A stretch of DNA of 62,183 nt, filler included, from Perkinsus olseni (Eukaryota), in NCBI GenBank assembly GCA_013115125.1. It is 5 parts of 5 records of this genome, joined end to end, with 100 filler letters (N's around TTAATTAATTAA, not from the genome) between each part and the next. Parts side by side here need not be neighbours in the genome. Positions count along the whole stretch, not along the records: positions 1 to 12,429 come from JABANN010000793.1; positions 12,530 to 24,948 come from JABANN010000794.1; positions 25,049 to 37,414 come from JABANN010000795.1; positions 37,515 to 49,800 come from JABANN010000797.1; positions 49,901 to 62,183 come from JABANN010000798.1. One strand, written 5' to 3'. Numbering within the stretch: the stretch's first letter is position 1; each line of letters starts with the position of its first letter. The translations under genes and the position numbers were made by a program. The notes under the pieces are model-generated. The model did not search any database. It saw only the letters and a list, made by a program, of their open reading frames with translations, and was not told the DNA's origin. Positions 1 through 62,183 of this stretch are shown piece after piece.

Positions 1-85
1 AAGAACTTGCTTCATCTACAATCCGCATCCTTGAGATATCTTTCTGAATGCAGATCTGGTACATGGGCTACAAACGGAAAGCACC

Positions 86-158
86 TACCAAGAGCGAGGA
101 ATGAACTCGCGACCTTCTGCGTGTAAGGCAGACGTCATAACCACTAGACTATCCCGGC
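86..158 (-). tRNA. tRNA-Val(TAC), copy 1, T-loop variant
   Basis: Minus strand folds as a 73-nt cloverleaf: GCCGGGA acceptor, TCTGC-CTTACAC-GCAGA anticodon arm. T-loop reads TTCATTC, so the conserved A58 is lost. Confidence 0.85.
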
Positions 159-254
159 AATAAAGACCGAAGAACTTGCTTCATCTACAGTCCGCATCCT
201 TGAGATATCTGTCTGAATGCAGATCTGGTACATGGGCTACAAACGGAAAGCACC

Positions 255-327
255 TACCAGGAGCGAGGATTGAACTCGCGACTTTCAGCGTGTAAGACAG
301 ACGTCACAACCACTAGACTATCCCGGC
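255..327 (-). tRNA. tRNA-Val(TAC), copy 2, anticodon-stem mismatch
   Basis: Same cloverleaf with intact TTCAATC T-loop. Anticodon stem TCTGT/GCTGA has a T-T mismatch. Confidence 0.82.
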
Positions 328-556
328 AATAAAGACTAAAGAACTTGCTTCATCTACAGTCTGCATCCTTGGGATATCTCAATCTCAATAGTTCGGGAGT
401 TGAGAAGTTCGTGGGATCTCGAGACACACGCCACGAACAAGGATGAGCACTGGTGTGAAACTCTTTCGAGATTAAACACAACAGTGACATTGAAAAAAAA
501 CTTGAAGTGTCGACTCATGCCTAGGTCACACAGCGTGAAACCTCAAGATCTGCTTG

Positions 557-1814
557 TCACGCGTCGCCATTTTTGTTGTCCAGCTCGTCTTCTCGAACAG
601 CCTCTCGGTTGACGACTTCTTCCGCAAAAGCGTCCATTATTCCTTCGATCAAGCTTCGTTGAAGGGCCTCCCAGATAGGAAGCAGCAAGAATGTCCTGAT
701 GAACACTTCCTTGAGTGTTTCCGCCGGAAACACTCAACGGGAAACTCTCCGGCAAGGTCCAAGATTTCGATCACTTTGCGCTACCGAGCGGACAGTACAG
801 TGAAGGGGTCTTGGCTGGCAAACCCTACTTGGCTTTGAAATAAACGTTGACCGTGACCTTAGTTGACCTGCCCCATCGCTTGAAATTCCAGTCATATATT
901 AGACATTCGCAGTAGCTGAAGGGCTCCGATGCAGCTACCTGACGCGCAGGGATCCACCGAAGAGGAGCGTCAACGGCTGCTTAGACGCGGGTCCCCATCG
1001 ACACTTACAATACTAGCAGCCTTGTCATCAGGCGGCTTCAATGTGACGTTGTACCTGGTATATAACGGTACGAAGACTGTCCATACTATACGGCATGTCT
1101 GAGTGTTACGAGAGGGTGAGAGCAACTGATATTAGAGACTTTGTACGGAAGCAACAGATATTACAGACTTTGTACGGAAGTGTGTCAATACGGGACACTT
1201 TGAGTGCGACCGAAGACGCAACGAGAAACATGTGAAGACCATCGCTTGAGGCGCGTGCACATGATCGCTCGAGTAATAGACGGCAGAACGCTACCTACGT
1301 CACGACATCGCTGATCGTCGGACCACCGTGCTTGATTCCAAATCCGACGTCACATTGAAAACTGTGAGCAGTAGCCTTCGTGTCAAATTTTATCTGGGCC
1401 TTGAAAACGAAGAAAATACTGTGAGTGACTCAGCAATCCCCCAGTGGGGGACCCCCACTACGGAAGAATAGCCCAGGAAGTAGACCGAATGATGCTAAAC
1501 GGAGCTCGGAGAAGAGAGAAGCACATAAATTGTCGGTACCACCTACAGAGGTGCACCACGGCATCCATGTTGGATATCTATCGAAGTCCGCAATGATGTC
1601 ATAACACGTTTCAACGGATGCCGGAGCTAGCCCTGCATGTGAGAACAATTCTTTAGAGAGCCTATAAGGGCAGTAAAGAACGCGGCTACCTTTGACCTGG
1701 AGGCATCGCGCTACATGAGGATGTTCAGCTGCTCTAATAGCGAACTTCCCCTTACCTGAGCAGAGTCATCATTGATATACCCGGACTCACCTCGTCATAA
1801 GCCATGTCTACCAT
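557..1814 (-). CDS. COQ10-like START/polyketide-cyclase domain protein (multi-exon, 5' end approximate)
   Basis: Exon 'VETCYDIIADFDRYPTWMPWCT' matches the COQ10/RatA motif. Last exon reads 'TFLLLPIWEALQRSLIEGIMDAFAEEV...GDA*' with GT-AG introns between. Confidence 0.7.
711..752. other. Putative hAT excision footprint (8-mer GTTTCCGG), aged, inside an intron
   Basis: TTGAGTGTTTCCG-C-CGGAAACACTCAA (13-bp stem, 1-nt centre), then CGGGAAAC+TCTCCGG, each one mismatch from the expected sequence. Confidence 0.6.
1123..1180. repeat. 29-bp imperfect tandem duplication
   Basis: AGCAACTGATATTAGAGACTTTGTACGGA followed by AGCAACAGATATTACAGACTTTGTACGGA. Confidence 0.85.
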
Positions 1815-1990
1815 ATTCCACTTTCTTCAGGTCGTCTTCGTGAAAACTTCCCTCACTCACGGAGCCCTCTGATGAAGCCTGCTGTGCTCGATTACCCAAG
1901 ACCTGCACTATTAGTCTACCCAGACGACAGCAGGCGGAAACGAGAACGATCTTCCTCCCAGTAGTGAGGCTTCACCAGTCGAGCAGCAAG

Positions 1991-4620
1991 TCAAGACGAT
2001 CTCCCTGGTTGGACCTCGCCGATCATTTTATGTTCATTCTGCAGCTCGTAGAGGCGTTCCTGGAGCTCCTTCGTCGGAACTTGGGCTAAAGACTTGTAAT
2101 AGTCCCTAAGCGCACAGAGCCTTCATCCGTCATCCCACGGGAGTGCAACCCACCCTTCGAGCTCCGCTTGAAAGCTCCACAGAGACGAGTCCCTCATGTT
2201 CACAAGTTTCAATGAAAATGCGGTCCCCAGGAGGTCCAGCTCCACCCTGATAAATTGGACACTTCAAATGGACTCCCGCCCATATGCTACTGTCCACCTC
2301 CCAAGCAATTCTTCAACCACTCGGAGCATGAGCCGCAATACGTTGCGATAGATCGCGGATTCTAAAAGGCACCGGCAGGACTCACAAGGCCTCAAGGCTT
2401 GTGTCAAGAATGGCAGGTTGCCGATCGGCCCGCTTCAGTCATTATTGAGACGGGCTGGAACGTGACGTATCCTCGCTGGCCTTTCCGCCAGACAGCTATC
2501 AAGAATGCTGATTGTGATCCAAGCCCTATTAATGCCAGTAAAGGCGCCTCACAACGGTCGCCAGCTTCGACCAGCCGACCCCGCCCACGAGTTCCCTACC
2601 GATGATATCCGGTATCCAAAAGACGTTGATGCTGGCATCAGATAGAAGCTCCTTAACCAGACGGTCAATAACCTCCTCGTTGAGCTTAATATGCGAGGGT
2701 GCCTTCTGGCAGTGGACTTCGGCGATATCCAAAGGAACTACAGAGAGATAGTACTCCACTCCGCGCCAATCCTCAACTGAGCGTCTCTAACAATGGAGTC
2801 GAACTCACTCAGTCTCCACTCTAGGCGGTGCCCCATGACCGACACGTGCAATGAGTTCGAGAGGTCCTCTAGTATCCTGACAATGGTTGGTGGGAAAATC
2901 GTGTGAGCACATGAGAAATATCGTTCGCTACCGGAATATGAGGATAACAGTATTGAGATAGAGGCTACGCTCCACCGCATCGGGTATTAACGGATTGTTA
3001 ACAAACTCGTCACGGAGCATCGAGTCAACTGAAATGACGCCAGAAAGGAGCCGTTCCCCAGAGGGAATCAGGCCGCTTGCATAGATTCATACTCACCAAT
3101 GATGCCGAGCTGGTCTCTCCCATGTATTGATGTCCCGCTGATCTTGAAGTTGATAAAAGGCTCGGACTCTTGTACTGAACGCACCTGCAGGAATCATCTT
3201 CCAAAAAGGGATTGCGGCAGAAGGTTATGAACTATCCTACTTTGACTGCGTGCCCCCACAGCTGAATATTATCGAGGCTGCCCATGGCATTCTCGAAAGC
3301 GAAAGTGACGATGCTAAGGATGTCCAGATATAGCTTCTTCTCGAACTCGTGAGGGACTAGAGGATGCTTCTATAACGAGCCGTGCATTGACAACGTGGGG
3401 ACCGTATTCGCCTTATTGACTCACAGTCAGTTGGCCGCTGGCTAGCAAAGCATCTACGTACTCAGAGAGCCGCTCCTGCCGCTGTTGGGATACGTGCCGG
3501 ATGAACTGTATCAACTTTCTCGGATCCGACTGGCTGAAAGCCTGACAAAATCTTATCAAATGAAGCGCGGTATCGGCGCTCATCGATTCATCCCCATCAT
3601 AGATTCTCAGACTAGGAGAACCTGCGCCAAGTCCAAGGCGGGACAGTCGCAACTTACGGCGCTCGATCCCCCGCCGGCACTTGTCTTCGGTGAGAGTGTA
3701 GAAATTATTCTGTGCTCTATCTGAACAGATACTGCGAATCTCAAAGCGACACGGGTCGATGTGGTAGCCAACCTCTCTATCACGTTTTGCCTGAGGTCCG
3801 AGAACCAAGATGGGTACTTCCATAAGGCTAAGGGACTTGTTCAAGACTTCGACCGAGGACTCCAAGGAGCCTGCGAATCCCGAGCAATGCCATGACTACT
3901 GCAACTGATTCCATAATAAGCATGTCTTACTCTCCGATGTTGCTTTCAGAAAAGTTGCCACTGCGTCAAACAACTCTCGACTCACTTTGACTTGCTCTCG
4001 TATGAGTTCTACACGCTTCTCCCCTGAAAAGCAAGGTCCTTGAAAACCTTTAGGCGAAAGGCGTCCATCGAATACAGTCCAGGGTTTGAGATATTCATCC
4101 ACGACAAGGCTGTCGTCGGATAGTCAATCGCTTCTCTGCTTACCCACCTAGTTGCTCCAACGCTTCCGGGGAAGATAGGTAGTCTTCGAGACGCTAACAG
4201 CAGAAAACGTGAAGTTGATTTCACGGAATACCCATAGTCGATTGAGAGAAAATGGGAGCGGTTGGAAAGCTCGATGAGAAGTTGCACCTTCCGCATGGAG
4301 TCCCCAACATCGTGTACAGCCGCTTGGGCTTCGCGACCCGCTGCTTGAGACAGAATCTGCCAGGTGGCGGCGTGGTGGTGGCCGTCGTGACAGGCGGGAG
4401 TCGCTCCCCAGCGGCAGTTACTTTGCCGACCAGTAATGTCTCATTCATCAGCGATCCGACACCTTCAACAGTCGAAGATATGAGCTTCTCGACTTGGTGA
4501 ACTCCCGGTGGCGGATTCTTCGGATTTCTAAAGTCACCGAGACAAAACTCGAGAGATTCCGCAAGACCACGCCTATCCCACGACACCGGCCAGTTGCGAT
4601 TAGAGACATGCGCAGACACT
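1991..4620 (-). CDS. Hypothetical multi-exon protein with three C-terminal repeats of an uncharacterised domain (5' end uncertain)
   Basis: Spliced exons give 'LVPHEFEKKLYLDIL...LWGHAV', 'LIPDAVERSLYLNTV...VMGHRL' and 'WIPDIIESAIYRNVL...LLGTAF'. Confidence 0.6.
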
Positions 4621-5353
4621 GTGCTAGATTCGTTCTTAGTCTCGCTAAAGTATTATCCGCAAGCCAACGATCGAGTTGAGAGAATGCCAGAGGAACCCAT
4701 CCTTTGATGAGCGGTAACTCACATGTCATGCCCTCGAGCACTGCTCATCCGCCGGATACCACAAGACAGAAAACGGAAAAAAGGACGCCGCGTCATCACG
4801 CATCTCAATGCGGCTGAGCTGAGGGTCGGGGGTGTAGGAGGTCCGTGGACCTCGAGTGCGATTGCCGAGCTTTCCCTTCGTCGGTGTGTCACTAGAAACC
4901 CAACACTGCGTATGCTATGAGAGACAATAATAACAGCAGGCATGCACCAAGGGACAACGTAACCTGCCGGATCATGCCGGTTCGAGAGAGTTAGCTGCAA
5001 TCGTGGAAACAACAGGCCTCGCTTGCCGGGACCGAAGATGGGGAACCACTCACTCAGTTCAATCGCTTAGTGAGCTGCTCTGACTAGCATAGCATGAACG
5101 TGCGGGAAATTGCTACAGATTCATCAGCAGCGTTCCAGCTGGCCTAGGAAACATATCCTGCTCTGGAAGCCCAATTGACAAATCCGTCCCAAGGCTCGGG
5201 AATCCGCTTTTCACGCGAGCCGACGCCCTGTGAGATGAACCGAACGACTCGAGCATTCCCGTGGAGACTCTTTCTTACGAGGAGGCCAAGAGTTGCTAAC
5301 AACTCAACTTCATGTGTCAATAACAGAAAAAGATTCATCTGCTGAATGATTAG

Positions 5354-6863
5354 TCACTTTGAAAGCGTGAGAAGGCGAAAGTCGCGAGCATCAAGTGGCA
5401 GTGCACTGCTGAGATCAAGGGGCACGTCGACTTCAAAATCAATTCGATCCAAGCAAGAAGTATTCCAACCAAGCAGTTTCGACTCATCCACGAGCTCTGA
5501 CACGATACGAGAGCGCTCGCGAAATGACAGCAGGATACCTACGGGAAAAAAGTAACTTAAACGACTCTGGTTGAAGCCCTACTGGTGTTCTCGTCTCCAA
5601 GGGATGACAGTGCTTCGAGTAATGGCTGGATGGGGGACTCAGGCCCCGGGTAAACAATGTCGCTACCTACAATTGAAAATCGAGGAATAATAGGTCATGG
5701 AGACACACTATTGGATCGTGCAGGACAAGGGTTTGGTCTACTTGACAAGCCACTACTTACCTAGTATGACTCCGGGAGGTCCGAGCTCCTCAACGAGTGT
5801 CTCTAGTTCTTCTGGGTTGGACCAATCCAACGTTATGAAGTCCACGACCCCGCACTTGAGCATACTGCCGAGGCCATTGTCGACGGCGTTATCTCGTGCT
5901 AGGGCTATGGTCTGAGCAAGTGCCGTGTCGCAAACGATGGCAGATAGTGAACATACCTCGTCGTTGCGATCGATGCCTATAATCCTCCGCTCGGCGTGAT
6001 GGTCTCGCTGCATCGCCCACTTTGCTACCGTTAATGTCAGCAGGCCAGTGCCGCAACCCAAATCCAGAATGGGTCCCTGTGATTAAATAATCGGCACATT
6101 TGAAGATAGCTAGACGCCCGGCGAAAGTTTTGAGTCAAAAAGGGTTACCCGCCGGAAGGGTCGAATGGTACTCATCTGCTTCAGTGTTAACCTCGAGTTG
6201 TAATCGCCATGGCTAGCGGCCTTCAGTAGGCTACTGCTAGCGATTCGGCCTAATGTATGGTCATCATCAGCAGAGAGTCTTGGATCAGTACGATATGTTT
6301 TTCTAGATCGAAAACGATCTACTCAACCGAAGGTTCATGCCGCTCGACTGTATGAGCACTACAATCAAAATCACCCTGATTCTTCCATGCGAAGATCTAC
6401 CTCAGTGTTGCTGAGATAATCAGTTCGCCACAGATAGCGGGAAAGTATGATAGCTGCCGCCCAGAGACCTCGACCTGTATGATCCCCTCGAGACCCGGCA
6501 AACGAACTCCAAGTCGCGGCCTGCCTAAGGGCGGACGAAAGAGATGAACAGGGGCCTTTAGCCGTGCAAATAATCCACGACAATCTTGACATTCCTTACA
6601 GTCATTCAATCCATCGTTCGCCCAACGGAGTACTTCAATCTGAAACTGGGCCCGTTCGGTATCTCAACATCTCTGACTGGCAAAAGCTGCTCCGGAGAAC
6701 GCCGCTTGTCGTTTCCCAGAGAATACTCGACAGGCATTGCGTCCAGTTCGGGGAGCCAGGCTGAAGGGCTGACTCGTTCGAAGCAGTCAATCAGTCTTAC
6801 ACAACTCTCGGGAGTTCCGCAGAGATGGGTTGACCGCCTCACGGACAAAGTCGTCTCTGACAT
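5354..6863 (-). CDS. METTL21/Methyltransf_16-family protein methyltransferase (multi-exon)
   Basis: Motifs 'HTGRGLWAAAIILSRYL', 'LDLGCGTGLL', 'TLDWSN', 'SDIVYP' and 'SFRER'. Confidence 0.82.
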
Positions 6864-7407
6864 GTACCTAGATGAACTGCGATCGGTGACTTAATCTTAT
6901 TGGGTGGAAAGAGCAAACAATTCAACACAATTGATGTCAGTCTCTATGTCCGTGCATCTAGTCCCTTCTAGCCACCTACAGCCGCACGTTTAAGTTTCGT
7001 TGCAATCGTCGCAAGGGACAAACTTGACTTGGCAACCTTGCTGACGGATAGCATCAGCGGAATGAATAAAGATACCAACTATCATAGGACTCCTAACCAC
7101 GACCTAAGATGCACTGACCCATGGGGAGAGCCAAACAACACTCTCGACACAGCCGCAGCACGCAGCAGGCAGAACCCCCGAATTTGATTGGGACAACACA
7201 GCGCAGAAGTGACACAACAAAAGCCGACATGAGAAACAGAGGGCTGCCAGTATTAAGCCACGGTTGGCCCGAGTTGGACTAGTGCGGAGCATTCAGAATA
7301 CAGCTCGATAGCGTCCACGAGTCTCATCCTATACCAAACCGCTTATCCAGCTCCGCTTAGCCGGCCATAGAGACACAATGTGTAATCCCAGAGAGGGAAG
7401 CACGAGT

Positions 7408-8690
7408 TCACTGGATGGGCTTGCTTGAGGAGAGAGTCGCAGCAGTCCCCTTAGATAAACACACAAGTGAAAAAAGATGCTGTTTCAGGATTGAGTCTAT
7501 GAAGTCGGGATGGATCAGCCGCTCATCAGCTTCGGCGAGGTCTGTGACAAGCCAGCCTCGCGCTCTGGCCTTCGCGAGGAAATCGGAAGAGTCCCTGGTT
7601 CTCTCCTTGAGGCATACGATGGCTCGAGCTGAAGCAAAATACAATCAACGAGACGACGAGTCGATTCAGTGGCACCCTATCACGAGAGGGGAAACTTAAA
7701 ATGAGTTGATGTGGCTACGGGCTTTACGACCTTACTCCCACTCGAATGTCCTCCTAGATCATCAAGAGCTGCTAGTAGCGGTTCGGCTGGAGACTGAGGG
7801 TAAACCAGATCGCTACCTGATATGATCGCGCCGAGGTCTCTCGCCAGAGGAATAACGTTAGCCGGAGCCCGATATCCTACCCACGATAACCGACGGAGGC
7901 CCGCCTCCCTCAGAGTCGAACAGGGCCTTCGCTTCATCCAGACAGCCCCACATGAGCTTGCGGAAACTAACTCGCTCATGAGCGATGTCTTGATTCTCCC
8001 GTAAGTTGCGCTCAGCGAGCTTCAATACCTGCAATTGCCGCACTCATTAAAACTCCACTGTGGAGCTAGAAGATGTGAGTTGTACGAGAAGCATACTAGC
8101 CAGGACCTCATCCCAAGCCGAGGTTGGAACCCCAGTGTATACCCACCTGATCATTCCCGTCTGATGCAACCATTTTAGCACCCAAACTCGCCAACGCCAA
8201 GGAGACAAGTCCAGTGCCACAGCCGAGCTCGACCCCGTAGTTCTCGGTCCCACAACCTATCGGCAACTAACAGGGATGTTCTGTGTAGACCGAACGACAA
8301 ATTAGGTACCTCCAAGGCACACGATTTTCCTCGCAATGAGAACGCTTGGCAGAGACAATAGGCGAGAATGATGCCGCACTCCCATACTGCGCAGCCAGTT
8401 TTATCAGTGTCTACCGACTTGAAGCTGCTGGAAACGGACTCCTGCCTGATCGGACGTCGTCTAACGGGTCTGACGAGGGCAAACCTCACCTCAACCTCAG
8501 CTTGACGCCGCCAGGCAGACTGACTACCCTCCATGGGAGCAAGCTGGGGAGGTGGCGTCCCACGCCTTCCACGAATAGTCTAACACCTTGGTCGTCCACG
8601 TCATCGCGCGCCAAGGGAGTCGGGCTATGATTTGCATGCAGGAGCAGAGATCGACCCACCGTCGCAGGCGGCTTGGGCTCTAACGAAATA
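7408..8690 (-). CDS. Second METTL21/Methyltransf_16-family methyltransferase (multi-exon, 5' end uncertain)
   Basis: Motifs 'KTGCAVWECGIILAYCL', 'VELGCGTGLVSLALA', 'SGSDLVYP' and 'CLKER'. Confidence 0.82.
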
Positions 8691-10078
8691 AACGAATTGC
8701 TCTCGTTTAGACAAGAGAAAACGCGTAGAATGTGCCGAAGTTCTCAGTGGCAACGGAATACATACAGGTTGGGGAAACGAGAGGGCGATGGCTGCTCATC
8801 ACACACACATTACGTACGAGATGCTTCCTCATCACGATATGGGTCGTAAAAGGACATCCCACCATACGCAGATACTAACTGCGTAATTGCAACATACGTC
8901 CCAGCTACAGCACTGTCGCATGCAGCACCTCCATTGTCTAGTACCTCTGAAGTCGGTCAGTTCGTCAAGAACCGCGGTGACTTCTCCGAATACCGACACG
9001 CTCAAGTGTAAGTTAAGCTGAACCAGCCCTTGTAAATGACTCATCGATGTGTCAAGCTCTCGAGTGAGCTTCAGGAAGTCTTGACACGCACTGAGACACA
9101 GTTGATCAGATCGCCCACAGACTAGCCGCCCATCACCGCTACCTCGACGCGGTCCTGCCGCCGCTCACAACCAGCTGCACATTTGCCGTAGCTTGGCAGT
9201 CCTTGGAAGTCGTAAGCCTCAGCAACTCGTTCTCGACCGGCAGCCTGGTCCCTGGACTCACTATTGCATGCACGACTTCCGACCCCGACAGTCTTACACC
9301 TGCGAAGTTACAGATCCGATGAGCTACGAGTCAAGGACGACTCGAACAGTTTTGCCCCCCCAAATCGGTGTACAATCGCACCCTAGCGAAAATCAGTTGC
9401 CCCAGCCATCATCGATTAAGCGCGCCCCAACTCAATACCTATCATTAGCGGACATTCTTGCATCGTAGGCATCCCCAAAGGTATCGCTGCCTCAGCGTTC
9501 CCATCATCGATAGTACTTGAAGCCATCGCAACCAAGCTAAGAGGTTCTAGGATAATAACTAGGCTGCTAACAGCATCCTGCACTGGGTTTCACCAACCTC
9601 ACTGCAACACAACAGATACTGGTAGGCACTCACAAATCTACCATTCATGCATGCATCGAGTTGAGAGAGCACCAAGCGAGGCTTGCGTCACTCGTTGCCG
9701 CGGACTCAACAATGATGCCAACTAATCAGTGGTGATTATAAGCTACTCTAATCGACAGTCGAAAAAGTAGCAGCGGGAATAGAACCAATACGTAGTACGA
9801 GCATAAATAGCAGAATGTGATGATTATAAATGCACAGCTACTTCTCAAAAACCTTCAGTCCACTCACGGCAATGTACAACCTCAGAAAGCCGATGACAAC
9901 CGAGTCTTTCGCTTTACAGCATCCTTAAACAACTCGCTATGGCTAACGTGTACAGCATCACAACTTCACCGCAGCCTTCAAGACCATCTGCGGCAATCTC
10001 TTAGAGAAGCCACACAACGTCCGTAATACAGCAGTAATGCAATGTGTCAAACGAACAACTATTAACGAGTGTTATACA

Positions 10079-11785
10079 TCACCTCCTCCGCGCGGAAGCA
10101 CTTGGGGTGCATTCCACACGACTTCTCTTACTCGAGTGCATCATCCGGCCGCTGCAACGATGCGGTTGACCGCCGTAACTAGCCGGGAACACCGAACCAA
10201 CAGAAATAGCTGCAGCTGTACGTCCAGCAAACAAGGCCTGCTCGTCGACCCAATCCCATTTTGAGGAGTCGAAGACCAATGGCTTGTCATGGACTACCCT
10301 CACAGGCTCGGACAACCGCCTAGCATGTACCGCTTGAATGCGTAGGGCCCTCGTGATTTCCTGTAGCAACTGTGCAGCAGCATCTCTCTCGCGTTGAGAC
10401 CCAGAATCAGAGCTTGGACGGGAACTGTGCACCAGGGTGAAGTAACGCTGCATCGCCCTAGTAACCGCCTCGTCGATGGAAGTCGGCCGAGCGGTAGAAC
10501 CCTGCGAGCTAGTCGGAGTCGAAGGACTGTTAGGTACGGGGTCATCTGGGGTACCAACGAGCTGAGCGAATATACTGGACCGGTCAGCAGCAGCAGCAGC
10601 GCCACTATTCATGAGCTCGGCCAAGATATCAGGTGACTCAGTCGAGCGGTCCGATCCTGGGCTTGACACCGAGTCACTTTGACCATCGTCGGCGTCCACG
10701 GCGTCAACAGGGACAGGGTTCTCGCCACCGACCAAGATCACTCGGCAACCCACAGTCACTGCGCGGCAACCCGCTCTAGTTGAGGCCATCTCGGGTATCA
10801 GCTTCGTGTTGGTCACCGGCATCACCCTGCCTGGAAGGAACGCTTCCTCTAGGGGCACGACATGAGTGCCATCCAACGGTACAACCTCCGACGTGGACAC
10901 TTCCTTGAAATCCCCGTCGATCACCACGTAGCCCCCGAAAACTCCGATGGCGCTTTTGGTCTCGTCGAGCCAAGCGACGGCGCAAGCTGAGCGACCCACG
11001 CTCAGACGCGCAGAAAGCACCGACCAAACGTGAGGGGTTACTGTGGTGTCCAGCACGTAAATGAGGTCAGAGAACTGCAAGGGAGAGGACCCTACATCAC
11101 CGCCGACGATGTAGAGCAAGCCATTCTTCTCGACGACTCGGCCACCAGCCAACGGACGCGGCAACGATATCTTCATTTCTGGATGTTGAAGCCACTCGTT
11201 GATGTGCGTGTCAAAGACTTCAACCTCGGATACTAGTTGCCGCTGAGAATCCCCTCCGATGGCGTATAGGTACCGGTTGCCGACGAGTGCCAAACTGTGT
11301 CCGAAGCGAGGGACTTGCATAGACGACCTGATCTTCTTCCATCGATTGAGCCACGGATCATAAACTTCCACGCACCCAAGAGGTTGGTCAGGGTGAACGC
11401 GGTAGCCACCAACAACGTAAAGGTGATCACCGACGGCCATAGCGGCCGCCCCGACTCTTTTACTGCGCATCGTCGGCACTCTTGACCATCTCTTGGAATA
11501 ATCGTCGTAGACCTCGACCGTGCTCAAATAGCGGTTAGAGTCCATGACGCGTGAAGAGCGCCCACCGCACACGAAAATGCAATTGCGGACAGGCTGGTCA
11601 TAATGAATGAACGGTACAATATTGCCAAGAATGACATCTACCGGAATAGATGCTATAGGGCATGTCGTCGGATCGTTGTGCTTCGAAGCCAACGTAAGTA
11701 GATCAACTGCTTGAGCTCCAGTACGGTCCACCCAACGGTTACGGACCGAGAGAGCACATTTCGAGGAAGCACGTCGACCACTCAT
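10079..11785 (-). CDS. Kelch-repeat beta-propeller protein, intronless
   Basis: Repeated kelch units (LYVVGG, LYAIGG, LYIVGG; VEVYDP..NRW). First ATG at 11785. Confidence 0.9.
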   Translation of the reverse strand: MSGRRASSKCALSVRNRWVDRTGAQAVDLLTLASKHNDPTTCPIASIPVDVILGNIVPFIHYDQPVRNCIFVCGGRSSRVMDSNRYLSTVEVYDDYSKRWSRVPTMRSKRVGAAAMAVGDHLYVVGGYRVHPDQPLGCVEVYDPWLNRWKKIRSSMQVPRFGHSLALVGNRYLYAIGGDSQRQLVSEVEVFDTHINEWLQHPEMKISLPRPLAGGRVVEKNGLLYIVGGDVGSSPLQFSDLIYVLDTTVTPHVWSVLSARLSVGRSACAVAWLDETKSAIGVFGGYVVIDGDFKEVSTSEVVPLDGTHVVPLEEAFLPGRVMPVTNTKLIPEMASTRAGCRAVTVGCRVILVGGENPVPVDAVDADDGQSDSVSSPGSDRSTESPDILAELMNSGAAAAADRSSIFAQLVGTPDDPVPNSPSTPTSSQGSTARPTSIDEAVTRAMQRYFTLVHSSRPSSDSGSQRERDAAAQLLQEITRALRIQAVHARRLSEPVRVVHDKPLVFDSSKWDWVDEQALFAGRTAAAISVGSVFPASYGGQPHRCSGRMMHSSKRSRVECTPSASARRR

Positions 11786-12140
11786 TAAATAAATCCGTAA
11801 AATGTACCTAACATAAGTTACATCTCTGCTCAAAGGCACTCAACTCAAACTTGAGCGACGAACCCATCGGTTGAACTTGCGAAATGCAAGAAACCTAAAG
11901 ATGCGCACTGATGGTCTCGCTCGCCCAAAATTTGAAACGTAACGGCTCGTCAAAGTTGCGTAACTATTCGATTGCTAGTGCCTACCTAGCTTAGGCTTTG
12001 ACCTTATGGACTGACTACAGGGAGCGCCTGCGGGGTGCCGGTAGTATGTGCTGTGCGGACTTGCGTGTATCTGACTGGTTTTAGCATTCGTAATTTGGTG
12101 TTATTCTCAGTTAACTCGAGTTCCCTACGTTTTTGAAAGA

Positions 12141-12429
12141 ATGTCCGCTGGTAAGGAGGGCAAGGTTCACATGTCGATCGTGATCTGCGGGCACGTTGAC
12201 TCTGGCAAGTCTACCACCACCGGTCGTCTTCTTTTCGAGCTCGGAGGTATTCCTGAGCGTGAACTCGAGAAGCTTAAACAAGAGGCTGATCGTCTTGGTA
12301 AATCCTCCTTCGCCTTCGCCTTCTATATGGATCGACAGAAGGAGGAGCGTGAGCGTGGTGTTACCATCGCTTGCACTACTAAGGAGTTCTTCACAGACTC
12401 TTGGCACTACACTATTATTGATGCTCCTG
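12141..12429 (+). CDS. EFL: Elongation factor-like GTPase EFL, N-terminal part, truncated by an assembly gap
   Basis: '[21 protein letters not shown]' and '[33 protein letters not shown]' are EFL-type; canonical EF-1alpha reads 'SFKYAWVLD..KAERERGITIDI'. Confidence 0.93.
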
Positions 12430-12529
12430 NNNNNNNNNNNNNNNNNNNNNNNNNNNNNNNNNNNNNNNNNNNNTTAATTAATTAANNNNNNNNNNNNNNN
12501 NNNNNNNNNNNNNNNNNNNNNNNNNNNNN
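12430..12529. other. Assembly gap with artificial TTAATTAATTAA six-frame stop spacer
   Basis: N run + TTAATTAATTAA + N run. Identical spacers at 24949-25048, 37415-37514 and 49801-49900. Confidence 0.97.
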
Positions 12530-13451
12530 GCGTCACCACACGAGAGAAATCACAGACAAGTAATACAAGCCCGGGGTCGCGGTGAAGGGCTGCTGCATCG
12601 TAACAGATGCTATATGGACATCGGTATTGGTAATAAGTATGCTGGTCGAATTATTGTTGGCCTTTACTCGAAGCGTGTGCCGATGACCTGCGAGAATTTT
12701 GTGCAGCTTTGCGAAGGGTACAAGGTTGGTGAAGGCGAGACCGAAAGGCTGGTTGGCTACCGGTAAGTTCTCCTTCGTGACTATCCAGGAAAGCATTGCT
12801 GGCTTTGTGTAGCAATACGCTATTCTACAAAGTCCAACCTGGACTTGCCATCTTCGGCGGTGACACCGTGACGGGGTCGGGCCAATCGCGTGGTATGAGT
12901 ATATATGGCCGAAAATACCCGGATGAGAATTACCACATGCGGTTCGTGCAGGATGGTAGCAGTAGCATATTTCTGAGGGGATATGATTAGTAATGATGCA
13001 TGGCACTAGGTGACCTGGCGTCCATGGGCTGGGGGCCCAACACCAACTCCTCCCACTTCATGATCACCCTATTGCCGAGCCCTCCGCTCCACGGGCGGTA
13101 TGTCGTATTCGGCACCGTCCTGAGAGGCATGAAGATCGTCAGAGGTATTGGTGATCAGGCCACGCGCACGGGTACGCTTCCCTTCGGTTTGGTCTGGCGG
13201 AGGCGGGGCTTTGGTGTTTAGGTCAGTTGGTAGAGGAATGCCGGATACTCCAGTGTGGGCTCTACAGGGACGAGTGCCCGCCGCCTGTACCGCAAGAGTT
13301 TTTGGATACTCATAAACCGACCATGACCCAGATTGATTGGGAGCGTTACGATCGCGAGGTTCAGACCCGGCTGTCGGAACATGAGAAAAGCGCTGAGCGG
13401 AAGGCTTGGTCTGCATCATCAATTACTCCAGCGCACAAGTTGACCGGTTGA
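12530..13451 (+). CDS. Cyclophilin-family protein with divergent active site (multi-exon, 5' end in gap)
   Basis: 'YMDIGIGNKYAGRIIVGLYSKRVPMTCENFVQLC', 'GMSIYGRKYPDEN', 'GPNTNSSHFMI' and 'YVVFGTVLRGM'. Confidence 0.88.
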
Positions 13452-13722
13452 AAGTTTCTGCTTCATGCGGCTGTTTGTCCGTGAGGGGGAAGGATAGTTT
13501 TTTCTAGGCGTTTGCCATAACTTGCATGCTCTCACGGCTCACAAGAGGAGCTCTCGCTGGCAGCTCCAGGGGCATTCTTGGCCGGCTGGGTGAGATGTAG
13601 GATCGACCGGGGCTCGAGGTGACCAGGTCTTTCAGGCGGGTCGCCACTGACCATAGCCACGCCGACGGTTTCGGGCATGATGACGGGAGAACAGCGGCGC
13701 TATTCTCACCACAACGTGGCAA

Positions 13723-14815
13723 ATGGCTGGTACAGCCCTACTAGGCTGCTGGAATGGAGGAGGCTGCAGTTATACGCTCTCGCTGTTCATGTGAGTTGGA
13801 CCCAGCAGCTCTCCACTCGGAGTTGAGACTGCTTGACGAACGGGGGAGTGTTCGCGTGCTTTATAGATCAAACAGAAGCAGAACTTGAAAGATCGCAGAC
13901 GCCATGCGTATAGCGGCGCCACACAGCGATTCTTGCTAACCAGATTCGGATGGATGTTTCGACGGTAGAGCTGGAGATTTCTGACGAGAGGATCATTTAC
14001 GCCTCTCAGTGCAAATTTGAATTGTGATCGAGCAAGGAAGCGTACTCGTCCACAGCGGTTGACGGCTACCAGCTACCGCCTTCTGCATCGGAGAGATCAT
14101 GTGTAAGCAGCTTCGCTTCGTTGGTGGATACTGTACGGCTTGCTCAGGTGGATGAAGAAGCTGTGGCCGCATCATGTGTTCTTCGTTCGGGACCCTCCTA
14201 TAGATCACAATATCAACTTGAGAATGGAACGGCAGCTCCTGCCGGCTCATATCGCCTGATGGCCGTCATGCCTCTCGTGTGCGATGACACGTTTCTGGAC
14301 CATTCACTGCTGTTCTCTTGCGTTGACGAGTGGGGCAGATCTTGGTTAGGCCGGCTGATGTCGAAAGAATGTTCCTCGTCGATAAATGAGTCTCCTTGCC
14401 ATCGCGGGAAAAAACGAAAACGGGATGGGCAGGGGAAGGTGGCGAGCCCCGAGAACGAGTGGCACGCAAATGAAGCGATACACCGTTCACGAGTATCCCC
14501 ATCAGGCTCCTGGAGGAGAGTGCGCAAAAGTCCGACCTTCGCAGGAGCCGACGGTGGCGTGCACGGGGGCAGCCACGAGTGCGATACAGCGAAGCTTTGA
14601 AACGACAGGTAACGATCGAGGACTTCCTTTCGGGTACGGCGATGGTGCCATTTTAGATGGCAGTTGAGAGGTCAGTCGCCCCGATTATTCGTGGCCCCAA
14701 CGCAACGGCGTGGGGAAGTCCAGACACTGTTCCATCAGCAGCAGCTGGAGACTCCGACGGGGTCGCATTCATGCGCACCACCTTCAGCCGGTCTAAGTGC
14801 CTAGCAGAGGAGTAG
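13723..14815 (+). CDS. Hypothetical multi-exon protein
   Basis: Coding-like segments (ORF 14121-14600 and flanks) with candidate GT-AG introns. No recognisable motif. Confidence 0.3.
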
Positions 14816-15004
14816 CCTTGTATCATTGGTGAAATTACTGACGAATAATCCGTAATGTAGTGCATTTTCTCAACTCGTACCGCTTTTGAGTTGGGTTGCA
14901 CGTGGGGATCGCGCTCTCAATGCAGCCGCCTGCCGAACGGCCTCTCAAACAGCAATGCAGTCGTCCTTTCCGCAACGGAATCAAGGACAGTACTTTTATT
15001 TACC

Positions 15005-15815
15005 ATGTTCATAGAGGTCACAAGTGGTACCTCTGCCACTCGGCGGAGTGAGCGACCGAGGCGTATAGGCGGAGCGATGAAACGAGTCGACGATGAAACG
15101 AGGCATCAGGTGCGTCGATCGAACCATAGCTGCTTCGCCAAACCGACTCCTGCAGGTTGCTGAGGCACGTCTACTAGCACTGGAGCGTGATCAGGCATCC
15201 GGGGCAGTTGACACATTCGACGCCGCAGACGATGTCTGGGAGCCAAGTGATGATAGTGATGCGACTCCGTCCGGGAATGGTTCTCATCGACGTAGAAGAT
15301 CTCGGAAGGCTGACGCAACTGGTGAGGGCGGATCTCACTTCACCGTCAAGGTGTAAATATAATCAGCGCAGTCATCGTGGACGTCTGATGACCAGTTCCT
15401 GGGGCCGAGGGGATCTCATGCATCGATTGCCCCTGATAGCTCGTTGAGCAGCCCATCATGTGGACGTGTTGTTTTCTGCGGGCTCATTATTCCGCCCTGT
15501 CAGAGCAATCCGTCATTGGGACGAAGCGTGAACGGAAGACGCTCGAGATGATCCTCGTCGAAGACCGAGCGGAGGCTGAGAAAAACCGTAAGATCTGCGA
15601 ATGTTTCCAACTCGGTACGAGGTCTCATTTCAGCGAACCTCGTGAATACGTTCGAGGCCTGCGAGGTTGGCGAGTCTCGGTATCCATCGGCCAAGATTTG
15701 CAGCGTTTGCCTCTACTTAGCCAAGTATCAGTGCGCTCGCTGCGGTATGTTGTACTGTTCCAAACGTTGCCACGATATTCACAGAGAAACCAAGTGTATC
15801 AAGTTCGCCGAGTGA
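15005..15815 (+). CDS. SWC6: HIT zinc-finger SWR1-complex subunit (SWC6/Vps71/ZNHIT1-like)
   Basis: 'AEARLLALERD' near the N-terminus; last exon 'KICSVCLYLAKYQCARCGMLYCSKRCHDIHRETKCIKFAE*'. Confidence 0.88.
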
Positions 15816-16158
15816 CAAGTCAGTTTTTGTGTTCATGGCAGCTTTGCCTTACTAGTTGAGGTTATTGTGCACTCTTCGCGGGCCCACCATATGTGTTTAT
15901 CTGTCTAAGGTATTTACGCTCCGAGTTGAGCTGCTGAATCGTATCTGTTATAAGACATACACTGGTACATCCTTGTTCAAGAAATATTCGCAGGATTCGC
16001 ACTAGAGACTTGAGTAGACTATCAAGATCCTCGCCACAGGGTGTATCGCGACGGATAATTATCGTGTCACTCCCATAAAACGAGACAGTCAGAATGAGTT
16101 TATTGAACAGCACATCAGAGCATGCGTCGGGTCAACAAGACGGCATATAGACAATTGT

Positions 16159-17260
16159 CTATCCGCCCGCTACTGTATCTTTGGTAATTAAAATAGGCCT
16201 AGAAGGCGGAGGCTTCATCGACCAAGTCCAGGACTCTCGCTTCGAAGGGCCACCAATAACACGCGGTGTGCTGGTGCGGCGGTTGTGCTCCGCCAAGTCT
16301 TTACTTCGCAAAGGGACAATCGGCTGCACCACCCTGACCTGGCCCAAGCCCAGAGGTGCTCGAACCATACGTTTGCCGATCCTCCGCTTGGGTGAAGGTG
16401 GACGGACTAGAATGCCACTCCCTCCTTGTCCCCCAGCTAGCGCGCTGGCCATGCCTCGGCTACTTCCGAGCACACCATTGGTGTAGCTCTCTGACAGACG
16501 CCTGCCCCTTCCATCAGTAGACTCGGTTTCTTCCGTGTCGTTGAAGATGTGGGACGCTCGTACCCTCTGAGCGTTCATCCAGGCCTCGGGTCCTCCCACT
16601 GGAGTTCGGAGGCTTTGGACGATCCTTGAATCGGTTGGGTTGATGACATGCGACACTCTGGCCCGATTGGCGATACCGATTGCCTGCTCGCCACGTAGAC
16701 GCCCTCCTCTAGGGGACAGGCCCATTTGGAATAGGGTCGTGGACTCTTGAGGATGAGCCAGCATTCTTCGTGATGGTCTCGCAGGAGAGCTGCGGCCTTC
16801 GCCAATGTTTGACAGATTTTTCACTGATACCCGCAGAGGTTTCATGAGCTTCCGGATTTTTTCGAACTCCAGCCGAGCGCTGTAGGGACCGACATGGCTC
16901 CTGCCTGTCCGTTGAGGCTCTCCTGGAGCCCCTTCCGGTAGGATAAGCTTCTTGAAAGGTGAAGGAGCAGAGGCCGGCGCACGGTTTTCGCCATCGTTAG
17001 CAGAAGGAGGCGAATCAGTGCTCGATACTTGACTAGAGCCGGGAGGCCTCTTGGTGGCTCCCGCTGGCTGACCCTCGTACCTGCTCACATTACTTGGGCG
17101 GACGGCGGTCGACCCAGACTCACTTAGGGAGCGGCGGAGGGCTATCTGGGTTACTGCTGGTCATTGAAGGCTTTTGGAGATCCTCATTGTTACCTAGAAA
17201 GCCACTGCCTCGCATCTGTTTCGCGTAGATCTCTCTCGAGACACTGCGAGGTGAGAGCAT
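16159..17260 (-). CDS. Hypothetical low-complexity Pro/Ser/Arg-rich protein (2 exons)
   Basis: Exon 'MLSPRSV...PPLP' splices in frame (GTGAGT...GAGCAG) into the 16159-17088 ORF. Confidence 0.6.
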
Positions 17261-17377
17261 AGTGACGAAATAATTCCAAACTTTATCAGCGAAGACGAAC
17301 ACGGAGTATCACCGAACTACGCCCGAACTCGGAACTATCTTTTCATAACAAGCGGGCACACTAGTGCTCAAGTCAAT

Positions 17378-19517
17378 TCATGGCGATTCTGCAGGGGGCA
17401 TCTCCCCCACTTTCAGAACAGGCACACGGATGGCCCCGACGCCTGTGGGATGCTCACGCTTCGGCGATTCCTGTGCGGGGGCAGGGCTCCTCAGCAGTGC
17501 CTCCGCCTTGGCCTGGTCTTGGAGGCGTTCGATCTCTTTCTTCGCCTTGGAAGCCTCTTTTCTTGCTTCCCTGAGTTGCTGTCTAAGAACGGCCACTTCG
17601 AGCCTCCTGTTGGCTGAGAGACGTTCGGATGTCTGAGACGCGGTCTCAGAAATAGCGACTGTCATGCCCGAGTCGTCCGAAACGTCCGCCGTAGTCTCGC
17701 TAGGGCTATCGAAGCGGCTGTTCTGGAAGTCTATAGCCGAGATGAGCTGACTGACGTCATTCCCTTTCGGTGGTCCGCACGTTTTCTCCGCCGGAGTGCT
17801 TCGCCACATCGTCCGCCGAGCTGCAGTGAGAAGCTTCCGTCGAGTGTTGCACACTGCACAAGTAGACCCCTCGTCATGTGAGAACTCTTCCTCGCGGCTA
17901 TCGCCCTCACCATCACCCTCTTGGCCCATCCTCGCCAAGAGGTGCTCGGCTGTGGCAACCAATGCCGCCTGGCGACGCTTGAGATTGGTAGCTGCCTGGT
18001 GCAGGCGAAGAACTATGGCGTCCAAATCGCGGTTATCGGACACATAATTAACCCCTGTCCCGGGACTGGCCTTCCTGTCCGGAGACACCGATTTCAATTT
18101 CTCTATCTGAGCTCGCAAGGTACTGATCATTTCTCGCTGCTTGGCAATCATGCTGTGCTCTTCCGAGACGTAATGCACCATCGGCTTTGCCGACACAGCC
18201 ACAGTAGCCGCTCTAGTTGCAAAGCGCAGTGAGGACACTGAGTGCTCGATCACTGACCTCTGGGAGCCAGGGTGCAGCGTGACGAGTATCGCTGATCTCG
18301 CTCCTGCCAACGGCGATAGGAATGGCACTAACAGTTGCGTTAGTTTGCTGTCTCGCCAGGATATATGCGGCGCTGGGTGGGCAGACTTACCAAGGCTCCA
18401 AGAGGAAAGTCGGTTGATGGTCTCCCTCAAGAAGAAGAGGCTCTTGTTTATACTGCAGGTCTCGAGTCTGTTGGTGATGTCATCAGCCCTCTCGCTGCCA
18501 GCGAGATCGACGATGCACAATACCCCCACACGAGTGAGCTCATCTTCGCTCGGGTTGTGGCTCTCGACCTTGATGAAGCACATGCCGTGGCTGCGGCTGG
18601 AAATCTCGTTAAACTGAGAGCTTGCGACCGCTCGGCGTCGATCCTCTGCCCTTTCGAGCGCCGAAATGATCTCACTACTACTGCGAACTATCTTCTCCTT
18701 CAGACCCTCCACGTAGAACTCACCAGGCGATCCTTTCATATCCTCGCGGACTGGAAGATTGCGGCTGCCCGGGGAGAAGGGCCGCAGAAGATCATTAACC
18801 CTCTCATTGTAGACCTCTAGGTAAGACATCCGCACCAGGTACTCTATACTCGGGTCAGCTTCGATGAACGCGAAGATATCTTCCGCTGCGAAGTGGACAA
18901 TGCCCTTCGTCCTCTGGCCGTTCATTCGCGAGCCGAACATGGAGTAGGTCTTTCCTGAGCCCGTTTGACCATAGGCTAGCAGAGCTCCGTTGACGCCACT
19001 TTTCAAGCTCGAGACCGTCTCCTTAAAGACAGCCGCGTAGACCTCCTCAGTGGGTTCAGGATTGAAGACATGATCAACCGTGACCTCATATTTCGTGGGC
19101 TCCTCTCGCTGATGGTTCGTCCGTCTGATGGGGCTCGGAGTTGCCGGTGGGAAGCTCTCGGGCGACGGCTGACCGCCTCGTTGTGATGCACCACGCCATT
19201 CGGTCATAGGCAGGGATATCGACGTGGCTGAGGTCCGCCACGATGCTGCCGTGACGCCTGAAAATAACGAGACTGTGGTACAGGCCGGCTATCCTCAACA
19301 ACTGCTAGCCCTCCTTCGAGGGAGCTTGCGGGTTATTCAGGAATGGAGTGTCAGCAATACCAGACCACTACAATGAACTGTTACCTTTCGAGATCTCACT
19401 GTGGAGCAAAGGCCGCAGCCTGACGGCCACTTTCACACGGCTGCGATCGTCCTCTCGAAAGCCACTGTGGTGGTCGCTCGCTGTGGTGTGTTGGAATGAT
19501 TGACTGCTGCTCTCCAT
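17378..19517 (-). CDS. Kinesin motor protein with C-terminal coiled coil
   Basis: First exon 'VKVAVRLRP'; P-loop 'GQTGSGKTYSM'; switch motifs 'SSRSH' and 'DLAGSER'; 'HISWRDSKLTQLL'. Confidence 0.95.
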
Positions 19518-19683
19518 TAACTTCTACTACAGGCGAGCCTCAGATTGACAAACTCAGACCAATGTGCGGGTGGAGGGTATACGCTTATTCAATGATATGA
19601 TTACTCGGTAATAGACTACAATGTACTGCAACGGAAAGCCGATCCTCGTCGAAAGGGGGATCGTCTCACTTCTCCTTCAATCC

Positions 19684-21645
19684 TCACGGCCGGAGTCTCC
19701 CTTGTAGTGGTGGAGGGGCTGCTCGACGGGGCGCAACGTCGAACGTATTTCGCGGACGAGCGTCTCTTATGGGTCCCGATGCCTGCTGCCTGTCGTCCCA
19801 ACCTCCTCTCGGCTGGTACTGGTACTTACTGTAAGGCTCACTGCGCTGGTACCTAGGACCGCTCGCCCGCTCATACATGCGACCTGCCGGCTCCAGCGGT
19901 CTGGGTATGTGCGCCGATGCCTGTTGCCGCTGTGGCAATGACGGGACTGCGCGAAGAGGATGGACGGGCCTCGAAGCATCTGCGCGCGATCGAGGCTCGG
20001 ACGTTGCCGGCGTATAGTGTTGTATGCTCTCGACTTGCTTCTCGAGAGAGCTGGAAGTATCGCTACGATCCAACTCGATACGCACGGGCTTCGACATTGG
20101 CTTCTCTCCAGATATCTTCACGTCTCGCCCTTCGCCGTGGTAACGCTCGAAGATTGCCTCCACCTCTGCAGAGCCTCGACCCATCACCATGGGTTGTATC
20201 AGACTGCGCCCTCGATTCTGGTTCCAGTGGTGGACATAATCGCACAGAGTCATCGATGCGTGGAAGAGAGACGCTCGTACTGTCCTCCACTGGAAGCACT
20301 TATTGCCGATGTCCGATGAGGGCTCCAGAGGGCTCTCCATGCAAATGATATCATTGCTGTGATTCCTCTTGTTAACGACATCGAAGCGTCGCTCCGCCTT
20401 GCTGAACATTCTGCCACCATTAGTCACTGAGAGGCCATATATATCACAGCGGAAATCACGGCCGAGCCACTGCAGCATGTCCACCAAGAGGTGTCCCAAG
20501 CTCTCGTTCCCCTCCGCTGAATGAGAGTAGCCGAAGGAAGTTGGATGCTGCTGCAGGAAGGCGATAACCAGACAAGCAGCCAGGTAGCTGCCGACGCCTC
20601 CAGTGAAAGTGAGGTTGAGCTTCCTCGCGGCAAGATACGTCTTGAGGAAGATCATCAACGGCTTGAAGGCCGGGTACTTGTTCACACCCTCCCGCATAAC
20701 GAATTTAGTGGTGTCAGAGGAGTCTGGCTCCCCAGAGGAGTTGTCATGCACAGAGACATCGACTTCAACGTAAGGCGGCAGCACGTCCACGAGCTTTACT
20801 ATCGGCACTCGAGCAGTCTCGCGAAGCTCCAGCTCCTTCAGTTGACCCTGACTGAGTAACTTATCAGAGAGCATCCGAACCGCTTCCACCGCTCCAACAG
20901 GTACGTTCTGCAGGGAGAGGTCGATGTCACCGCAAGGCAGGCTCAGACCGGAGAGGAAACTGCCAAAGACTTTGAGTTCGCATTCTGGCCAAAGGTCCTT
21001 GCAAGCCCCATTGATTCTCGCTATGAACTCCTCTCTCGCATTAACTTCATCGTCATTGAGGACCACCCATTTGGTATAGTCGACCAGCTCTTCGTGTAGC
21101 ATGAGATGCATCGGCAGATGGGGATCGTACCCTCCCTTGGGCCACCATGGAGGGGCCTGCGACATCGCCGCTGCCGGCCTCGAGCTAGCAACGATTCCCT
21201 CGAAGGCCTCAGGAACGGTGTTGGAGGAGGTAGAGATGCTCATGAAATTATCGCCCTCCTCGCCGACAGTACCAGCCTCTGCGGCGGCCTTTTTTTCTCG
21301 AGGCCTCCGTAGAAGGTCCCGCATGGACTTGTTCTTTCCCGCCTGAAAGGATACCCAGCCTAGTTCCCAGCAAAGAAGCAGCTATCCATAAATCACCATA
21401 TTTCGACGACCCCGGCCATGTGATCATTGCGGCTAGCGGCCAGTGCGCTGGCCACGCGATCATTCCAAGGAGCGACCCATGAGCGTCTGGTGATATCCTC
21501 CCCGCGCTACTACCCTTTCCTTGTTCATCTCTTCCTCCTCTGGAGTTATGAACTGCTCTATGAAAGCCTCGTAAGCATCATTGGGGGCAGCAGGGGCCGC
21601 GGTAGAGGACTCGGAAGCCTCTACCGTTATTTCATTATCGGACAT
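19684..21645 (-). CDS. Non-canonical poly(A) polymerase, TRF4/PAPD5 (TENT4) type
   Basis: 'VFGSFLSGLSLPCGDIDL', 'ARVPIVK', 'EVDVS', 'TGGVGSY' and a PAP-associated region. An upstream exon from ATG 21645 splices in frame. Confidence 0.92.
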
Positions 21646-21801
21646 TAGGAAAAGGGGGTGGACGAAGAGAATGGGAACGGCGCGGTAGAGATCGCAGAAT
21701 TGAGGAAATGCAAGTGGTTGCAAGAACGCAAGAGCTAGCAAATTTGATGGAGCCAGGTCCAAGCGGGAGATGTTACCGCAGCATCCGCTCTCCCCGGTTG
21801 T

Positions 21802-22307
21802 TAGTTGTCCTTCTCTCTCTTCTCCTCTATGCTGGCTGATGGCCGACGTCGTGGACGAAGCTTGCCACCGGCTGGCCGGAATGTGTTCAAGTAGTAAGGG
21901 TTGGCTGGGCGGAACCATAGGGTAGAGGTCACTGAGTGAGGGTCCTTCTATTAGCTTCGCCCCGTCCCCAAGGCGGGCCACGTCTCCGGTTCGTCATCCA
22001 CCATGGCGGCCGGCTGGACTACCTCAGAAAAGGTACGGGTTCCTTCTGAGTCCCTTGAAGGAGACACTGCCGTGCAGGTGGATGACACCACCTAACCACA
22101 GCTCCCCATCGCCACGACGACGGTCATCATCACAGGGAAGGACTCCTAGACCTCAGAGCTCGTTACCCAGATCGAGCCCCAAGGCCGAGGTTGTTGTTAC
22201 TATACGGTCCATCTTCGAGAAGACCGTCACTCGGGAGAAGTGAGCGAGGAGTCCCTTGACGGCCCGTACCTCCCCCCTTCAGGGTTCAGGATTTCGTACT
22301 GGGCCAT
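21802..22307 (-). CDS. Possible small multi-exon hypothetical protein
   Basis: Candidate exons 'MAQYEILNPEGG' through 'NPYYLNTFRPAGGKLRPRRR...KDN*' with GT-AG junctions. Confidence 0.28.
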
Positions 22308-22469
22308 TTGTCAATGGCGGGCAAAGTGCCAATGGAGGCCTTTTACATCACGAAGTGAGCCTTTGGTCTTGCCAGGTCTGGTAAGCCGACTTCTAGGTAT
22401 CTAAATCGGGCCGGCGAGGTATCGATATCACTGGAGGTCCGTCCAACCGATGCTGGTAGCAGTACTGAG

Positions 22470-24737
22470 ATGGTGCGTCGTCTGGCTACGGCCCTCGAGG
22501 ACCCAAAGTCGAAGCTTCATCGTCCTGGGTCCCTCTCAAGCAGGGTTTTCACAGGCGCTAGGATGGACGTACGGCATCCTGGAGAGACCCAGCGGGAGTG
22601 GACCTCACCAGTACCGACCAGGGCCTACTCGCCCTCGGGTAGTATCGGGAGTCCAGGAAAAGGCGGAGGCCTCGAGGGAGCTCGGTCGCCATCCCCCGAG
22701 CGTACTGCTGCTCAATCAACCTCGAAGGCTCAAGCGCCATCTCGAACTACCGTGGAGGTCCCTCGGGCAGCATCACGGGGCATCGCGCCGAGGCCTGTGG
22801 CTGCGGTGAAGGTGGATCCTCCAGCTCCCAATGAGTCGGCCCGCGCAGGAAAAGATGTTAAACCTCCCACGGTGTCTCGAGGTATCGTACGTAGATCAGT
22901 GCCTGAAGTAGAAGTCGATTCGGCATCCCCAAACGAGTCGGCTCGGGGTAGAAAAGCCAGTAATGGGATATTGAAGGTTGCTCGTAGCGTCGGATCTAAG
23001 CCAGCTCCTGCGCGGAAGGTAGATGATGTAGCCCAAGGTGAATCGGTCCGCGGGAAGGAAACTGAGGCTGAGAAAAAGCAAGAGTCGCCCTTCATGGCGA
23101 AGTGGCGAGAGGCTATTCTTAATGCTACTAGAAGGGAGGAACCTGCTGGCAGTTATAGCGTCAGCGTTATACCAGCGAAGGCTACAGAGGAGGCACAGGG
23201 CCACGAGGGTGTGGCCAACTTTGAGGAAGAGGTGGGCCAGCAGGCGACGAACTCTCTTTTGGAGGCCCGCCGAGGGTTGAAGTCGGATGTAGCAGCTCCC
23301 TTGTCTCCCGGCTCCTTGTCTGCGGCCTCCGCAGCTAGGAATCTGGACGGCGGGGGCGATGTAACCGCGATTGACCGCACCCTGTGGGACCCGCTGCTTC
23401 ACGGTAGGAAGGCGAACTTCGATGGGTACGTCGTTCGCAGTGTTGATCCGAGTGGAGAAGGTGGTCAATCCTGGGCTGTTAGCGAGGTGGCTCCGTACTT
23501 GGACGGGGACCGACTAGTGTGGAAGTGCGAGATATCGGGACTGTTGGAAGCCGATCAACTCGCGGAGAGCGCGGAGACGATAGGGCCCGGCTTCGGTGTG
23601 TGCGGCCAGAGCACCGAAAGAGTAAACAGTACCGCAGCCATGTACGCCCCTGGGGCTACCTTACTTGGGTACGACATAGTTAGTGTTTGTGTAGCCGGCA
23701 GCTGGGTGCCGCCGGATAGTGTATTCAAAGCTGACTGGTCGAGAGACTTGAGGATTGAAGACTCGCTCACAGTTGTGGCGGAGCGGAACACTGGTGTCTT
23801 GGGGATCTACGTTAACGGCCATGAAGTACACCGTCAAAAGCTCGGGGAGAAAATGCCTGCGAGCCCGAGGCTTATATTGGACTTATTGGGGAAGGTCGGG
23901 GCAGTCCGAGTGCTCCCTACTGAAGACGTGGGGGAGGTCCTCGCGTCTTGGCCGCTGGTGCGAGGGTCGCGGAGTTACTCGGTAAGCGCGGAGGCGCCCA
24001 AGAATATGGTAAAGGTCACTGCGATATCAACAGCCAGACCTACGCCTACGCCTGACATCGTCGTCAGCGGTCGGAAATCGAGCGCGAAGCAGCGCCGGCG
24101 AAGCTCGACCCGGGAGGCTGCGCGAGCAGCTGAGGAGCTTCCTCTACCTGTGGTGAAGCGTGCTTCAGTCCCTGCGGCTGACTACCCTACAGGCGGCCCG
24201 GCTAAGGCCCAATCAATGTCATCAGTCAGCCGGCCGAGTCTGCCCGAAACGCGGAGTGGTGTTACAGTTAGTGAGTCGAACTATGAATCGCAGACTGGGA
24301 CTTATAGGACCAAGACTGCTTCGATACCGGCAAGCTTCTCTGACCCCAGCTACAGAGGAGGCTCGATAAGTGCATCGTCGAGGAGAAGCACGCCGTCGAG
24401 GAGCTCATACCAGACGGGCTCGAGGACAATGGTCTCGGTCAGCGGAAGCTACTCGAGGCCGAGTGAGAGAGCATATTCGCCGACGTACAGCGGGCGGTCC
24501 TCGAGCCAGAGCTCTGGGAGGCGTTCCATCACAGTGACCTCTAGTGGTAGCGACTCGCGGAGTGACAGTGTATCGGTGACGGCCTCGTCTGGGTACTCCA
24601 GTCAGAGTGATCGTATCAGCGTAACCTCCTCTTACGTCAGCCGCTCGCACTCCCCTTCAGTGTCAGTAACCAGCAGTGAGAGCGAGCGGGTCCCTACTCT
24701 CACCGTCACTAGCAGCTATGAGAGCTCCTATTCCTAG
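22470..24737 (+). CDS. 755-aa protein with a central neuralized (NHR)/SPRY-like domain and a Ser-rich tail
   Basis: Long intronless ORF. 'LRIEDSLTVV...GVLGIYVNG...LILDLLGKVGAVRVL' resembles an NHR C-terminal half. Tail has SxSVTxSS repeats. Confidence 0.65.
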   Translation: MVRRLATALEDPKSKLHRPGSLSSRVFTGARMDVRHPGETQREWTSPVPTRAYSPSGSIGSPGKGGGLEGARSPSPERTAAQSTSKAQAPSRTTVEVPRAASRGIAPRPVAAVKVDPPAPNESARAGKDVKPPTVSRGIVRRSVPEVEVDSASPNESARGRKASNGILKVARSVGSKPAPARKVDDVAQGESVRGKETEAEKKQESPFMAKWREAILNATRREEPAGSYSVSVIPAKATEEAQGHEGVANFEEEVGQQATNSLLEARRGLKSDVAAPLSPGSLSAASAARNLDGGGDVTAIDRTLWDPLLHGRKANFDGYVVRSVDPSGEGGQSWAVSEVAPYLDGDRLVWKCEISGLLEADQLAESAETIGPGFGVCGQSTERVNSTAAMYAPGATLLGYDIVSVCVAGSWVPPDSVFKADWSRDLRIEDSLTVVAERNTGVLGIYVNGHEVHRQKLGEKMPASPRLILDLLGKVGAVRVLPTEDVGEVLASWPLVRGSRSYSVSAEAPKNMVKVTAISTARPTPTPDIVVSGRKSSAKQRRRSSTREAARAAEELPLPVVKRASVPAADYPTGGPAKAQSMSSVSRPSLPETRSGVTVSESNYESQTGTYRTKTASIPASFSDPSYRGGSISASSRRSTPSRSSYQTGSRTMVSVSGSYSRPSERAYSPTYSGRSSSQSSGRRSITVTSSGSDSRSDSVSVTASSGYSSQSDRISVTSSYVSRSHSPSVSVTSSESERVPTLTVTSSYESSYS

Positions 24738-25048
24738 CTGTCGAAGTGCTTCTGCATGCAGATATCATTGACCACTTTATCAACTCTGTTGTGGACACAA
24801 GTGGGGCGTTGCGTTTGGTGCCATCACCTTTGGGGGGGGGGGGGGGGGTTGGGTGGGGGCGTGGGGGGGGTGGGGGTGGTGGTGGTGGTGGAAGAAAATA
24901 AAAGGAAAAAAAAAGAGAGCGAGAATAAATGGGGTGGTTTAAAACAAANNNNNNNNNNNNNNNNNNNNNNNNNNNNNNNNNNNNNNNNNNNNTTAATTAA
25001 TTAANNNNNNNNNNNNNNNNNNNNNNNNNNNNNNNNNNNNNNNNNNNN

Positions 25049-25049
25049 G

Positions 25050-25120
<71 letters not shown>
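25049..25120. repeat. (GTT)24 microsatellite adjoining a gap
   Basis: Perfect GTT repeat; true length unknown because it runs into the gap. Confidence 0.95.
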
Positions 25121-25366
25121 CCTGCTTCTTTCACTGTGGAAGCTACGGCATTCCTGGGCCGGGTAACTCCGTCAGTTTCGATTGTGGGTGGTTGCGCGTT
25201 GGTGTTGTCAATGACAATGGAGCGGTTGCGCTCGATGGGAGTTACAGGACGTCGACTGCGGTGGTGAGTGTCGACTGAGAAGATCGACAAATCACTTATC
25301 GCGGGGAGGCTTCGTCAGCCTGGCGCCGCTAGTAGACACCACGGGGTTGGGTAGTTGCGGTAGTTG

Positions 25367-26071
25367 ATGGACAGACCGCCGCCCGGGCAGATCGTACCAG
25401 AGTCGGCGGAGCGTGCTATTGAGTAGGCTTGGCTTCTCAGTCAACAATCATAGGACAGCAGCTTCCTCAGGGATACGTTCCACCTGTGTGACGCTGATGG
25501 TGATGGATACATCACGCAAGACGAGGTCCTCATGCTCCTCAGGTGAGCACCTTCTGTTAGGTAGCGGAGCTAGTAGTCGCCTACTACTCAGGGGTCTAGG
25601 GCAAACACTCACGGAAAAAGAGGGTGCTGCATTCCTACAAGGGTTGCCGCATAAGGTCTCCCTGGATGACTTCACGGACCACTTGAGTGATGCTACTACT
25701 ACGACGCTTCTGACGGTGCCACCCAGATAAGTATTACAGACCACCGATACCTTTGGAGCGGCTTCTCGGGGCCTTCCGAGTTCTCGATCCCTCAAGGACA
25801 GGTAAGCCGCCCTCTCAAGGGTAAGGCGAACGTGACCTCAGGCGTCATCAGCGGAGAGAAATTGAAGCAACTCATCACAAGCCTCGGCGAAGGGCTGACC
25901 AACTCTGAGGTACCACTGGTGGTGTGCTGCGAGGTGGTCATTGTAGGACAGGTTGAGGGTATCTTTGCGGACATTAAGTTGGATGAAGACGGGAATGTCA
26001 ACTATGCTGAGTTGGCTGAACTGTACTCATCCCCACATATCCGGTCGGGTACTCCGAGCCCCTCAGATTGA
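25367..26071 (+). CDS. Calmodulin-like / myosin light chain EF-hand protein (multi-exon)
   Basis: 'FHLCDADGDGYITQDE', 'GLGQTLTEKE', 'AFRVLD', 'LITSLGEGLTNSE' and 'DEDGNVNYAEL'. Confidence 0.85.
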
Positions 26072-26309
26072 ACAGCGGTCCCACAGCCGTCTCCCTGGGC
26101 ACCCCTGCAACGGAGGAGATATCCAGTGATTGCCAGCTTAGTGTTCACCGACAATGACTCGCTTCTTGGCTGAGGACGGGAGTGGATGATGCCACCCCTT
26201 CATCAGTCTGTATGCAATTAACGTTTCTCGCACAGCCTCTCGCTGGCGTTCAGAGTGTCAGTATCGACTACTGTGATATCTCCTAACCGTCCAGTCGGCA
26301 GTCCTTGCC

Positions 26310-26963
26310 ATGGGGGTTAATGGCTCTCGAATGCGTCATCGACGGTCGGTGATGAGCCCGGACGGCAGGCGGCCACTCCGAGGTCGTCAAGGCGATAACG
26401 TCATACTCGAAAGCCAGGGATGGTCGGAGCCTGAGGTCACGAGGCACTCTGAAGTAGTGAGAGTACCACGTGCCACAAGCCTGCTTCCTCCTGCCAGCCT
26501 CAGCGAGGTGGTGCCCGCAAGGACCGTCTGGCGTCGATATCGACTGTTGCTACGGATCCGAGCATGGTCCATGAGTAAGGGTTGGGTGAGCATAGAATAA
26601 GGGTCTAATAGTTGCTTTGTGCAGGCCTACCGAGGCAGAGTCAATGGCCCTTCGGAAGGTGATGGAGATACACGACTCCCATTTCCCAGGTGAGGGCCAT
26701 CATGGGTGATGCTCACCAGCGTTGCTGCAGCTAATGGATACGTCCGCTATGTACCATACTTGAGCAGTAGTATCATGGACTCGGCCATCGTGAAGCGACG
26801 GGCCTCCAAGGAGAGCACCTCGGCAGCAACCAGCCGCAGGGAAGCTTCTCCAAACGTACTGTATGGCGACGCTTCACTAGCATTCTTCCGATGTGTACCT
26901 CAGACGGCCCAGTCCAGTCAGGGGGGATCGATCCAAGTTGGACGAAAGGTTGAATCATTATGA
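26310..26963 (+). CDS. Hypothetical multi-exon protein
   Basis: Short coding-like segments separated by GT-AG introns; no family recognised. Confidence 0.3.
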
Positions 26964-27072
26964 CAGGGAAGCCTGCAGCAGCATCATCATCATCACCACT
27001 GGTGTCTCTCACACTGTGTTGTATATTGGGTTACCCCTAACGCCCTATTTCCCGAGCTAATTAATACCCGTA

Positions 27073-30000
27073 ATGTCCCCCAACCCCAGCCCAGGACCGG
27101 CCGTTGACTTCTCACGAGAGAGCGGCAAGGAATCAGGGTGAGAGAACTACCACCCTCGACTCGTCGGACAGGGCCTTTCCAGCCCTTCCCCTGCTCGGAA
27201 AACGACGGATGAGCTGCTGTCTCAGCGGACAGAGGAGCTGCGCCTTCTTACGCGTAGGTTGGGGGTGTTGCGCCGACAGTTTTACACCATTTATATTCGT
27301 AATCGGCCCCTTCTGTGGCGCGGGGTGGATTGAGTTCGACGGCGTTCAGATGAAGCAGCCGAGCTGCTTGCCGAGAATAGGGAGTTACGAGGCGAGATCG
27401 CCAGGCTGAGCGATGCCCTTCGGTGAGTAGTAGAGGCCGAGGCTGGTGGTGTCCACTGTGACCTCAGAGTGGCGCTGGAGAAGCCAGGCAGCGGAGTTGC
27501 TCTAGACGAGCTACATCACTGCACTCGAGAACAGAATGATGTTCTGGACAGACAAGTGGGTTAGCGTCATCAGCGCCGTCGTGGTGGTGGTGACCAATGG
27601 GTGTCCGTTGTTGTAGAACCACCTATTGAAGGAGGAGGTGTCCAAGCTGCAAGTGAGGGACATTCCCGCGGATCCCTGCCACGGCTGCTGCTGTTCCTCC
27701 CTAGATCGCTGTGGCCCACCTGAAGGAGCAGCAGCAGGACTACAGTAACCGGTTTAACGAAGCTGATGCCAAGGCTCAGGAGGTACAGGCCCCCGGCTGC
27801 CAGGGCTCCCCTCCTCCTCATCATAATCCTCAACACGGAAATACGTACGATGCTTAGGTTGTTGAGTAGCAATACTCCCCGAGGGGAATAATAGCATCGC
27901 TCTCGTCTCGGTCTGGTCGGGTAGTGGTCTACCATATACACGCTGGCTTACCTCGATGCCTGTCCAGCCTCGCTGTATGACCTAACGGCCGGCGTTCTGT
28001 GCCGCGTTCGCACTAGTCCTATTGCTGGGGAACCCTCGTCCTCCTTTCCAGTTCGCTCGGCTGCTGGCTCGATCCGAAGAGCGTCGGTCCATTGCGGAGA
28101 CCCGACTGGAGGAGCTGTCCGCTGAGGCTCAGACGAGCGAGGAACGCCGAGCCCAGATCGAACGGGATGCTCAGGGCGACAGGTAGGTAGAAGGCACGCT
28201 GTCGAACTTCCAAGTCACACGTCCCTCAGACAGCAACGCAAAAGCCTCGAGGATTCGATACAGAACTTGCGGGAGGAGGTCCATCGGAAGACCAAGGTGA
28301 CGAGGGGCCCCATGTGGTAGTAGGAGGGCAGTAGGCCTGCAGGCACTGCAAGATGCAGAAGCCCGAGCAAGGGTGGCGGTCGATCGGGTGCGCGCAGTGG
28401 AGGCTACTAATGCTAGACGGCTGAGCTCAGTGAGCGACTCTGCCTCGCGTCTGTTGAGTTGGTGCTCCCGCAGCTCGAAGGACAAGTCGATGACTCCAAG
28501 TCCCGGATAGCCCAGCTGATGGGGGACCTGAACATTGCTCGGACCGAGGCTGAGGGCGCTCACAAGATCGTTGTGAGTGGGATTAGTCGCCGGCGGCTTC
28601 ATGAGATGGTCACATGAGTGTTCCAGAAGTCTCTCGAGAAGCGGAGGGCCGACACCCAATTCCGGTTGGATGATTGCAAGGCTGAGTTGATGGAGACACG
28701 CGATCAGCTGGCTGAGCTACAGACTGCACGCGATCGAGCCACAATACAGGTGAGGTCAGCACCCGCTCAGCCTCGGCGGCACTCCCCCAGTGTACCCGCC
28801 TACAGGAACAGGTTTTGAGTGAGAAGCTGGAGCTGGAAGTGAGGGCGAGGAAGGCTGATGTTGCTGAAGTGAAGCGCGAGGCTGCTGAGGCGGTGGCGAC
28901 GGAGAAAGAAACGTCGCGTCGAAAGTGAGCCCGGAGGGGTCGTGGAGAGCGTGGAGATCAGAATCAGCATCTTCAGGTGTGCTGATCTGGAGACTAAACT
29001 TGAGTCCGCAGATGAAGTCACTGCCAGCCTGCGAGTAATACCCCGAACTCGCATCCGCTCGGAACTGGGTGACCCGAAGCTAGCCTACTTGGTCGTCGTT
29101 CAAACGGCTCAGCAATCTCTCCATGTTCTGTGTACCGTCGTGGCTGGCCCTGCCCTCCCCATCAGGCACGTATTTGTACGCTCGAGGAGGAGGTGACCTC
29201 ATTACGGAAGGCTAATAGTGTGCTGAGCCGGGAGATCGATCGTGAGAGGGACCTCCGAAATAAAGAGGTGATGACCCTGGCCTCTCATGGCTGCGTCAAC
29301 TCCGTGTCGTCTCTGTGTTCAGTCGGACGACCTCCAGTCATCTCGTTTGGCCCTCGTCTCTGAGAACGACGAGCTAGACAAGCGGATACGAGCGCTGCGA
29401 GATGAGCTCAGTCTCGCCCAAGCCTCACTGAAAACGCAGTAGGTGTGCGCGTATGGTACTGCGAAATTGGTGAACATTCTGACGGTGTTTTGCGTGGAAT
29501 TATTTTACAGAATGAATCGTTACGCTATCTCAGAGAAGAGGTGATGGTAGCCCGACGCGCTGAAGTCGCGGGTGAGAAAGAACGACTGGCCAAACGCTGT
29601 GCGAAAGCTGAAGAGGATATCGTGGTGACAAGAAAGGAAATTGAAGTGAGCTGCTTTTGCTGCTGCACTCAGTGCGGTGTGCGGAGGATGAACAGGTGGG
29701 GCGCTCAGGCCCTACGGATAGAGAACAGCAGACTCGTAGAACAGCTAGAGAAGGAAGTCACTCATCATCGTAATGCAGTGGAGCGGAAGGAGGGGGAAGT
29801 ACAGGCGGCCGCACATCAGAATGAGGCTGAGGTGAGTCTTATGCATCACCATAGAAGATAGAAGCACGACTAGTCTGGAAAGTGAATGGCAACATATTCC
29901 GATACCAGGACTCGAACCCGGGTCGCCTGGGTGAAAGCCAGGTATCCTAACCAGCTAGACTATATCGGAGCTGTCGTTGACAAATATATCTCCGAGTCGC

Positions 30001-30283
30001 ATGTGGTCACGCGTAGCTCGTTTTTTTGCTTCCTTCCATTGCGAGCTTGCATGTGCAGCTGGTCTCTCGGCGTAAAGAAGCCGAGAAACTAAGGAAGCAA
30101 TTGGAGGGTTTGAAACAGGAATGGCTTGAACGGGAAGAGACCCTGAAGCGAAAGATGCATGAGAAAATCGAGGTGATGGATACCAATCTAATGACGATAA
30201 ATCCTGACTACAACCGTGACCAAGGACGTTCTCTAATCTCAGCATCTCGAGGGCCAAGCCTCGCGATGGCGCACTTCCAGTGA
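27073..30283 (+). CDS. Long coiled-coil protein (many short exons)
   Basis: E/K/R/L/Q-rich heptad exons such as 'ELLAENRELRGEIARL' and 'LEEEVTSLRKANSVLSREI', joined by short GT-AG introns. Confidence 0.78.
29897..29969 (-). tRNA. tRNA-Glu(TTC), antisense inside the last intron of the coiled-coil gene
   Basis: TCCGATA/TATCGGA acceptor, CCTGG-CTTTCAC-CCAGG anticodon arm, TTCGAGT T-loop, 73 nt. Confidence 0.95.
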
Positions 30284-31260
30284 ATCGTTCCGGCGGAAGA
30301 ACCAAGAGCTGGTCCGTGCCACTCTGGTAGGTCGCCTGGTTCCACCTGTGCCCGTAGTGTATTCTTCGCTTGCTTTTCCCTCGGTTGAACTCCGCGATAT
30401 TGATGCTAGCTGTTGTGGTGGTTCAGATGAACGGCCTCGAGCTGGAAGTTTAGCTCTCTTCATTGACATGCTCTGAGAAGTACATTACCTATTCTTCGTG
30501 TTGCGTTGGTTATAAGATACGAGGAAGCTTAGGAGGAGCCAATGAATAGTAGTAACGATACGAAAGTGACAGGAACTCAGTCTACATCAGCCACTCCGTC
30601 CGACTGTGTCCTCCGACCTCTGTATTGATCGGGGACTGAGAACTCCCTAAGTTTGGTAGTATGTTGTGCCCCTGATAGTTCGATCGATCGTTCATCGGCC
30701 GGTGCGGCGCTGTGAAACAGACGCCGTGAGGAGACGTTTTGACAGAGTACGCGACACGAGGTGATTACCATCAGAAGCAAAACTAGCGATTACGAGAAGA
30801 AAAGCAGTATGCAGGTTGTTCGTCCATCGCTGCGCGGAATCCGAGGTTGACGCATGCACCCAGTGCGCCGAGGGGGATCTAGTTTCGAGCGTGGAAATCA
30901 ACGTGTTCGAGATTGATTACCCTGAACGCACGCAGACGATTCGCGCGGGAAATATTCGCCGGAACTGCCCCTACCTACCGTCTCCTTCGGATACACTGTA
31001 TGCCATGCGGAGGCAGCCACAGGTCGCTCGAGGGACTCCGCCTGGTGGGGGGCCCTATATGATGGGCAGCGCAATATGCTCCCTGTAGTGATAAGGCCCC
31101 GACTGCATTCGACTTGCGAGGCCCTCCTGGGCCACCAAATCGAGCTGCTTGTGGCCTCCGACACACATATTTGTGGGCATTCCAAGCGTAGTCGACACGG
31201 GTCGTAGTGAGAGTTACCACCGCTGTCTGGCGCTTCAGTTCTGCTGCCTCGCATTGTTAT

Positions 31261-32772
31261 ATGGTAATGCTCCTTCTTGCTCCTTCCCTCCTTCGTACAT
31301 CACAAGGGTTCATCGGAGTTTTCCTCATACCAGCGGTACTTTCAGCGCAGCCACAAACTGCTTTGGTGGTCATTGAAGACGCCCTTGGCAACCAAGTTGA
31401 TATTCGGGACGTCTTCAATCGCTATCTGAGCCAGAAGGGAGAGTGGGAGGCCACTAAGACTGGGAAAATGGGCCGATTATCGAAGTGCTTCGGAGGGCCA
31501 AAAAAATCAACTGTAACGGTGAAGTTGGAGATCACCGGCATGCAGATCGTTCACGTTGGCAGCGAGGACTGCCCGGCGTCTCCTGAAGATATTTGCGATT
31601 TTGTCAAATCCGTCACGGCTCATGAAGACTACGGCACAGTCGCGTGCACAGAGAGCTCCAAGATCACTTCGTTCCCGCTTGGAGAGACTGAGACGAGTGC
31701 TTCCTTGGGCTGCCGGTGGCGTGCGGGATGGTCGCCCGAAAATATGTTAGACTATCCCCCGAATGATAGGCTGTTCGTTAATCAAACAACATTTTTCAAC
31801 GCGCTACGGATAAACGAAACGTGGAAGAGGGTCAGAACAGCTGGCCTCCCTCGGAATGATGTTGTTCTGGCTGTCCTTGACAGCGGCGTTGCGGTTGACC
31901 ATCCTGACTTGAAGGGGAGGTTGCTGAAGGGATTAGACGCGTCTGGGGGGCCTAGGGCATCGTTGAAAGATAATAACGGCCATGGAACTGCAGTTGCCGG
32001 CATCATCGCCGCCAACATCAATAACAGATTCGGAACGGCTGGAATCGCTGACAAGGTCAAAGTGCGACCGATCAGAATCACGGATCGGAGCGACAACAGA
32101 GCTGATCTCGCCAAAATAGCAAGTGCTTGGGAGGCGGCTCTCAAAACTGGCTCAACTGACATAATAGTTTACGCGTATGCAAGTCCGTTTACCCGAGAGC
32201 TGTCCTTCTTCTTCAAGCGTTTATTGAAGAAGACTGTCAAAAAGGGAATCCTGGTTGTGACAAGTGCTGTTAATTCCGACAAGGTTGACAGTTCTAGCGA
32301 AGTGTCCTTGCCCTGTGCTCTTGCCAACGGCCTTCCTGGCGTCCTCTGCGTCGCTGCAACGCTTTCCAACAAGACGACGGTCCTCGCAAATGACGCCTCT
32401 AAGCTCGCCAGCTTTGGGCTGCCCGGCACTGACATCCTCAAACTGACACCCGAGCGCGAGGGAGATGATTGGGCGTTTGTGATGGGTCGGGGCTCCTCGT
32501 TTGCGACAGCGGCTGCTGCTGGCATAGTGGGGCTGATGAAAAGCTTCAAAAACTTCTCGCCTGAAGAAACTGAAAGGATCCTGTTGAACTCGACGGAAGC
32601 TACAGTCACAACCAAATCGGGTAGCGAGATGACGTACGGCGTTCTTCGCCCTGATCTGGCAGTAACACAGGCAATAGCCGAGGTTAGGAGGTCCCGGAGA
32701 GCATTGGGTGCAGTGGGGACTGGGGCCCGGCAACAAACACGCCGTGAGCAGGCATTAGGGTGCTTCAGCTAA
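31261..32772 (+). CDS. Secreted subtilisin-like (S8) serine protease, intronless
   Basis: Hydrophobic N-terminus; 'VAVLDSGV'-type Asp motif (LAVLDSGV), 'NGHGTAVAGII' His motif, 'GSSFATAAAAG' Ser motif. Confidence 0.92.
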   Translation: MVMLLLAPSLLRTSQGFIGVFLIPAVLSAQPQTALVVIEDALGNQVDIRDVFNRYLSQKGEWEATKTGKMGRLSKCFGGPKKSTVTVKLEITGMQIVHVGSEDCPASPEDICDFVKSVTAHEDYGTVACTESSKITSFPLGETETSASLGCRWRAGWSPENMLDYPPNDRLFVNQTTFFNALRINETWKRVRTAGLPRNDVVLAVLDSGVAVDHPDLKGRLLKGLDASGGPRASLKDNNGHGTAVAGIIAANINNRFGTAGIADKVKVRPIRITDRSDNRADLAKIASAWEAALKTGSTDIIVYAYASPFTRELSFFFKRLLKKTVKKGILVVTSAVNSDKVDSSSEVSLPCALANGLPGVLCVAATLSNKTTVLANDASKLASFGLPGTDILKLTPEREGDDWAFVMGRGSSFATAAAAGIVGLMKSFKNFSPEETERILLNSTEATVTTKSGSEMTYGVLRPDLAVTQAIAEVRRSRRALGAVGTGARQQTRREQALGCFS

Positions 32773-32939
32773 GTAGTAGCAGTGCAGTACTAAGTTCTTT
32801 TCTCTACTCCCTCTGCTGTTAGGAGCATACATGTGATAGGTTGTCCTGTTCCCAACTCATTGTGTTTGTATAGTCAACAAGCATGGATGTCTCAGAAGCG
32901 GTCTTCCACTCGAGGGCGTATGCGAGGAAAGATTCTCTC

Positions 32940-32961
32940 ATTTGTTTAACAAATTTTGTTA
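32940..32961. other. Putative hAT excision footprint (8-mer ATTTGTTA)
   Basis: ATTTGTT + TAACAAAT + TTTGTTA, exact. Confidence 0.75.
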
Positions 32962-33911
32962 ATTAGTGTTGGAGCGCATCTGATCTGCCCAGTGCGCACC
33001 GCGGACGCACATTCTCTCGTCTTGCAGCGAACTTTGCAGGAAGAACATAAATCTCTGCTCATCGCGATAATCTATCGTCGATAGGTTGTCCGTCTGCGAC
33101 CACTGGCAATCAATCCCAAAGGCAAATGCAGATATCAGATAATACTTGAGCTGCGGCGGCTCAAAAGTCTAGCAGGAGTGCCAACAATAATCCACGAAAG
33201 AATCCACGAAAGAATCATGAAGTAACAGCTCCTTTGATGCATATACACACTAGCCGCGCTCAAGACTCTGGCGCCCGTCAGAAACTGTCTACTTCGCACA
33301 GGCAGGGCCGCACAGTCAACAACGAGAGGTAGGCTACCTCAGGTAGCTAATGATGGTCGAACGGAGCCGATCTACAAGCATCAATGTAGCCATCGAGAGC
33401 TAATAAATCGCAGCTATTGGCTACTGGCCAACAGGGGGCGGACAGATCCTCCTACCACAAGGTGTACGCGTGTCTTTTCCATCATGAAAAGAGGATGCAC
33501 GCATGATAACGAAGCCGGGATCGTAGCGGCTCTCTGCTGTTCACTGGCTTCGTTGCCTCCTGACAACAATCGGGTCTTTGTCATTCAGAGCGAGGCATCT
33601 TCCGAACTTCGCGCCTTGATCGGAGTTTTAGCCTGAGAAGTCATCGTGATGATCGGATTGAGTCGGGCTCGTAGGAGACAGCTGCGTCTCTCCCTGCGCC
33701 ACGATCGATTACTATGTAGCTAGATGACTGCTGCACCGTGGGACCCCACGGCAGGACTAGTGCGGCATGTCTCTTTGACAGCCAGGAGTGAACTGCGTGA
33801 TGGACCATGGAATCTGGTTATGACAGTAGCCACTGGCTAGCCCTCTCACTCCAGGCATCTCTTGTCAAACCACGTACGGTCCTTCAGTAAGTCTAGTTGA
33901 AACGCTTCTGA

Positions 33912-34643
33912 ATGGCAGCTATGATTACATCCGGGTCTACCAGTCTTCGCCTCTGTTGCTTCTCGGTGGTCGTGTATATCATCCAAGTGGCGGTGGCGAT
34001 CAGTGACAATGACATATCCGTTATCGCTGACTCCCCGCCGGGTTGCCATGGTGGTGATGACTTCCCCCCGGATCCAGGAAACATCTTCGTGGTACCGGGG
34101 GCCTGTGCCTACATTGCGGACAGCCGTAACGCAAATGGGGACACGGTGAGAAGCGTCGGAATCCAGATTACAAGTAACATCCCCGGCGTTGACGGTGAAA
34201 CCATGACGATCCAGCTCAGTCTCGACGGCGATAGCACTTACCTTGAGGCGAGTGGGTCGGTCAGCAGGATGTTCAGCGATCGTGGCATGGATTTGGTGTG
34301 GAAGCCGGCACCCCTCGATCGGGTGTTCCGTGACAGTGGTAGAGGTTTTTTCCTTGTTGATGTGCCGTCATTCATCTCTGGTGAATCAGCTAATGGCGAG
34401 AAATCTTCGACCTCATCTTACAACATCTATGGCTCCGGATCCTCTTCTGCGGTGGATCTCCATGGCTATGTAAACGGCCTAGAGGAAAATGGGGAAGTTG
34501 CCTTTGCTGCAGGTCAACGGATCAAATTTTCCCCCAGGGACGATGGCTGGAAGTTCAGTGTGAACTTTGAAGCCTCGTACGATGGCGAGCTCACTACGTG
34601 GCTCATTGCGGATGGGATTCTGCACAACCCACATGGTGGATAG
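33912..34643 (+). CDS. Putative secreted protein of unknown function, intronless
   Basis: 243-aa ORF with a hydrophobic signal-like segment 'FSVVVYIIQVAVA' and a beta-rich acidic mature region. Confidence 0.72.
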   Translation: MAAMITSGSTSLRLCCFSVVVYIIQVAVAISDNDISVIADSPPGCHGGDDFPPDPGNIFVVPGACAYIADSRNANGDTVRSVGIQITSNIPGVDGETMTIQLSLDGDSTYLEASGSVSRMFSDRGMDLVWKPAPLDRVFRDSGRGFFLVDVPSFISGESANGEKSSTSSYNIYGSGSSSAVDLHGYVNGLEENGEVAFAAGQRIKFSPRDDGWKFSVNFEASYDGELTTWLIADGILHNPHGG

Positions 34644-34654
34644 GTTGTAGTTGA

Positions 34655-34699
34655 ATGGTTGACTGAGTCAACCATGAAAGAGTCAACTTGACTCTTTCA
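34655..34699. other. Putative hAT excision footprint with two long inverted extensions (8-mer GTTGACTC)
   Basis: ATGGTTGACT-G-AGTCAACCAT overlapping TGAAAGAGTCAA-C-TTGACTCTTTCA; both perfect stems with a 1-nt centre. Confidence 0.78.
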
Positions 34700-34914
34700 A
34701 GCCCCACAGTATGTCATTCAAGGGATACCTATTTCTCCTTTGCCTGTGCCAGTCGATAGTCGACTCTGCTGCCAGTTTCGCAGGAGCAGGTTTGCGTGCT
34801 GATGCCACGGCGATAGTGTGCCATGATGACGCTCTCTCACACACTGCTAGTCGACTTCAAGTTTTTCCCATAACCCCCTTGTGAGTTGCGCTGAGAGACA
34901 GTTGGGAAGTGCCG

Positions 34915-34936
34915 CTCACTAGTAGTGAGTCACTAC
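34915..34936. other. Putative hAT excision footprint (8-mer CTCACTAC)
   Basis: CTCACTA + GTAGTGAG + TCACTAC, exact. Confidence 0.78.
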
Positions 34937-35138
34937 ACCACCTCTCCTCAAGCCTTTTTCCGAGAGATCTAGCCTTCTTGAAGGTACTGGCATTATCCGC
35001 CGTGTTCTCAACTGTGATAACGTCGGTGATGGCATGCAGAGCAGGCCCCGGGGTACCCTACGCTTTGGATACTGCTCCGAGTCCTTCTCACTCACAACTC
35101 GACTGCGATACACTTGGTAAGTTACGAGGAAACTCTAA

Positions 35139-37007
35139 TCACTGAAACGTGTCTTCCTCGACATCACTCCGCAAATGCTCGGCGATAACGCCGCCCACTA
35201 CACTAGCCGCTTGCCGTACCTGAAGCACAACCTTACACACAAGCCCTTCGTCAAAGACGCCACCTCCTCCTCCGTGGTCATGCGGCCGATGGAGAATCTC
35301 AGGGTGCCGAGGCCCCAAGACGGTTGAACTTTCATCGCATGCAGCACTGACGACAGAACATGCTCTCCACTGTGGCATGCTGAACCTGATGGAGGTGCCT
35401 CTCCACACTGAGGGCCGCCACGGCCCTCCACGCCCACCTGCGCTGATGCCGACCCGGTCACCGAGCTCCTTCACAACGTCCGCCCCCTGCATGCCTTTGA
35501 TGCTGATGCTGAGGGTATTGGCTAACACTGGGCAACTCGGGTCCTGCAGTACACCAATCAGAAAGCTCGTGAATGTACCTCACATCAAGCGGCGTGTTTA
35601 TTCGGACCGAGTCCCAAGCGCCTGGCCCGGCCTCGAGAGTAACGCCCTCCTTCAAGGCCTCCAACAGCAGCTGGCGCATCGAACTGAGGCGACGTGTGCT
35701 GACAATAGGGCGTCGGGGAACCCTCACCTCATGTGGTCCATATACATGGCGAGGTTCTCGTGTACCAACTCACAGGCCTTCCCGAAGGCTACTATCCACG
35801 GGACGTTCTCTGTTCCGCCTCTCTCGCCAAATTCCTGATATACTACGTACGATCATCAGCCATCCCATAGAGACCATTACCTGTCCGCCACCATGCATGA
35901 GCTGCTCGATGATCACGCCTGATGGAGCTACCAGTGCACCGATCCCTTTAGGTGCATAGAACTTGTGCCCGGCTAGGGTGATCAGATCGGGGTGCCCCAA
36001 AGACTCGACGGTAAGAAGGTATTTTCCTGACGTTAAGGATCAGACCATGGCGGATAGGGGCTCCTCTACCGGCGCTCTGACTCGCATCAGTGTGGACGAT
36101 GACGTTGCCGTCAACTGCCTCCACTGCAGCGACGATATCGGCGATCGGCTGGACCGTCCCAACCTCAGCATTGCCGTGTTGGATCGACACTAGCGCGGTC
36201 TGAACGGCGGCCGGATGAGGAACTGGCAAGCAAGGCCTTCAAGCGAGTTCCCCTACCTTCCCAGGCCGTATCAATGACTTCACCTTCATAGGGTCCACCC
36301 TGCCTTTGGAATCAACTGGACACACTTTACAGTCAAAGCCGTGCACACTGGCCAGCCACTTCACGATCTCAAAAACGCATACGTGCTGAGGAGGTTGACC
36401 AAGTGTCTAGGCCGTTATGGAAACGAGCGCTTCCTCACCTCAACGGCACTGATGAGTATATGGTTCCGTCCACTATCCTCCCGCTGCTTGAACGCTGCCC
36501 CCTTGATGGCCCAGTTCAGAGACTCCGTCGCCCCGGACGTGAAGAACACCTGAACGTCCCATTCATTTCTGCCCATGTTTACGAACATCAAACTCGGCAC
36601 ATGTCACCACGGAGCCACGGAGCCACGATTGCTTCCCGTGCTGCGTGCCAACAAACTAACGCTGGACTTACACTGGTATCATCGCACCCGAGTAACGTGG
36701 CGACCCTCCCTCGTGCTTCATCCACCGCGGTTCGAGCATGTCTGATCGAGATGACGAGATGGCCTTCTTTTCTCGCCCTCTACTAGTCGCGCCTCCGCCC
36801 GCCTTCGAACCCTTCTCAGTCCAGCGCATGATTCTGCCCTAGGGCCCTCTCCCGGTGTCACTACCTTCCTTTCGCATGTGAGCTGCTGGGATTTCCAAAA
36901 TGCTGACCTCCCAAATGAGGCATCAGCTCGTTCAACACCTCGCGGTCTACTGGTGTAGTTGCGTTGTAGTCGAGATAGACGAAGGGTTCGACCGAGGGCG
37001 GCATCAT
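35139..37007 (-). CDS. NifS-type PLP-dependent cysteine desulfurase / selenocysteine lyase-like (multi-exon)
   Basis: 'VYLDYNATTP', 'FGNPSS', 'FTSGATES', 'HTDASQS', 'AGHKFYAPKGIGAL', 'GGTENV', catalytic 'GSACHS' and 'LRFSIGR'. Confidence 0.93.
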
Positions 37008-40000
37008 CCGAGTCGAATAAAACGATAAAGACTAACGCTCAGGCCGAACTGACAAGCCAATTGGAGTACAATTGTCTGGGACGACGGACTCCTGCTACGT
37101 CAGATCTCACAGAACGCTTCTCTCGCTCTCGATTCAGCCAAACCTGCTAGGGCCAGGCTAGCAAAGCCTCCCTTGAGCGTGGCGGCAGCACTGTGCTCCG
37201 CATGCATCAGTTGTGTGCATAAGAAGCAGAAAGGGACTTTACTGCAACCCTAAACGCAACTTCAACTCAGTTCAACGCACACAGAAAAATACAAGAAAAC
37301 GCACCGGAGGGCGAATCGAACGCCTGCGCCCCCCGACGCCCGGCATTTTCGGGCGCGCGCCAAGAATTTTCTTAGACGAGGCAAGATTTCTCTTGCCTCT
37401 TCAATAGTTTTCTTNNNNNNNNNNNNNNNNNNNNNNNNNNNNNNNNNNNNNNNNNNNNTTAATTAATTAANNNNNNNNNNNNNNNNNNNNNNNNNNNNNN
37501 NNNNNNNNNNNNNNCCGAGCGTTACAACACGCGACCAATGTAAATCTCGCTCGCCCTAAAATAGGCTCGCGTCATAGGTCTACAACACATCAATTTCCCT
37601 CTGGCGCCGATACTGCGGCGTCTGCTAATGCCAAGGCTACCAACTCCGGTCAGAAGGCTGAGAAGACAACAGCCGCAGTCATAGTGGATGAAGCAACATG
37701 CGCGGCGGAGCTTGTCAACGCCATCACTCTGGAGTTCCCTGACGATTCTCCGTTGTCAACAGTCACGGCAAGCGCTACTACGCAAGATGGGGAGGGGCTG
37801 GAGAATAGGCCTTCGGCATTAACAGCAGAATTCATCTTCCAACAATCAGGAGATCTGCAAGCTCATAATCTGTTATCATTAATCGACACCGGTTCTACAG
37901 CCGATTTGATCTCATTAGAAAGTGTTCTCAATGCTGGCTTTGTCGTCTCTCCATGGACTGGTTCCTACGGCACGATTCGTATGACTGAATCCTCGGCGAT
38001 GCTACAACCGTGCGGAACGGTTAGTCTGGTGGTTTCTACTCCGAAGGCAAATGCTACCTGTACCTTCTATGCAGTCCCTCGGTTAACCTACCCAGTGATA
38101 CTGGGAGTCCGCTCCTTAAGCAGGCTCGGTATCGGGATTCAATATCACCCACTAAGCTTCAAGCCCGTGGTGACTAGTGGGAATACTTTGCATGATAACA
38201 TTCTACAACCTCATACCATTGAACCACACCCACCACAAGATGCAGTCGAAGAATCTGTAAATCTTATTGTGCATGACCAAGACAAAACATCACCTATTCT
38301 ATCATCTATGGTTGAACAGAACTTTGAGGATAAGATGCCTATTGAAATCATAACAGCTGAAGGCACGGACAAGTCCAAGCCCACTTCCTCCTTTCAACTG
38401 CGAGATTTACCCTGGATTTCGGATGCTAGACCTCGGCCGAACCTGGGTGAAGCGATAGCTCGGTCCCGGTCACTAGAGAGGCAACTACCAGTCTATCAGA
38501 GAGCCCTTCTACAAGGAACTTTTCAGGATTTACTTAGCAGCCGGGTGCTACAAGTTACTTCGCCGTCTGAGTTGAGGTACTTTCTGCCAGTCCGGCCGGT
38601 GTATAAAAGGGGTGCGGGTACCTCTTTAGCTGTAACTGTACGTCTAACGGTGGATGGGAGAAAAATCAATGGGTTTCTCCGAGCTGGTTCAGCAGATTCA
38701 TCATCGTCGATCGCCCATTGTTTGACAATATGGAGGACAAGCCCCTTCTACCGGTCTCTAGACTTATCATCCGCTTTCCATGGGGTATCGTTGTCGGAGG
38801 AAGCTCAGAAGTACTGCGGCCTAGCCCTGTTTGGGGTGGTGGCGCGATGGTTGAGGATGCCATTCGGTATCCGAAACGCACCTGCCACACTCTTCCAGGT
38901 ATTGTCAACCTTACTGAGCACCATTAAGATGGAATGGCCGCCGACAATGTATGTGGACGACTTGGGGGTTATTGCTCGAACTATAGAAGAGCTTGACCAC
39001 AACGAGAGTACTATTGTACAGACTGTCCAAGCTGGCGGTTTCAACTTCCAGGACAAGAAACGGGTCTGCTCAGTTGAATCCTGTGGGGAGTTTGGCCAAT
39101 TAGGTTACAGATGGAGGCTGGCCGATGCTGTTCCGCATCGTGAGGATACCGTATTATGCAAACTCTCGTCTCGACTGTGCTCAGAAGAGAGCTTTGGATG
39201 TTTAACTACAAGATCACTAATGGCACTACTACCCACAATATATATGATCCCCTGGGTATATTCCTTCACCATTCTATCGCTGCTCGATTGTTGCTATCGT
39301 CAGTTCGAGACCAGAATGGTTCGTCTAATCTGGATAGAACCATCACTGACAAGCAGACTGAGGAGTTCGAGAACTGGGTAGAAGATTATCGACAACCACA
39401 GAGGCTCACCCACGGTACCTGAATCCGCATCGTTTGTATACGTATGCTGATGCTTCATCCCGGGCGTGGGCGGCGGTAATCTATGCTACTCCAGGATCGG
39501 CAGACGAAGGGGAGTCGACAACAGCCGTCTATCCTCTGAGGGGCATAGGCGGCATTGTGACACAGGATATGAAGTCCTGGTCCACACCCAAATTGGAATT
39601 GTATGCATTATATCGAGCATGTGTATTATTAAGGGAAGTAATTCAATCCCTTATTCCGCTGCATCAAGTGGATTTACAGGAGTGGCAGGTCTTCTCGGAT
39701 AGTGCCATTACGGTGTATCGCTTGAAGACTGGAGGTCATAAAGTATCCCCTGTCGAAGCTAAATGGTTGGGATATATAAGAAGATTTTGCCAAGAATTCC
39801 GCATTAAGGTGTATCATATTCAATCCCACATGAATCTGGCGGATGGCCCATCTAGGGGAGTATCACCACCGCCTCCTACTCACCCATCACGGTTGCTGCA
39901 AACACTTCAAGCATTGTCTGACGGGCGAAGTCTGGTGACCTTCGACCCTGAAGATCAAGGTCCAGGTCCTGCCCAAGCACAAGCTACCTTAGGGGGTCTA

Positions 40001-40913
40001 AATGAATGTGCAGCCGTGGATGGGGTTGGTCTTGAGGATGATCAAGAAGTGCCACTGGGTGACGCCATACATGTGGACGCCAATGACTTGAAGCGCCATC
40101 AAGATCAATCTATGTTAGCCAGAGCCATTATTGGGTTTCTTGGCGGAATACAGAGCGACAAGCAGTCATTGCCAAGGAGCTTACTCGAACGCGAAGCTCC
40201 ACTGTATTCTCTGCAAGAAGGGATACTCTACCGTGCAACTTATGATTCTGCTAAAGTTGCTCTATTTCCATCTGAGGACCCTTCCTTTGTTGATAAACTG
40301 ATCGATGCTGTGCATGAGAGGCTAGGCCATGCAGGTCCGTCAAAGTTGGTACAGGTCTTCACTAGCAGGTATTATGCTCCTAAACTGGCTACACTGGTCA
40401 GGAAGAGGCTGAAGACCTGTGACTGCTGTCAACGAATTAATGCGAGGAGACAACACCAGAAAACGTGGAGCAGGGTTACAATGAGAGGCATGAAGCCATT
40501 CCAAGTTTTTGGATTGGACCATATGATCATGATAGACGGCAGGGACGAGACTGATGGTCGCACTGCCCCATATAAAGCAATTCTAACTTTGACATGTGGT
40601 GTGTCATCCTTTACTATATGTCGAGCTGTGAAGACTTGTACTGTTAAGGAGACGATTAGCTAGTTATCACTGGTATTTTCGGATATTGGCTATCCTACCT
40701 GTTTAGTGGTGGATGGTTATGGCCAGAACAGCCCGTGGACAAGCTCTACACAAACTCGACAGCTTAAACAATGGGCTGCGAGATACGGAATCTATGTAGC
40801 GGTACTGCCACCACATGGACAAGGATATCAGGGATGGTTTGAGCGCCCTCATCAGAAAATAAGACGTATTCTACAGGCTAATGCTGTCTGTGGAGAGGAC
40901 ACAGCGTCATGGC

Positions 40914-40969
40914 CATCTCAATTACCTAATAGGTAATGGAGATGAATCATAGGTAATACCTATGATTCA
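40914..40969. other. Putative hAT excision footprint (8-mer TTACCTAT) frameshifting the integrase
   Basis: TTACCTA + ATAGGTAA-TGGAGATG-AATC-ATAGGTAA + TACCTAT. Collapsing to one 8-mer restores 'WPSQLPMIQLSINSLPY'. Confidence 0.8.
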
Positions 40970-41693
40970 GCTGTCGATTAACTCCTTGCCTTATGCGTCT
41001 ACATCTAATTTGTCTCCGATGTCCATGGTCTACACAAATCATGGTAGGTTGCCCGGTGAAGTTCTAGCTGAACAAGATCGGGACTCTATATTATGAGCTG
41101 TCCGACATCTCTTCTCGGACACGGAGATGGAATTTGTGAGTCGCCTGCATCAACAAGCGTCAGAAGATGTTAAGTTGAGATTCCAAGAATACGAGGAATA
41201 CTGGCAGCGGTCGAGAGCTATGTACCAGGCGGCGTTTCAACGCAGGTATGGAGCACGTCCATCGCAGGATATAGCGATCGGGGATATGGTGCTAGTGTTT
41301 GCCCCGAGTGGAGAACGAGCTCTACCAGATTTCTGCGGACCTTTCAAAGTGGCAGAGCATGTATCATCTAACATCTGCCGCATTGAACCGCTGAATGACA
41401 GGCCCTATCTCGGTGGTCATTCGACTGGGCGTGATGTAAGTTCAACCCAGTACTATTCCAACTTGGTACGTTATTACCCAAGAGAAGATGATGAATGCGC
41501 CCCTATTAGTTGGATCCAATGCTCAAAGTGCGAGGCTTGGCACAAAGTAGACTCCCTTATCTACAATAGATTCCGCAACAAGCGAGCGACATTTTACTGC
41601 AGATTTGTCGGTAAGCGTTGCGGACGGGTGGCCCAGGCCACAAGTGGTGAATGATGGTATCACCATGATGATGAGGATGTATGGCCTGTGAAG

Positions 41694-42079
41694 CGTGCTA
41701 TGCCAGCATAGTACATACGCAATNNNNNNNNNNNNNNNNNNNNNNNNNNNNNNNNNNNNNNNNNNNNNNNNNNNNNNNNNNNNNNNNNNNNNNNNNNNNN
41801 NNNNNNNNNNNNNNNNNNNNNNTAGTGTCTATCTATCACAGTGTCATATCAGTGTCTGTCTATTACATTGTCATTTCGTCATTTATCTGTGATGTCCATA
41901 GTCTTGTCGACAATAAAGTCTCGTGGACGACTTCCTCGTGCTATGCCAGCATAGTACATACGCAATAGTGTCTATCTATCACAGTGTCATATCAGTGTCT
42001 GTCTATTACATTGTCATTTCGTCATTTATCTGTGATGTTCATAGTCTTGTCGACAATAAAGTCTCGTGGACGACTTCCT
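41694..42079. repeat. 143-bp tandem repeat inside the putative LTR, spanning an N gap
   Basis: CGTGCTATGCCAGCATAG starts at 41694 and 41937. Each unit carries AATAAA. Copy number is hidden by gap 41724-41822. Confidence 0.8.
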
Positions 42080-42682
42080 CCCTTGCTGTCTTTAGACTGG
42101 CGTCGCTCGGGCGGCAGTGTCGCTATCGTGATGCATAGAGGAATCTCAAGAACGCAAGTGCCCACCTCGGGCAGCGTGTTTGGATAGACAACTAGTCGTT
42201 ATTATCACTCTATCTATTATTACCATAAACTGTCAATGGAAGGTCAGCCTGGAGTTGATAGTGAGAAGCCCAGCGGCGATAATCCATCTATTACGAGGCC
42301 AGAGAACGATGACTCTAACGGCACTCGTCAAAACGAGCTCCCGTTTCGTGTTGGTTGAAGGTTTAGAATGTGCTTCTGTTTTCTGGCGGTTCTCTCGACT
42401 TGTTGGGTGTGTTGTGATTGCTGATTAGCATCAGGGGAACGTTCGAAACTATAGTATACCGTCTGGCTGAAGGGCGTTAACTGCTAGATGACAGAGAAGC
42501 TAGAACAAGTCACATGCGGTGCGCCACGCGTTGACAGTGGGCTCTGCATCTCCCTAGTCCGCATCATTACTCTGCCTATTGTCAGTTTTATAGATTTTCT
42601 TGTGATTTTATGGCTCTTCGTTCTAAGGACGCTGATTTTGAGTACTTTTGCGCCCAGGCCAAGTCCTTGATGGGTAGTACTA

Positions 42683-45600
42683 ATGGCAGCATCGTCCGAG
42701 CGACTGGAATACCCGACGCTCGTGAATGACGTGTCAGCTTCTCAATAAGTTGAGTGTAATACTTGGAGGCTATTGCGTGTTACACTGATAGGTAACGACT
42801 TGGATCAAGACTGGCTTCTGGAGATGTGGAGTGGAGCGGACGGTGATCTCAATAGAGCTTTGAATCATGTACTGCCGAGTCCACGATGCCGCCGAATAAG
42901 CTTATGAAGGAGAGCCTTATTCTTAGGTTCTAGACTCTCCCGAAGATAAGATAAAGAGAACTGGCGGTGGGCATAAGTGAGGGATTGCCAATGGCTGACC
43001 CTGCATTGATCGCTTCGGCCTCAGGTCGAGCAGTGCTGCGGCCCCTCCCCCTCCGCCTCCGAAGAGCCCTAAGAAAAAGAAGCATCATAAGACTTCTGCT
43101 CCTCCCCCTCCCCCTGCACCTGCACCTGCTTGGGATGACGAGTAAGACTTGTAGTTCACCCTGTATACGGCACGCTAATGGAATGGAACATGTTGCTTCT
43201 GAGTTCTGTCCTCGGATTATCGCGGTCGAGAGGCTAACACCTGATCTATGACAGATATGAAGACCCATTCTTCCAAACCCCAGTACCAGCAGCTCCCCCT
43301 GCAGCTCCTGCTCAAGCGGCTCCCCCACCACCGCCACAACCACAGCAGCAGCAGCCGCCGCCGCAGCCGGCACCACCAGCTACGGTAGTTCCCCGGGAGG
43401 GCAGCTTAGATCGGATTGAACGATGTATTTCTAGGCTCCTGCCATGCAACAAGGCTATCAGCAGCAACCGATGCCACAGCAACCAGGATACCCTCCGCAG
43501 CCGCAGATGATGCCATCACAGCCAGTAATAGATCGTGGAATGCTAGTCCATTATGAGCCATGCGTGGCATGGCTACTGAATGTCAGGGAATGTATTATAC
43601 TGGGCTTCAACACCCCATGAATACTATGCCAAATATGTCGATGCCACCCCAGACGGTGCCAGGGATGATGACCATGCCAGTATGAACCTTCTATAACCCG
43701 CTCTCTACTAGGCTCGCAATTCAGCAACACTCTAGTCCCGTGCACTCGTCGCTAAGAACGGGAGGCTTTGTGTCTATTCTTGTATCTCCGAGCTATCTGT
43801 TGTGACTTAAGCGGTTATAGACCTCGATTGTGCATGCTCTCATGAAGTGAAATCTTCTCAGACACAACCTGCCATGGGGCCACCAAGCACGATGCCGGCC
43901 CAGCAGCAGCCCATGGGTCCGATGAATCCTCAGGGCTTGCAGACCCAACAGCAGATGATGTTCGTAAGAGGCCTGGTTGTCGTGACTAATTATCATTGTG
44001 CATACTCTCCCCGTAAATGCTATTCTGGCTTCGCTAGTACGTTATTGCTCCTCCTTTTCAGATTCAGTCCCAGCAACAGCAGCTACTGGTCAATTTGAAG
44101 TACCAGTTAGATACGGTAATAGAGCTCATCTCGGGTGTTAATGTGTCGTAGAGCCGCGGGAGTGTCTGCTCGTCTGTCCTATTGGTGGTGCATTGTCTTT
44201 ACCCGCTCTGCATCGTCAGTCAATCTGGTGGCTCAACTTCGATCTCTCTTTGCGACTCACTTCATGAATTATGTATGGTTGGTCAGGTCCTCGCCAATCC
44301 GGCTATGCTGCAGAACCCGATGCTAATGCAGCAGTTGTACGATACCATGTCTGTGAGTGGAATATTCATTCTCTGCCAGGGTATCGTTGATGGGTGTGTT
44401 GTCTCAGAATGCCCTGGAAGCGCCAGCTACAACTCTTCATCTTTCGGAAAAGGCTCGCCAGAATGAGCAGACGGCGCAGTTCATACAGATGATGCAGGTA
44501 GTATTAGGATTATGGCTCTTCGTCACCAGATTTTCGAGGTATTCTCGCTATTGCTGAAATAATGGGATCCGTGTTATGAATCATACCTCATTATGATCAA
44601 CTTTGCCAACACGGCCGTACGACTGCACGTTTAGGAAAAGCACCGGCGGCCCAGCTCAGTGATCTGTTCAGTCAAATTTGATTCGTCGCGATTGTCTATC
44701 TTACTTGTTATGCAGATGTCAGGCGGACGGCGTTTTTTCTGATAAGATGATACCCTGTACGTTCAGGCACAGATATCGCAGATGCTGGGTAATCCGCAGG
44801 TGGCGGCTAATCCTCAGCTCTTACAACACCTCAACACGCAAATGAATCAGCTGCGACTGATCACTATGCAACATGTAGGATGGGTGCGACGCGAGGACGA
44901 TGTCACAAGGCTGTTATATCTCTTTCTTCGCGGACTCCGTTGTAGCCCATCTCGAGGTCATGATGCTTCAGGTTGCATCGCAGAATATGCTGGCTAACCC
45001 CGCAACGTCTCTTAGCTTAACATCGCCTCTGCTGGATAAGAGTCTGGGCTTCATGTCTACACCTGATCTCAAGGAAGCTTTAGCAGGTAGTTCTGTCGGC
45101 CGTCTACGCTCATAAATAGCGTTCTGTCAGATCTGTCCGATTCGGATGACGAAGATGAGGAGTCGGACGGTGAGTGGTGGAAAGGAAAGTCGAGCTCCAG
45201 CAAGAAGTCTAAGAAGCCTGTAAGCCAAGGGACACTGTCAGTGGACGGCGACCGCTTCATGGCCTCTCTGTTCAGGATTCTACACCCGATTTGTCCGCCA
45301 CAAACCCGTTCAATGAGCCGGAGGGCGAGGATGAAGTGGATGATGAGATAGCGGCCAAGAAGAAGGATCGTAAGTCATTCGACAGTCTGTGCAGGGTTCG
45401 CCCCTGCTTGTGGTCTTGATGAGGGGCCTTCACGTGTAAAAAAGTGACTATGGGGCTCAGGTCGGAAGGGTAAGAAGCGTACATCATCAGCGAAGAAGAT
45501 TGACAAACTCATACGCAAGATAGGATTGGGCCAAGCCCCTGTTGTAGCCACAGGTAAATTAGAGTCCCAACAGTAGGCGTGATTTGAGCGTTCCGAGCAG

Positions 45601-45743
45601 GCCAGCCGCAGAGTAGCGGTATGATGATGCCCCAGACCACCCCAATGGGCGGGTACTACCCCGGTTACAATGGCCTATCGCAGCAAGGGCTGCCCACAAC
45701 TTCGAACATGATGTATCCGAGAACTACCGGATACATGATTTAG
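42683..45743 (+). CDS. Pro/Gln/Met-rich multi-exon protein with a possible N-terminal CUE/UBA-like domain
   Basis: Exon 'DLDQDWLLEMWSGADGDLNRALNH..LD' resembles CUE. It is followed by P/Q/M-rich exons and an acidic/basic C-terminal region; stop at 45743. Confidence 0.6.
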
Positions 45744-47014
45744 TTCGAAAGAGCGGTCGCAGTTGAACTGAGTTATAGTAGTCGTGTAGTTGTTCCTGCG
45801 TTCCCGAAGTTGTATTAGTATAATAGCAAGGCGAAGTACACTTCATCAGCTTACATTCATCACTCAGCCTAAGTGACGCGGTATATCAATGAAGGCGAGG
45901 CTGCCTTTTTCATCGATCGATCGAGTTTGGTTCAGTGGTTGTAATATGCGACTCTATGTCAATGCATGCCTAGTCTTCGGGATCGTGGTGTTCCATGCCG
46001 GTCATTGTTCTCATCAGAATAAATTGTGAGGAGCTGAGACGGGGATTTTTTGAAGATGGAGTATGGGACGGATTCTGAAGTCGGGGGCATCTTCCTGAAT
46101 GGCACACCAGCTGGACGCGACGATACTCGTGTCCTGCCGAGTGTCAGATCTTGCCAATTCTCGTCGCTCTGACTATAGGCCTCAATCTTCCGAGTTGGAG
46201 AAGTCCGAGTCTGTAATAAAAACAATGCAACACGTGAAAATGAGGCGACTACGCCACATGCAGGAATAAGGCCACTATGAAACTTTCAGAAATGAGGCTA
46301 TCGTCGCGCGTGGCGTATGAACAGTTTCAACTCAGAAACATCAGAGTTAGAAAATAAGTCATTTTCCACAAGAAGATGGGCGGCAGCCGGCGACATTCGT
46401 TCATGAGTGCTTCAATCACACCGCGCCACTTTGCATAGTGCTCTCATTCATGCGTGTTACATTTATTTAGCTTCAGACTGCATAAGCAAGTACGGAGCTC
46501 CGGTGAAAGTTTTCGTGCACATCAGACCTCAAAGATGGTCATACGCTCTCTTTATAATCCTGGTCAGTATCTTGTTGTGAGGAAATGTCTCCACCTCCCA
46601 GCTCAATCCAACTCAATAATGTGTGGATTATGGAAGACAATATCAACCCGAGGAAGTGACGCTAAGTTACGACGTACACTTGTCACTACGCCTAACACTG
46701 AGATCACTTGAGTAGGCTATATTTCATGAAAACGATGATAATGCTGTCTGCCGAAGCAGTTAAACCTCATATACGGATTAAAGGCGACCATTTGAGGGTC
46801 AAAATTGCACGAAACCGCGAGTGGATCAGAGAAGTAGAAGTATACCGGTAATCGCTTTCGTAGAATGGCGAGCTCACTGGCATGGTCTGACTGTGACAGC
46901 GGTCAGCCGATGTTCTGGGTCAACACGAAGCTCCGTCACTTTCCCGGCAACTAACGAGCCTCGAATAGTTGTACTGGCTGGACCCCACAACTTGAAGCTG
47001 ACATCCCAATGGCA

Positions 47015-47031
47015 GGGCCAACTTGGCCAAG
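47015..47031. other. Putative hAT excision footprint (8-mer GGGCCAAG), in-frame +9 nt
   Basis: GGGCCAA + CTT + GGCCAAG; gives 'AWPSWPC' where 'AWPC' is expected. Confidence 0.6.
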
Positions 47032-49023
47032 CAGGGAATAGCAAGATGCCCTCGTTTTCGTCATCCATTGGTTGTAGTAGCATGTAGGTCAAGGCATTGT
47101 TCATGACGGCATACTGATCGGCCCAGGGTGGATAATCCTGTAAATGGGGAGCGAAGACAGAGAATCGATAGCCCTTAGCCGATGGATACTTGGCCCGGGA
47201 CACCACCATGGACTGGGCTTCTTTTGCCAAACCAAGGAGAACGGCGTCCATCACGTTCTGGTTCCATCCCTCGTCCGAAGTAAAACGACGTTCGCTGAAG
47301 GTAATCCTTCCCATAGATAGGAGTTCTTCAGACGACTTACTCGTGATGTAACGGTAAGGGTGAACAGCATAAAGGTCAGCGTTCTCGACATTAGTAGGGG
47401 TAGGCGTACAGACCTCGCAGGGAGCCAACTTAGTTCCGCCATTTTTACTTTTGGTTGTGGGAACGGTTGGTAGAATGGATAGGAGCTTCTTCCATCTAGC
47501 CCGTTGCTCCGGTTGAGTGATATCAGAAGGCAGTTTGACGAGTCGTGTAACAACAGCCAATAGACCAGAGATGGTGGGATGGTCATTCATAGAACAGTTA
47601 GTACCAGCGACCATGTCCTTGTAACCAGGACATTGCCAGGTTTCGATAGACTGTGTTGGGAAGAGCACCATCTTGCCGCGAGAGTCCCTATGAGTTCTCC
47701 ATTGGGAGAAGAAATTGACGACGGCATCCATCAAGGGTAGGTTGGCCTTCATAACTTCGATATCCTTAGTCTAAGCGTAATGGTCCAACATGAGAAGGCT
47801 GAGATCTAGCGCACCTTGTTGGAGGTTGTAGTGATTCCATCGGTCCTCGGCGTAGTACCAAATCGGCGGGTCTGACCTGCCCGCTCGTCCACAGCCATAA
47901 TAACTCTGTGGATGTGTGGTACCGATCAATGGGTGCACGTACTCATCCCGGAAGGCAACTGGGCCCTTCATGTCCGGGTAGTACAGAGTCGTCTTTGCCA
48001 CGGCGCCGGTCAGAGTGTTCATATACGATTCGAATAAAGTCTGCTGCATCGAGAAATCCCCAGCCACAAGCATGTTGTAGTACGGTAAACGCACATTTTG
48101 CCACCAATTCAAGCCTCCCCACTGACGGAAGTCGGGATCCTCCCGTTGTGCAGTGAAGAGCATACCATTGAACTTGAGCGGGAGTGGTTGTCGAGTTTGA
48201 GTGGCCTGAATGTAACGGTGGAGGGCATATTTCTCATTCACCAGCGGAGCGTTCGGACCGGAGATGTTAATCCAACTCTTACTCCAGAAGCCTCTCCACC
48301 AAGCCACATGACGTTCCCATGCCGGTCCCACCGCGTAGGTATTCAAAATAGCTTCAGCATCCGCGATGGCCTCCGACACAGATCCCTCTTCTATCGTGAC
48401 AACAGAGATAAAGCTCGTGAAGGTGTGGCGATGAACGGGCGCCTTGGTTCGGACAACTCCCTCCGACACCCCGCTAACCGGCTCAGAGAATCTCCAAATG
48501 GCAACGGTAGACCTGTCTTTCAGCCTATCCATGAAACTGCTGGCCGCTGAAATCAGGTTCAACTGTTTCAAAGTCTGATCCACGAAGTTGGTGCCGTTGT
48601 TCCAGTGTGCCCACCCGATAATCCCATCATTGGCGTGAGACACATAGAAATCCGCGCTTATGTCGTAGGTGACACAGTCGAAATCTGGTTTCTTCTTTGA
48701 CGGGGATGGTCGCGGAAGTTCTGCTGTGGCAGTGGCGCTCACTTTAGTTGGGGAGCTGATGTTCACGACCAGGATGTCGTGGTTGGCATCGACGTACGCA
48801 ACGATCCGGATAGGAGGGTCTCCAATATCGATCAAGACAGTGTCGGTGCTGGCGTTCAGCACCTACACACAATTACAAGAATTAGGCAGTGAATTCGTAA
48901 GGGCCGCTTCCTGCCAGGAAGGCTATGACTCACCTGCTTGAAGGGTGTCGAGGCTCCTGAAGTCCACGGACTTGGCGAAATATTAAAAGTGACCTTCCCG
49001 ACTTTCATGAGCTCGCCGGCTTC

Positions 49024-49045
49024 GTTCCAACTTGGAACTTCCAAG
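49024..49045. other. Putative hAT excision footprint (8-mer GTTCCAAG), +14 nt frameshift
   Basis: GTTCCAA + CTTGGAAC + TTCCAAG, exact. Collapsing it restores 'DQRAWNEAGELMKVG'. Confidence 0.82.
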
Positions 49046-50399
49046 CCCGCTGATCGGATATGAGAAGTCCCATGATGGGATCCTGCTCGTTCTTGTTATC
49101 AACAAAGACATTTGCAGCTAAGCCACCGTTGCCGATTGGAATCGAGTTGACGTAGGTGGTAGCATCCTTCTCTGGAGAAAGATCCGTCCAAGTCACGAGA
49201 GGGGGCTCGTAGGAGCAACCCGTCCTGACGGCGAGAAAGCCGAGCAGAAGGGCCAGACACAAGGGCATTTTAATAAAATGTATACTATGGCGCTTTGTTA
49301 TCGGCATCTTCGTGAATTGTTGTAAACGAATCTTGTCTATTCGACCAGTATTAACAGATATCGAACGAGTCTGAATCGAGTGGGGTACACGGTACACCGT
49401 CGCTAGAACGGACCTACCAGGAATCTCATAACTCGAAGCGCCGAAGATTGTCACGTGGCTCAGTTGACTCTAACGCAAGAGTGAAGAAGCAACTGTGTAG
49501 GCAGCATAGCTAAAGGCTAAGCAGCGCAACCATAGATACAATACTAAGGATACCATTCTCATTCCTCAGCATTATCACACATAAGGAAGCATCAGATCAG
49601 CAATACTCAGTACCTCAAACACTTAGGAATGAGCCTTTCACAGCTCTGTATACTGTAACAAGATCCCAGTCACTCATCTTGTGTCTGCGTACACAGTAGC
49701 ACGCGAGCGCACACGGGAAAATACGTTCGTAAAATCCCAAAGAATACGGGAGTGCGGGAAGGAAAACACCAAACCTGAAACCCGAGCATTGCTCGGCGAG
49801 NNNNNNNNNNNNNNNNNNNNNNNNNNNNNNNNNNNNNNNNNNNNTTAATTAATTAANNNNNNNNNNNNNNNNNNNNNNNNNNNNNNNNNNNNNNNNNNNN
49901 ACATTTAAAGTGATGCCCTTCAATGGCTTTTTCTCTCGGGGCACTTTGAATTTTGGTACCACCGTGCGAGCGTCAGCCCATTCCCTGCTATAGCTGCGTG
50001 TCCCCGCGAATGCATCACTCTGCGGCCATCGGAACCCTTCCGTCGACCTGAGCGGTTCTTCAGTCTACGAGCGTTCAGATACGGGCGTCTATGCGTTCGT
50101 CGGCAGTCGAGACGGCGATATATTTCATCTCCTACTAGATGGTCGCGGGCTCACGTGTCTCGGACGAGTGAGTATTCGTCCAGACTTTCCGATCTTGTAT
50201 TAGCTGTTCCTGTAGAACCCTGAGTTACATTTTGTTTCTCTATGGCCTCTTTTTCCCTTTCGCATTGGGCGTAGAGTATCATAGTTGTTCGAAGGAACAA
50301 CATCATATATACTGGCAGTACATTTAGAAGGAATCGAGCAGTATTATATGTTGTAGAGAACGGCTTTTGTCCTGCTACCGTATGAGAACAACTTGGTCA

Positions 50400-52130
50400 T
50401 GAGGAGAGCAACAGCCCTAGTGTATTTCCCGTTTTGATACAGGTGCAAGGTGGGCCGTCGGGTTGCTCTACGCGCCTGGCTCAAATTGAGACCCGGGATG
50501 GCGATGACGTTCCCATTGCTCTCTTCAAGAACTCATCTCTAGCAGTCTTATGCGAATACAGCACAAAAGTTGCCACCGAAAATTCAAGTGCGTCAGAAGG
50601 TAAACCATCTTCTGGCTTGATGGTTGCGCAGGAAAAAATACGGAATTTTGAGAAATTGTTGAGGATAATCTTCCTCAATATAATTTCCCAGGATAATCTG
50701 ATTGGGCTTCATTCCGTCATTTTCCTTCTATGAGGTCCGGGGTGCCTCGCAGGTGGAGAGAAGAAGCCTGAAGAAGTTGGATTCTCCGTACACCCAGTCC
50801 CCTTGGGGTTGGCGCCGCTCTTGGTCGGAGAGATAGGGCCTAACGGCAGAGTCGCCGTTGTTGCCACTACGGCGTTGCCTGACGGACGGCCGCATATCGT
50901 TATTGGTAAAACTGTTCGTTCTCGGAGGGCGCTCGTTGATGCTCTTTGATAGGTAACATCGATGATGATATCATGCCGTGTGCTACGTTCAACTACGTAA
51001 GAATTTTTTTTGGTGGGGTCGAAATCATGTGATTCTTGAGCCTTTTTTATGAATAAGGAATATCTCACCAGATTGAAGCCTTCAGAAACATATTCCCGCT
51101 AGGGAGACCTTCGTTTACAACTAGCCCGTTTTCTCTTCGATTTTGTGCTTGGAGGTTGAAAAGCTGAAAAGGAAGTTAATGAGACCTTCCGGTGAACGGT
51201 GCATGATGGGTATAAATGATACACTTTTTTCTGTGGTAATCGCAGGCGAAAAGGTCACCATTTCACTGTGAAATGGTGACCTTTTTTCCTGCGAGTTCGG
51301 GTGAACTTTCACATCTCGTGGTCACTGGGGGATGATATGATTCCCGCAATTCGCCACTACCTGACTTTGCGCTTCCGGTGTCCGCCTTGCGCCTCGTCGG
51401 AATAAGCTTTTCCCTTCTTTCCAGACGATGCCGTATTATTGCCGTACACTAGAAGTTGTTGATAAGAACACTGCTTTCTCCATCTGCCGCCTGCCCAGCA
51501 CCGGCCGCTGGGCAGTTACTCAGATTTCGATCAAACCTGAAAGCATTGGCCCGGCAGGTGAGCTCTGCTTTGATTCAAGTTCTCTCAGAGTGATACCGTT
51601 GAACGGAGTGGCTCGAACATGGCGAATGCCCGTCCGATTAGCCCGTTCTTGATGGGAGACTCATACGACTAGCCTGATCTCAGCAAATCTTAACGACCCG
51701 GCGGGCTATCCAGTGAATATCCGTCAATGGCTTCCCTTCGCTCCGGGCGACATTGGAAATGGGACCCATCGCGAAGTTCCGATATGTATCGCAATATGCA
51801 GTTTGAGACTGCCAGACTCGATGGCCGTGGTTGCCGTTGGTGAGTCCTCCCGACTCGCGAGCCCCTCGATGACCGGTACTTCTACGGTAGAAGGTCTACC
51901 CTCTTTGTTGTAGCCTGGTCTTCGATGTTCATTTTCCTCCCAACTCGTGATTTGGGCGCTGCTATGTTTTCGGTGAACTTAGGCACATGCTACGAGCCTT
52001 TGGAAGCTCTTGGGGTAAAGAATTCGGCAAGGGCGTCGGCTGAAGATGGAATCGACATCGATCATGATGACGGTGAACATCCCACGGGGCCTCGCCAGTC
52101 ACGGGTGGCTGCTTCTCGTGGTTGACCATC
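50400..52130 (-). pseudogene. Possible decayed coding sequence of unknown family
   Basis: Consecutive minus-strand ORF fragments (50481-50678, 50709-51068, 51121-51312) with protein-like composition, interrupted by stops. Confidence 0.3.
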
Positions 52131-52317
52131 ATGGATTATTGAATCACGATTTTACTTCTCCTTACGTAGTGAGTTCTTTTTCGCTTTAAAAACTCAATCA
52201 GATACATCAGAGTAATCGAGCTTCTTTTCGTTCTCAGGCAAGACTACTGGAGGTCGGTTACTGCTACTAGATTCTGGGTCGTTGAAAATAATGTGCAATA
52301 TGAGTAAGATCGGATAT

Positions 52318-52339
52318 CTTCATTCAATGAAGTTCATTG
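52318..52339. other. Putative hAT excision footprint (8-mer CTTCATTG)
   Basis: CTTCATT + CAATGAAG + TTCATTG, exact. Confidence 0.78.
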
Positions 52340-54023
52340 ACCTTCGTAGGTATTCCATTCACTCCGGTGGATAACATTTGCTGTGTTACGGAGAATTTGA
52401 TCGCTTTCTCGAGCCATCAACGGATTGTAGCGATATGGGAGGAGAGACTGTTACGCTAAGGCTACCCGTGTAGTTCCTACTTTCCCCTCGGAAGGAGACT
52501 TCACGTAGCGGGGATGTTCGAATAAACTTCGTGACGGTGTGCAAGATGGACAGGGAATGGGGTCACGCATTTACACGACTCTCGCCGATCCCCGGGGAAT
52601 CCTGGAGCTTATGTGAGGAAAAGAGGGACAACCGTGCTGGCAGCTCTCATCTCGGGACAGTTCCAATGAACAAGCCCTACCGAAAGGACTTGGCTGAGCC
52701 GGAAGCGTTGTTCCTCGGGAGCAGCACTCACGACGGCCTGTTGGTGTTGGCTCTCTTCGAGGACTGCTTGAGACCGATGTATGTTTAACAGTATTTCTTT
52801 GCTACCCTCAAATGAGAGAATCTCATGCTAAGCGAGATCAACGGGAATGAGGCTCCCTTACTGTAGATATGTCCAGTCGTCGGCAAGATGTTTGACGGCA
52901 GTGAGATGCCTACCTGGAGGGAACGGAATATTATTCACCGATAGAGATGGTGAGTTGGCTTCGAGCTGCGCACTACGCGTGGTCCTAATGTGAAATGACT
53001 GCTCATTCCAAAAGCTATGCAAAGCTTGCGCACCACGGAACGATTTCCCCGCAAGTTCGTTGTCATTCAATACCCTACCGTTTGCGGTCATCGGGCCACT
53101 CCTGAAGAGCTTGTTTATGATGCGGAAGCGAGCTCAATCAGTTGAAAAAGTGCCCAATGAGAAGCGCGAGGTCATTGAATGTCCGCACTTTGGTATAACA
53201 GATGCTGCTTTGTGAAGGACTCATCTTAATCTATCTGTTGGCGATTCATGTGGAAAAGTTCATTCATATTTGGTGGATTAGCCTTTGGTGGTTGACGGCT
53301 GATAACCGTCGACTGTTTGTTTGGCTACTATTAGGGAAGGCCACTGGGCTACCCTCTGGATGGCGGCAAGCCGCGGTCGAGCGCGGTTCGGGAGTGAATT
53401 TGGCCTCCATTGGTCGGGCCTGAGCGAAGCCGATTACTTCTGACCGTTGGCCAGGACCAAAATTGGCGCGAAATTCAAGACTGAGGGAGAACGGTCGGTT
53501 ATCATTCTTATGAACCAGTCGACGGCATTCCTCGAGACTTCGAGCATGATTCCTCTTAGAAGCCTTGGGTTGCGCAATGCGGGCGCGATAATCCTGCTCC
53601 GAGAGGACCTTTCCGGGAGCCAGGGGTCATTATCACCATTTTGCTTATATTCGGCATAGGCGACGGACACTCGACAACAAAACAGAGCAAATAATGGCTG
53701 CAGATGAAAAATTTGTGGTCCCTTGAACAATGTCCACTGCACACACTCGTGCAGGAGCGCGCCTTGCGCGCTAGCGGATCCGAGTCTCGGATTCCCAGAG
53801 ACTTCGAGTGGGCGTCGGATGGAACCGAACATTCGCGAGCACTTCAGGTTGCTGATAGTTACCGACGCCTACTCTCAATTGCGATCAAACGCTCATCACT
53901 CGGAGCGCGTGCCTTTGGACCTACGGTCATGAGTTCGAGCGTCACGCAAGGCGCATAATTTTCTCGAGCTTCTTCGTGGGAGGCGCCTGGGGCTCGTCTT
54001 CGCTGTTGGTCTGTAGAACATGT

Positions 54024-54096
54024 GCCTCGGTAGCTCAGTCGGTAGAGCGCGTGCCTTTTAAGCCCGTGGTCGTGGGTTCGAGCCCCGCCCGAGGTG
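54024..54096 (+). tRNA. tRNA-Lys(TTT), one anticodon-stem mismatch
   Basis: GCCTCGG/CCGAGGT acceptor, GCTC-AGTCGGTA-GAGC D arm, CTTTTAA loop, TTCGAGC T-loop. Stem CGTGC/GCCCG has a T-C mismatch. Confidence 0.88.
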
Positions 54097-55478
54097 TACG
54101 GGTCGTTTAAGCTTGCGGTAGAGAGGCAGAAGTAATTATGGGTTGATGATCAATGGATACTCCCTCCGGGTCTCCTGTTGTGCCGCTCTTGCCCCCCGAC
54201 GACGGCTCATTTGCGCAGCGTGAGAAACTCATTGGTTGAAGACCTCACAGATATACTACAGGCTTGCAACTCTGAGAGGAGCCTGTTTTCAAATAGAGCA
54301 CATTGGGACCCCGTTGTCCCAATGTGGCCTTGGCCTATGATCTGCCTCCACCTCGAAGGGAAGGTTATCAACTCGCCTAAGAAGAGCTGTACTGAGTTGC
54401 TCTGACTGGTAATCGAATACCTTTCCATACCATCCAGAGTGGATGGTAGCTCCATACTTTCGAATACCTTACCGAATACGGATGAATCGGACGTGAAGGA
54501 TCCGGGTGTAAAACATCGGGCAGTCGGGAGATGGCGGCAGAATTCCGGGCTTTAATGCAGCACAAACGATAGATCTCACATAGCCCACTTTGGCAATCGA
54601 GGGAATTTCACTAAGATGGAGACTCCCAGTGGAGAGCATGTCGAACATCCCGCAACATACAACAAGTAAATGGCTATTCTCGTGTGGGCGTTGACTGAAA
54701 GACGCGTGGCGGCGGAAGCTCAGACAAGGCTCCGTCTTTTTTGGGTGCCAGACGCAAATTTTGGTCTCAAGTATTCGACTTCAGGTTGACGTTGGTCGAA
54801 CATATGCGAGCGTATTCAGGTTACGTTGGTGTACTCGGCAATAGCTTCCTACCCAGTAACGAGCAGGTTGACACCTTGCTATGTGAGATGGTTTCTACCA
54901 ACGTTGGGGAAGTGCTCACTGATGCCGTGGTCGTGGGAAATGCGGGTGGTGTTGGTAAACTTGGGACTTTTCCTACATCCATCGTTGCCCGCTTCCTCTT
55001 TCATCCTCAGGGTTCGAGTTGCTACTGCCAAGCATGTCGGGTTCGTTACGGAGGTTGTGTTTGAGGCGGAAGTTCGTGTCAACGAAGGCTATCGACGGAT
55101 TGAGGAAAGTCTCATTAGGGGGTAAAATGATCGTCATGAATTGGTGTGAGCGGGTGTTGGCCGACTAAAGTTATCTTGTTCAGGCGCGCGTGAGGTGTGC
55201 CGTCGCCTCTGCATTCTCCACGAGGAAGTTGCGCACCCCAGTATCATCAGAAGTTATAATTCTGTAAGACCCCCTCCCGTGGTCCTGGAGATCCGGCTGC
55301 TTCCATGACGATGGCGGAGTGACCTCTCCACCTTCTAGCTAACGGTGCATGTGGCTACGAGGTTGTTTGCAGTTGATTCCTGGGCGGCCTCTACCACAAG
55401 CCGTACTGGATGGCCTTGTAGTTCAACGTATGCATGAGTAAGGCAAGGATTCAGAGTTCTTTTGCGCCTTCTATGATG

Positions 55479-55500
55479 CTGAGACAGTCTCAGTGAAACT
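55479..55500. other. Putative hAT excision footprint (8-mer CTGAGACT)
   Basis: CTGAGAC + AGTCTCAG + TGAAACT (one mismatch). Confidence 0.7.
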
Positions 55501-57702
55501 TGCAATTCCTGATACTACCTTGCATTTTCTTGGGATTGGCCCTACCGTGTTACTACGCCCGTCTTTTTGCTACTGTAGTAGCCACAGCGCATTTCCAATG
55601 TGGCTTTGATCGAAGCTCGGTGAGCCCGCGTTGTGACTGGTGAGAGGTAACCACCGTGGACGCGCACGGTGCCGTTCGTCCGCTACAAATCTGTCTCACT
55701 CCACCTTGTTGTGCTTGCCGGTATATGAATCGAGCAGGGCAGTTTCTGGCGTCACTGCATAGCACCATTGAAGTTGCATGCTCGAGGGTTGGCTGGGACA
55801 CTCTCGGTGTGATGCTTGACTAAGAGCTGATAGCAAGCTGACCCCTGAGCTCCTGGAATTCTGGATTTTTGAGGTTGCTCGGCAGGCTATGGTCCGCTTT
55901 TCGCTGAATGTGTCCTAGTCCTCGAGTCGCGGGTCTTGAGGAATCTCTGTGATTGCTCGCCTCAATCTACGTTCTTCGTCTCCGTCTGCCGGGTCTCGCT
56001 CGTGGAGCACTTCTCGGTCATTGGTCGTAGGTTACACACCGAGGATGAGAGTGATTTCTACGCCTGCTTTGACCAAGAGATGACACGGAAGGAAGTCGAC
56101 ACATGCATGAAGCCGTTGTTTGACTCGTGACGCTATTGCTATGTGCCGTGTTGTCGAAGTACTAGTACCAGACCTGGGGTGTGAGAAGATTCGAATTTTA
56201 GCGTCGCGGTCAGTATTGTGATCGCTCAGGTTAGCACTTAATCTGATTACGCCAGTTCTCCGCGCTAAACTTTGAACTCACGCAGACGCAAGTTGAGGCG
56301 TCTAGCCGATGCGGTCTGGCGTGAAAGAAGCTTTAGAGGGGCCTTTGTGAACAACTGCACGAAATGTGTATTCTTCGGTAGCAACTTGCTGGTCATTGCC
56401 GATGCTGGTGAGTCACGGTGTTTCTGATTCGTTCCAATTCGGTTTCACGCTTCTCGTTCGAAGGAAGATTATGAACGAAATTCTTTTGAAACCGCCTGGC
56501 CGTTTCGTCGACGCTAGTGCGGCCTTTGATCGAAGACAGTTCTCTATCGTTTTGTTCCGATTAGAGCAAACCAGAACATGTCACCAGACTGACTGCCCCG
56601 TTTCGATTTTCAGGGTTATTGGTGTGCAGTTCCAGCAAATGAGTTTCACATTATACTCTGCATTTACCGCTCTGCTCCAGCCGACTATAGCTCCCAATTG
56701 GATAGACACTGTACACGGCCCTGTATACCCGGGGAAGTTTTTCCGCGAGAGTAAGTCAGCCAGATGTTCCTCTTTGATGAGTTCCTGCTAGGACTTTCGA
56801 CGGCAGCTCGTTTGGACCCTCTGTGTGCTTCTTTCAGTATATGCGGAGTTCAAGGCTTCGTTGAAAGACTTCGACTGGGACGTATATGCCAACGGTAGAG
56901 GCCACCTCGTGGAGCCTGGGAAGTTTAAATGTTTCGGAAAGTGGAGAGACGCTGTAGTTTACGGTGCGAGGAAGCAGGAGATCAAAGAGTAGGTTACACT
57001 GTAACCTGTCTTCTCTCCAGGGTCGGCAGCTTGGCCCAGTAGCCCGCGGTGCCGGTAGGGGGCCCGATGAGAAAGATCGTACGCTTTCAGGTTGTGTGTC
57101 CGTTTGCACGAGAAGCAGCAAGATGACTGGGAGTACAAGGACTCTCCGGCGGATTACAGTAAGATCTTTTTCTCCACAGTGCTCAATTTCATCCGGGTAT
57201 TTCAGATTGCATTCTCGATCCGAACGATGACGGAAACGATTACGGGCGGAAAAACCGCGATTGGTTGTAGGTTACGCTAACCTTGAGGCGTTGCTGGATC
57301 ATCCGTTTGATTGTCTTCCTCCCACAGATGCTACGAGAAGACACGCAAGTGGGTCTTGTTGCCCCCCCATGGCCCCTCCCTAGACCCAGACTGTCCTGTT
57401 GAAGACCTGGAGTTTTATGCTCCTCGATGTACGACAGGATCTTCGCTTCACCTAGCAATTGTATCTGCCGAGTGCTGCTCATGATGTTTCTGCAAGTCCA
57501 CGTTCTTTTTAGGGTACCCCTACCAAAGTCCACCGCCCTGGTGTACCTACAGTTGGTCTGTCAAGTATCAAACTTGTTATTGCCATCCTGAGCTTGATAG
57601 ATGGTCTCCATACGACACGTCTTTGAGAGTGAGGTAGAACACAGCCTCACCGGAATGTTCTCACAAATTGTCGTTATAGTTTGAGTCCTCACGAGTGACA
57701 CT

Positions 57703-58977
57703 ATGCTATTCCCGTTCCTCAGGGCCTGTCCGCCGGACAAGTCCGTATTTATTGCCCCACGTCAAGTGCCTCTTAAAGAGTGGATGAAGTTGAAGTATCC
57801 GACTAATACTACGTCAACCCCCACCACAGCCAACGCAACAATCACAACTACCGCAACGACAACAATCACAACAACCACAACCACCACGACTACTACAACT
57901 ACGACTATTACTGCCACCACGATGGCGTCCTCTACCTCAACTGATACGGCACCCGATGAGACTTCCACGTGGGTATCGACCAGTACTGCAGTAGCCGTTC
58001 CGCCCACAACACCTACCGCCTTGGTTACGTCTGCTGCTGCAACACCGGCTGGCACGTCGACCACCAGGACTTCCACCAAATGCTTATGTCCATCTCCCTC
58101 AGCGACAGCGTCTGCTTTAAGGACATCATCGCCCGCTACGACTGCCGAAACGACTCCGGCTCTTGTCACAACGGCTGACTCTGTCACGCCCAGCAGCGCT
58201 ATCACCACTACGAGCGCTGGTAGCTCTGAATCAACCTATGGCGGTGTTAGTCCCATTGACGACACACCGGCATTAGAAGAGGATGGAGATCCCAGAGTTG
58301 GAGCTTCAACGGTTGCTCCCAGTAATCGTTGTAGTAGGTTTGGTCGGATCCTGCTGAATTTGCTTCTCAGGTATCAGCGCTTGTGGTGAGCACGGTGCTT
58401 GGTCCTCTGTTGAGCAGTTGTGCGTGTGCCATGACGGTTGGAAAACCGTCGGCTCCGAGTAGGGTCGCTGATAGGGGCATCGGTCGATGTGTGTTGTTCC
58501 TCAGTCCTTGCGGTGCCCTCATATCGTCGATTCTTGGAGGGGATGGTGGGATGGTAAGCACTGCTGCTGTTCGACATATCCATTCATTCTGACTCGAGGC
58601 TTCTACATCAGGGAGAGATGGCCTCTAGCGACAACGACTCGAGCGGGAACGGATGGTTTCTTATCGCAATCATTCTAGTGGTGATTATCATCGGAGTTGC
58701 ATGTTTCTTCCTGTGAGTGAGGGGCGCTCTCCTCGGGTCACCCTGTCATAGGTGGTTTTGAACCCTGGCCATTCCCGCTCCACATGGTATTGCAGCCCTA
58801 CCTTCTTCATTTTTCAGGCGGCGTTTCTACCACACCCGCGGTTTCTACGCGCCCACGTTGCGTCGATCATCGCACACGAAGTCACAGAACATTAGAGACT
58901 GGCGTCTGTCTGAGATTACTATCCCGCCACGACCTGACTGGTCGCGAAGTGCACGCCCTAGGCCAATGGTCGTTTAA
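57703..58977 (+). CDS. 3' part of a type I membrane protein with a Thr-rich mucin-like stalk (upstream exons probably in 54700-57700, unresolved)
   Basis: Poly-Thr/Ser/Ala/Pro exon; later exon 'GWFLIAIILVVIIIGVACFFL' followed by a basic tail 'RRFYHTR...MVV*'. Confidence 0.62.
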
Positions 58978-60191
58978 TTGACGCTTGGGCTCTATAATGC
59001 AGTGCAAGAACTTCGTAGTGATTAAACTCACTATACTATAATCGGTATTACATTGGTAATCAAATGAGACCCGGTCGGAGGTTCCGGGCGAGTTCCCTCT
59101 CAGCTGAGTTCACGTCGGCAAGGTGGTGATACCAAAGTATGAAGTAATCTTCATTACTTATCTCAAGCTTCAAAGAGATTAGTTGCGTCGATAGTCAGTA
59201 AACTCCCTGGGACGCGGTCAGCAGGTTCCTGAGCTCTCACGATGCCTCTGCTGAGAATATGAAATGCAAACCCCGCGCTGAAAGTGCGTCCCACCCAACA
59301 CTCGCAACTAAACTCGCCCACCCTTGCCAGAAATGTAGCCTGCGGCTCCAAATTGGTACTGTCGTGGCCTCACCACCGACACACCCAATTTGGACAAGTA
59401 ACTTCCCCCCTACAAAGAAGAGAAAGAAAAAAAAATGATGGGCTCAGGGCAACTGAGAGACTATTAATCGACAATGGTACGCTTTAACGGGGCTCCACCA
59501 ATCGAAAGGACTCGCGACGACACTGTGGGGAAGTCAGAGCTAGTGCCTGGGGCGCGCGCTCTCATCGCTGGATTTGCACCACTCTACACTTTGTGTAGCG
59601 CTACAAACAACCTTGTAGTCAAGTTGTTGTTAGCGAAGAGAATTGCAGCGATAGTAAAAACACACAGGACGAGAGTGTGTGCGTGCGCAAGCTTTGTGAC
59701 ATCATGAGACCGCACAGCGAAGAAACGCCGTCGGTGTTCATGAGTTCATAGACATGGTGTTACAAAGTGAGTGGCGAAATACGCAGCACAGTGGCGCTCA
59801 CGCTCTCAGATTTTTTTTAACTCCTGGTCAAATGTGTGGTGCATTGAGTACTCTGTGCTTGTGGCAAGGGCCGGTCATCGAGATCCTCTTCACGGCTCAG
59901 CAATGAGCTGCGAGGCTTGGTCACGTTATACTTGAGGCAAGGGCCATATCTGGTGAGAAGCTACTCCCAGCTCAGAGATGGTTTTGAACGCCATCAACAC
60001 CTTGGTAACGTGCCACGAAGCGCAGTGGGTCGCCACCGGTGCTGCGAAGACCATTACCAGTGTCACATCTTCGTAGAGAGCCGCTCGTTGCGACTCAGCA
60101 ATGGACAGTGAGCGAATCAATCATCGTCGACTAAGCTTCGAACATTAGCTAATCATGTTACCCGTCGACTCTGTTTGGCCTTGCGGACCTG

Positions 60192-60213
60192 CATACTTCA
60201 AGTATGATACTTG
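60192..60213. other. Putative hAT excision footprint (8-mer CATACTTG)
   Basis: CATACTT + CAAGTATG + ATACTTG, exact. Confidence 0.72.
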
Positions 60214-60589
60214 AGTATGCAACAGTAATTCTACTCTCAGCATGTTCCTTCTCTGTCTTTATCTTGCGTAAGCGATTACCTTGGTTCTTGAGGCGTTTCC
60301 GCTGGAATCCTTCCAACCTTTAGCGCGGTCTGGTTAAGTCGGCCGTTGAGATGAGGGCGCGTATCGCTGAGATTGCAACCGGGGAGTCGTGGAGAGAGAC
60401 AATCCGTTGAGCTTCAATATTAGACCTCCTCTTGGGTACGAGTTCCACGTAGTGGTACATTACGGAATCGAGCGCATCGCTAGGTGGTCACTCAACGGAT
60501 CCGGATAAGCCGTTCTTCGCTTTCGCTTGAGCTATGTGCAGCCTGGCAACGCCTTTGCCTTCGCTCCCGGACTATCCCCGGCGGCGGAG

Positions 60590-61684
60590 ATGCTTAATGT
60601 TCTCGGAGTGCCGGCCGACATAGGCCCGTGCCTAGTCGATTGGCTTGTGAGGGAAAGCTTAGATAGGCTTGAGATCATCGCGAAGATGAGCGAAAGCGAC
60701 TGGGTTACCTTTATCGAGGACAACCTTGAACGCCAAAGGGTCGATGGCGTGGAAGAGGGAGTCCCGAGTCTGAACGCGGATCGTGCTCAGGCGGCTAGGC
60801 TCTACGGTTCAACAATGAGCGATGAGGCTCGTCGTCTTCAGAAGGAGGGAAATGAGCAAGCTAGGAGCTCAGCTCCAGATCGAGATGCGATGAGCATGGT
60901 GCAAGCCGCCAGGGAGAGGCTGGGATTTATCAGCCCAGACCTTCTGCCGGATGTGAGGGTTCCCACTAATATGATAAAATCTCCGGCTGCGTACGTGGAG
61001 TTCAGCAACTTTGACGAGTCCCATGCTGGGGCTACGGCAAGACAACGGATTCGCCCGACGGTGACCGGTGCTGTGGTCGTCACTCTGGAGGAGGAGATCA
61101 ACGACCCGGAAAAGGGTACCAGCCCGCCACGATTCAGCATGGGCAGGTGGATGATGCAGTTTGCGAGATACTCTACCGCTCTCATGGTGATTGATCCTGA
61201 CTGTGCTGGGAACTGCGCAGTTTTCAGTCGCTACCAACTAGAAGTTGAGTACCTTGCTGACGAAACATCTTGCAAGGACGCCTTGGAGGCCGTAGCCAAG
61301 TATCGTAGATCTATCTCGAAGAAAGTTCTGTCCGGTATACCACTCTGGCAATGCTTCACAGAGGATCACTTTCGAAACTCCTTCGACAGAGCGTTGTCGG
61401 AGGCTGCTGGTAGGGAGGCATACAGAGAGGTCACCCGAACGTCCAAGGGCAAAGGCTCCGGTAAGGGCTCCAGTAAGGGCTACGGTAAGGGCTTCGGCAA
61501 AGGGTCTGGCAAAGGGCCTGGTAAGGGACGGAAAGACAGCCACTGCAGTCCGTGGTCTGAGGATGAGAGCTGGGGCTGGGGCCAATGGGGCAGCAAAGAG
61601 AATAATTCGTCCAAGAGGGGCCAAGGAGGCCAGTCTCAGTCCTCTGGTCCTCCACCCAAGAAGCCGAAGACTGAGTCTCACTGA
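60590..61684 (+). CDS. Intronless ORF resembling the gag of DIRS/Ngaro (tyrosine-recombinase) retroelements, with a GKG-repeat basic tail
   Basis: 'W..QF.RY..AL....P......F.RY...V..LA.......A.....YR' spacing recalls DIRS-type gag. 'KGKGSGKGSSKGYGKGFGKGSGKGPGKG' is encoded by 12-nt repeats. Confidence 0.55.
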   Translation: MLNVLGVPADIGPCLVDWLVRESLDRLEIIAKMSESDWVTFIEDNLERQRVDGVEEGVPSLNADRAQAARLYGSTMSDEARRLQKEGNEQARSSAPDRDAMSMVQAARERLGFISPDLLPDVRVPTNMIKSPAAYVEFSNFDESHAGATARQRIRPTVTGAVVVTLEEEINDPEKGTSPPRFSMGRWMMQFARYSTALMVIDPDCAGNCAVFSRYQLEVEYLADETSCKDALEAVAKYRRSISKKVLSGIPLWQCFTEDHFRNSFDRALSEAAGREAYREVTRTSKGKGSGKGSSKGYGKGFGKGSGKGPGKGRKDSHCSPWSEDESWGWGQWGSKENNSSKRGQGGQSQSSGPPPKKPKTESH

Positions 61685-62183
61685 AGGAAGTCCCTTCCCG
61701 TAAGAGCAACATGATGAGCGATATATACTGTTTCTGAGTTGACACAGAAGATAGACTAGTGTGAGTTATTTTCAGAACCGGAGGCGTTGTGTTCCGGAGT
61801 CTAAACTCTGAACTCGTACAACGCTCAAGTATCCATATATGCCAAGAGCTCTGGCGATCCGTATCACGCAAGCTCTTCAGAAGATACACACACTCGAATC
61901 CGTACTGCCTAGATAGACGCAGCACGACAGGATTGCATCACCGAACAAGCATGCGCCGCACAAGCCCAAAACAACTCTATGAATACAATTTGGAATCGCT
62001 GTACGAATTCGAGTATGAGCACGCGCGCAGCCTCTGATGCTTGTCAGTATAATCTCCTTTTTTGGTTCTCAATGACCAAACGAGTGCGGAGCGAGCAAGC
62101 GCGCCTTCGCATAAAACCTCTGGTCTCCGAGATGGGGCAAGGCGCGGTACCAAGCTAGCGTCGGAAAGGTCGACAGGACCTCA

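Follow-up and report, generated by a model that had tools for sequence, protein, structure and literature searches.

The window, that is the whole stretch of 62,183 nt that was analysed, consists of five contigs of approximately 12.4 kb from the clam parasite Perkinsus olseni, joined end to end. Palindromic scars are a real feature of this DNA, with about 16 small examples in 61.7 kb of the window: 11 separate 22-letter scars, four longer forms and one truncated form (Table 1). The 22-nt product thus dominates and has the form X(1-7)+revcomp(X)+X(2-8), in which 8 letters determine the remaining 14. X is different at every site, and no conserved motif was found. Most scars are located outside recognisable coding sequence. 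Scar 32940 sits 168 nt downstream of a subtilase ORF that ends at 32772, a retrotransposon integrase ORF lies directly upstream of scar 40914, and scars 711 and 1437 both fall within predicted introns of one large minus-strand gene (tblastn of P0147/P0148). Clustering of the scars is mild (six gaps of less than 800 nt, p=0.027) and compatible with local hopping. Rfam and ARAGORN searches of the window returned four tRNAs and nothing else.

Table 1. Scars and the interrupted gene in the P. olseni window, with the target word (X) of each scar.
Feature	Position	Strand	Target word or basis
Uncollapsed scar	711..752	.	inferred X=GTTTCCGG
Exact 22-nt scar	1437..1458	.	X=TCCCCCAC
Exact 22-nt scar	32940..32961	.	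X=ATTTGTTA
Exact 22-nt scar	33326..33347	.	X=GAGGTAGC
Uncollapsed scar	34655..34699	.	X=GTTGACTC
Exact 22-nt scar	34915..34936	.	X=CTCACTAC
Uncollapsed scar	40914..40969	.	X=TTACCTAT
DUF5703/GH95-like gene, broken by scar 49024	46874..49270	-	protein comparison
Possible truncated scar	47015..47031	.	X=GGGCCAAG
Exact 22-nt scar	49024..49045	.	X=GTTCCAAG (CTTGGAAC on minus strand)
Long uncollapsed scar	51240..51313	.	inferred X=ATTTCACA
22-nt scar, 2 mismatches	51798..51819	.	X=GCAGTCTC
22-nt scar, 1 mismatch	51879..51900	.	X=CTTCTACC
Exact 22-nt scar	52318..52339	.	X=CTTCATTG
22-nt scar, 1 mismatch	53778..53799	.	X=ATCCGAGA
22-nt scar, 1 mismatch	55479..55500	.	X=CTGAGACT
Exact 22-nt scar	60192..60213	.	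X=CATACTTG

An initial sequence-only reading had named ten of these places, and all ten are as it described them: 32940, 34915, 49024, 52318 and 60192 exact, 55479 with one mismatch, 711, 34655 and 40914 longer, and 47015 truncated. Its list was incomplete, having missed the exact scars 1437 and 33326, the one-mismatch scars 51879 and 53778, scar 51798 with two mismatches and the long form at 51240-51313. The density of about one scar per 6 kb that it gave is an undercount for this window.

When the same geometry was searched with words of k letters, exact matches numbered 259 at k=3, 14 at k=4, 2 at k=5, none at k=6 and k=7, 7 at k=8 and none at k=9-13, and the anticipated enrichment peak at k=8 is therefore sharp. 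Allowing 0, 1, 2 and 3 mismatches at k=8 gave 7, 3, 2 and 12 matches, as compared to 0, 0, 6 and 61 summed over 10 order-2 Markov shuffles (means of 0, 0 and 0.6 for 0, 1 and 2 mismatches). Of the five further matches with 1-2 mismatches, the one at 34680 (2 mismatches) is part of the long form 34655, which leaves the 11 separate scars counted above. With up to 2 mismatches no matches were obtained at k=9 or k=10 and k=7 was at background (7 versus 27 in 5 shuffles), while k=6 with one mismatch was mildly high (8 versus 10 in 5 shuffles). A scan for the 6-nt core alone (Y n revcomp(Y) n Y) returned the same seven places as the exact k=8 scan. Rather than being broad, the length distribution is fixed at 8.

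Palindromes with arms of at least 7 letters and a 1-letter centre were found 28 times versus 3.3 expected, whereas centres of 0, 2 and 4 letters gave 2, 3 and 5 versus 2.7, 4.75 and 3.85. Among palindromes the excess is limited to the 1-letter centre, and even centres are at background. Five leftover palindromes with a 1-nt centre (18490, 48907, 49266, 49782 and 56991; about 3.3 expected) are either chance occurrences or unclassified. Short footprints, with 0-2 palindromic letters per side, showed no enrichment in the window (p,q=1,1 gives 1 versus 1.1). The truncated form was matched once versus 0.4 expected, making 47015 the weakest of the scars; it fits a left hairpin and an unextended right flank, joined via GGCC.

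In 7 of the 7 exact scars the letters at both centres complement the outer letters, which excludes models having the original base as centre. The longer forms are informative in this respect. In scar 34655 the left opened hairpin has 10-nt arms with centre g, the right has 12-nt arms with centre c, and the two overlap by 1 nt at the joint. In scar 40914 the arms measure 15 nt (1 mismatch) in the left palindrome and 13 nt in the right, and the overlap is 2 nt. Each of these two scars comprises adjacent palindromes that share one 8-mer as their inner arm, shifted by a single base, and the complement rule holds at both centres. They would thus display two opened hairpins lying side by side, each on the same 8-mer. 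Scar 711 consists of a 27-nt palindrome (711-737, 1-nt centre) followed by one of 15 nt (738-752, 2 mismatches). In scar 51240 the palindrome arms are 27 nt in length, 93% complementary with 18 nt exact, around centre t; a degenerate second palindrome follows, with X(2-8) at its end (51307-51313).

Transposon-independent templated insertion at breaks or forks, by polymerase-theta snap-back or short template switching, does generate short inverted copies of neighbouring sequence, and a literature exists on stem-loop extension by polymerase theta. However, snap-back would retain the original terminal base instead of its complement, the scar length shows no spread, and scars 34655 and 40914 would need two ends with the same 8-mer and hence a pre-existing duplication. 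We regard this origin as very unlikely.

Scar 49024 is located inside exon 1 of a DUF5703/GH95-like gene, where its additional 14 letters cause a frameshift. An unbroken ...DQRAWNEAGEL... runs through a single X in the related Perkinsus proteins P0122 (another P. olseni record), P0123 and P0124 (P. marinus), while at the scar the window changes frame and holds 14 additional letters. As judged by this comparison of proteins, the scar is an insertion relative to the relatives, and the orthologues give empty-site evidence. The collapse to a single 8-mer in orthologues that the sequence-only reading had foreseen holds here, at the sole scar comparable with orthologues. The database model P0121 evades the frameshift by omitting a stretch equal to 31 residues in P0122 (NEAGEL...FKQ). 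When all 12 k=8 matches with 0-2 mismatches were collapsed by script, a convincing restored ORF was obtained at 49024 only. Scar 1437 was considered as a second coding test, the ORF at 1430-1765 on the minus strand seeming to be interrupted; yet 1437 and 711 are in introns, as placed by the deposited model and a P. chesapeaki relative, and these sites offer no empty-site test; a representative search gave nothing further on this point.

Short draft contigs are strung together by linkers in the window, and palindromes can mislead assemblers. A sequencing or assembly artefact nevertheless has next to no credibility as a source of the scars. Independently assembled contigs from two studies (runs X1 and X6) carry six scars of the fifth contig with 0 differences at full local depth (57-92), and these six are therefore not assembler artefacts. 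Among the indel rows listed for the independent contigs none is a 14-letter gap. The distorted gene model deposited for its contig is consistent with scar 49024, and the pattern follows a biochemical rule, not a k-mer rule. The palindromes proposed at the outset are in this way borne out by independent contigs from public runs. A further run, X7, shows many differences from the window. Its bridging contig over 60192 is short of the window by only 3 letters in total, so that the 14 extra letters are apparently present there too. The X7 contigs over 51411-52450 and 54170-55570 are short by 17 and 25 letters and could be without a scar, and 118 nt at 51220-51339, spanning the long scar 51240, are skipped and marked 'between: not known'. 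The stretch at 59263-59605, which the window contains and X7 skips, was considered as a candidate element indel, and no clear TIR or TSD was seen by eye.

Another explanation considered was that the scars are functional hairpin motifs, or very short non-canonical introns that carry direct and inverted repeats, as introner elements do in Amoebophrya. In that genus, a related lineage, 11-30% of non-canonical introns are described with 8-20-nt inverted and 3-5-nt direct repeats and without family-specific motifs (PMC7789003). Against such an origin, X differs at every site and most scars are non-coding as far as can be recognised; the introns seen in presumed-RNA contigs (run X9, covering about 56.6-59.2 kb and a few other pieces, with the scars all outside) are GT..AG and 46-102 nt in length. 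We hold this explanation to be extremely improbable.

We interpret the scars as footprints left at donor sites by a DNA transposon of the cut-and-paste type, which makes 8-bp target site duplications (TSDs) and leaves hairpins on the flanks, with the hAT superfamily fitting best, and put the probability of this reading at roughly 80%. Nicking by hAT elements occurs one base into the flank. Insertion of the putative element would duplicate the 8-mer X. At excision the transposase would nick one base inside each flank, and the freed 3'-OH would attack the opposite strand, giving each flank end a hairpin whose tip would be the complement of the duplication's outermost base. The hairpin ends would then read ...x1-x7, c8, c7-c1... 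on the left and ...c8-c2, c1, x2-x8... on the right. If host enzymes opened these hairpins 8 nt or more away from the tip, revcomp(X) would be present on both ends, which could anneal over this 8-nt homology and, once the flaps were trimmed, yield the 22-nt product, 14 letters beyond the original single X. Joining without the 8-nt annealing would instead leave a double palindrome. The double palindromes at 34655 and 40914 directly support the earlier proposal that the ends would be joined through revcomp(TSD) microhomology.

Several observations argue for hAT. The scar unit has a length of 8 letters and no other, and it is present as a single copy in orthologues at 49024. The complement centres of the exact scars are the signature of hairpins one base inside an 8-bp TSD, as for Ac/Ds, and the palindromes are centred on the complement of the element-adjacent flank base according to the rule described in PMC5873905. 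The one-base nick would be backed indirectly by this same description of Ac/Ds footprints. The 16 target words, five of them reconstructed from imperfect scars, carry T at position 2 in 16/32 when symmetrised (p=0.001 in a binomial test against 0.236), and 15/32 have T at position 3. For Hermes an 8-bp TSD and an nTnnnnAn target preference have been described (PMC10368747), with which the bias in this small and partly reconstructed set of words appears to agree. A recount from the printed sequences also confirmed the initial tally for positions 2 and 7, where 12 of 20 letters fit nTnnnnAn.

As previously stated for the window, 69 ORF queries yielded no transposase from any family of DNA transposons (11 plus 58 of 84 stop-to-stop ORFs with 110 aa or more, shorter remnants escaping such a search; the 26 ORFs omitted touch N linkers, had already been scanned or overlap large ORFs). 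A hAT transposase, marked by a BED finger, a DDE domain with an insertion domain and a hAT dimerisation domain, was accordingly absent from these queries. Neither an element with an exact 8-bp direct repeat and TIR (at least 11 of 14 matches) nor a filled site was seen in the 62-kb window. The hAT reading is drawn from scar shape and is the most likely one, and the agent could be a non-hAT transposon with flank hairpins and 8-bp duplications, such as a Mutator-like element. MULE TSDs are 8-10 bp, typically 9, and Muta1, with TSDs of 8 or 9 bp, makes hairpins on flanking DNA (PMC5499845); the ORF queries brought up no hAT gene. However, TSDs of mixed length should leave some matches at k=9 and k=10, where there are none even with 2 mismatches, and the nTnnnnAn-like bias would fit hAT. 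More than 90% of Muta1 excisions in yeast are described as precise, and its flank hairpin product is reported as 43+43 nt (PMC5499845). A Mutator-like agent is accordingly unlikely. The sequence-only reading as a whole is supported, every test run that might have refuted it having come out in its favour.

In yeast, Arabidopsis and Candida, Ac/Ds leaves palindromic insertions centred on the complement of the element-adjacent base, with arms of up to 20 nt in yeast and microhomology at the joint (PMC5873905), and the Perkinsus scars share the complement-centred insertions and would share the microhomology. Ac/Ds footprints are, however, heterogeneous and mostly short, whereas Perkinsus has one stereotyped 22-nt product and no enrichment of short forms; a joint through an inverted copy of the whole TSD is absent from the described Ac/Ds footprints that were compared. 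The repair outcome in Perkinsus therefore differs from that in the hosts described for Ac/Ds excision, plants typically having 0-2 palindromic letters per side. With Hermes, which forms hairpins on flanking DNA (PMC5499845), the scars share the 8-bp unit and may share the nTnnnnAn preference and the flank hairpins; no Hermes-like protein or element was found in the window, and the link is drawn from scar shape. Muta1 and MULEs are alike in their flank hairpins and long TSDs, and differ in mostly precise excision and variable TSD length, where Perkinsus is strictly 8.

P nucleotides in V(D)J recombination are palindromic additions that arise when hairpin-capped flanks are opened off-centre. Zero-offset hairpins of RAG and Transib give even palindromes without an odd centre base, and the TSD of Transib is 5 bp. 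The scars resemble RAG/Transib coding joints in their palindromic additions, which would likewise come from flank hairpins, and RAG, Transib and hAT have been grouped together (PMC5499845). A Transib/RAG-type agent was rejected, with only 2 matches and no excess at k=5, zero-centre palindromes at 2 versus 2.7 and even-centred palindromes at background in the window. In the literature consulted, neither scars of this kind nor hAT elements were reported from Perkinsus; Perkinsus hAT families may be named in the Repbase lists underlying PMC3706591.

Usual excision footprints are too short and varied to be recognised without a filled allele, and excision history is mostly invisible as a result. 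With 14 of its 22 letters determined by the remaining 8, the Perkinsus scar is self-identifying. Excisions in different Perkinsus genomes and strains could be counted and dated with a simple scan, which could also map landing sites (introns and intergenic DNA, rarely exons) and would inform on hairpin-end processing in a little-studied relative of dinoflagellates. Annotation is affected as well, with at least one deposited gene model bending around a scar. Extrapolating from about one scar per 3.9 kb, on the assumption that the window is typical, gives on the order of 10^4 scars per genome, the 87-Mb size used being that of the P. marinus assembly (Table 1 of PMC7789003). We tentatively raise the possibility, on which we would not insist, that Perkinsus repairs transposase-made hairpins unusually, by opening them far from the tip or resecting them and then annealing, instead of by tip-proximal opening and classical end joining, such that nearly every excision of elements with 8-bp TSDs leaves the same 22-nt scar. 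If this were true, tens of thousands of excisions would be recorded in the genome in a form that can be read and dated, with local-hopping trails (for example 51240-55479) and frameshifts that some gene copies tolerate as part of the record.

Scanning the window for X(1..k-1)+revcomp(X)+X(2..k), where X is the target word and k its length, gave 259, 14, 2, 0, 0, 7 and 0 exact matches for k = 3 to 9 and none for k up to 13. The seven exact k = 8 scars, each of 22 nt, lie at 1437, 32940, 33326, 34915, 49024, 52318 and 60192. An earlier reading made from the sequence only had listed five exact 22-nt copies, all of which are real, although the count was incomplete. Allowing one mismatch at k = 8 adds 51879, 53778 and 55479, and allowing two adds 51798 and 34680, the latter belonging to the long form at 34655; ten order-2 Markov shuffles gave totals of 0, 0 and 6 for zero, one and two mismatches. 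The enrichment at k = 8 that had been proposed as a check is thus present, with seven exact matches at that length against none at k = 6, 7 or 9–13 and none in the shuffles. With up to two mismatches no match was found in the window at k = 9 or k = 10, and k = 7 stayed at background level; k = 6 was mildly raised at one mismatch (8, against 10 summed over five shuffles). A looser scan, which asked for a 6-nt core in forward, inverted and forward orientation with single free letters between the copies, returned the identical seven places and none other, and in 7/7 both free centre letters complement the letters flanking the whole structure. Because of this, the scar unit is truly eight letters long and the centre rule is not imposed by the search pattern. 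With N letters left out, the window's 61.7 kb holds about 16 scars, 11 of them the full 22-nt product, and the density first estimated, about one scar per 6 kb, was too low.

Palindromes that have a 1-letter centre and arms of 7 nt or more number 28 in the window versus 3.3 expected, whereas those with centres of 0, 2 and 4 letters number 2, 3 and 5 versus 2.7, 4.75 and 3.85. An excess at 3- and 5-letter centres is the 1-letter-centre set recounted with shorter arms. Five palindromes with a 1-letter centre have arms of at least 10 nt, versus 0.05 expected. Two adjacent palindromes on one 8-mer make up the long form, of which 34655-34699 is the first example. Here the first left arm ends in GTTGACT and the second right arm begins with TTGACTC; these two strings are one 8-mer read with a one-base offset, and each centre complements the missing end base. 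The structures at 711-752 and 51240-51313 also fit the long form if their second palindromes are allowed a few mismatches, and 47015, the weakest member, fits a one-sided version. In the long forms two opened hairpins stand next to each other, and the 22-nt form is the two merged over the shared revcomp(X). [quoted passage not shown] Five more palindromes with 1-nt centres and 7–8-nt arms, lacking a third copy, are located at 18490, 48907, 49266, 49782 and 56991, those at 48907 and 56991 falling in introns. About three such are expected by chance; some of the five could be one-sided footprints.

Hermes biochemistry places the first nick of hAT elements one base inside the flank. Hermes is described as duplicating 8 bp of target and preferring nTnnnnAn (PMC10368747), and hairpins are formed on flanking DNA during cutting by hAT, Transib, RAG and Muta1 (PMC5499845). 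Ac/Ds footprints carry palindromic insertions whose centre complements the base adjoining the element; in yeast their arms are up to 20 nt long (at least 3 nt in 47%), and microhomology is usual at the joint (PMC5873905). The scars conform to this centre rule and to the length of 8 bp. Target words in the window lean towards T at positions 2 and 3 and A at 6 and 7 (position 2: 16/32, p = 0.001), in a sample of 16 words, five of them reconstructed from imperfect scars. Unlike the footprints described in PMC5873905, one product dominates here (11/~16), and footprints with 0–2 palindromic letters per side are at background level in the window. We propose that hairpin opening or end resection would occur 8 nt or more from the tip; the sole sizeable homology between the two ends would then be the inverted copy of the duplication, which would yield one dominant 22-nt product.

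No match to DNA-transposase families was obtained among 69 ORF queries from the window, in agreement with the sequence-only reading, and no TIR-plus-TSD element was found in it. The sole mobile-element proteins are the reverse transcriptase and integrase of a BEL/Pao-like retroelement; scar 40914 lies just past its integrase ORF. From the scars alone, we infer that the source element probably belongs to hAT. It is possible that a MULE with strict 8-bp duplications left them instead, but the lack of scars at k = 9 or k = 10 and the mostly precise excision of Muta1 speak against such an element.

The scar at 49024 was the sole one allowing comparison with relatives. The reading ...DQRAW-N-EAGEL... 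is unbroken in P0122, from another P. olseni record whose locus tags carry a different prefix (87% identical), and in P0123 from P. marinus, and is DQRSWNEAGEF in P0124, a P. marinus paralogue. At that identity, P0122 may come from a separate isolate or a diverged haplotype, or may be a paralogue. Within the window the tblastn frame change falls exactly at the scar, and the AWNEAGEL reading is continuous once the 8-mer is reduced to a single copy. Because the relatives are unbroken and the frameshift sits exactly at the scar, the ancestral state was one X, the window carrying 14 derived letters; the expected collapse to a single 8-mer in orthologues therefore holds here. The protein deposited for this contig, P0121, reads ...AWKFQV followed by LNAST and drops a stretch of 31 residues in P0122 (NEAGEL...FKQ) that both P. 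marinus proteins retain as well, its gene model being bent around a scar-caused frameshift. Scars 711 and 1437 are in predicted introns of one large gene, and no convincing ORF spans the remaining scars.

Public sequencing runs assembled as Logan contigs were compared with contig 5 only. Runs X1 and X6 belong to two studies, and X6 carries no flag as a potential source of the assembly. Over 49945-54052, 54069-59293 and 59771-62141 their contigs show 0 differing letters at ordinary local depth, and the matching stretches take in the long form at 51240 as well as each of the six 22-nt scars on contig 5, so that independent runs support the palindromes there. A further run, X7, gives contigs with many differences from the window. 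The one bridging 60192 lacks only three letters overall, and the 14 extra letters at that scar are therefore apparently also in X7. Those over 51411-52450 and 54170-55570 are shorter than the window by 17 and 25 letters and might be without a scar. This pattern, together with the uninterrupted P0122, suggests that scar events were spread over time. X7 also skips 341 nt at 59263-59605 and 118 nt at 51220-51339, and the window's own Logan contigs fragment from 59293 to 59771, a stretch over which depth is 8- to 20-fold higher. The two skipped segments are a repeat family or polymorphic insertion; no clear TIR or TSD was seen at either. Scar placement is uneven: gene-dense contig 2 has none (chance 0.027), contig 5 has seven, and six inter-scar gaps are below 800 nt (p = 0.027). 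Such a pattern would be explicable by selection against exonic scars and equally by local reinsertion.

Features of the window by position
Feature	Position	Strand	Remarks
Two tRNA-Val(TAC)	85-159, 254-328		169 nt apart
Linkers	12430-12529, 24949-25048, 37415-37514, 49801-49900		44 N + TTAATTAATTAA + 44 N; stop in all six frames
Kinesin ORF, 609 aa	17378-19207	minus	identity 100% P. olseni protein, 75% P. marinus, 70% P. chesapeaki
tRNA-Glu(TTC)	29897-29969		
Long form	34655-34699		10-nt arms, centre g, then 12-nt arms, centre c; one letter common at junction
BEL/Pao-like LTR retroelement	37516-40663		starts at contig edge; two long ORFs with reverse transcriptase, Pao-type peptidase and integrase zinc-finger matches
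Long form	40914-40969		8-mer TTACCTAT; same decoding as 34655-34699; 2-nt junction overlap
99-N gap	41724		single
DUF5703/GH95-like gene	46874-49270	minus	scar 49024 in exon 1
tRNA-Lys(TTT)	54023-54097		

The window is made of five contigs of about 12.4 kb in descending length (12,429, 12,419, 12,366 and 12,286 nt, the final piece being cut by the window end), with a G+C content of 52%. From the linker structure and piece sizes, these are unlinked samples, sorted by length, from one P. olseni draft assembly, and distances across joins are meaningless. Read depth over the tRNA-Lys region is 20–40x the local level in every run, and the gene therefore belongs to a high-copy family; tRNA genes are reported as targets of P. 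marinus Dada transposons (PMC3706591). A segment of about 40–66 nt at 62112-62178 has a depth 9–19x local and is flanked on either side by divergence in many contigs from all four runs. It is a short sequence present in high copy number, and the window end truncates it. At 56750-58505, seven GT..AG stretches of 46–102 nt are skipped by contigs of a putative RNA run, which shows that the contig-5 gene there has ordinary small spliceosomal introns. Period-7 direct repeats (375-390 and elsewhere; the p = q = 0 pattern) number 148 versus 15.3 by shuffle, about 10x; judging by the first matches listed, we regard them as microsatellite-like arrays of 7-nt units that have no relation to the scars.

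Within the literature covered by the search, neither scars of this kind nor hAT elements were reported for Perkinsus, and a TSD, inverted-TSD, TSD product was not described. The excision chemistry is already known; what appears to be new is the stereotyped scar that identifies itself, together with how densely it occurs in a perkinsid genome.

Follow-up and report, generated by a model that had tools for sequence, protein, structure and literature searches.

The DNA analysed here, referred to as the window (62,183 nt), consists of five pieces of ~12.3 kb each that are linked by N44-TTAATTAATTAA-N44 (12430-12529, 24949-25048, 37415-37514, and 49801-49900), and arguments from neighbourhood therefore hold only inside one piece. 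The fourth piece (37515-49800) contains a retroelement whose integrase ends in a CW-like four-Cys finger. The features of the element are listed in Table 1.

Table 1. Coordinates of the retroelement and its CW-like finger, counted along the window
Feature	Position	Strand	Description
pol, first frame	37516..39381	+	DTGS aspartic protease motif 37885-37896; reverse transcriptase RVT_1 38695-39072; YVDD 38950-38961
pol, second frame	39362..40936	+	Pao-peptidase PF05380 39425-39703; HHCC integrase zinc domain PF17921 40280-40444; integrase catalytic core D 40511-25, D 40706-20, E 40835-52
Integrase core-to-CTD linker	40945..41096	+	Third frame, past a frameshift near 40936-40945; ends at in-frame TGA 41094-96
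Integrase C-terminal region	41097..41510	+	Predicted long helix (residues 8-51 of P0001), then beta-rich SH3-like part with GPF motif (GPFKV 41337-41351, within FCGPFKV)
CW-like four-Cys finger	41511..41621	+	W139-x2-C142-x2-C145-x2-W148-H...F166-x-C168-x6-C175
Post-finger tail and pol stop	41622..41654	+	Ten basic/neutral residues GRVAQATSGE; TGA 41652-54
Repeat starting at pol stop	41655..42083	+	LTR-like edge ~41655-41658; 143-nt unit in tandem, starting at 41694 and broken by assembly gap 41724-41822

At its 5' end, the element is cut short at 37515, where the joined piece begins. What is present of pol is readily recognised by Pfam, with matches to RVT_1 in the first frame (E 3.9e-11) and to the HHCC zinc domain in the second (E 1.5e-10). 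Weak matches to SH3_Tf2-1 / Integrase_p58_C were found in the integrase C-terminal region of relatives. The last stop-to-stop frame (41097-41654, plus strand) encodes 185 aa. Its GPF motif is followed by WIQCSKCEAWHKV...FYCRFVGKRC (41511-21), and its translation ends in ...APISWIQCSKCEAWHKVDSLIYNRFRNKRATFYCRFVGKRCGRVAQATSGE before the stop; after FCGPFKV, the frame reads SWIQCSKCEAWHKVDSLIYNRFRNKRATFYCRFVGKRCGRVAQATSGE-stop. W139 is encoded by TGG at 41511-13 and the fourth Cys by TGC at 41619-21. The stretch from the second Trp to the fourth Cys is strongly basic (NRFRNKRATFYCRFVGKRCGR). The initial annotation had described a GPF motif followed by a Trp/Cys motif that runs to the stop, and this description was confirmed, with the coordinates 41511-41654 exact.

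The pol gene is broken. Its frame changes near 39380 and again at 40936-40945, and it is interrupted by an in-frame TAG (40661-63) and an in-frame TGA (41094-96). A reassignment of stop codons was rejected because two kinds of stop occur together with two frameshifts. An assembly error as the cause was likewise unsupported. Contigs from three sequencing runs (X3, X4, and X19) matched 39362-41723 without a single differing letter or indel, X3 being possibly the source of the DNA and hence not independent; the stops and frameshifts are therefore not errors of this assembly alone. The copy in the window is a dead, inactive relic that is truncated at its 5' end. The contig depth of the internal part of the element was 82.6 compared to 86.1 for another contig of the same run, a weak hint that the copy number of the element is low. 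No second copy was found when the element was compared by BLAST with the whole window. Metatranscriptome contigs of X19 covered 29 of 30 bins of the element at a depth of ~4-9, for which DNA carry-over is a possible source. From the raw RNA run X24, 0 reads were obtained, which does not count as a test of transcription.

The frame had been proposed to stop at a putative LTR edge, and this holds, as the stop at 41652-54 abuts a repeat. In one DNA run, a separate contig matched 41658-41723 with 3 differences and carried unrelated sequence before 41658. These observations fit an LTR edge at about 41655-58. A pair of LTRs cannot be defined because the 5' LTR is missing at the edge of the piece; what is seen is the 3' repeat edge and a tandem 143-nt unit. 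This unit begins at 41694 and is repeated in tandem at 41823-41937 and 41966-42080. In X3 and X4, it assembled into a 173-nt contig that matches 41694-41723 at either end, and in X19 a 173-nt contig matched the region of the unit at one end only. The contig of the unit had a depth of 137.6 in X3, compared to 82.6 for the element body. A tandem unit of 143 nt is unusual for an LTR, and the array may be an LTR-internal satellite or the remnants of tandem LTRs.

Of the recognisable genes, the nearest (DUF5703_N / GH95-like, minus strand, 46874-48862) is located ~5.2 kb from the element. The initial annotation had placed the element just upstream of a gene and had taken this position as consistent with targeting of genic chromatin. 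This argument carries no weight because the insertion is a single, dead one and the GH95-like gene is encoded on the other strand and faces the element with its 3' end. This host gene, which matches DUF5703_N and the GH95 catalytic domain, is itself split by an in-frame TAG (47771-73), which could reflect an unrecognised intron or a pseudogene. Downstream of the element, frames of low complexity with much Pro, Gln, and Ala occur on both strands at 42930-44100. No Pfam family matched these frames, which may be exons of a gene with introns.

Relatives of the element and conservation of the integrase tail

Relatives were collected by phmmer, with the 185-aa piece as the query, in an exhaustive search over 1.84 billion representative proteins (E<=1e-3). 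Eight proteins were retrieved. Five of them (P0002-P0006) were integrase relatives with E from 1.8e-44 to 6.2e-18, and one was a 2374-aa polyprotein-like sequence that aligned at residues 59-128 only. The other two (P0007 and P0009) aligned to the tail only and were non-transposon proteins according to Pfam. When the C-terminal part of P0003, a protein from Perkinsus chesapeaki, was used in a word-based search, P0010, a hypothetical protein of Perkinsus olseni, and P0011 (40% identity) were added. A further search for homologous proteins with the 185-aa piece, at near and longer lengths, gave no match, and a scan of metagenome contigs for related loci gave 51 pattern matches with 0 confirmed. 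In the window, integrase and finger follow each other without a break in the final frame, and this frame is itself separated from the remainder of the broken pol. In P0002, P0010, and P0011, the finger and the integrase are contiguous within single polyproteins.

To which family does the element belong? A Pao-peptidase domain (PF05380) was detected between the reverse transcriptase and the integrase, just above its cut-off in the window copy (23.6 bits versus 22.3) and with higher scores in P0003, P0010, and P0011 (57.6, 54.1, and 66.0 bits, respectively). The PF05380 region, the PR-RT-(RH)-IN order, and the HHCC integrase are all shared with BEL/Pao elements. The presence of PF05380 above the cut-off together with the PR-RT-IN order thus supports, at the level of domain content, the BEL/Pao assignment made in the initial annotation. 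One point of difference is that BEL/Pao is described as a metazoan subclass in PMC3118150, whereas the named relatives found here come from the alveolate Perkinsus. Two minor matches were noted in P0003. Residues 1545-1643, on the integrase CTD, gave a marginal match to the EVE domain (23.5 bits versus a cut-off of 23). Among the other scanned members, the EVE domain appeared only in P0006, far below the cut-off (12.2 bits, E 0.18), and the match was set aside as marginal and unrepeated above the cut-off. In the gag-like N-terminus, residues 288-311 weakly resembled a CCCH-type zinc finger (19.3 bits versus a cut-off of 20.5, E 0.0011).

The conservation of the tail was assessed in six transposon-borne tails, namely the window copy, P0002, P0003, P0005, P0010, and P0011. 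P0004 and P0006 end short of the tail and were left outside the tail counts. All four Cys residues were present in five of the six tails; P0003, which is a partial record, lacks the stretch with the third and fourth Cys. When the tandem copies of the motif in P0007 (two) and P0009 (three) are included, there are 11 instances of the module in 8 proteins. Both Trp and the first two Cys were found in all 11 instances, and the third and fourth Cys in 10 of 11. The initial annotation had proposed the conservation of both Trp and all four Cys in other copies as a check, and in these relatives it holds with the exceptions given. The spacing is also regular. The first and second Cys are separated by two residues in 9 of 11 instances and by four in the two Perkinsus copies (CSNPNC / CSNAKC), the second and third Cys are separated by 20-22 residues, and C3-x6-C4 holds in all 10 instances having both. 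Two positions ahead of the third Cys stands Phe (8 of 10) or Val (2 of 10), and never Trp (0/10). A His follows the second Trp in 7 of 11 instances.

Family members shared 33-56% identity over the 39-column tail, compared to 34-48% over the upstream 137 residues. This similarity of the two ranges indicates that the tail and the integrase CTD are under similar constraint. An identity of 33-56% also means that the related records are not copies of one recent sequence. Judged from these alignments, the tail is a real, conserved four-Cys domain at the extreme C-terminus of the integrase of this family, and one that goes unrecognised at current thresholds.

The two non-transposon proteins have no transposon domains and are rich in Arg, Pro, and Ala. 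Their modules, located at residues 330-364 and 396-431 of P0007 and at residues 27-61, 171-205, and 239-273 of P0009, follow the pattern W-L-G-C-D-x-C-x2-W...F-x-C-x6-C. Such a tandem arrangement is associated with reader modules. The integrase tail may have its host relatives, or its source, in P0007 and P0009.

Relation to CW and PHD fingers

Pfam matched zf-CW (PF07496) with 19.6 bits (E 9.2e-4) in the 185-aa piece and 21.3 bits (E 2.6e-4) in the 61-aa tail, both below the gathering cut-off of 27.5 bits, and the alignment covered profile positions 2-30 of 47 only. It was the sole Pfam family with E < 1e-3 for the tail. It was also the commonest family among the tails, matching three of eight, while the other five had no zf-CW match at E<=10. 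Among the relatives, P0005 scored 14.8 bits and P0009 scored 11.5 bits, and no zf-CW match at E<=1 was found in P0002, P0010, or P0011. Matches to PHD or PHD_ash2p_like were weak (E 0.013-0.15 in P0007 and P0009; 0.018-0.021 among the eight tails). In other words, in the comparison of zf-CW and PHD profiles suggested with the initial annotation, zf-CW was the best match and PHD the weaker one, but the zf-CW score remained below the gathering cut-off.

Searches against the PDB and a protein atlas pointed in the same direction. In PDB profile searches with the tails, the CW chains of MORC3/MORC4 came first, with non-significant E of 0.055-0.1 over 14-17 residues, and the PHD fingers of CFP1, BPTF, and KDM7 scored nearly as high. 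A single-sequence PDB search with the tail placed the PHD of SHPRH at E 0.6. The top match in that search, a choline-binding-repeat-like surface protein (E 0.015), was discarded as compositional, since it reflects aromatic repeats. In the atlas, which compares language-model features, 17 of 30 neighbours were PF07496 clusters (best 0.94, with 214 of 256 features shared), at a recognition value of 2015 that is below the level where a high score is strong evidence. The same three CW clusters led for the tail of P0011 (0.78-0.80). By Pfam, PDB profiles, and the atlas alike, CW is the nearest known family.

Two AlphaFold models were obtained, both of moderate confidence (mean pLDDT 66.4 and 69.8, pTM 0.43 and 0.38). 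The two models predict the same topology for the tail, which is a hairpin (138-141/148-151), a helix (153-158), and a second hairpin (165-168/173-176), with pLDDT of ~70-76. Foldseek with a moderate-confidence model retrieved nothing at E<=1e-3, and the CW domain of SDG8 ranked 22nd, over 20 columns with an rmsd of 1.1. With the model of the 185-aa piece, Foldseek again gave no match at E<=1e-3; Tudor-PHD of PHF1, Ty3 integrase (7q5b_C), and the integrase CTDs of HIV-1/MVV appeared at E 0.7-3.4. These matches are suggestive only. The best VIA-align neighbours, from a wide search and a second look, were zinc-ribbon-like chains such as RbpA, Rpb12, and small ribosomal proteins (Z 2.5-2.7), and no CW chain was listed at Z>=2 for the moderate-confidence models. 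Structure prediction, which had been proposed as a check on the finger, thus gave two models that agree on the tail topology, but neither a CW nor a PHD fold was retrieved, which is not taken to indicate that the fold is a different one.

How close is the finger to a canonical CW domain? Like the CW domains of MORC3/MORC4, ZCWPW1, and SDG8, it has a W-x2-C-x2(4)-C-x2-W hairpin with both cage Trp in CW spacing, a total of four Cys, and a size of about 40-50 aa. The C-x4-C variant is also found in canonical CW domains. However, in a canonical CW domain a third Trp is conserved two positions ahead of the third Cys, where the finger has Phe or Val, and the C3-C4 spacing is longer than the x6 of the finger. 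The second half of the finger also differs in the models, in which it is predicted to be a helix followed by a beta-hairpin. Thus, the proposal of a CW-type zinc finger stands with respect to the four Cys, the two Trp, and the nearest family, but not with respect to the profile score (21.3 against 27.5 bits) or the third Trp. The finger is best described from its sequence as CW-like and set apart from membership of PF07496.

A resemblance to PHD fingers (PF00628) is found in the 'x-[IL]-[QG]-C-D-x-C-x-x-W-[FH]' stretch, which matches the PHD core. Unlike a PHD finger, which has eight ligands (C4HC3), the finger has four conserved Cys and one putative zinc site. It also lacks the C-x2-C pair upstream, its H-x2-C position is not conserved, and it has no additional pair of ligands. 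An identity as a PHD finger was rejected because only four of the eight ligands are conserved. The first half of the finger is related by homology or convergence to the CW/PHD zinc knuckle and has both cage Trp, and its second half is distinct.

Possible roles of the finger

The finger may serve as a tether between the intasome and chromatin, most likely through a histone H3 tail that is read by the Trp pair. We favour this model tentatively and rate it slightly below an even chance. In molecular terms, the peptide encoded by 41511-41621 is a conserved domain of ~37 residues with four Cys that presumably hold one zinc. It is fused after the GPY/F SH3-like domain at the integrase C-terminus in a small BEL/Pao-like lineage that is also present in P. 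chesapeaki and P. olseni. The N-terminal half (W-x2-C-x2/4-C-x2-W) is a CW/PHD-type beta-hairpin zinc knuckle that retains the two Trp which, in MORC-type CW, provide the floor and one wall of the methyl-lysine cage. The C-terminal half (predicted helix, F/V-x-C-x6-C) is shorter than that of canonical CW and different from it. With the cDNA ends held by the integrase core and CTD, the finger would dock the intasome on its chromatin ligand, probably the N-terminal tail of histone H3 bound by the Trp pair, and this docking may bias the choice of insertion site.

PMC5811534 describes the second CW Trp as the 'right wall' in the methyl-lysine cage, and attributes the lack of H3K4me3 binding by the MORC2 CW to the replacement of the first Trp (the 'floor') by Thr496. 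The pair W426 and W435 of MORC4 cages a side chain, according to PMC7596504.

The proposed role of the finger would be functionally analogous to that of the chromovirus chromodomain. In chromoviruses (Ty3/gypsy, e.g. Tf1, MAGGY), a chromodomain at the C-terminus of the integrase tethers integration to marked chromatin, and this chromodomain is the classic example of a natural reader module fused to an integrase. In both cases, a reader-type module, putative for the finger, is located at the C-terminus of an LTR-retrotransposon integrase after GPY/F, and a tethering role is proposed. Unlike the chromovirus module, the finger is a zinc finger and not a chromodomain, and its host element bears a Pao peptidase. 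Pfam found no chromodomain at E<=1 in the window pieces, P0002-P0006, P0010, or P0011. By this analogy, the parallel with chromoviruses is functional only. An independent recruitment of a reader by this lineage, as suggested in the initial annotation, is plausible. A more specific version of the tethering model is that a BEL/Pao-like lineage of protists (Perkinsus and relatives) captured a host CW/PHD-like reader, whose kin persist in tandem in host proteins such as P0007 and P0009, and uses it to steer integration to an H3 methylation state. The finger would then be convergent with chromoviruses and would represent an undescribed short CW subtype. In this full form, we consider the proposal unlikely. 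Our literature coverage, from which subscription journals and Repbase reports were mostly absent, included no paper joining zf-CW or a CW-type finger to retrotransposon integrases.

A rather doubtful alternative, though the best of the rivals, is a role for the finger as a generic nucleic-acid-binding zinc ribbon or knuckle, which would extend the non-specific DNA/RNA binding of the CTD without reading any mark. The best structural neighbours are of the zinc-ribbon type (RbpA, Rpb12, and L33-like ribosomal proteins), but with Z of only 2.0-2.7 and in an arrangement that is common. The strongly basic stretch from the second Trp to the fourth Cys would also suit such binding, although the non-transposon modules of P0007 and P0009 do not share its basic residues. 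Binding to DNA is possible even for a true CW domain, as PMC7596504 describes for the MORC4 CW with its basic patch of K460/R462/R463. What a zinc ribbon leaves unexplained are the two invariant, CW-spaced Trp and the consistent ranking of CW in Pfam, the PDB, and the atlas.

It is less probable still that the finger binds a host protein other than a histone, or that it has a role in nuclear import or multimerisation, which we regard as quite unlikely. The integrases of Ty1, Ty3, Ty5, MLV, and HIV dock on specific host factors, and the terminal position of the finger is where other integrases carry host-factor-binding motifs, a positional analogy that is consistent with such a role. A CW-type cage can also serve protein-protein contacts, because the Trp pair in the CW of MORC2 and MORC4 contacts the ATPase domain of the same protein (Arg or Met side chains) and not a histone, as described in PMC5811534 and PMC7596504. 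On the other hand, no candidate partner is indicated, and the tandem modules in P0007 and P0009 suggest a ligand that is generic and abundant. That the motif is a functionless product of chance or of decaying read-through, to which the dead window copy and the loss of the third and fourth Cys in P0003 might point, is very improbable given that the motif is kept in five of six tails from Perkinsus and other sources, with its Trp and Cys invariant and with the tail as well conserved as the adjoining integrase domain.

Integration-site choice sets the harm that a retroelement does to its host and is the basis of aiming retroviral vectors. If the tethering model is true, a second, unrelated reader at the same position of the integrase would make the fusion of readers to integrases a recurrent evolutionary solution, and the finger would offer a very small (~40 aa) natural targeting domain for study. 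The analysis also brings to light a short CW-like module that is missed at current Pfam thresholds, and it flags Pao-peptidase-bearing elements outside animals. Perkinsus is an alveolate parasite of molluscs, and P0003 (P. chesapeaki) and P0010 (P. olseni) are full PF05380 polyproteins in an alveolate. These Perkinsus Pao elements may represent a non-metazoan branch or a transfer from mollusc hosts.
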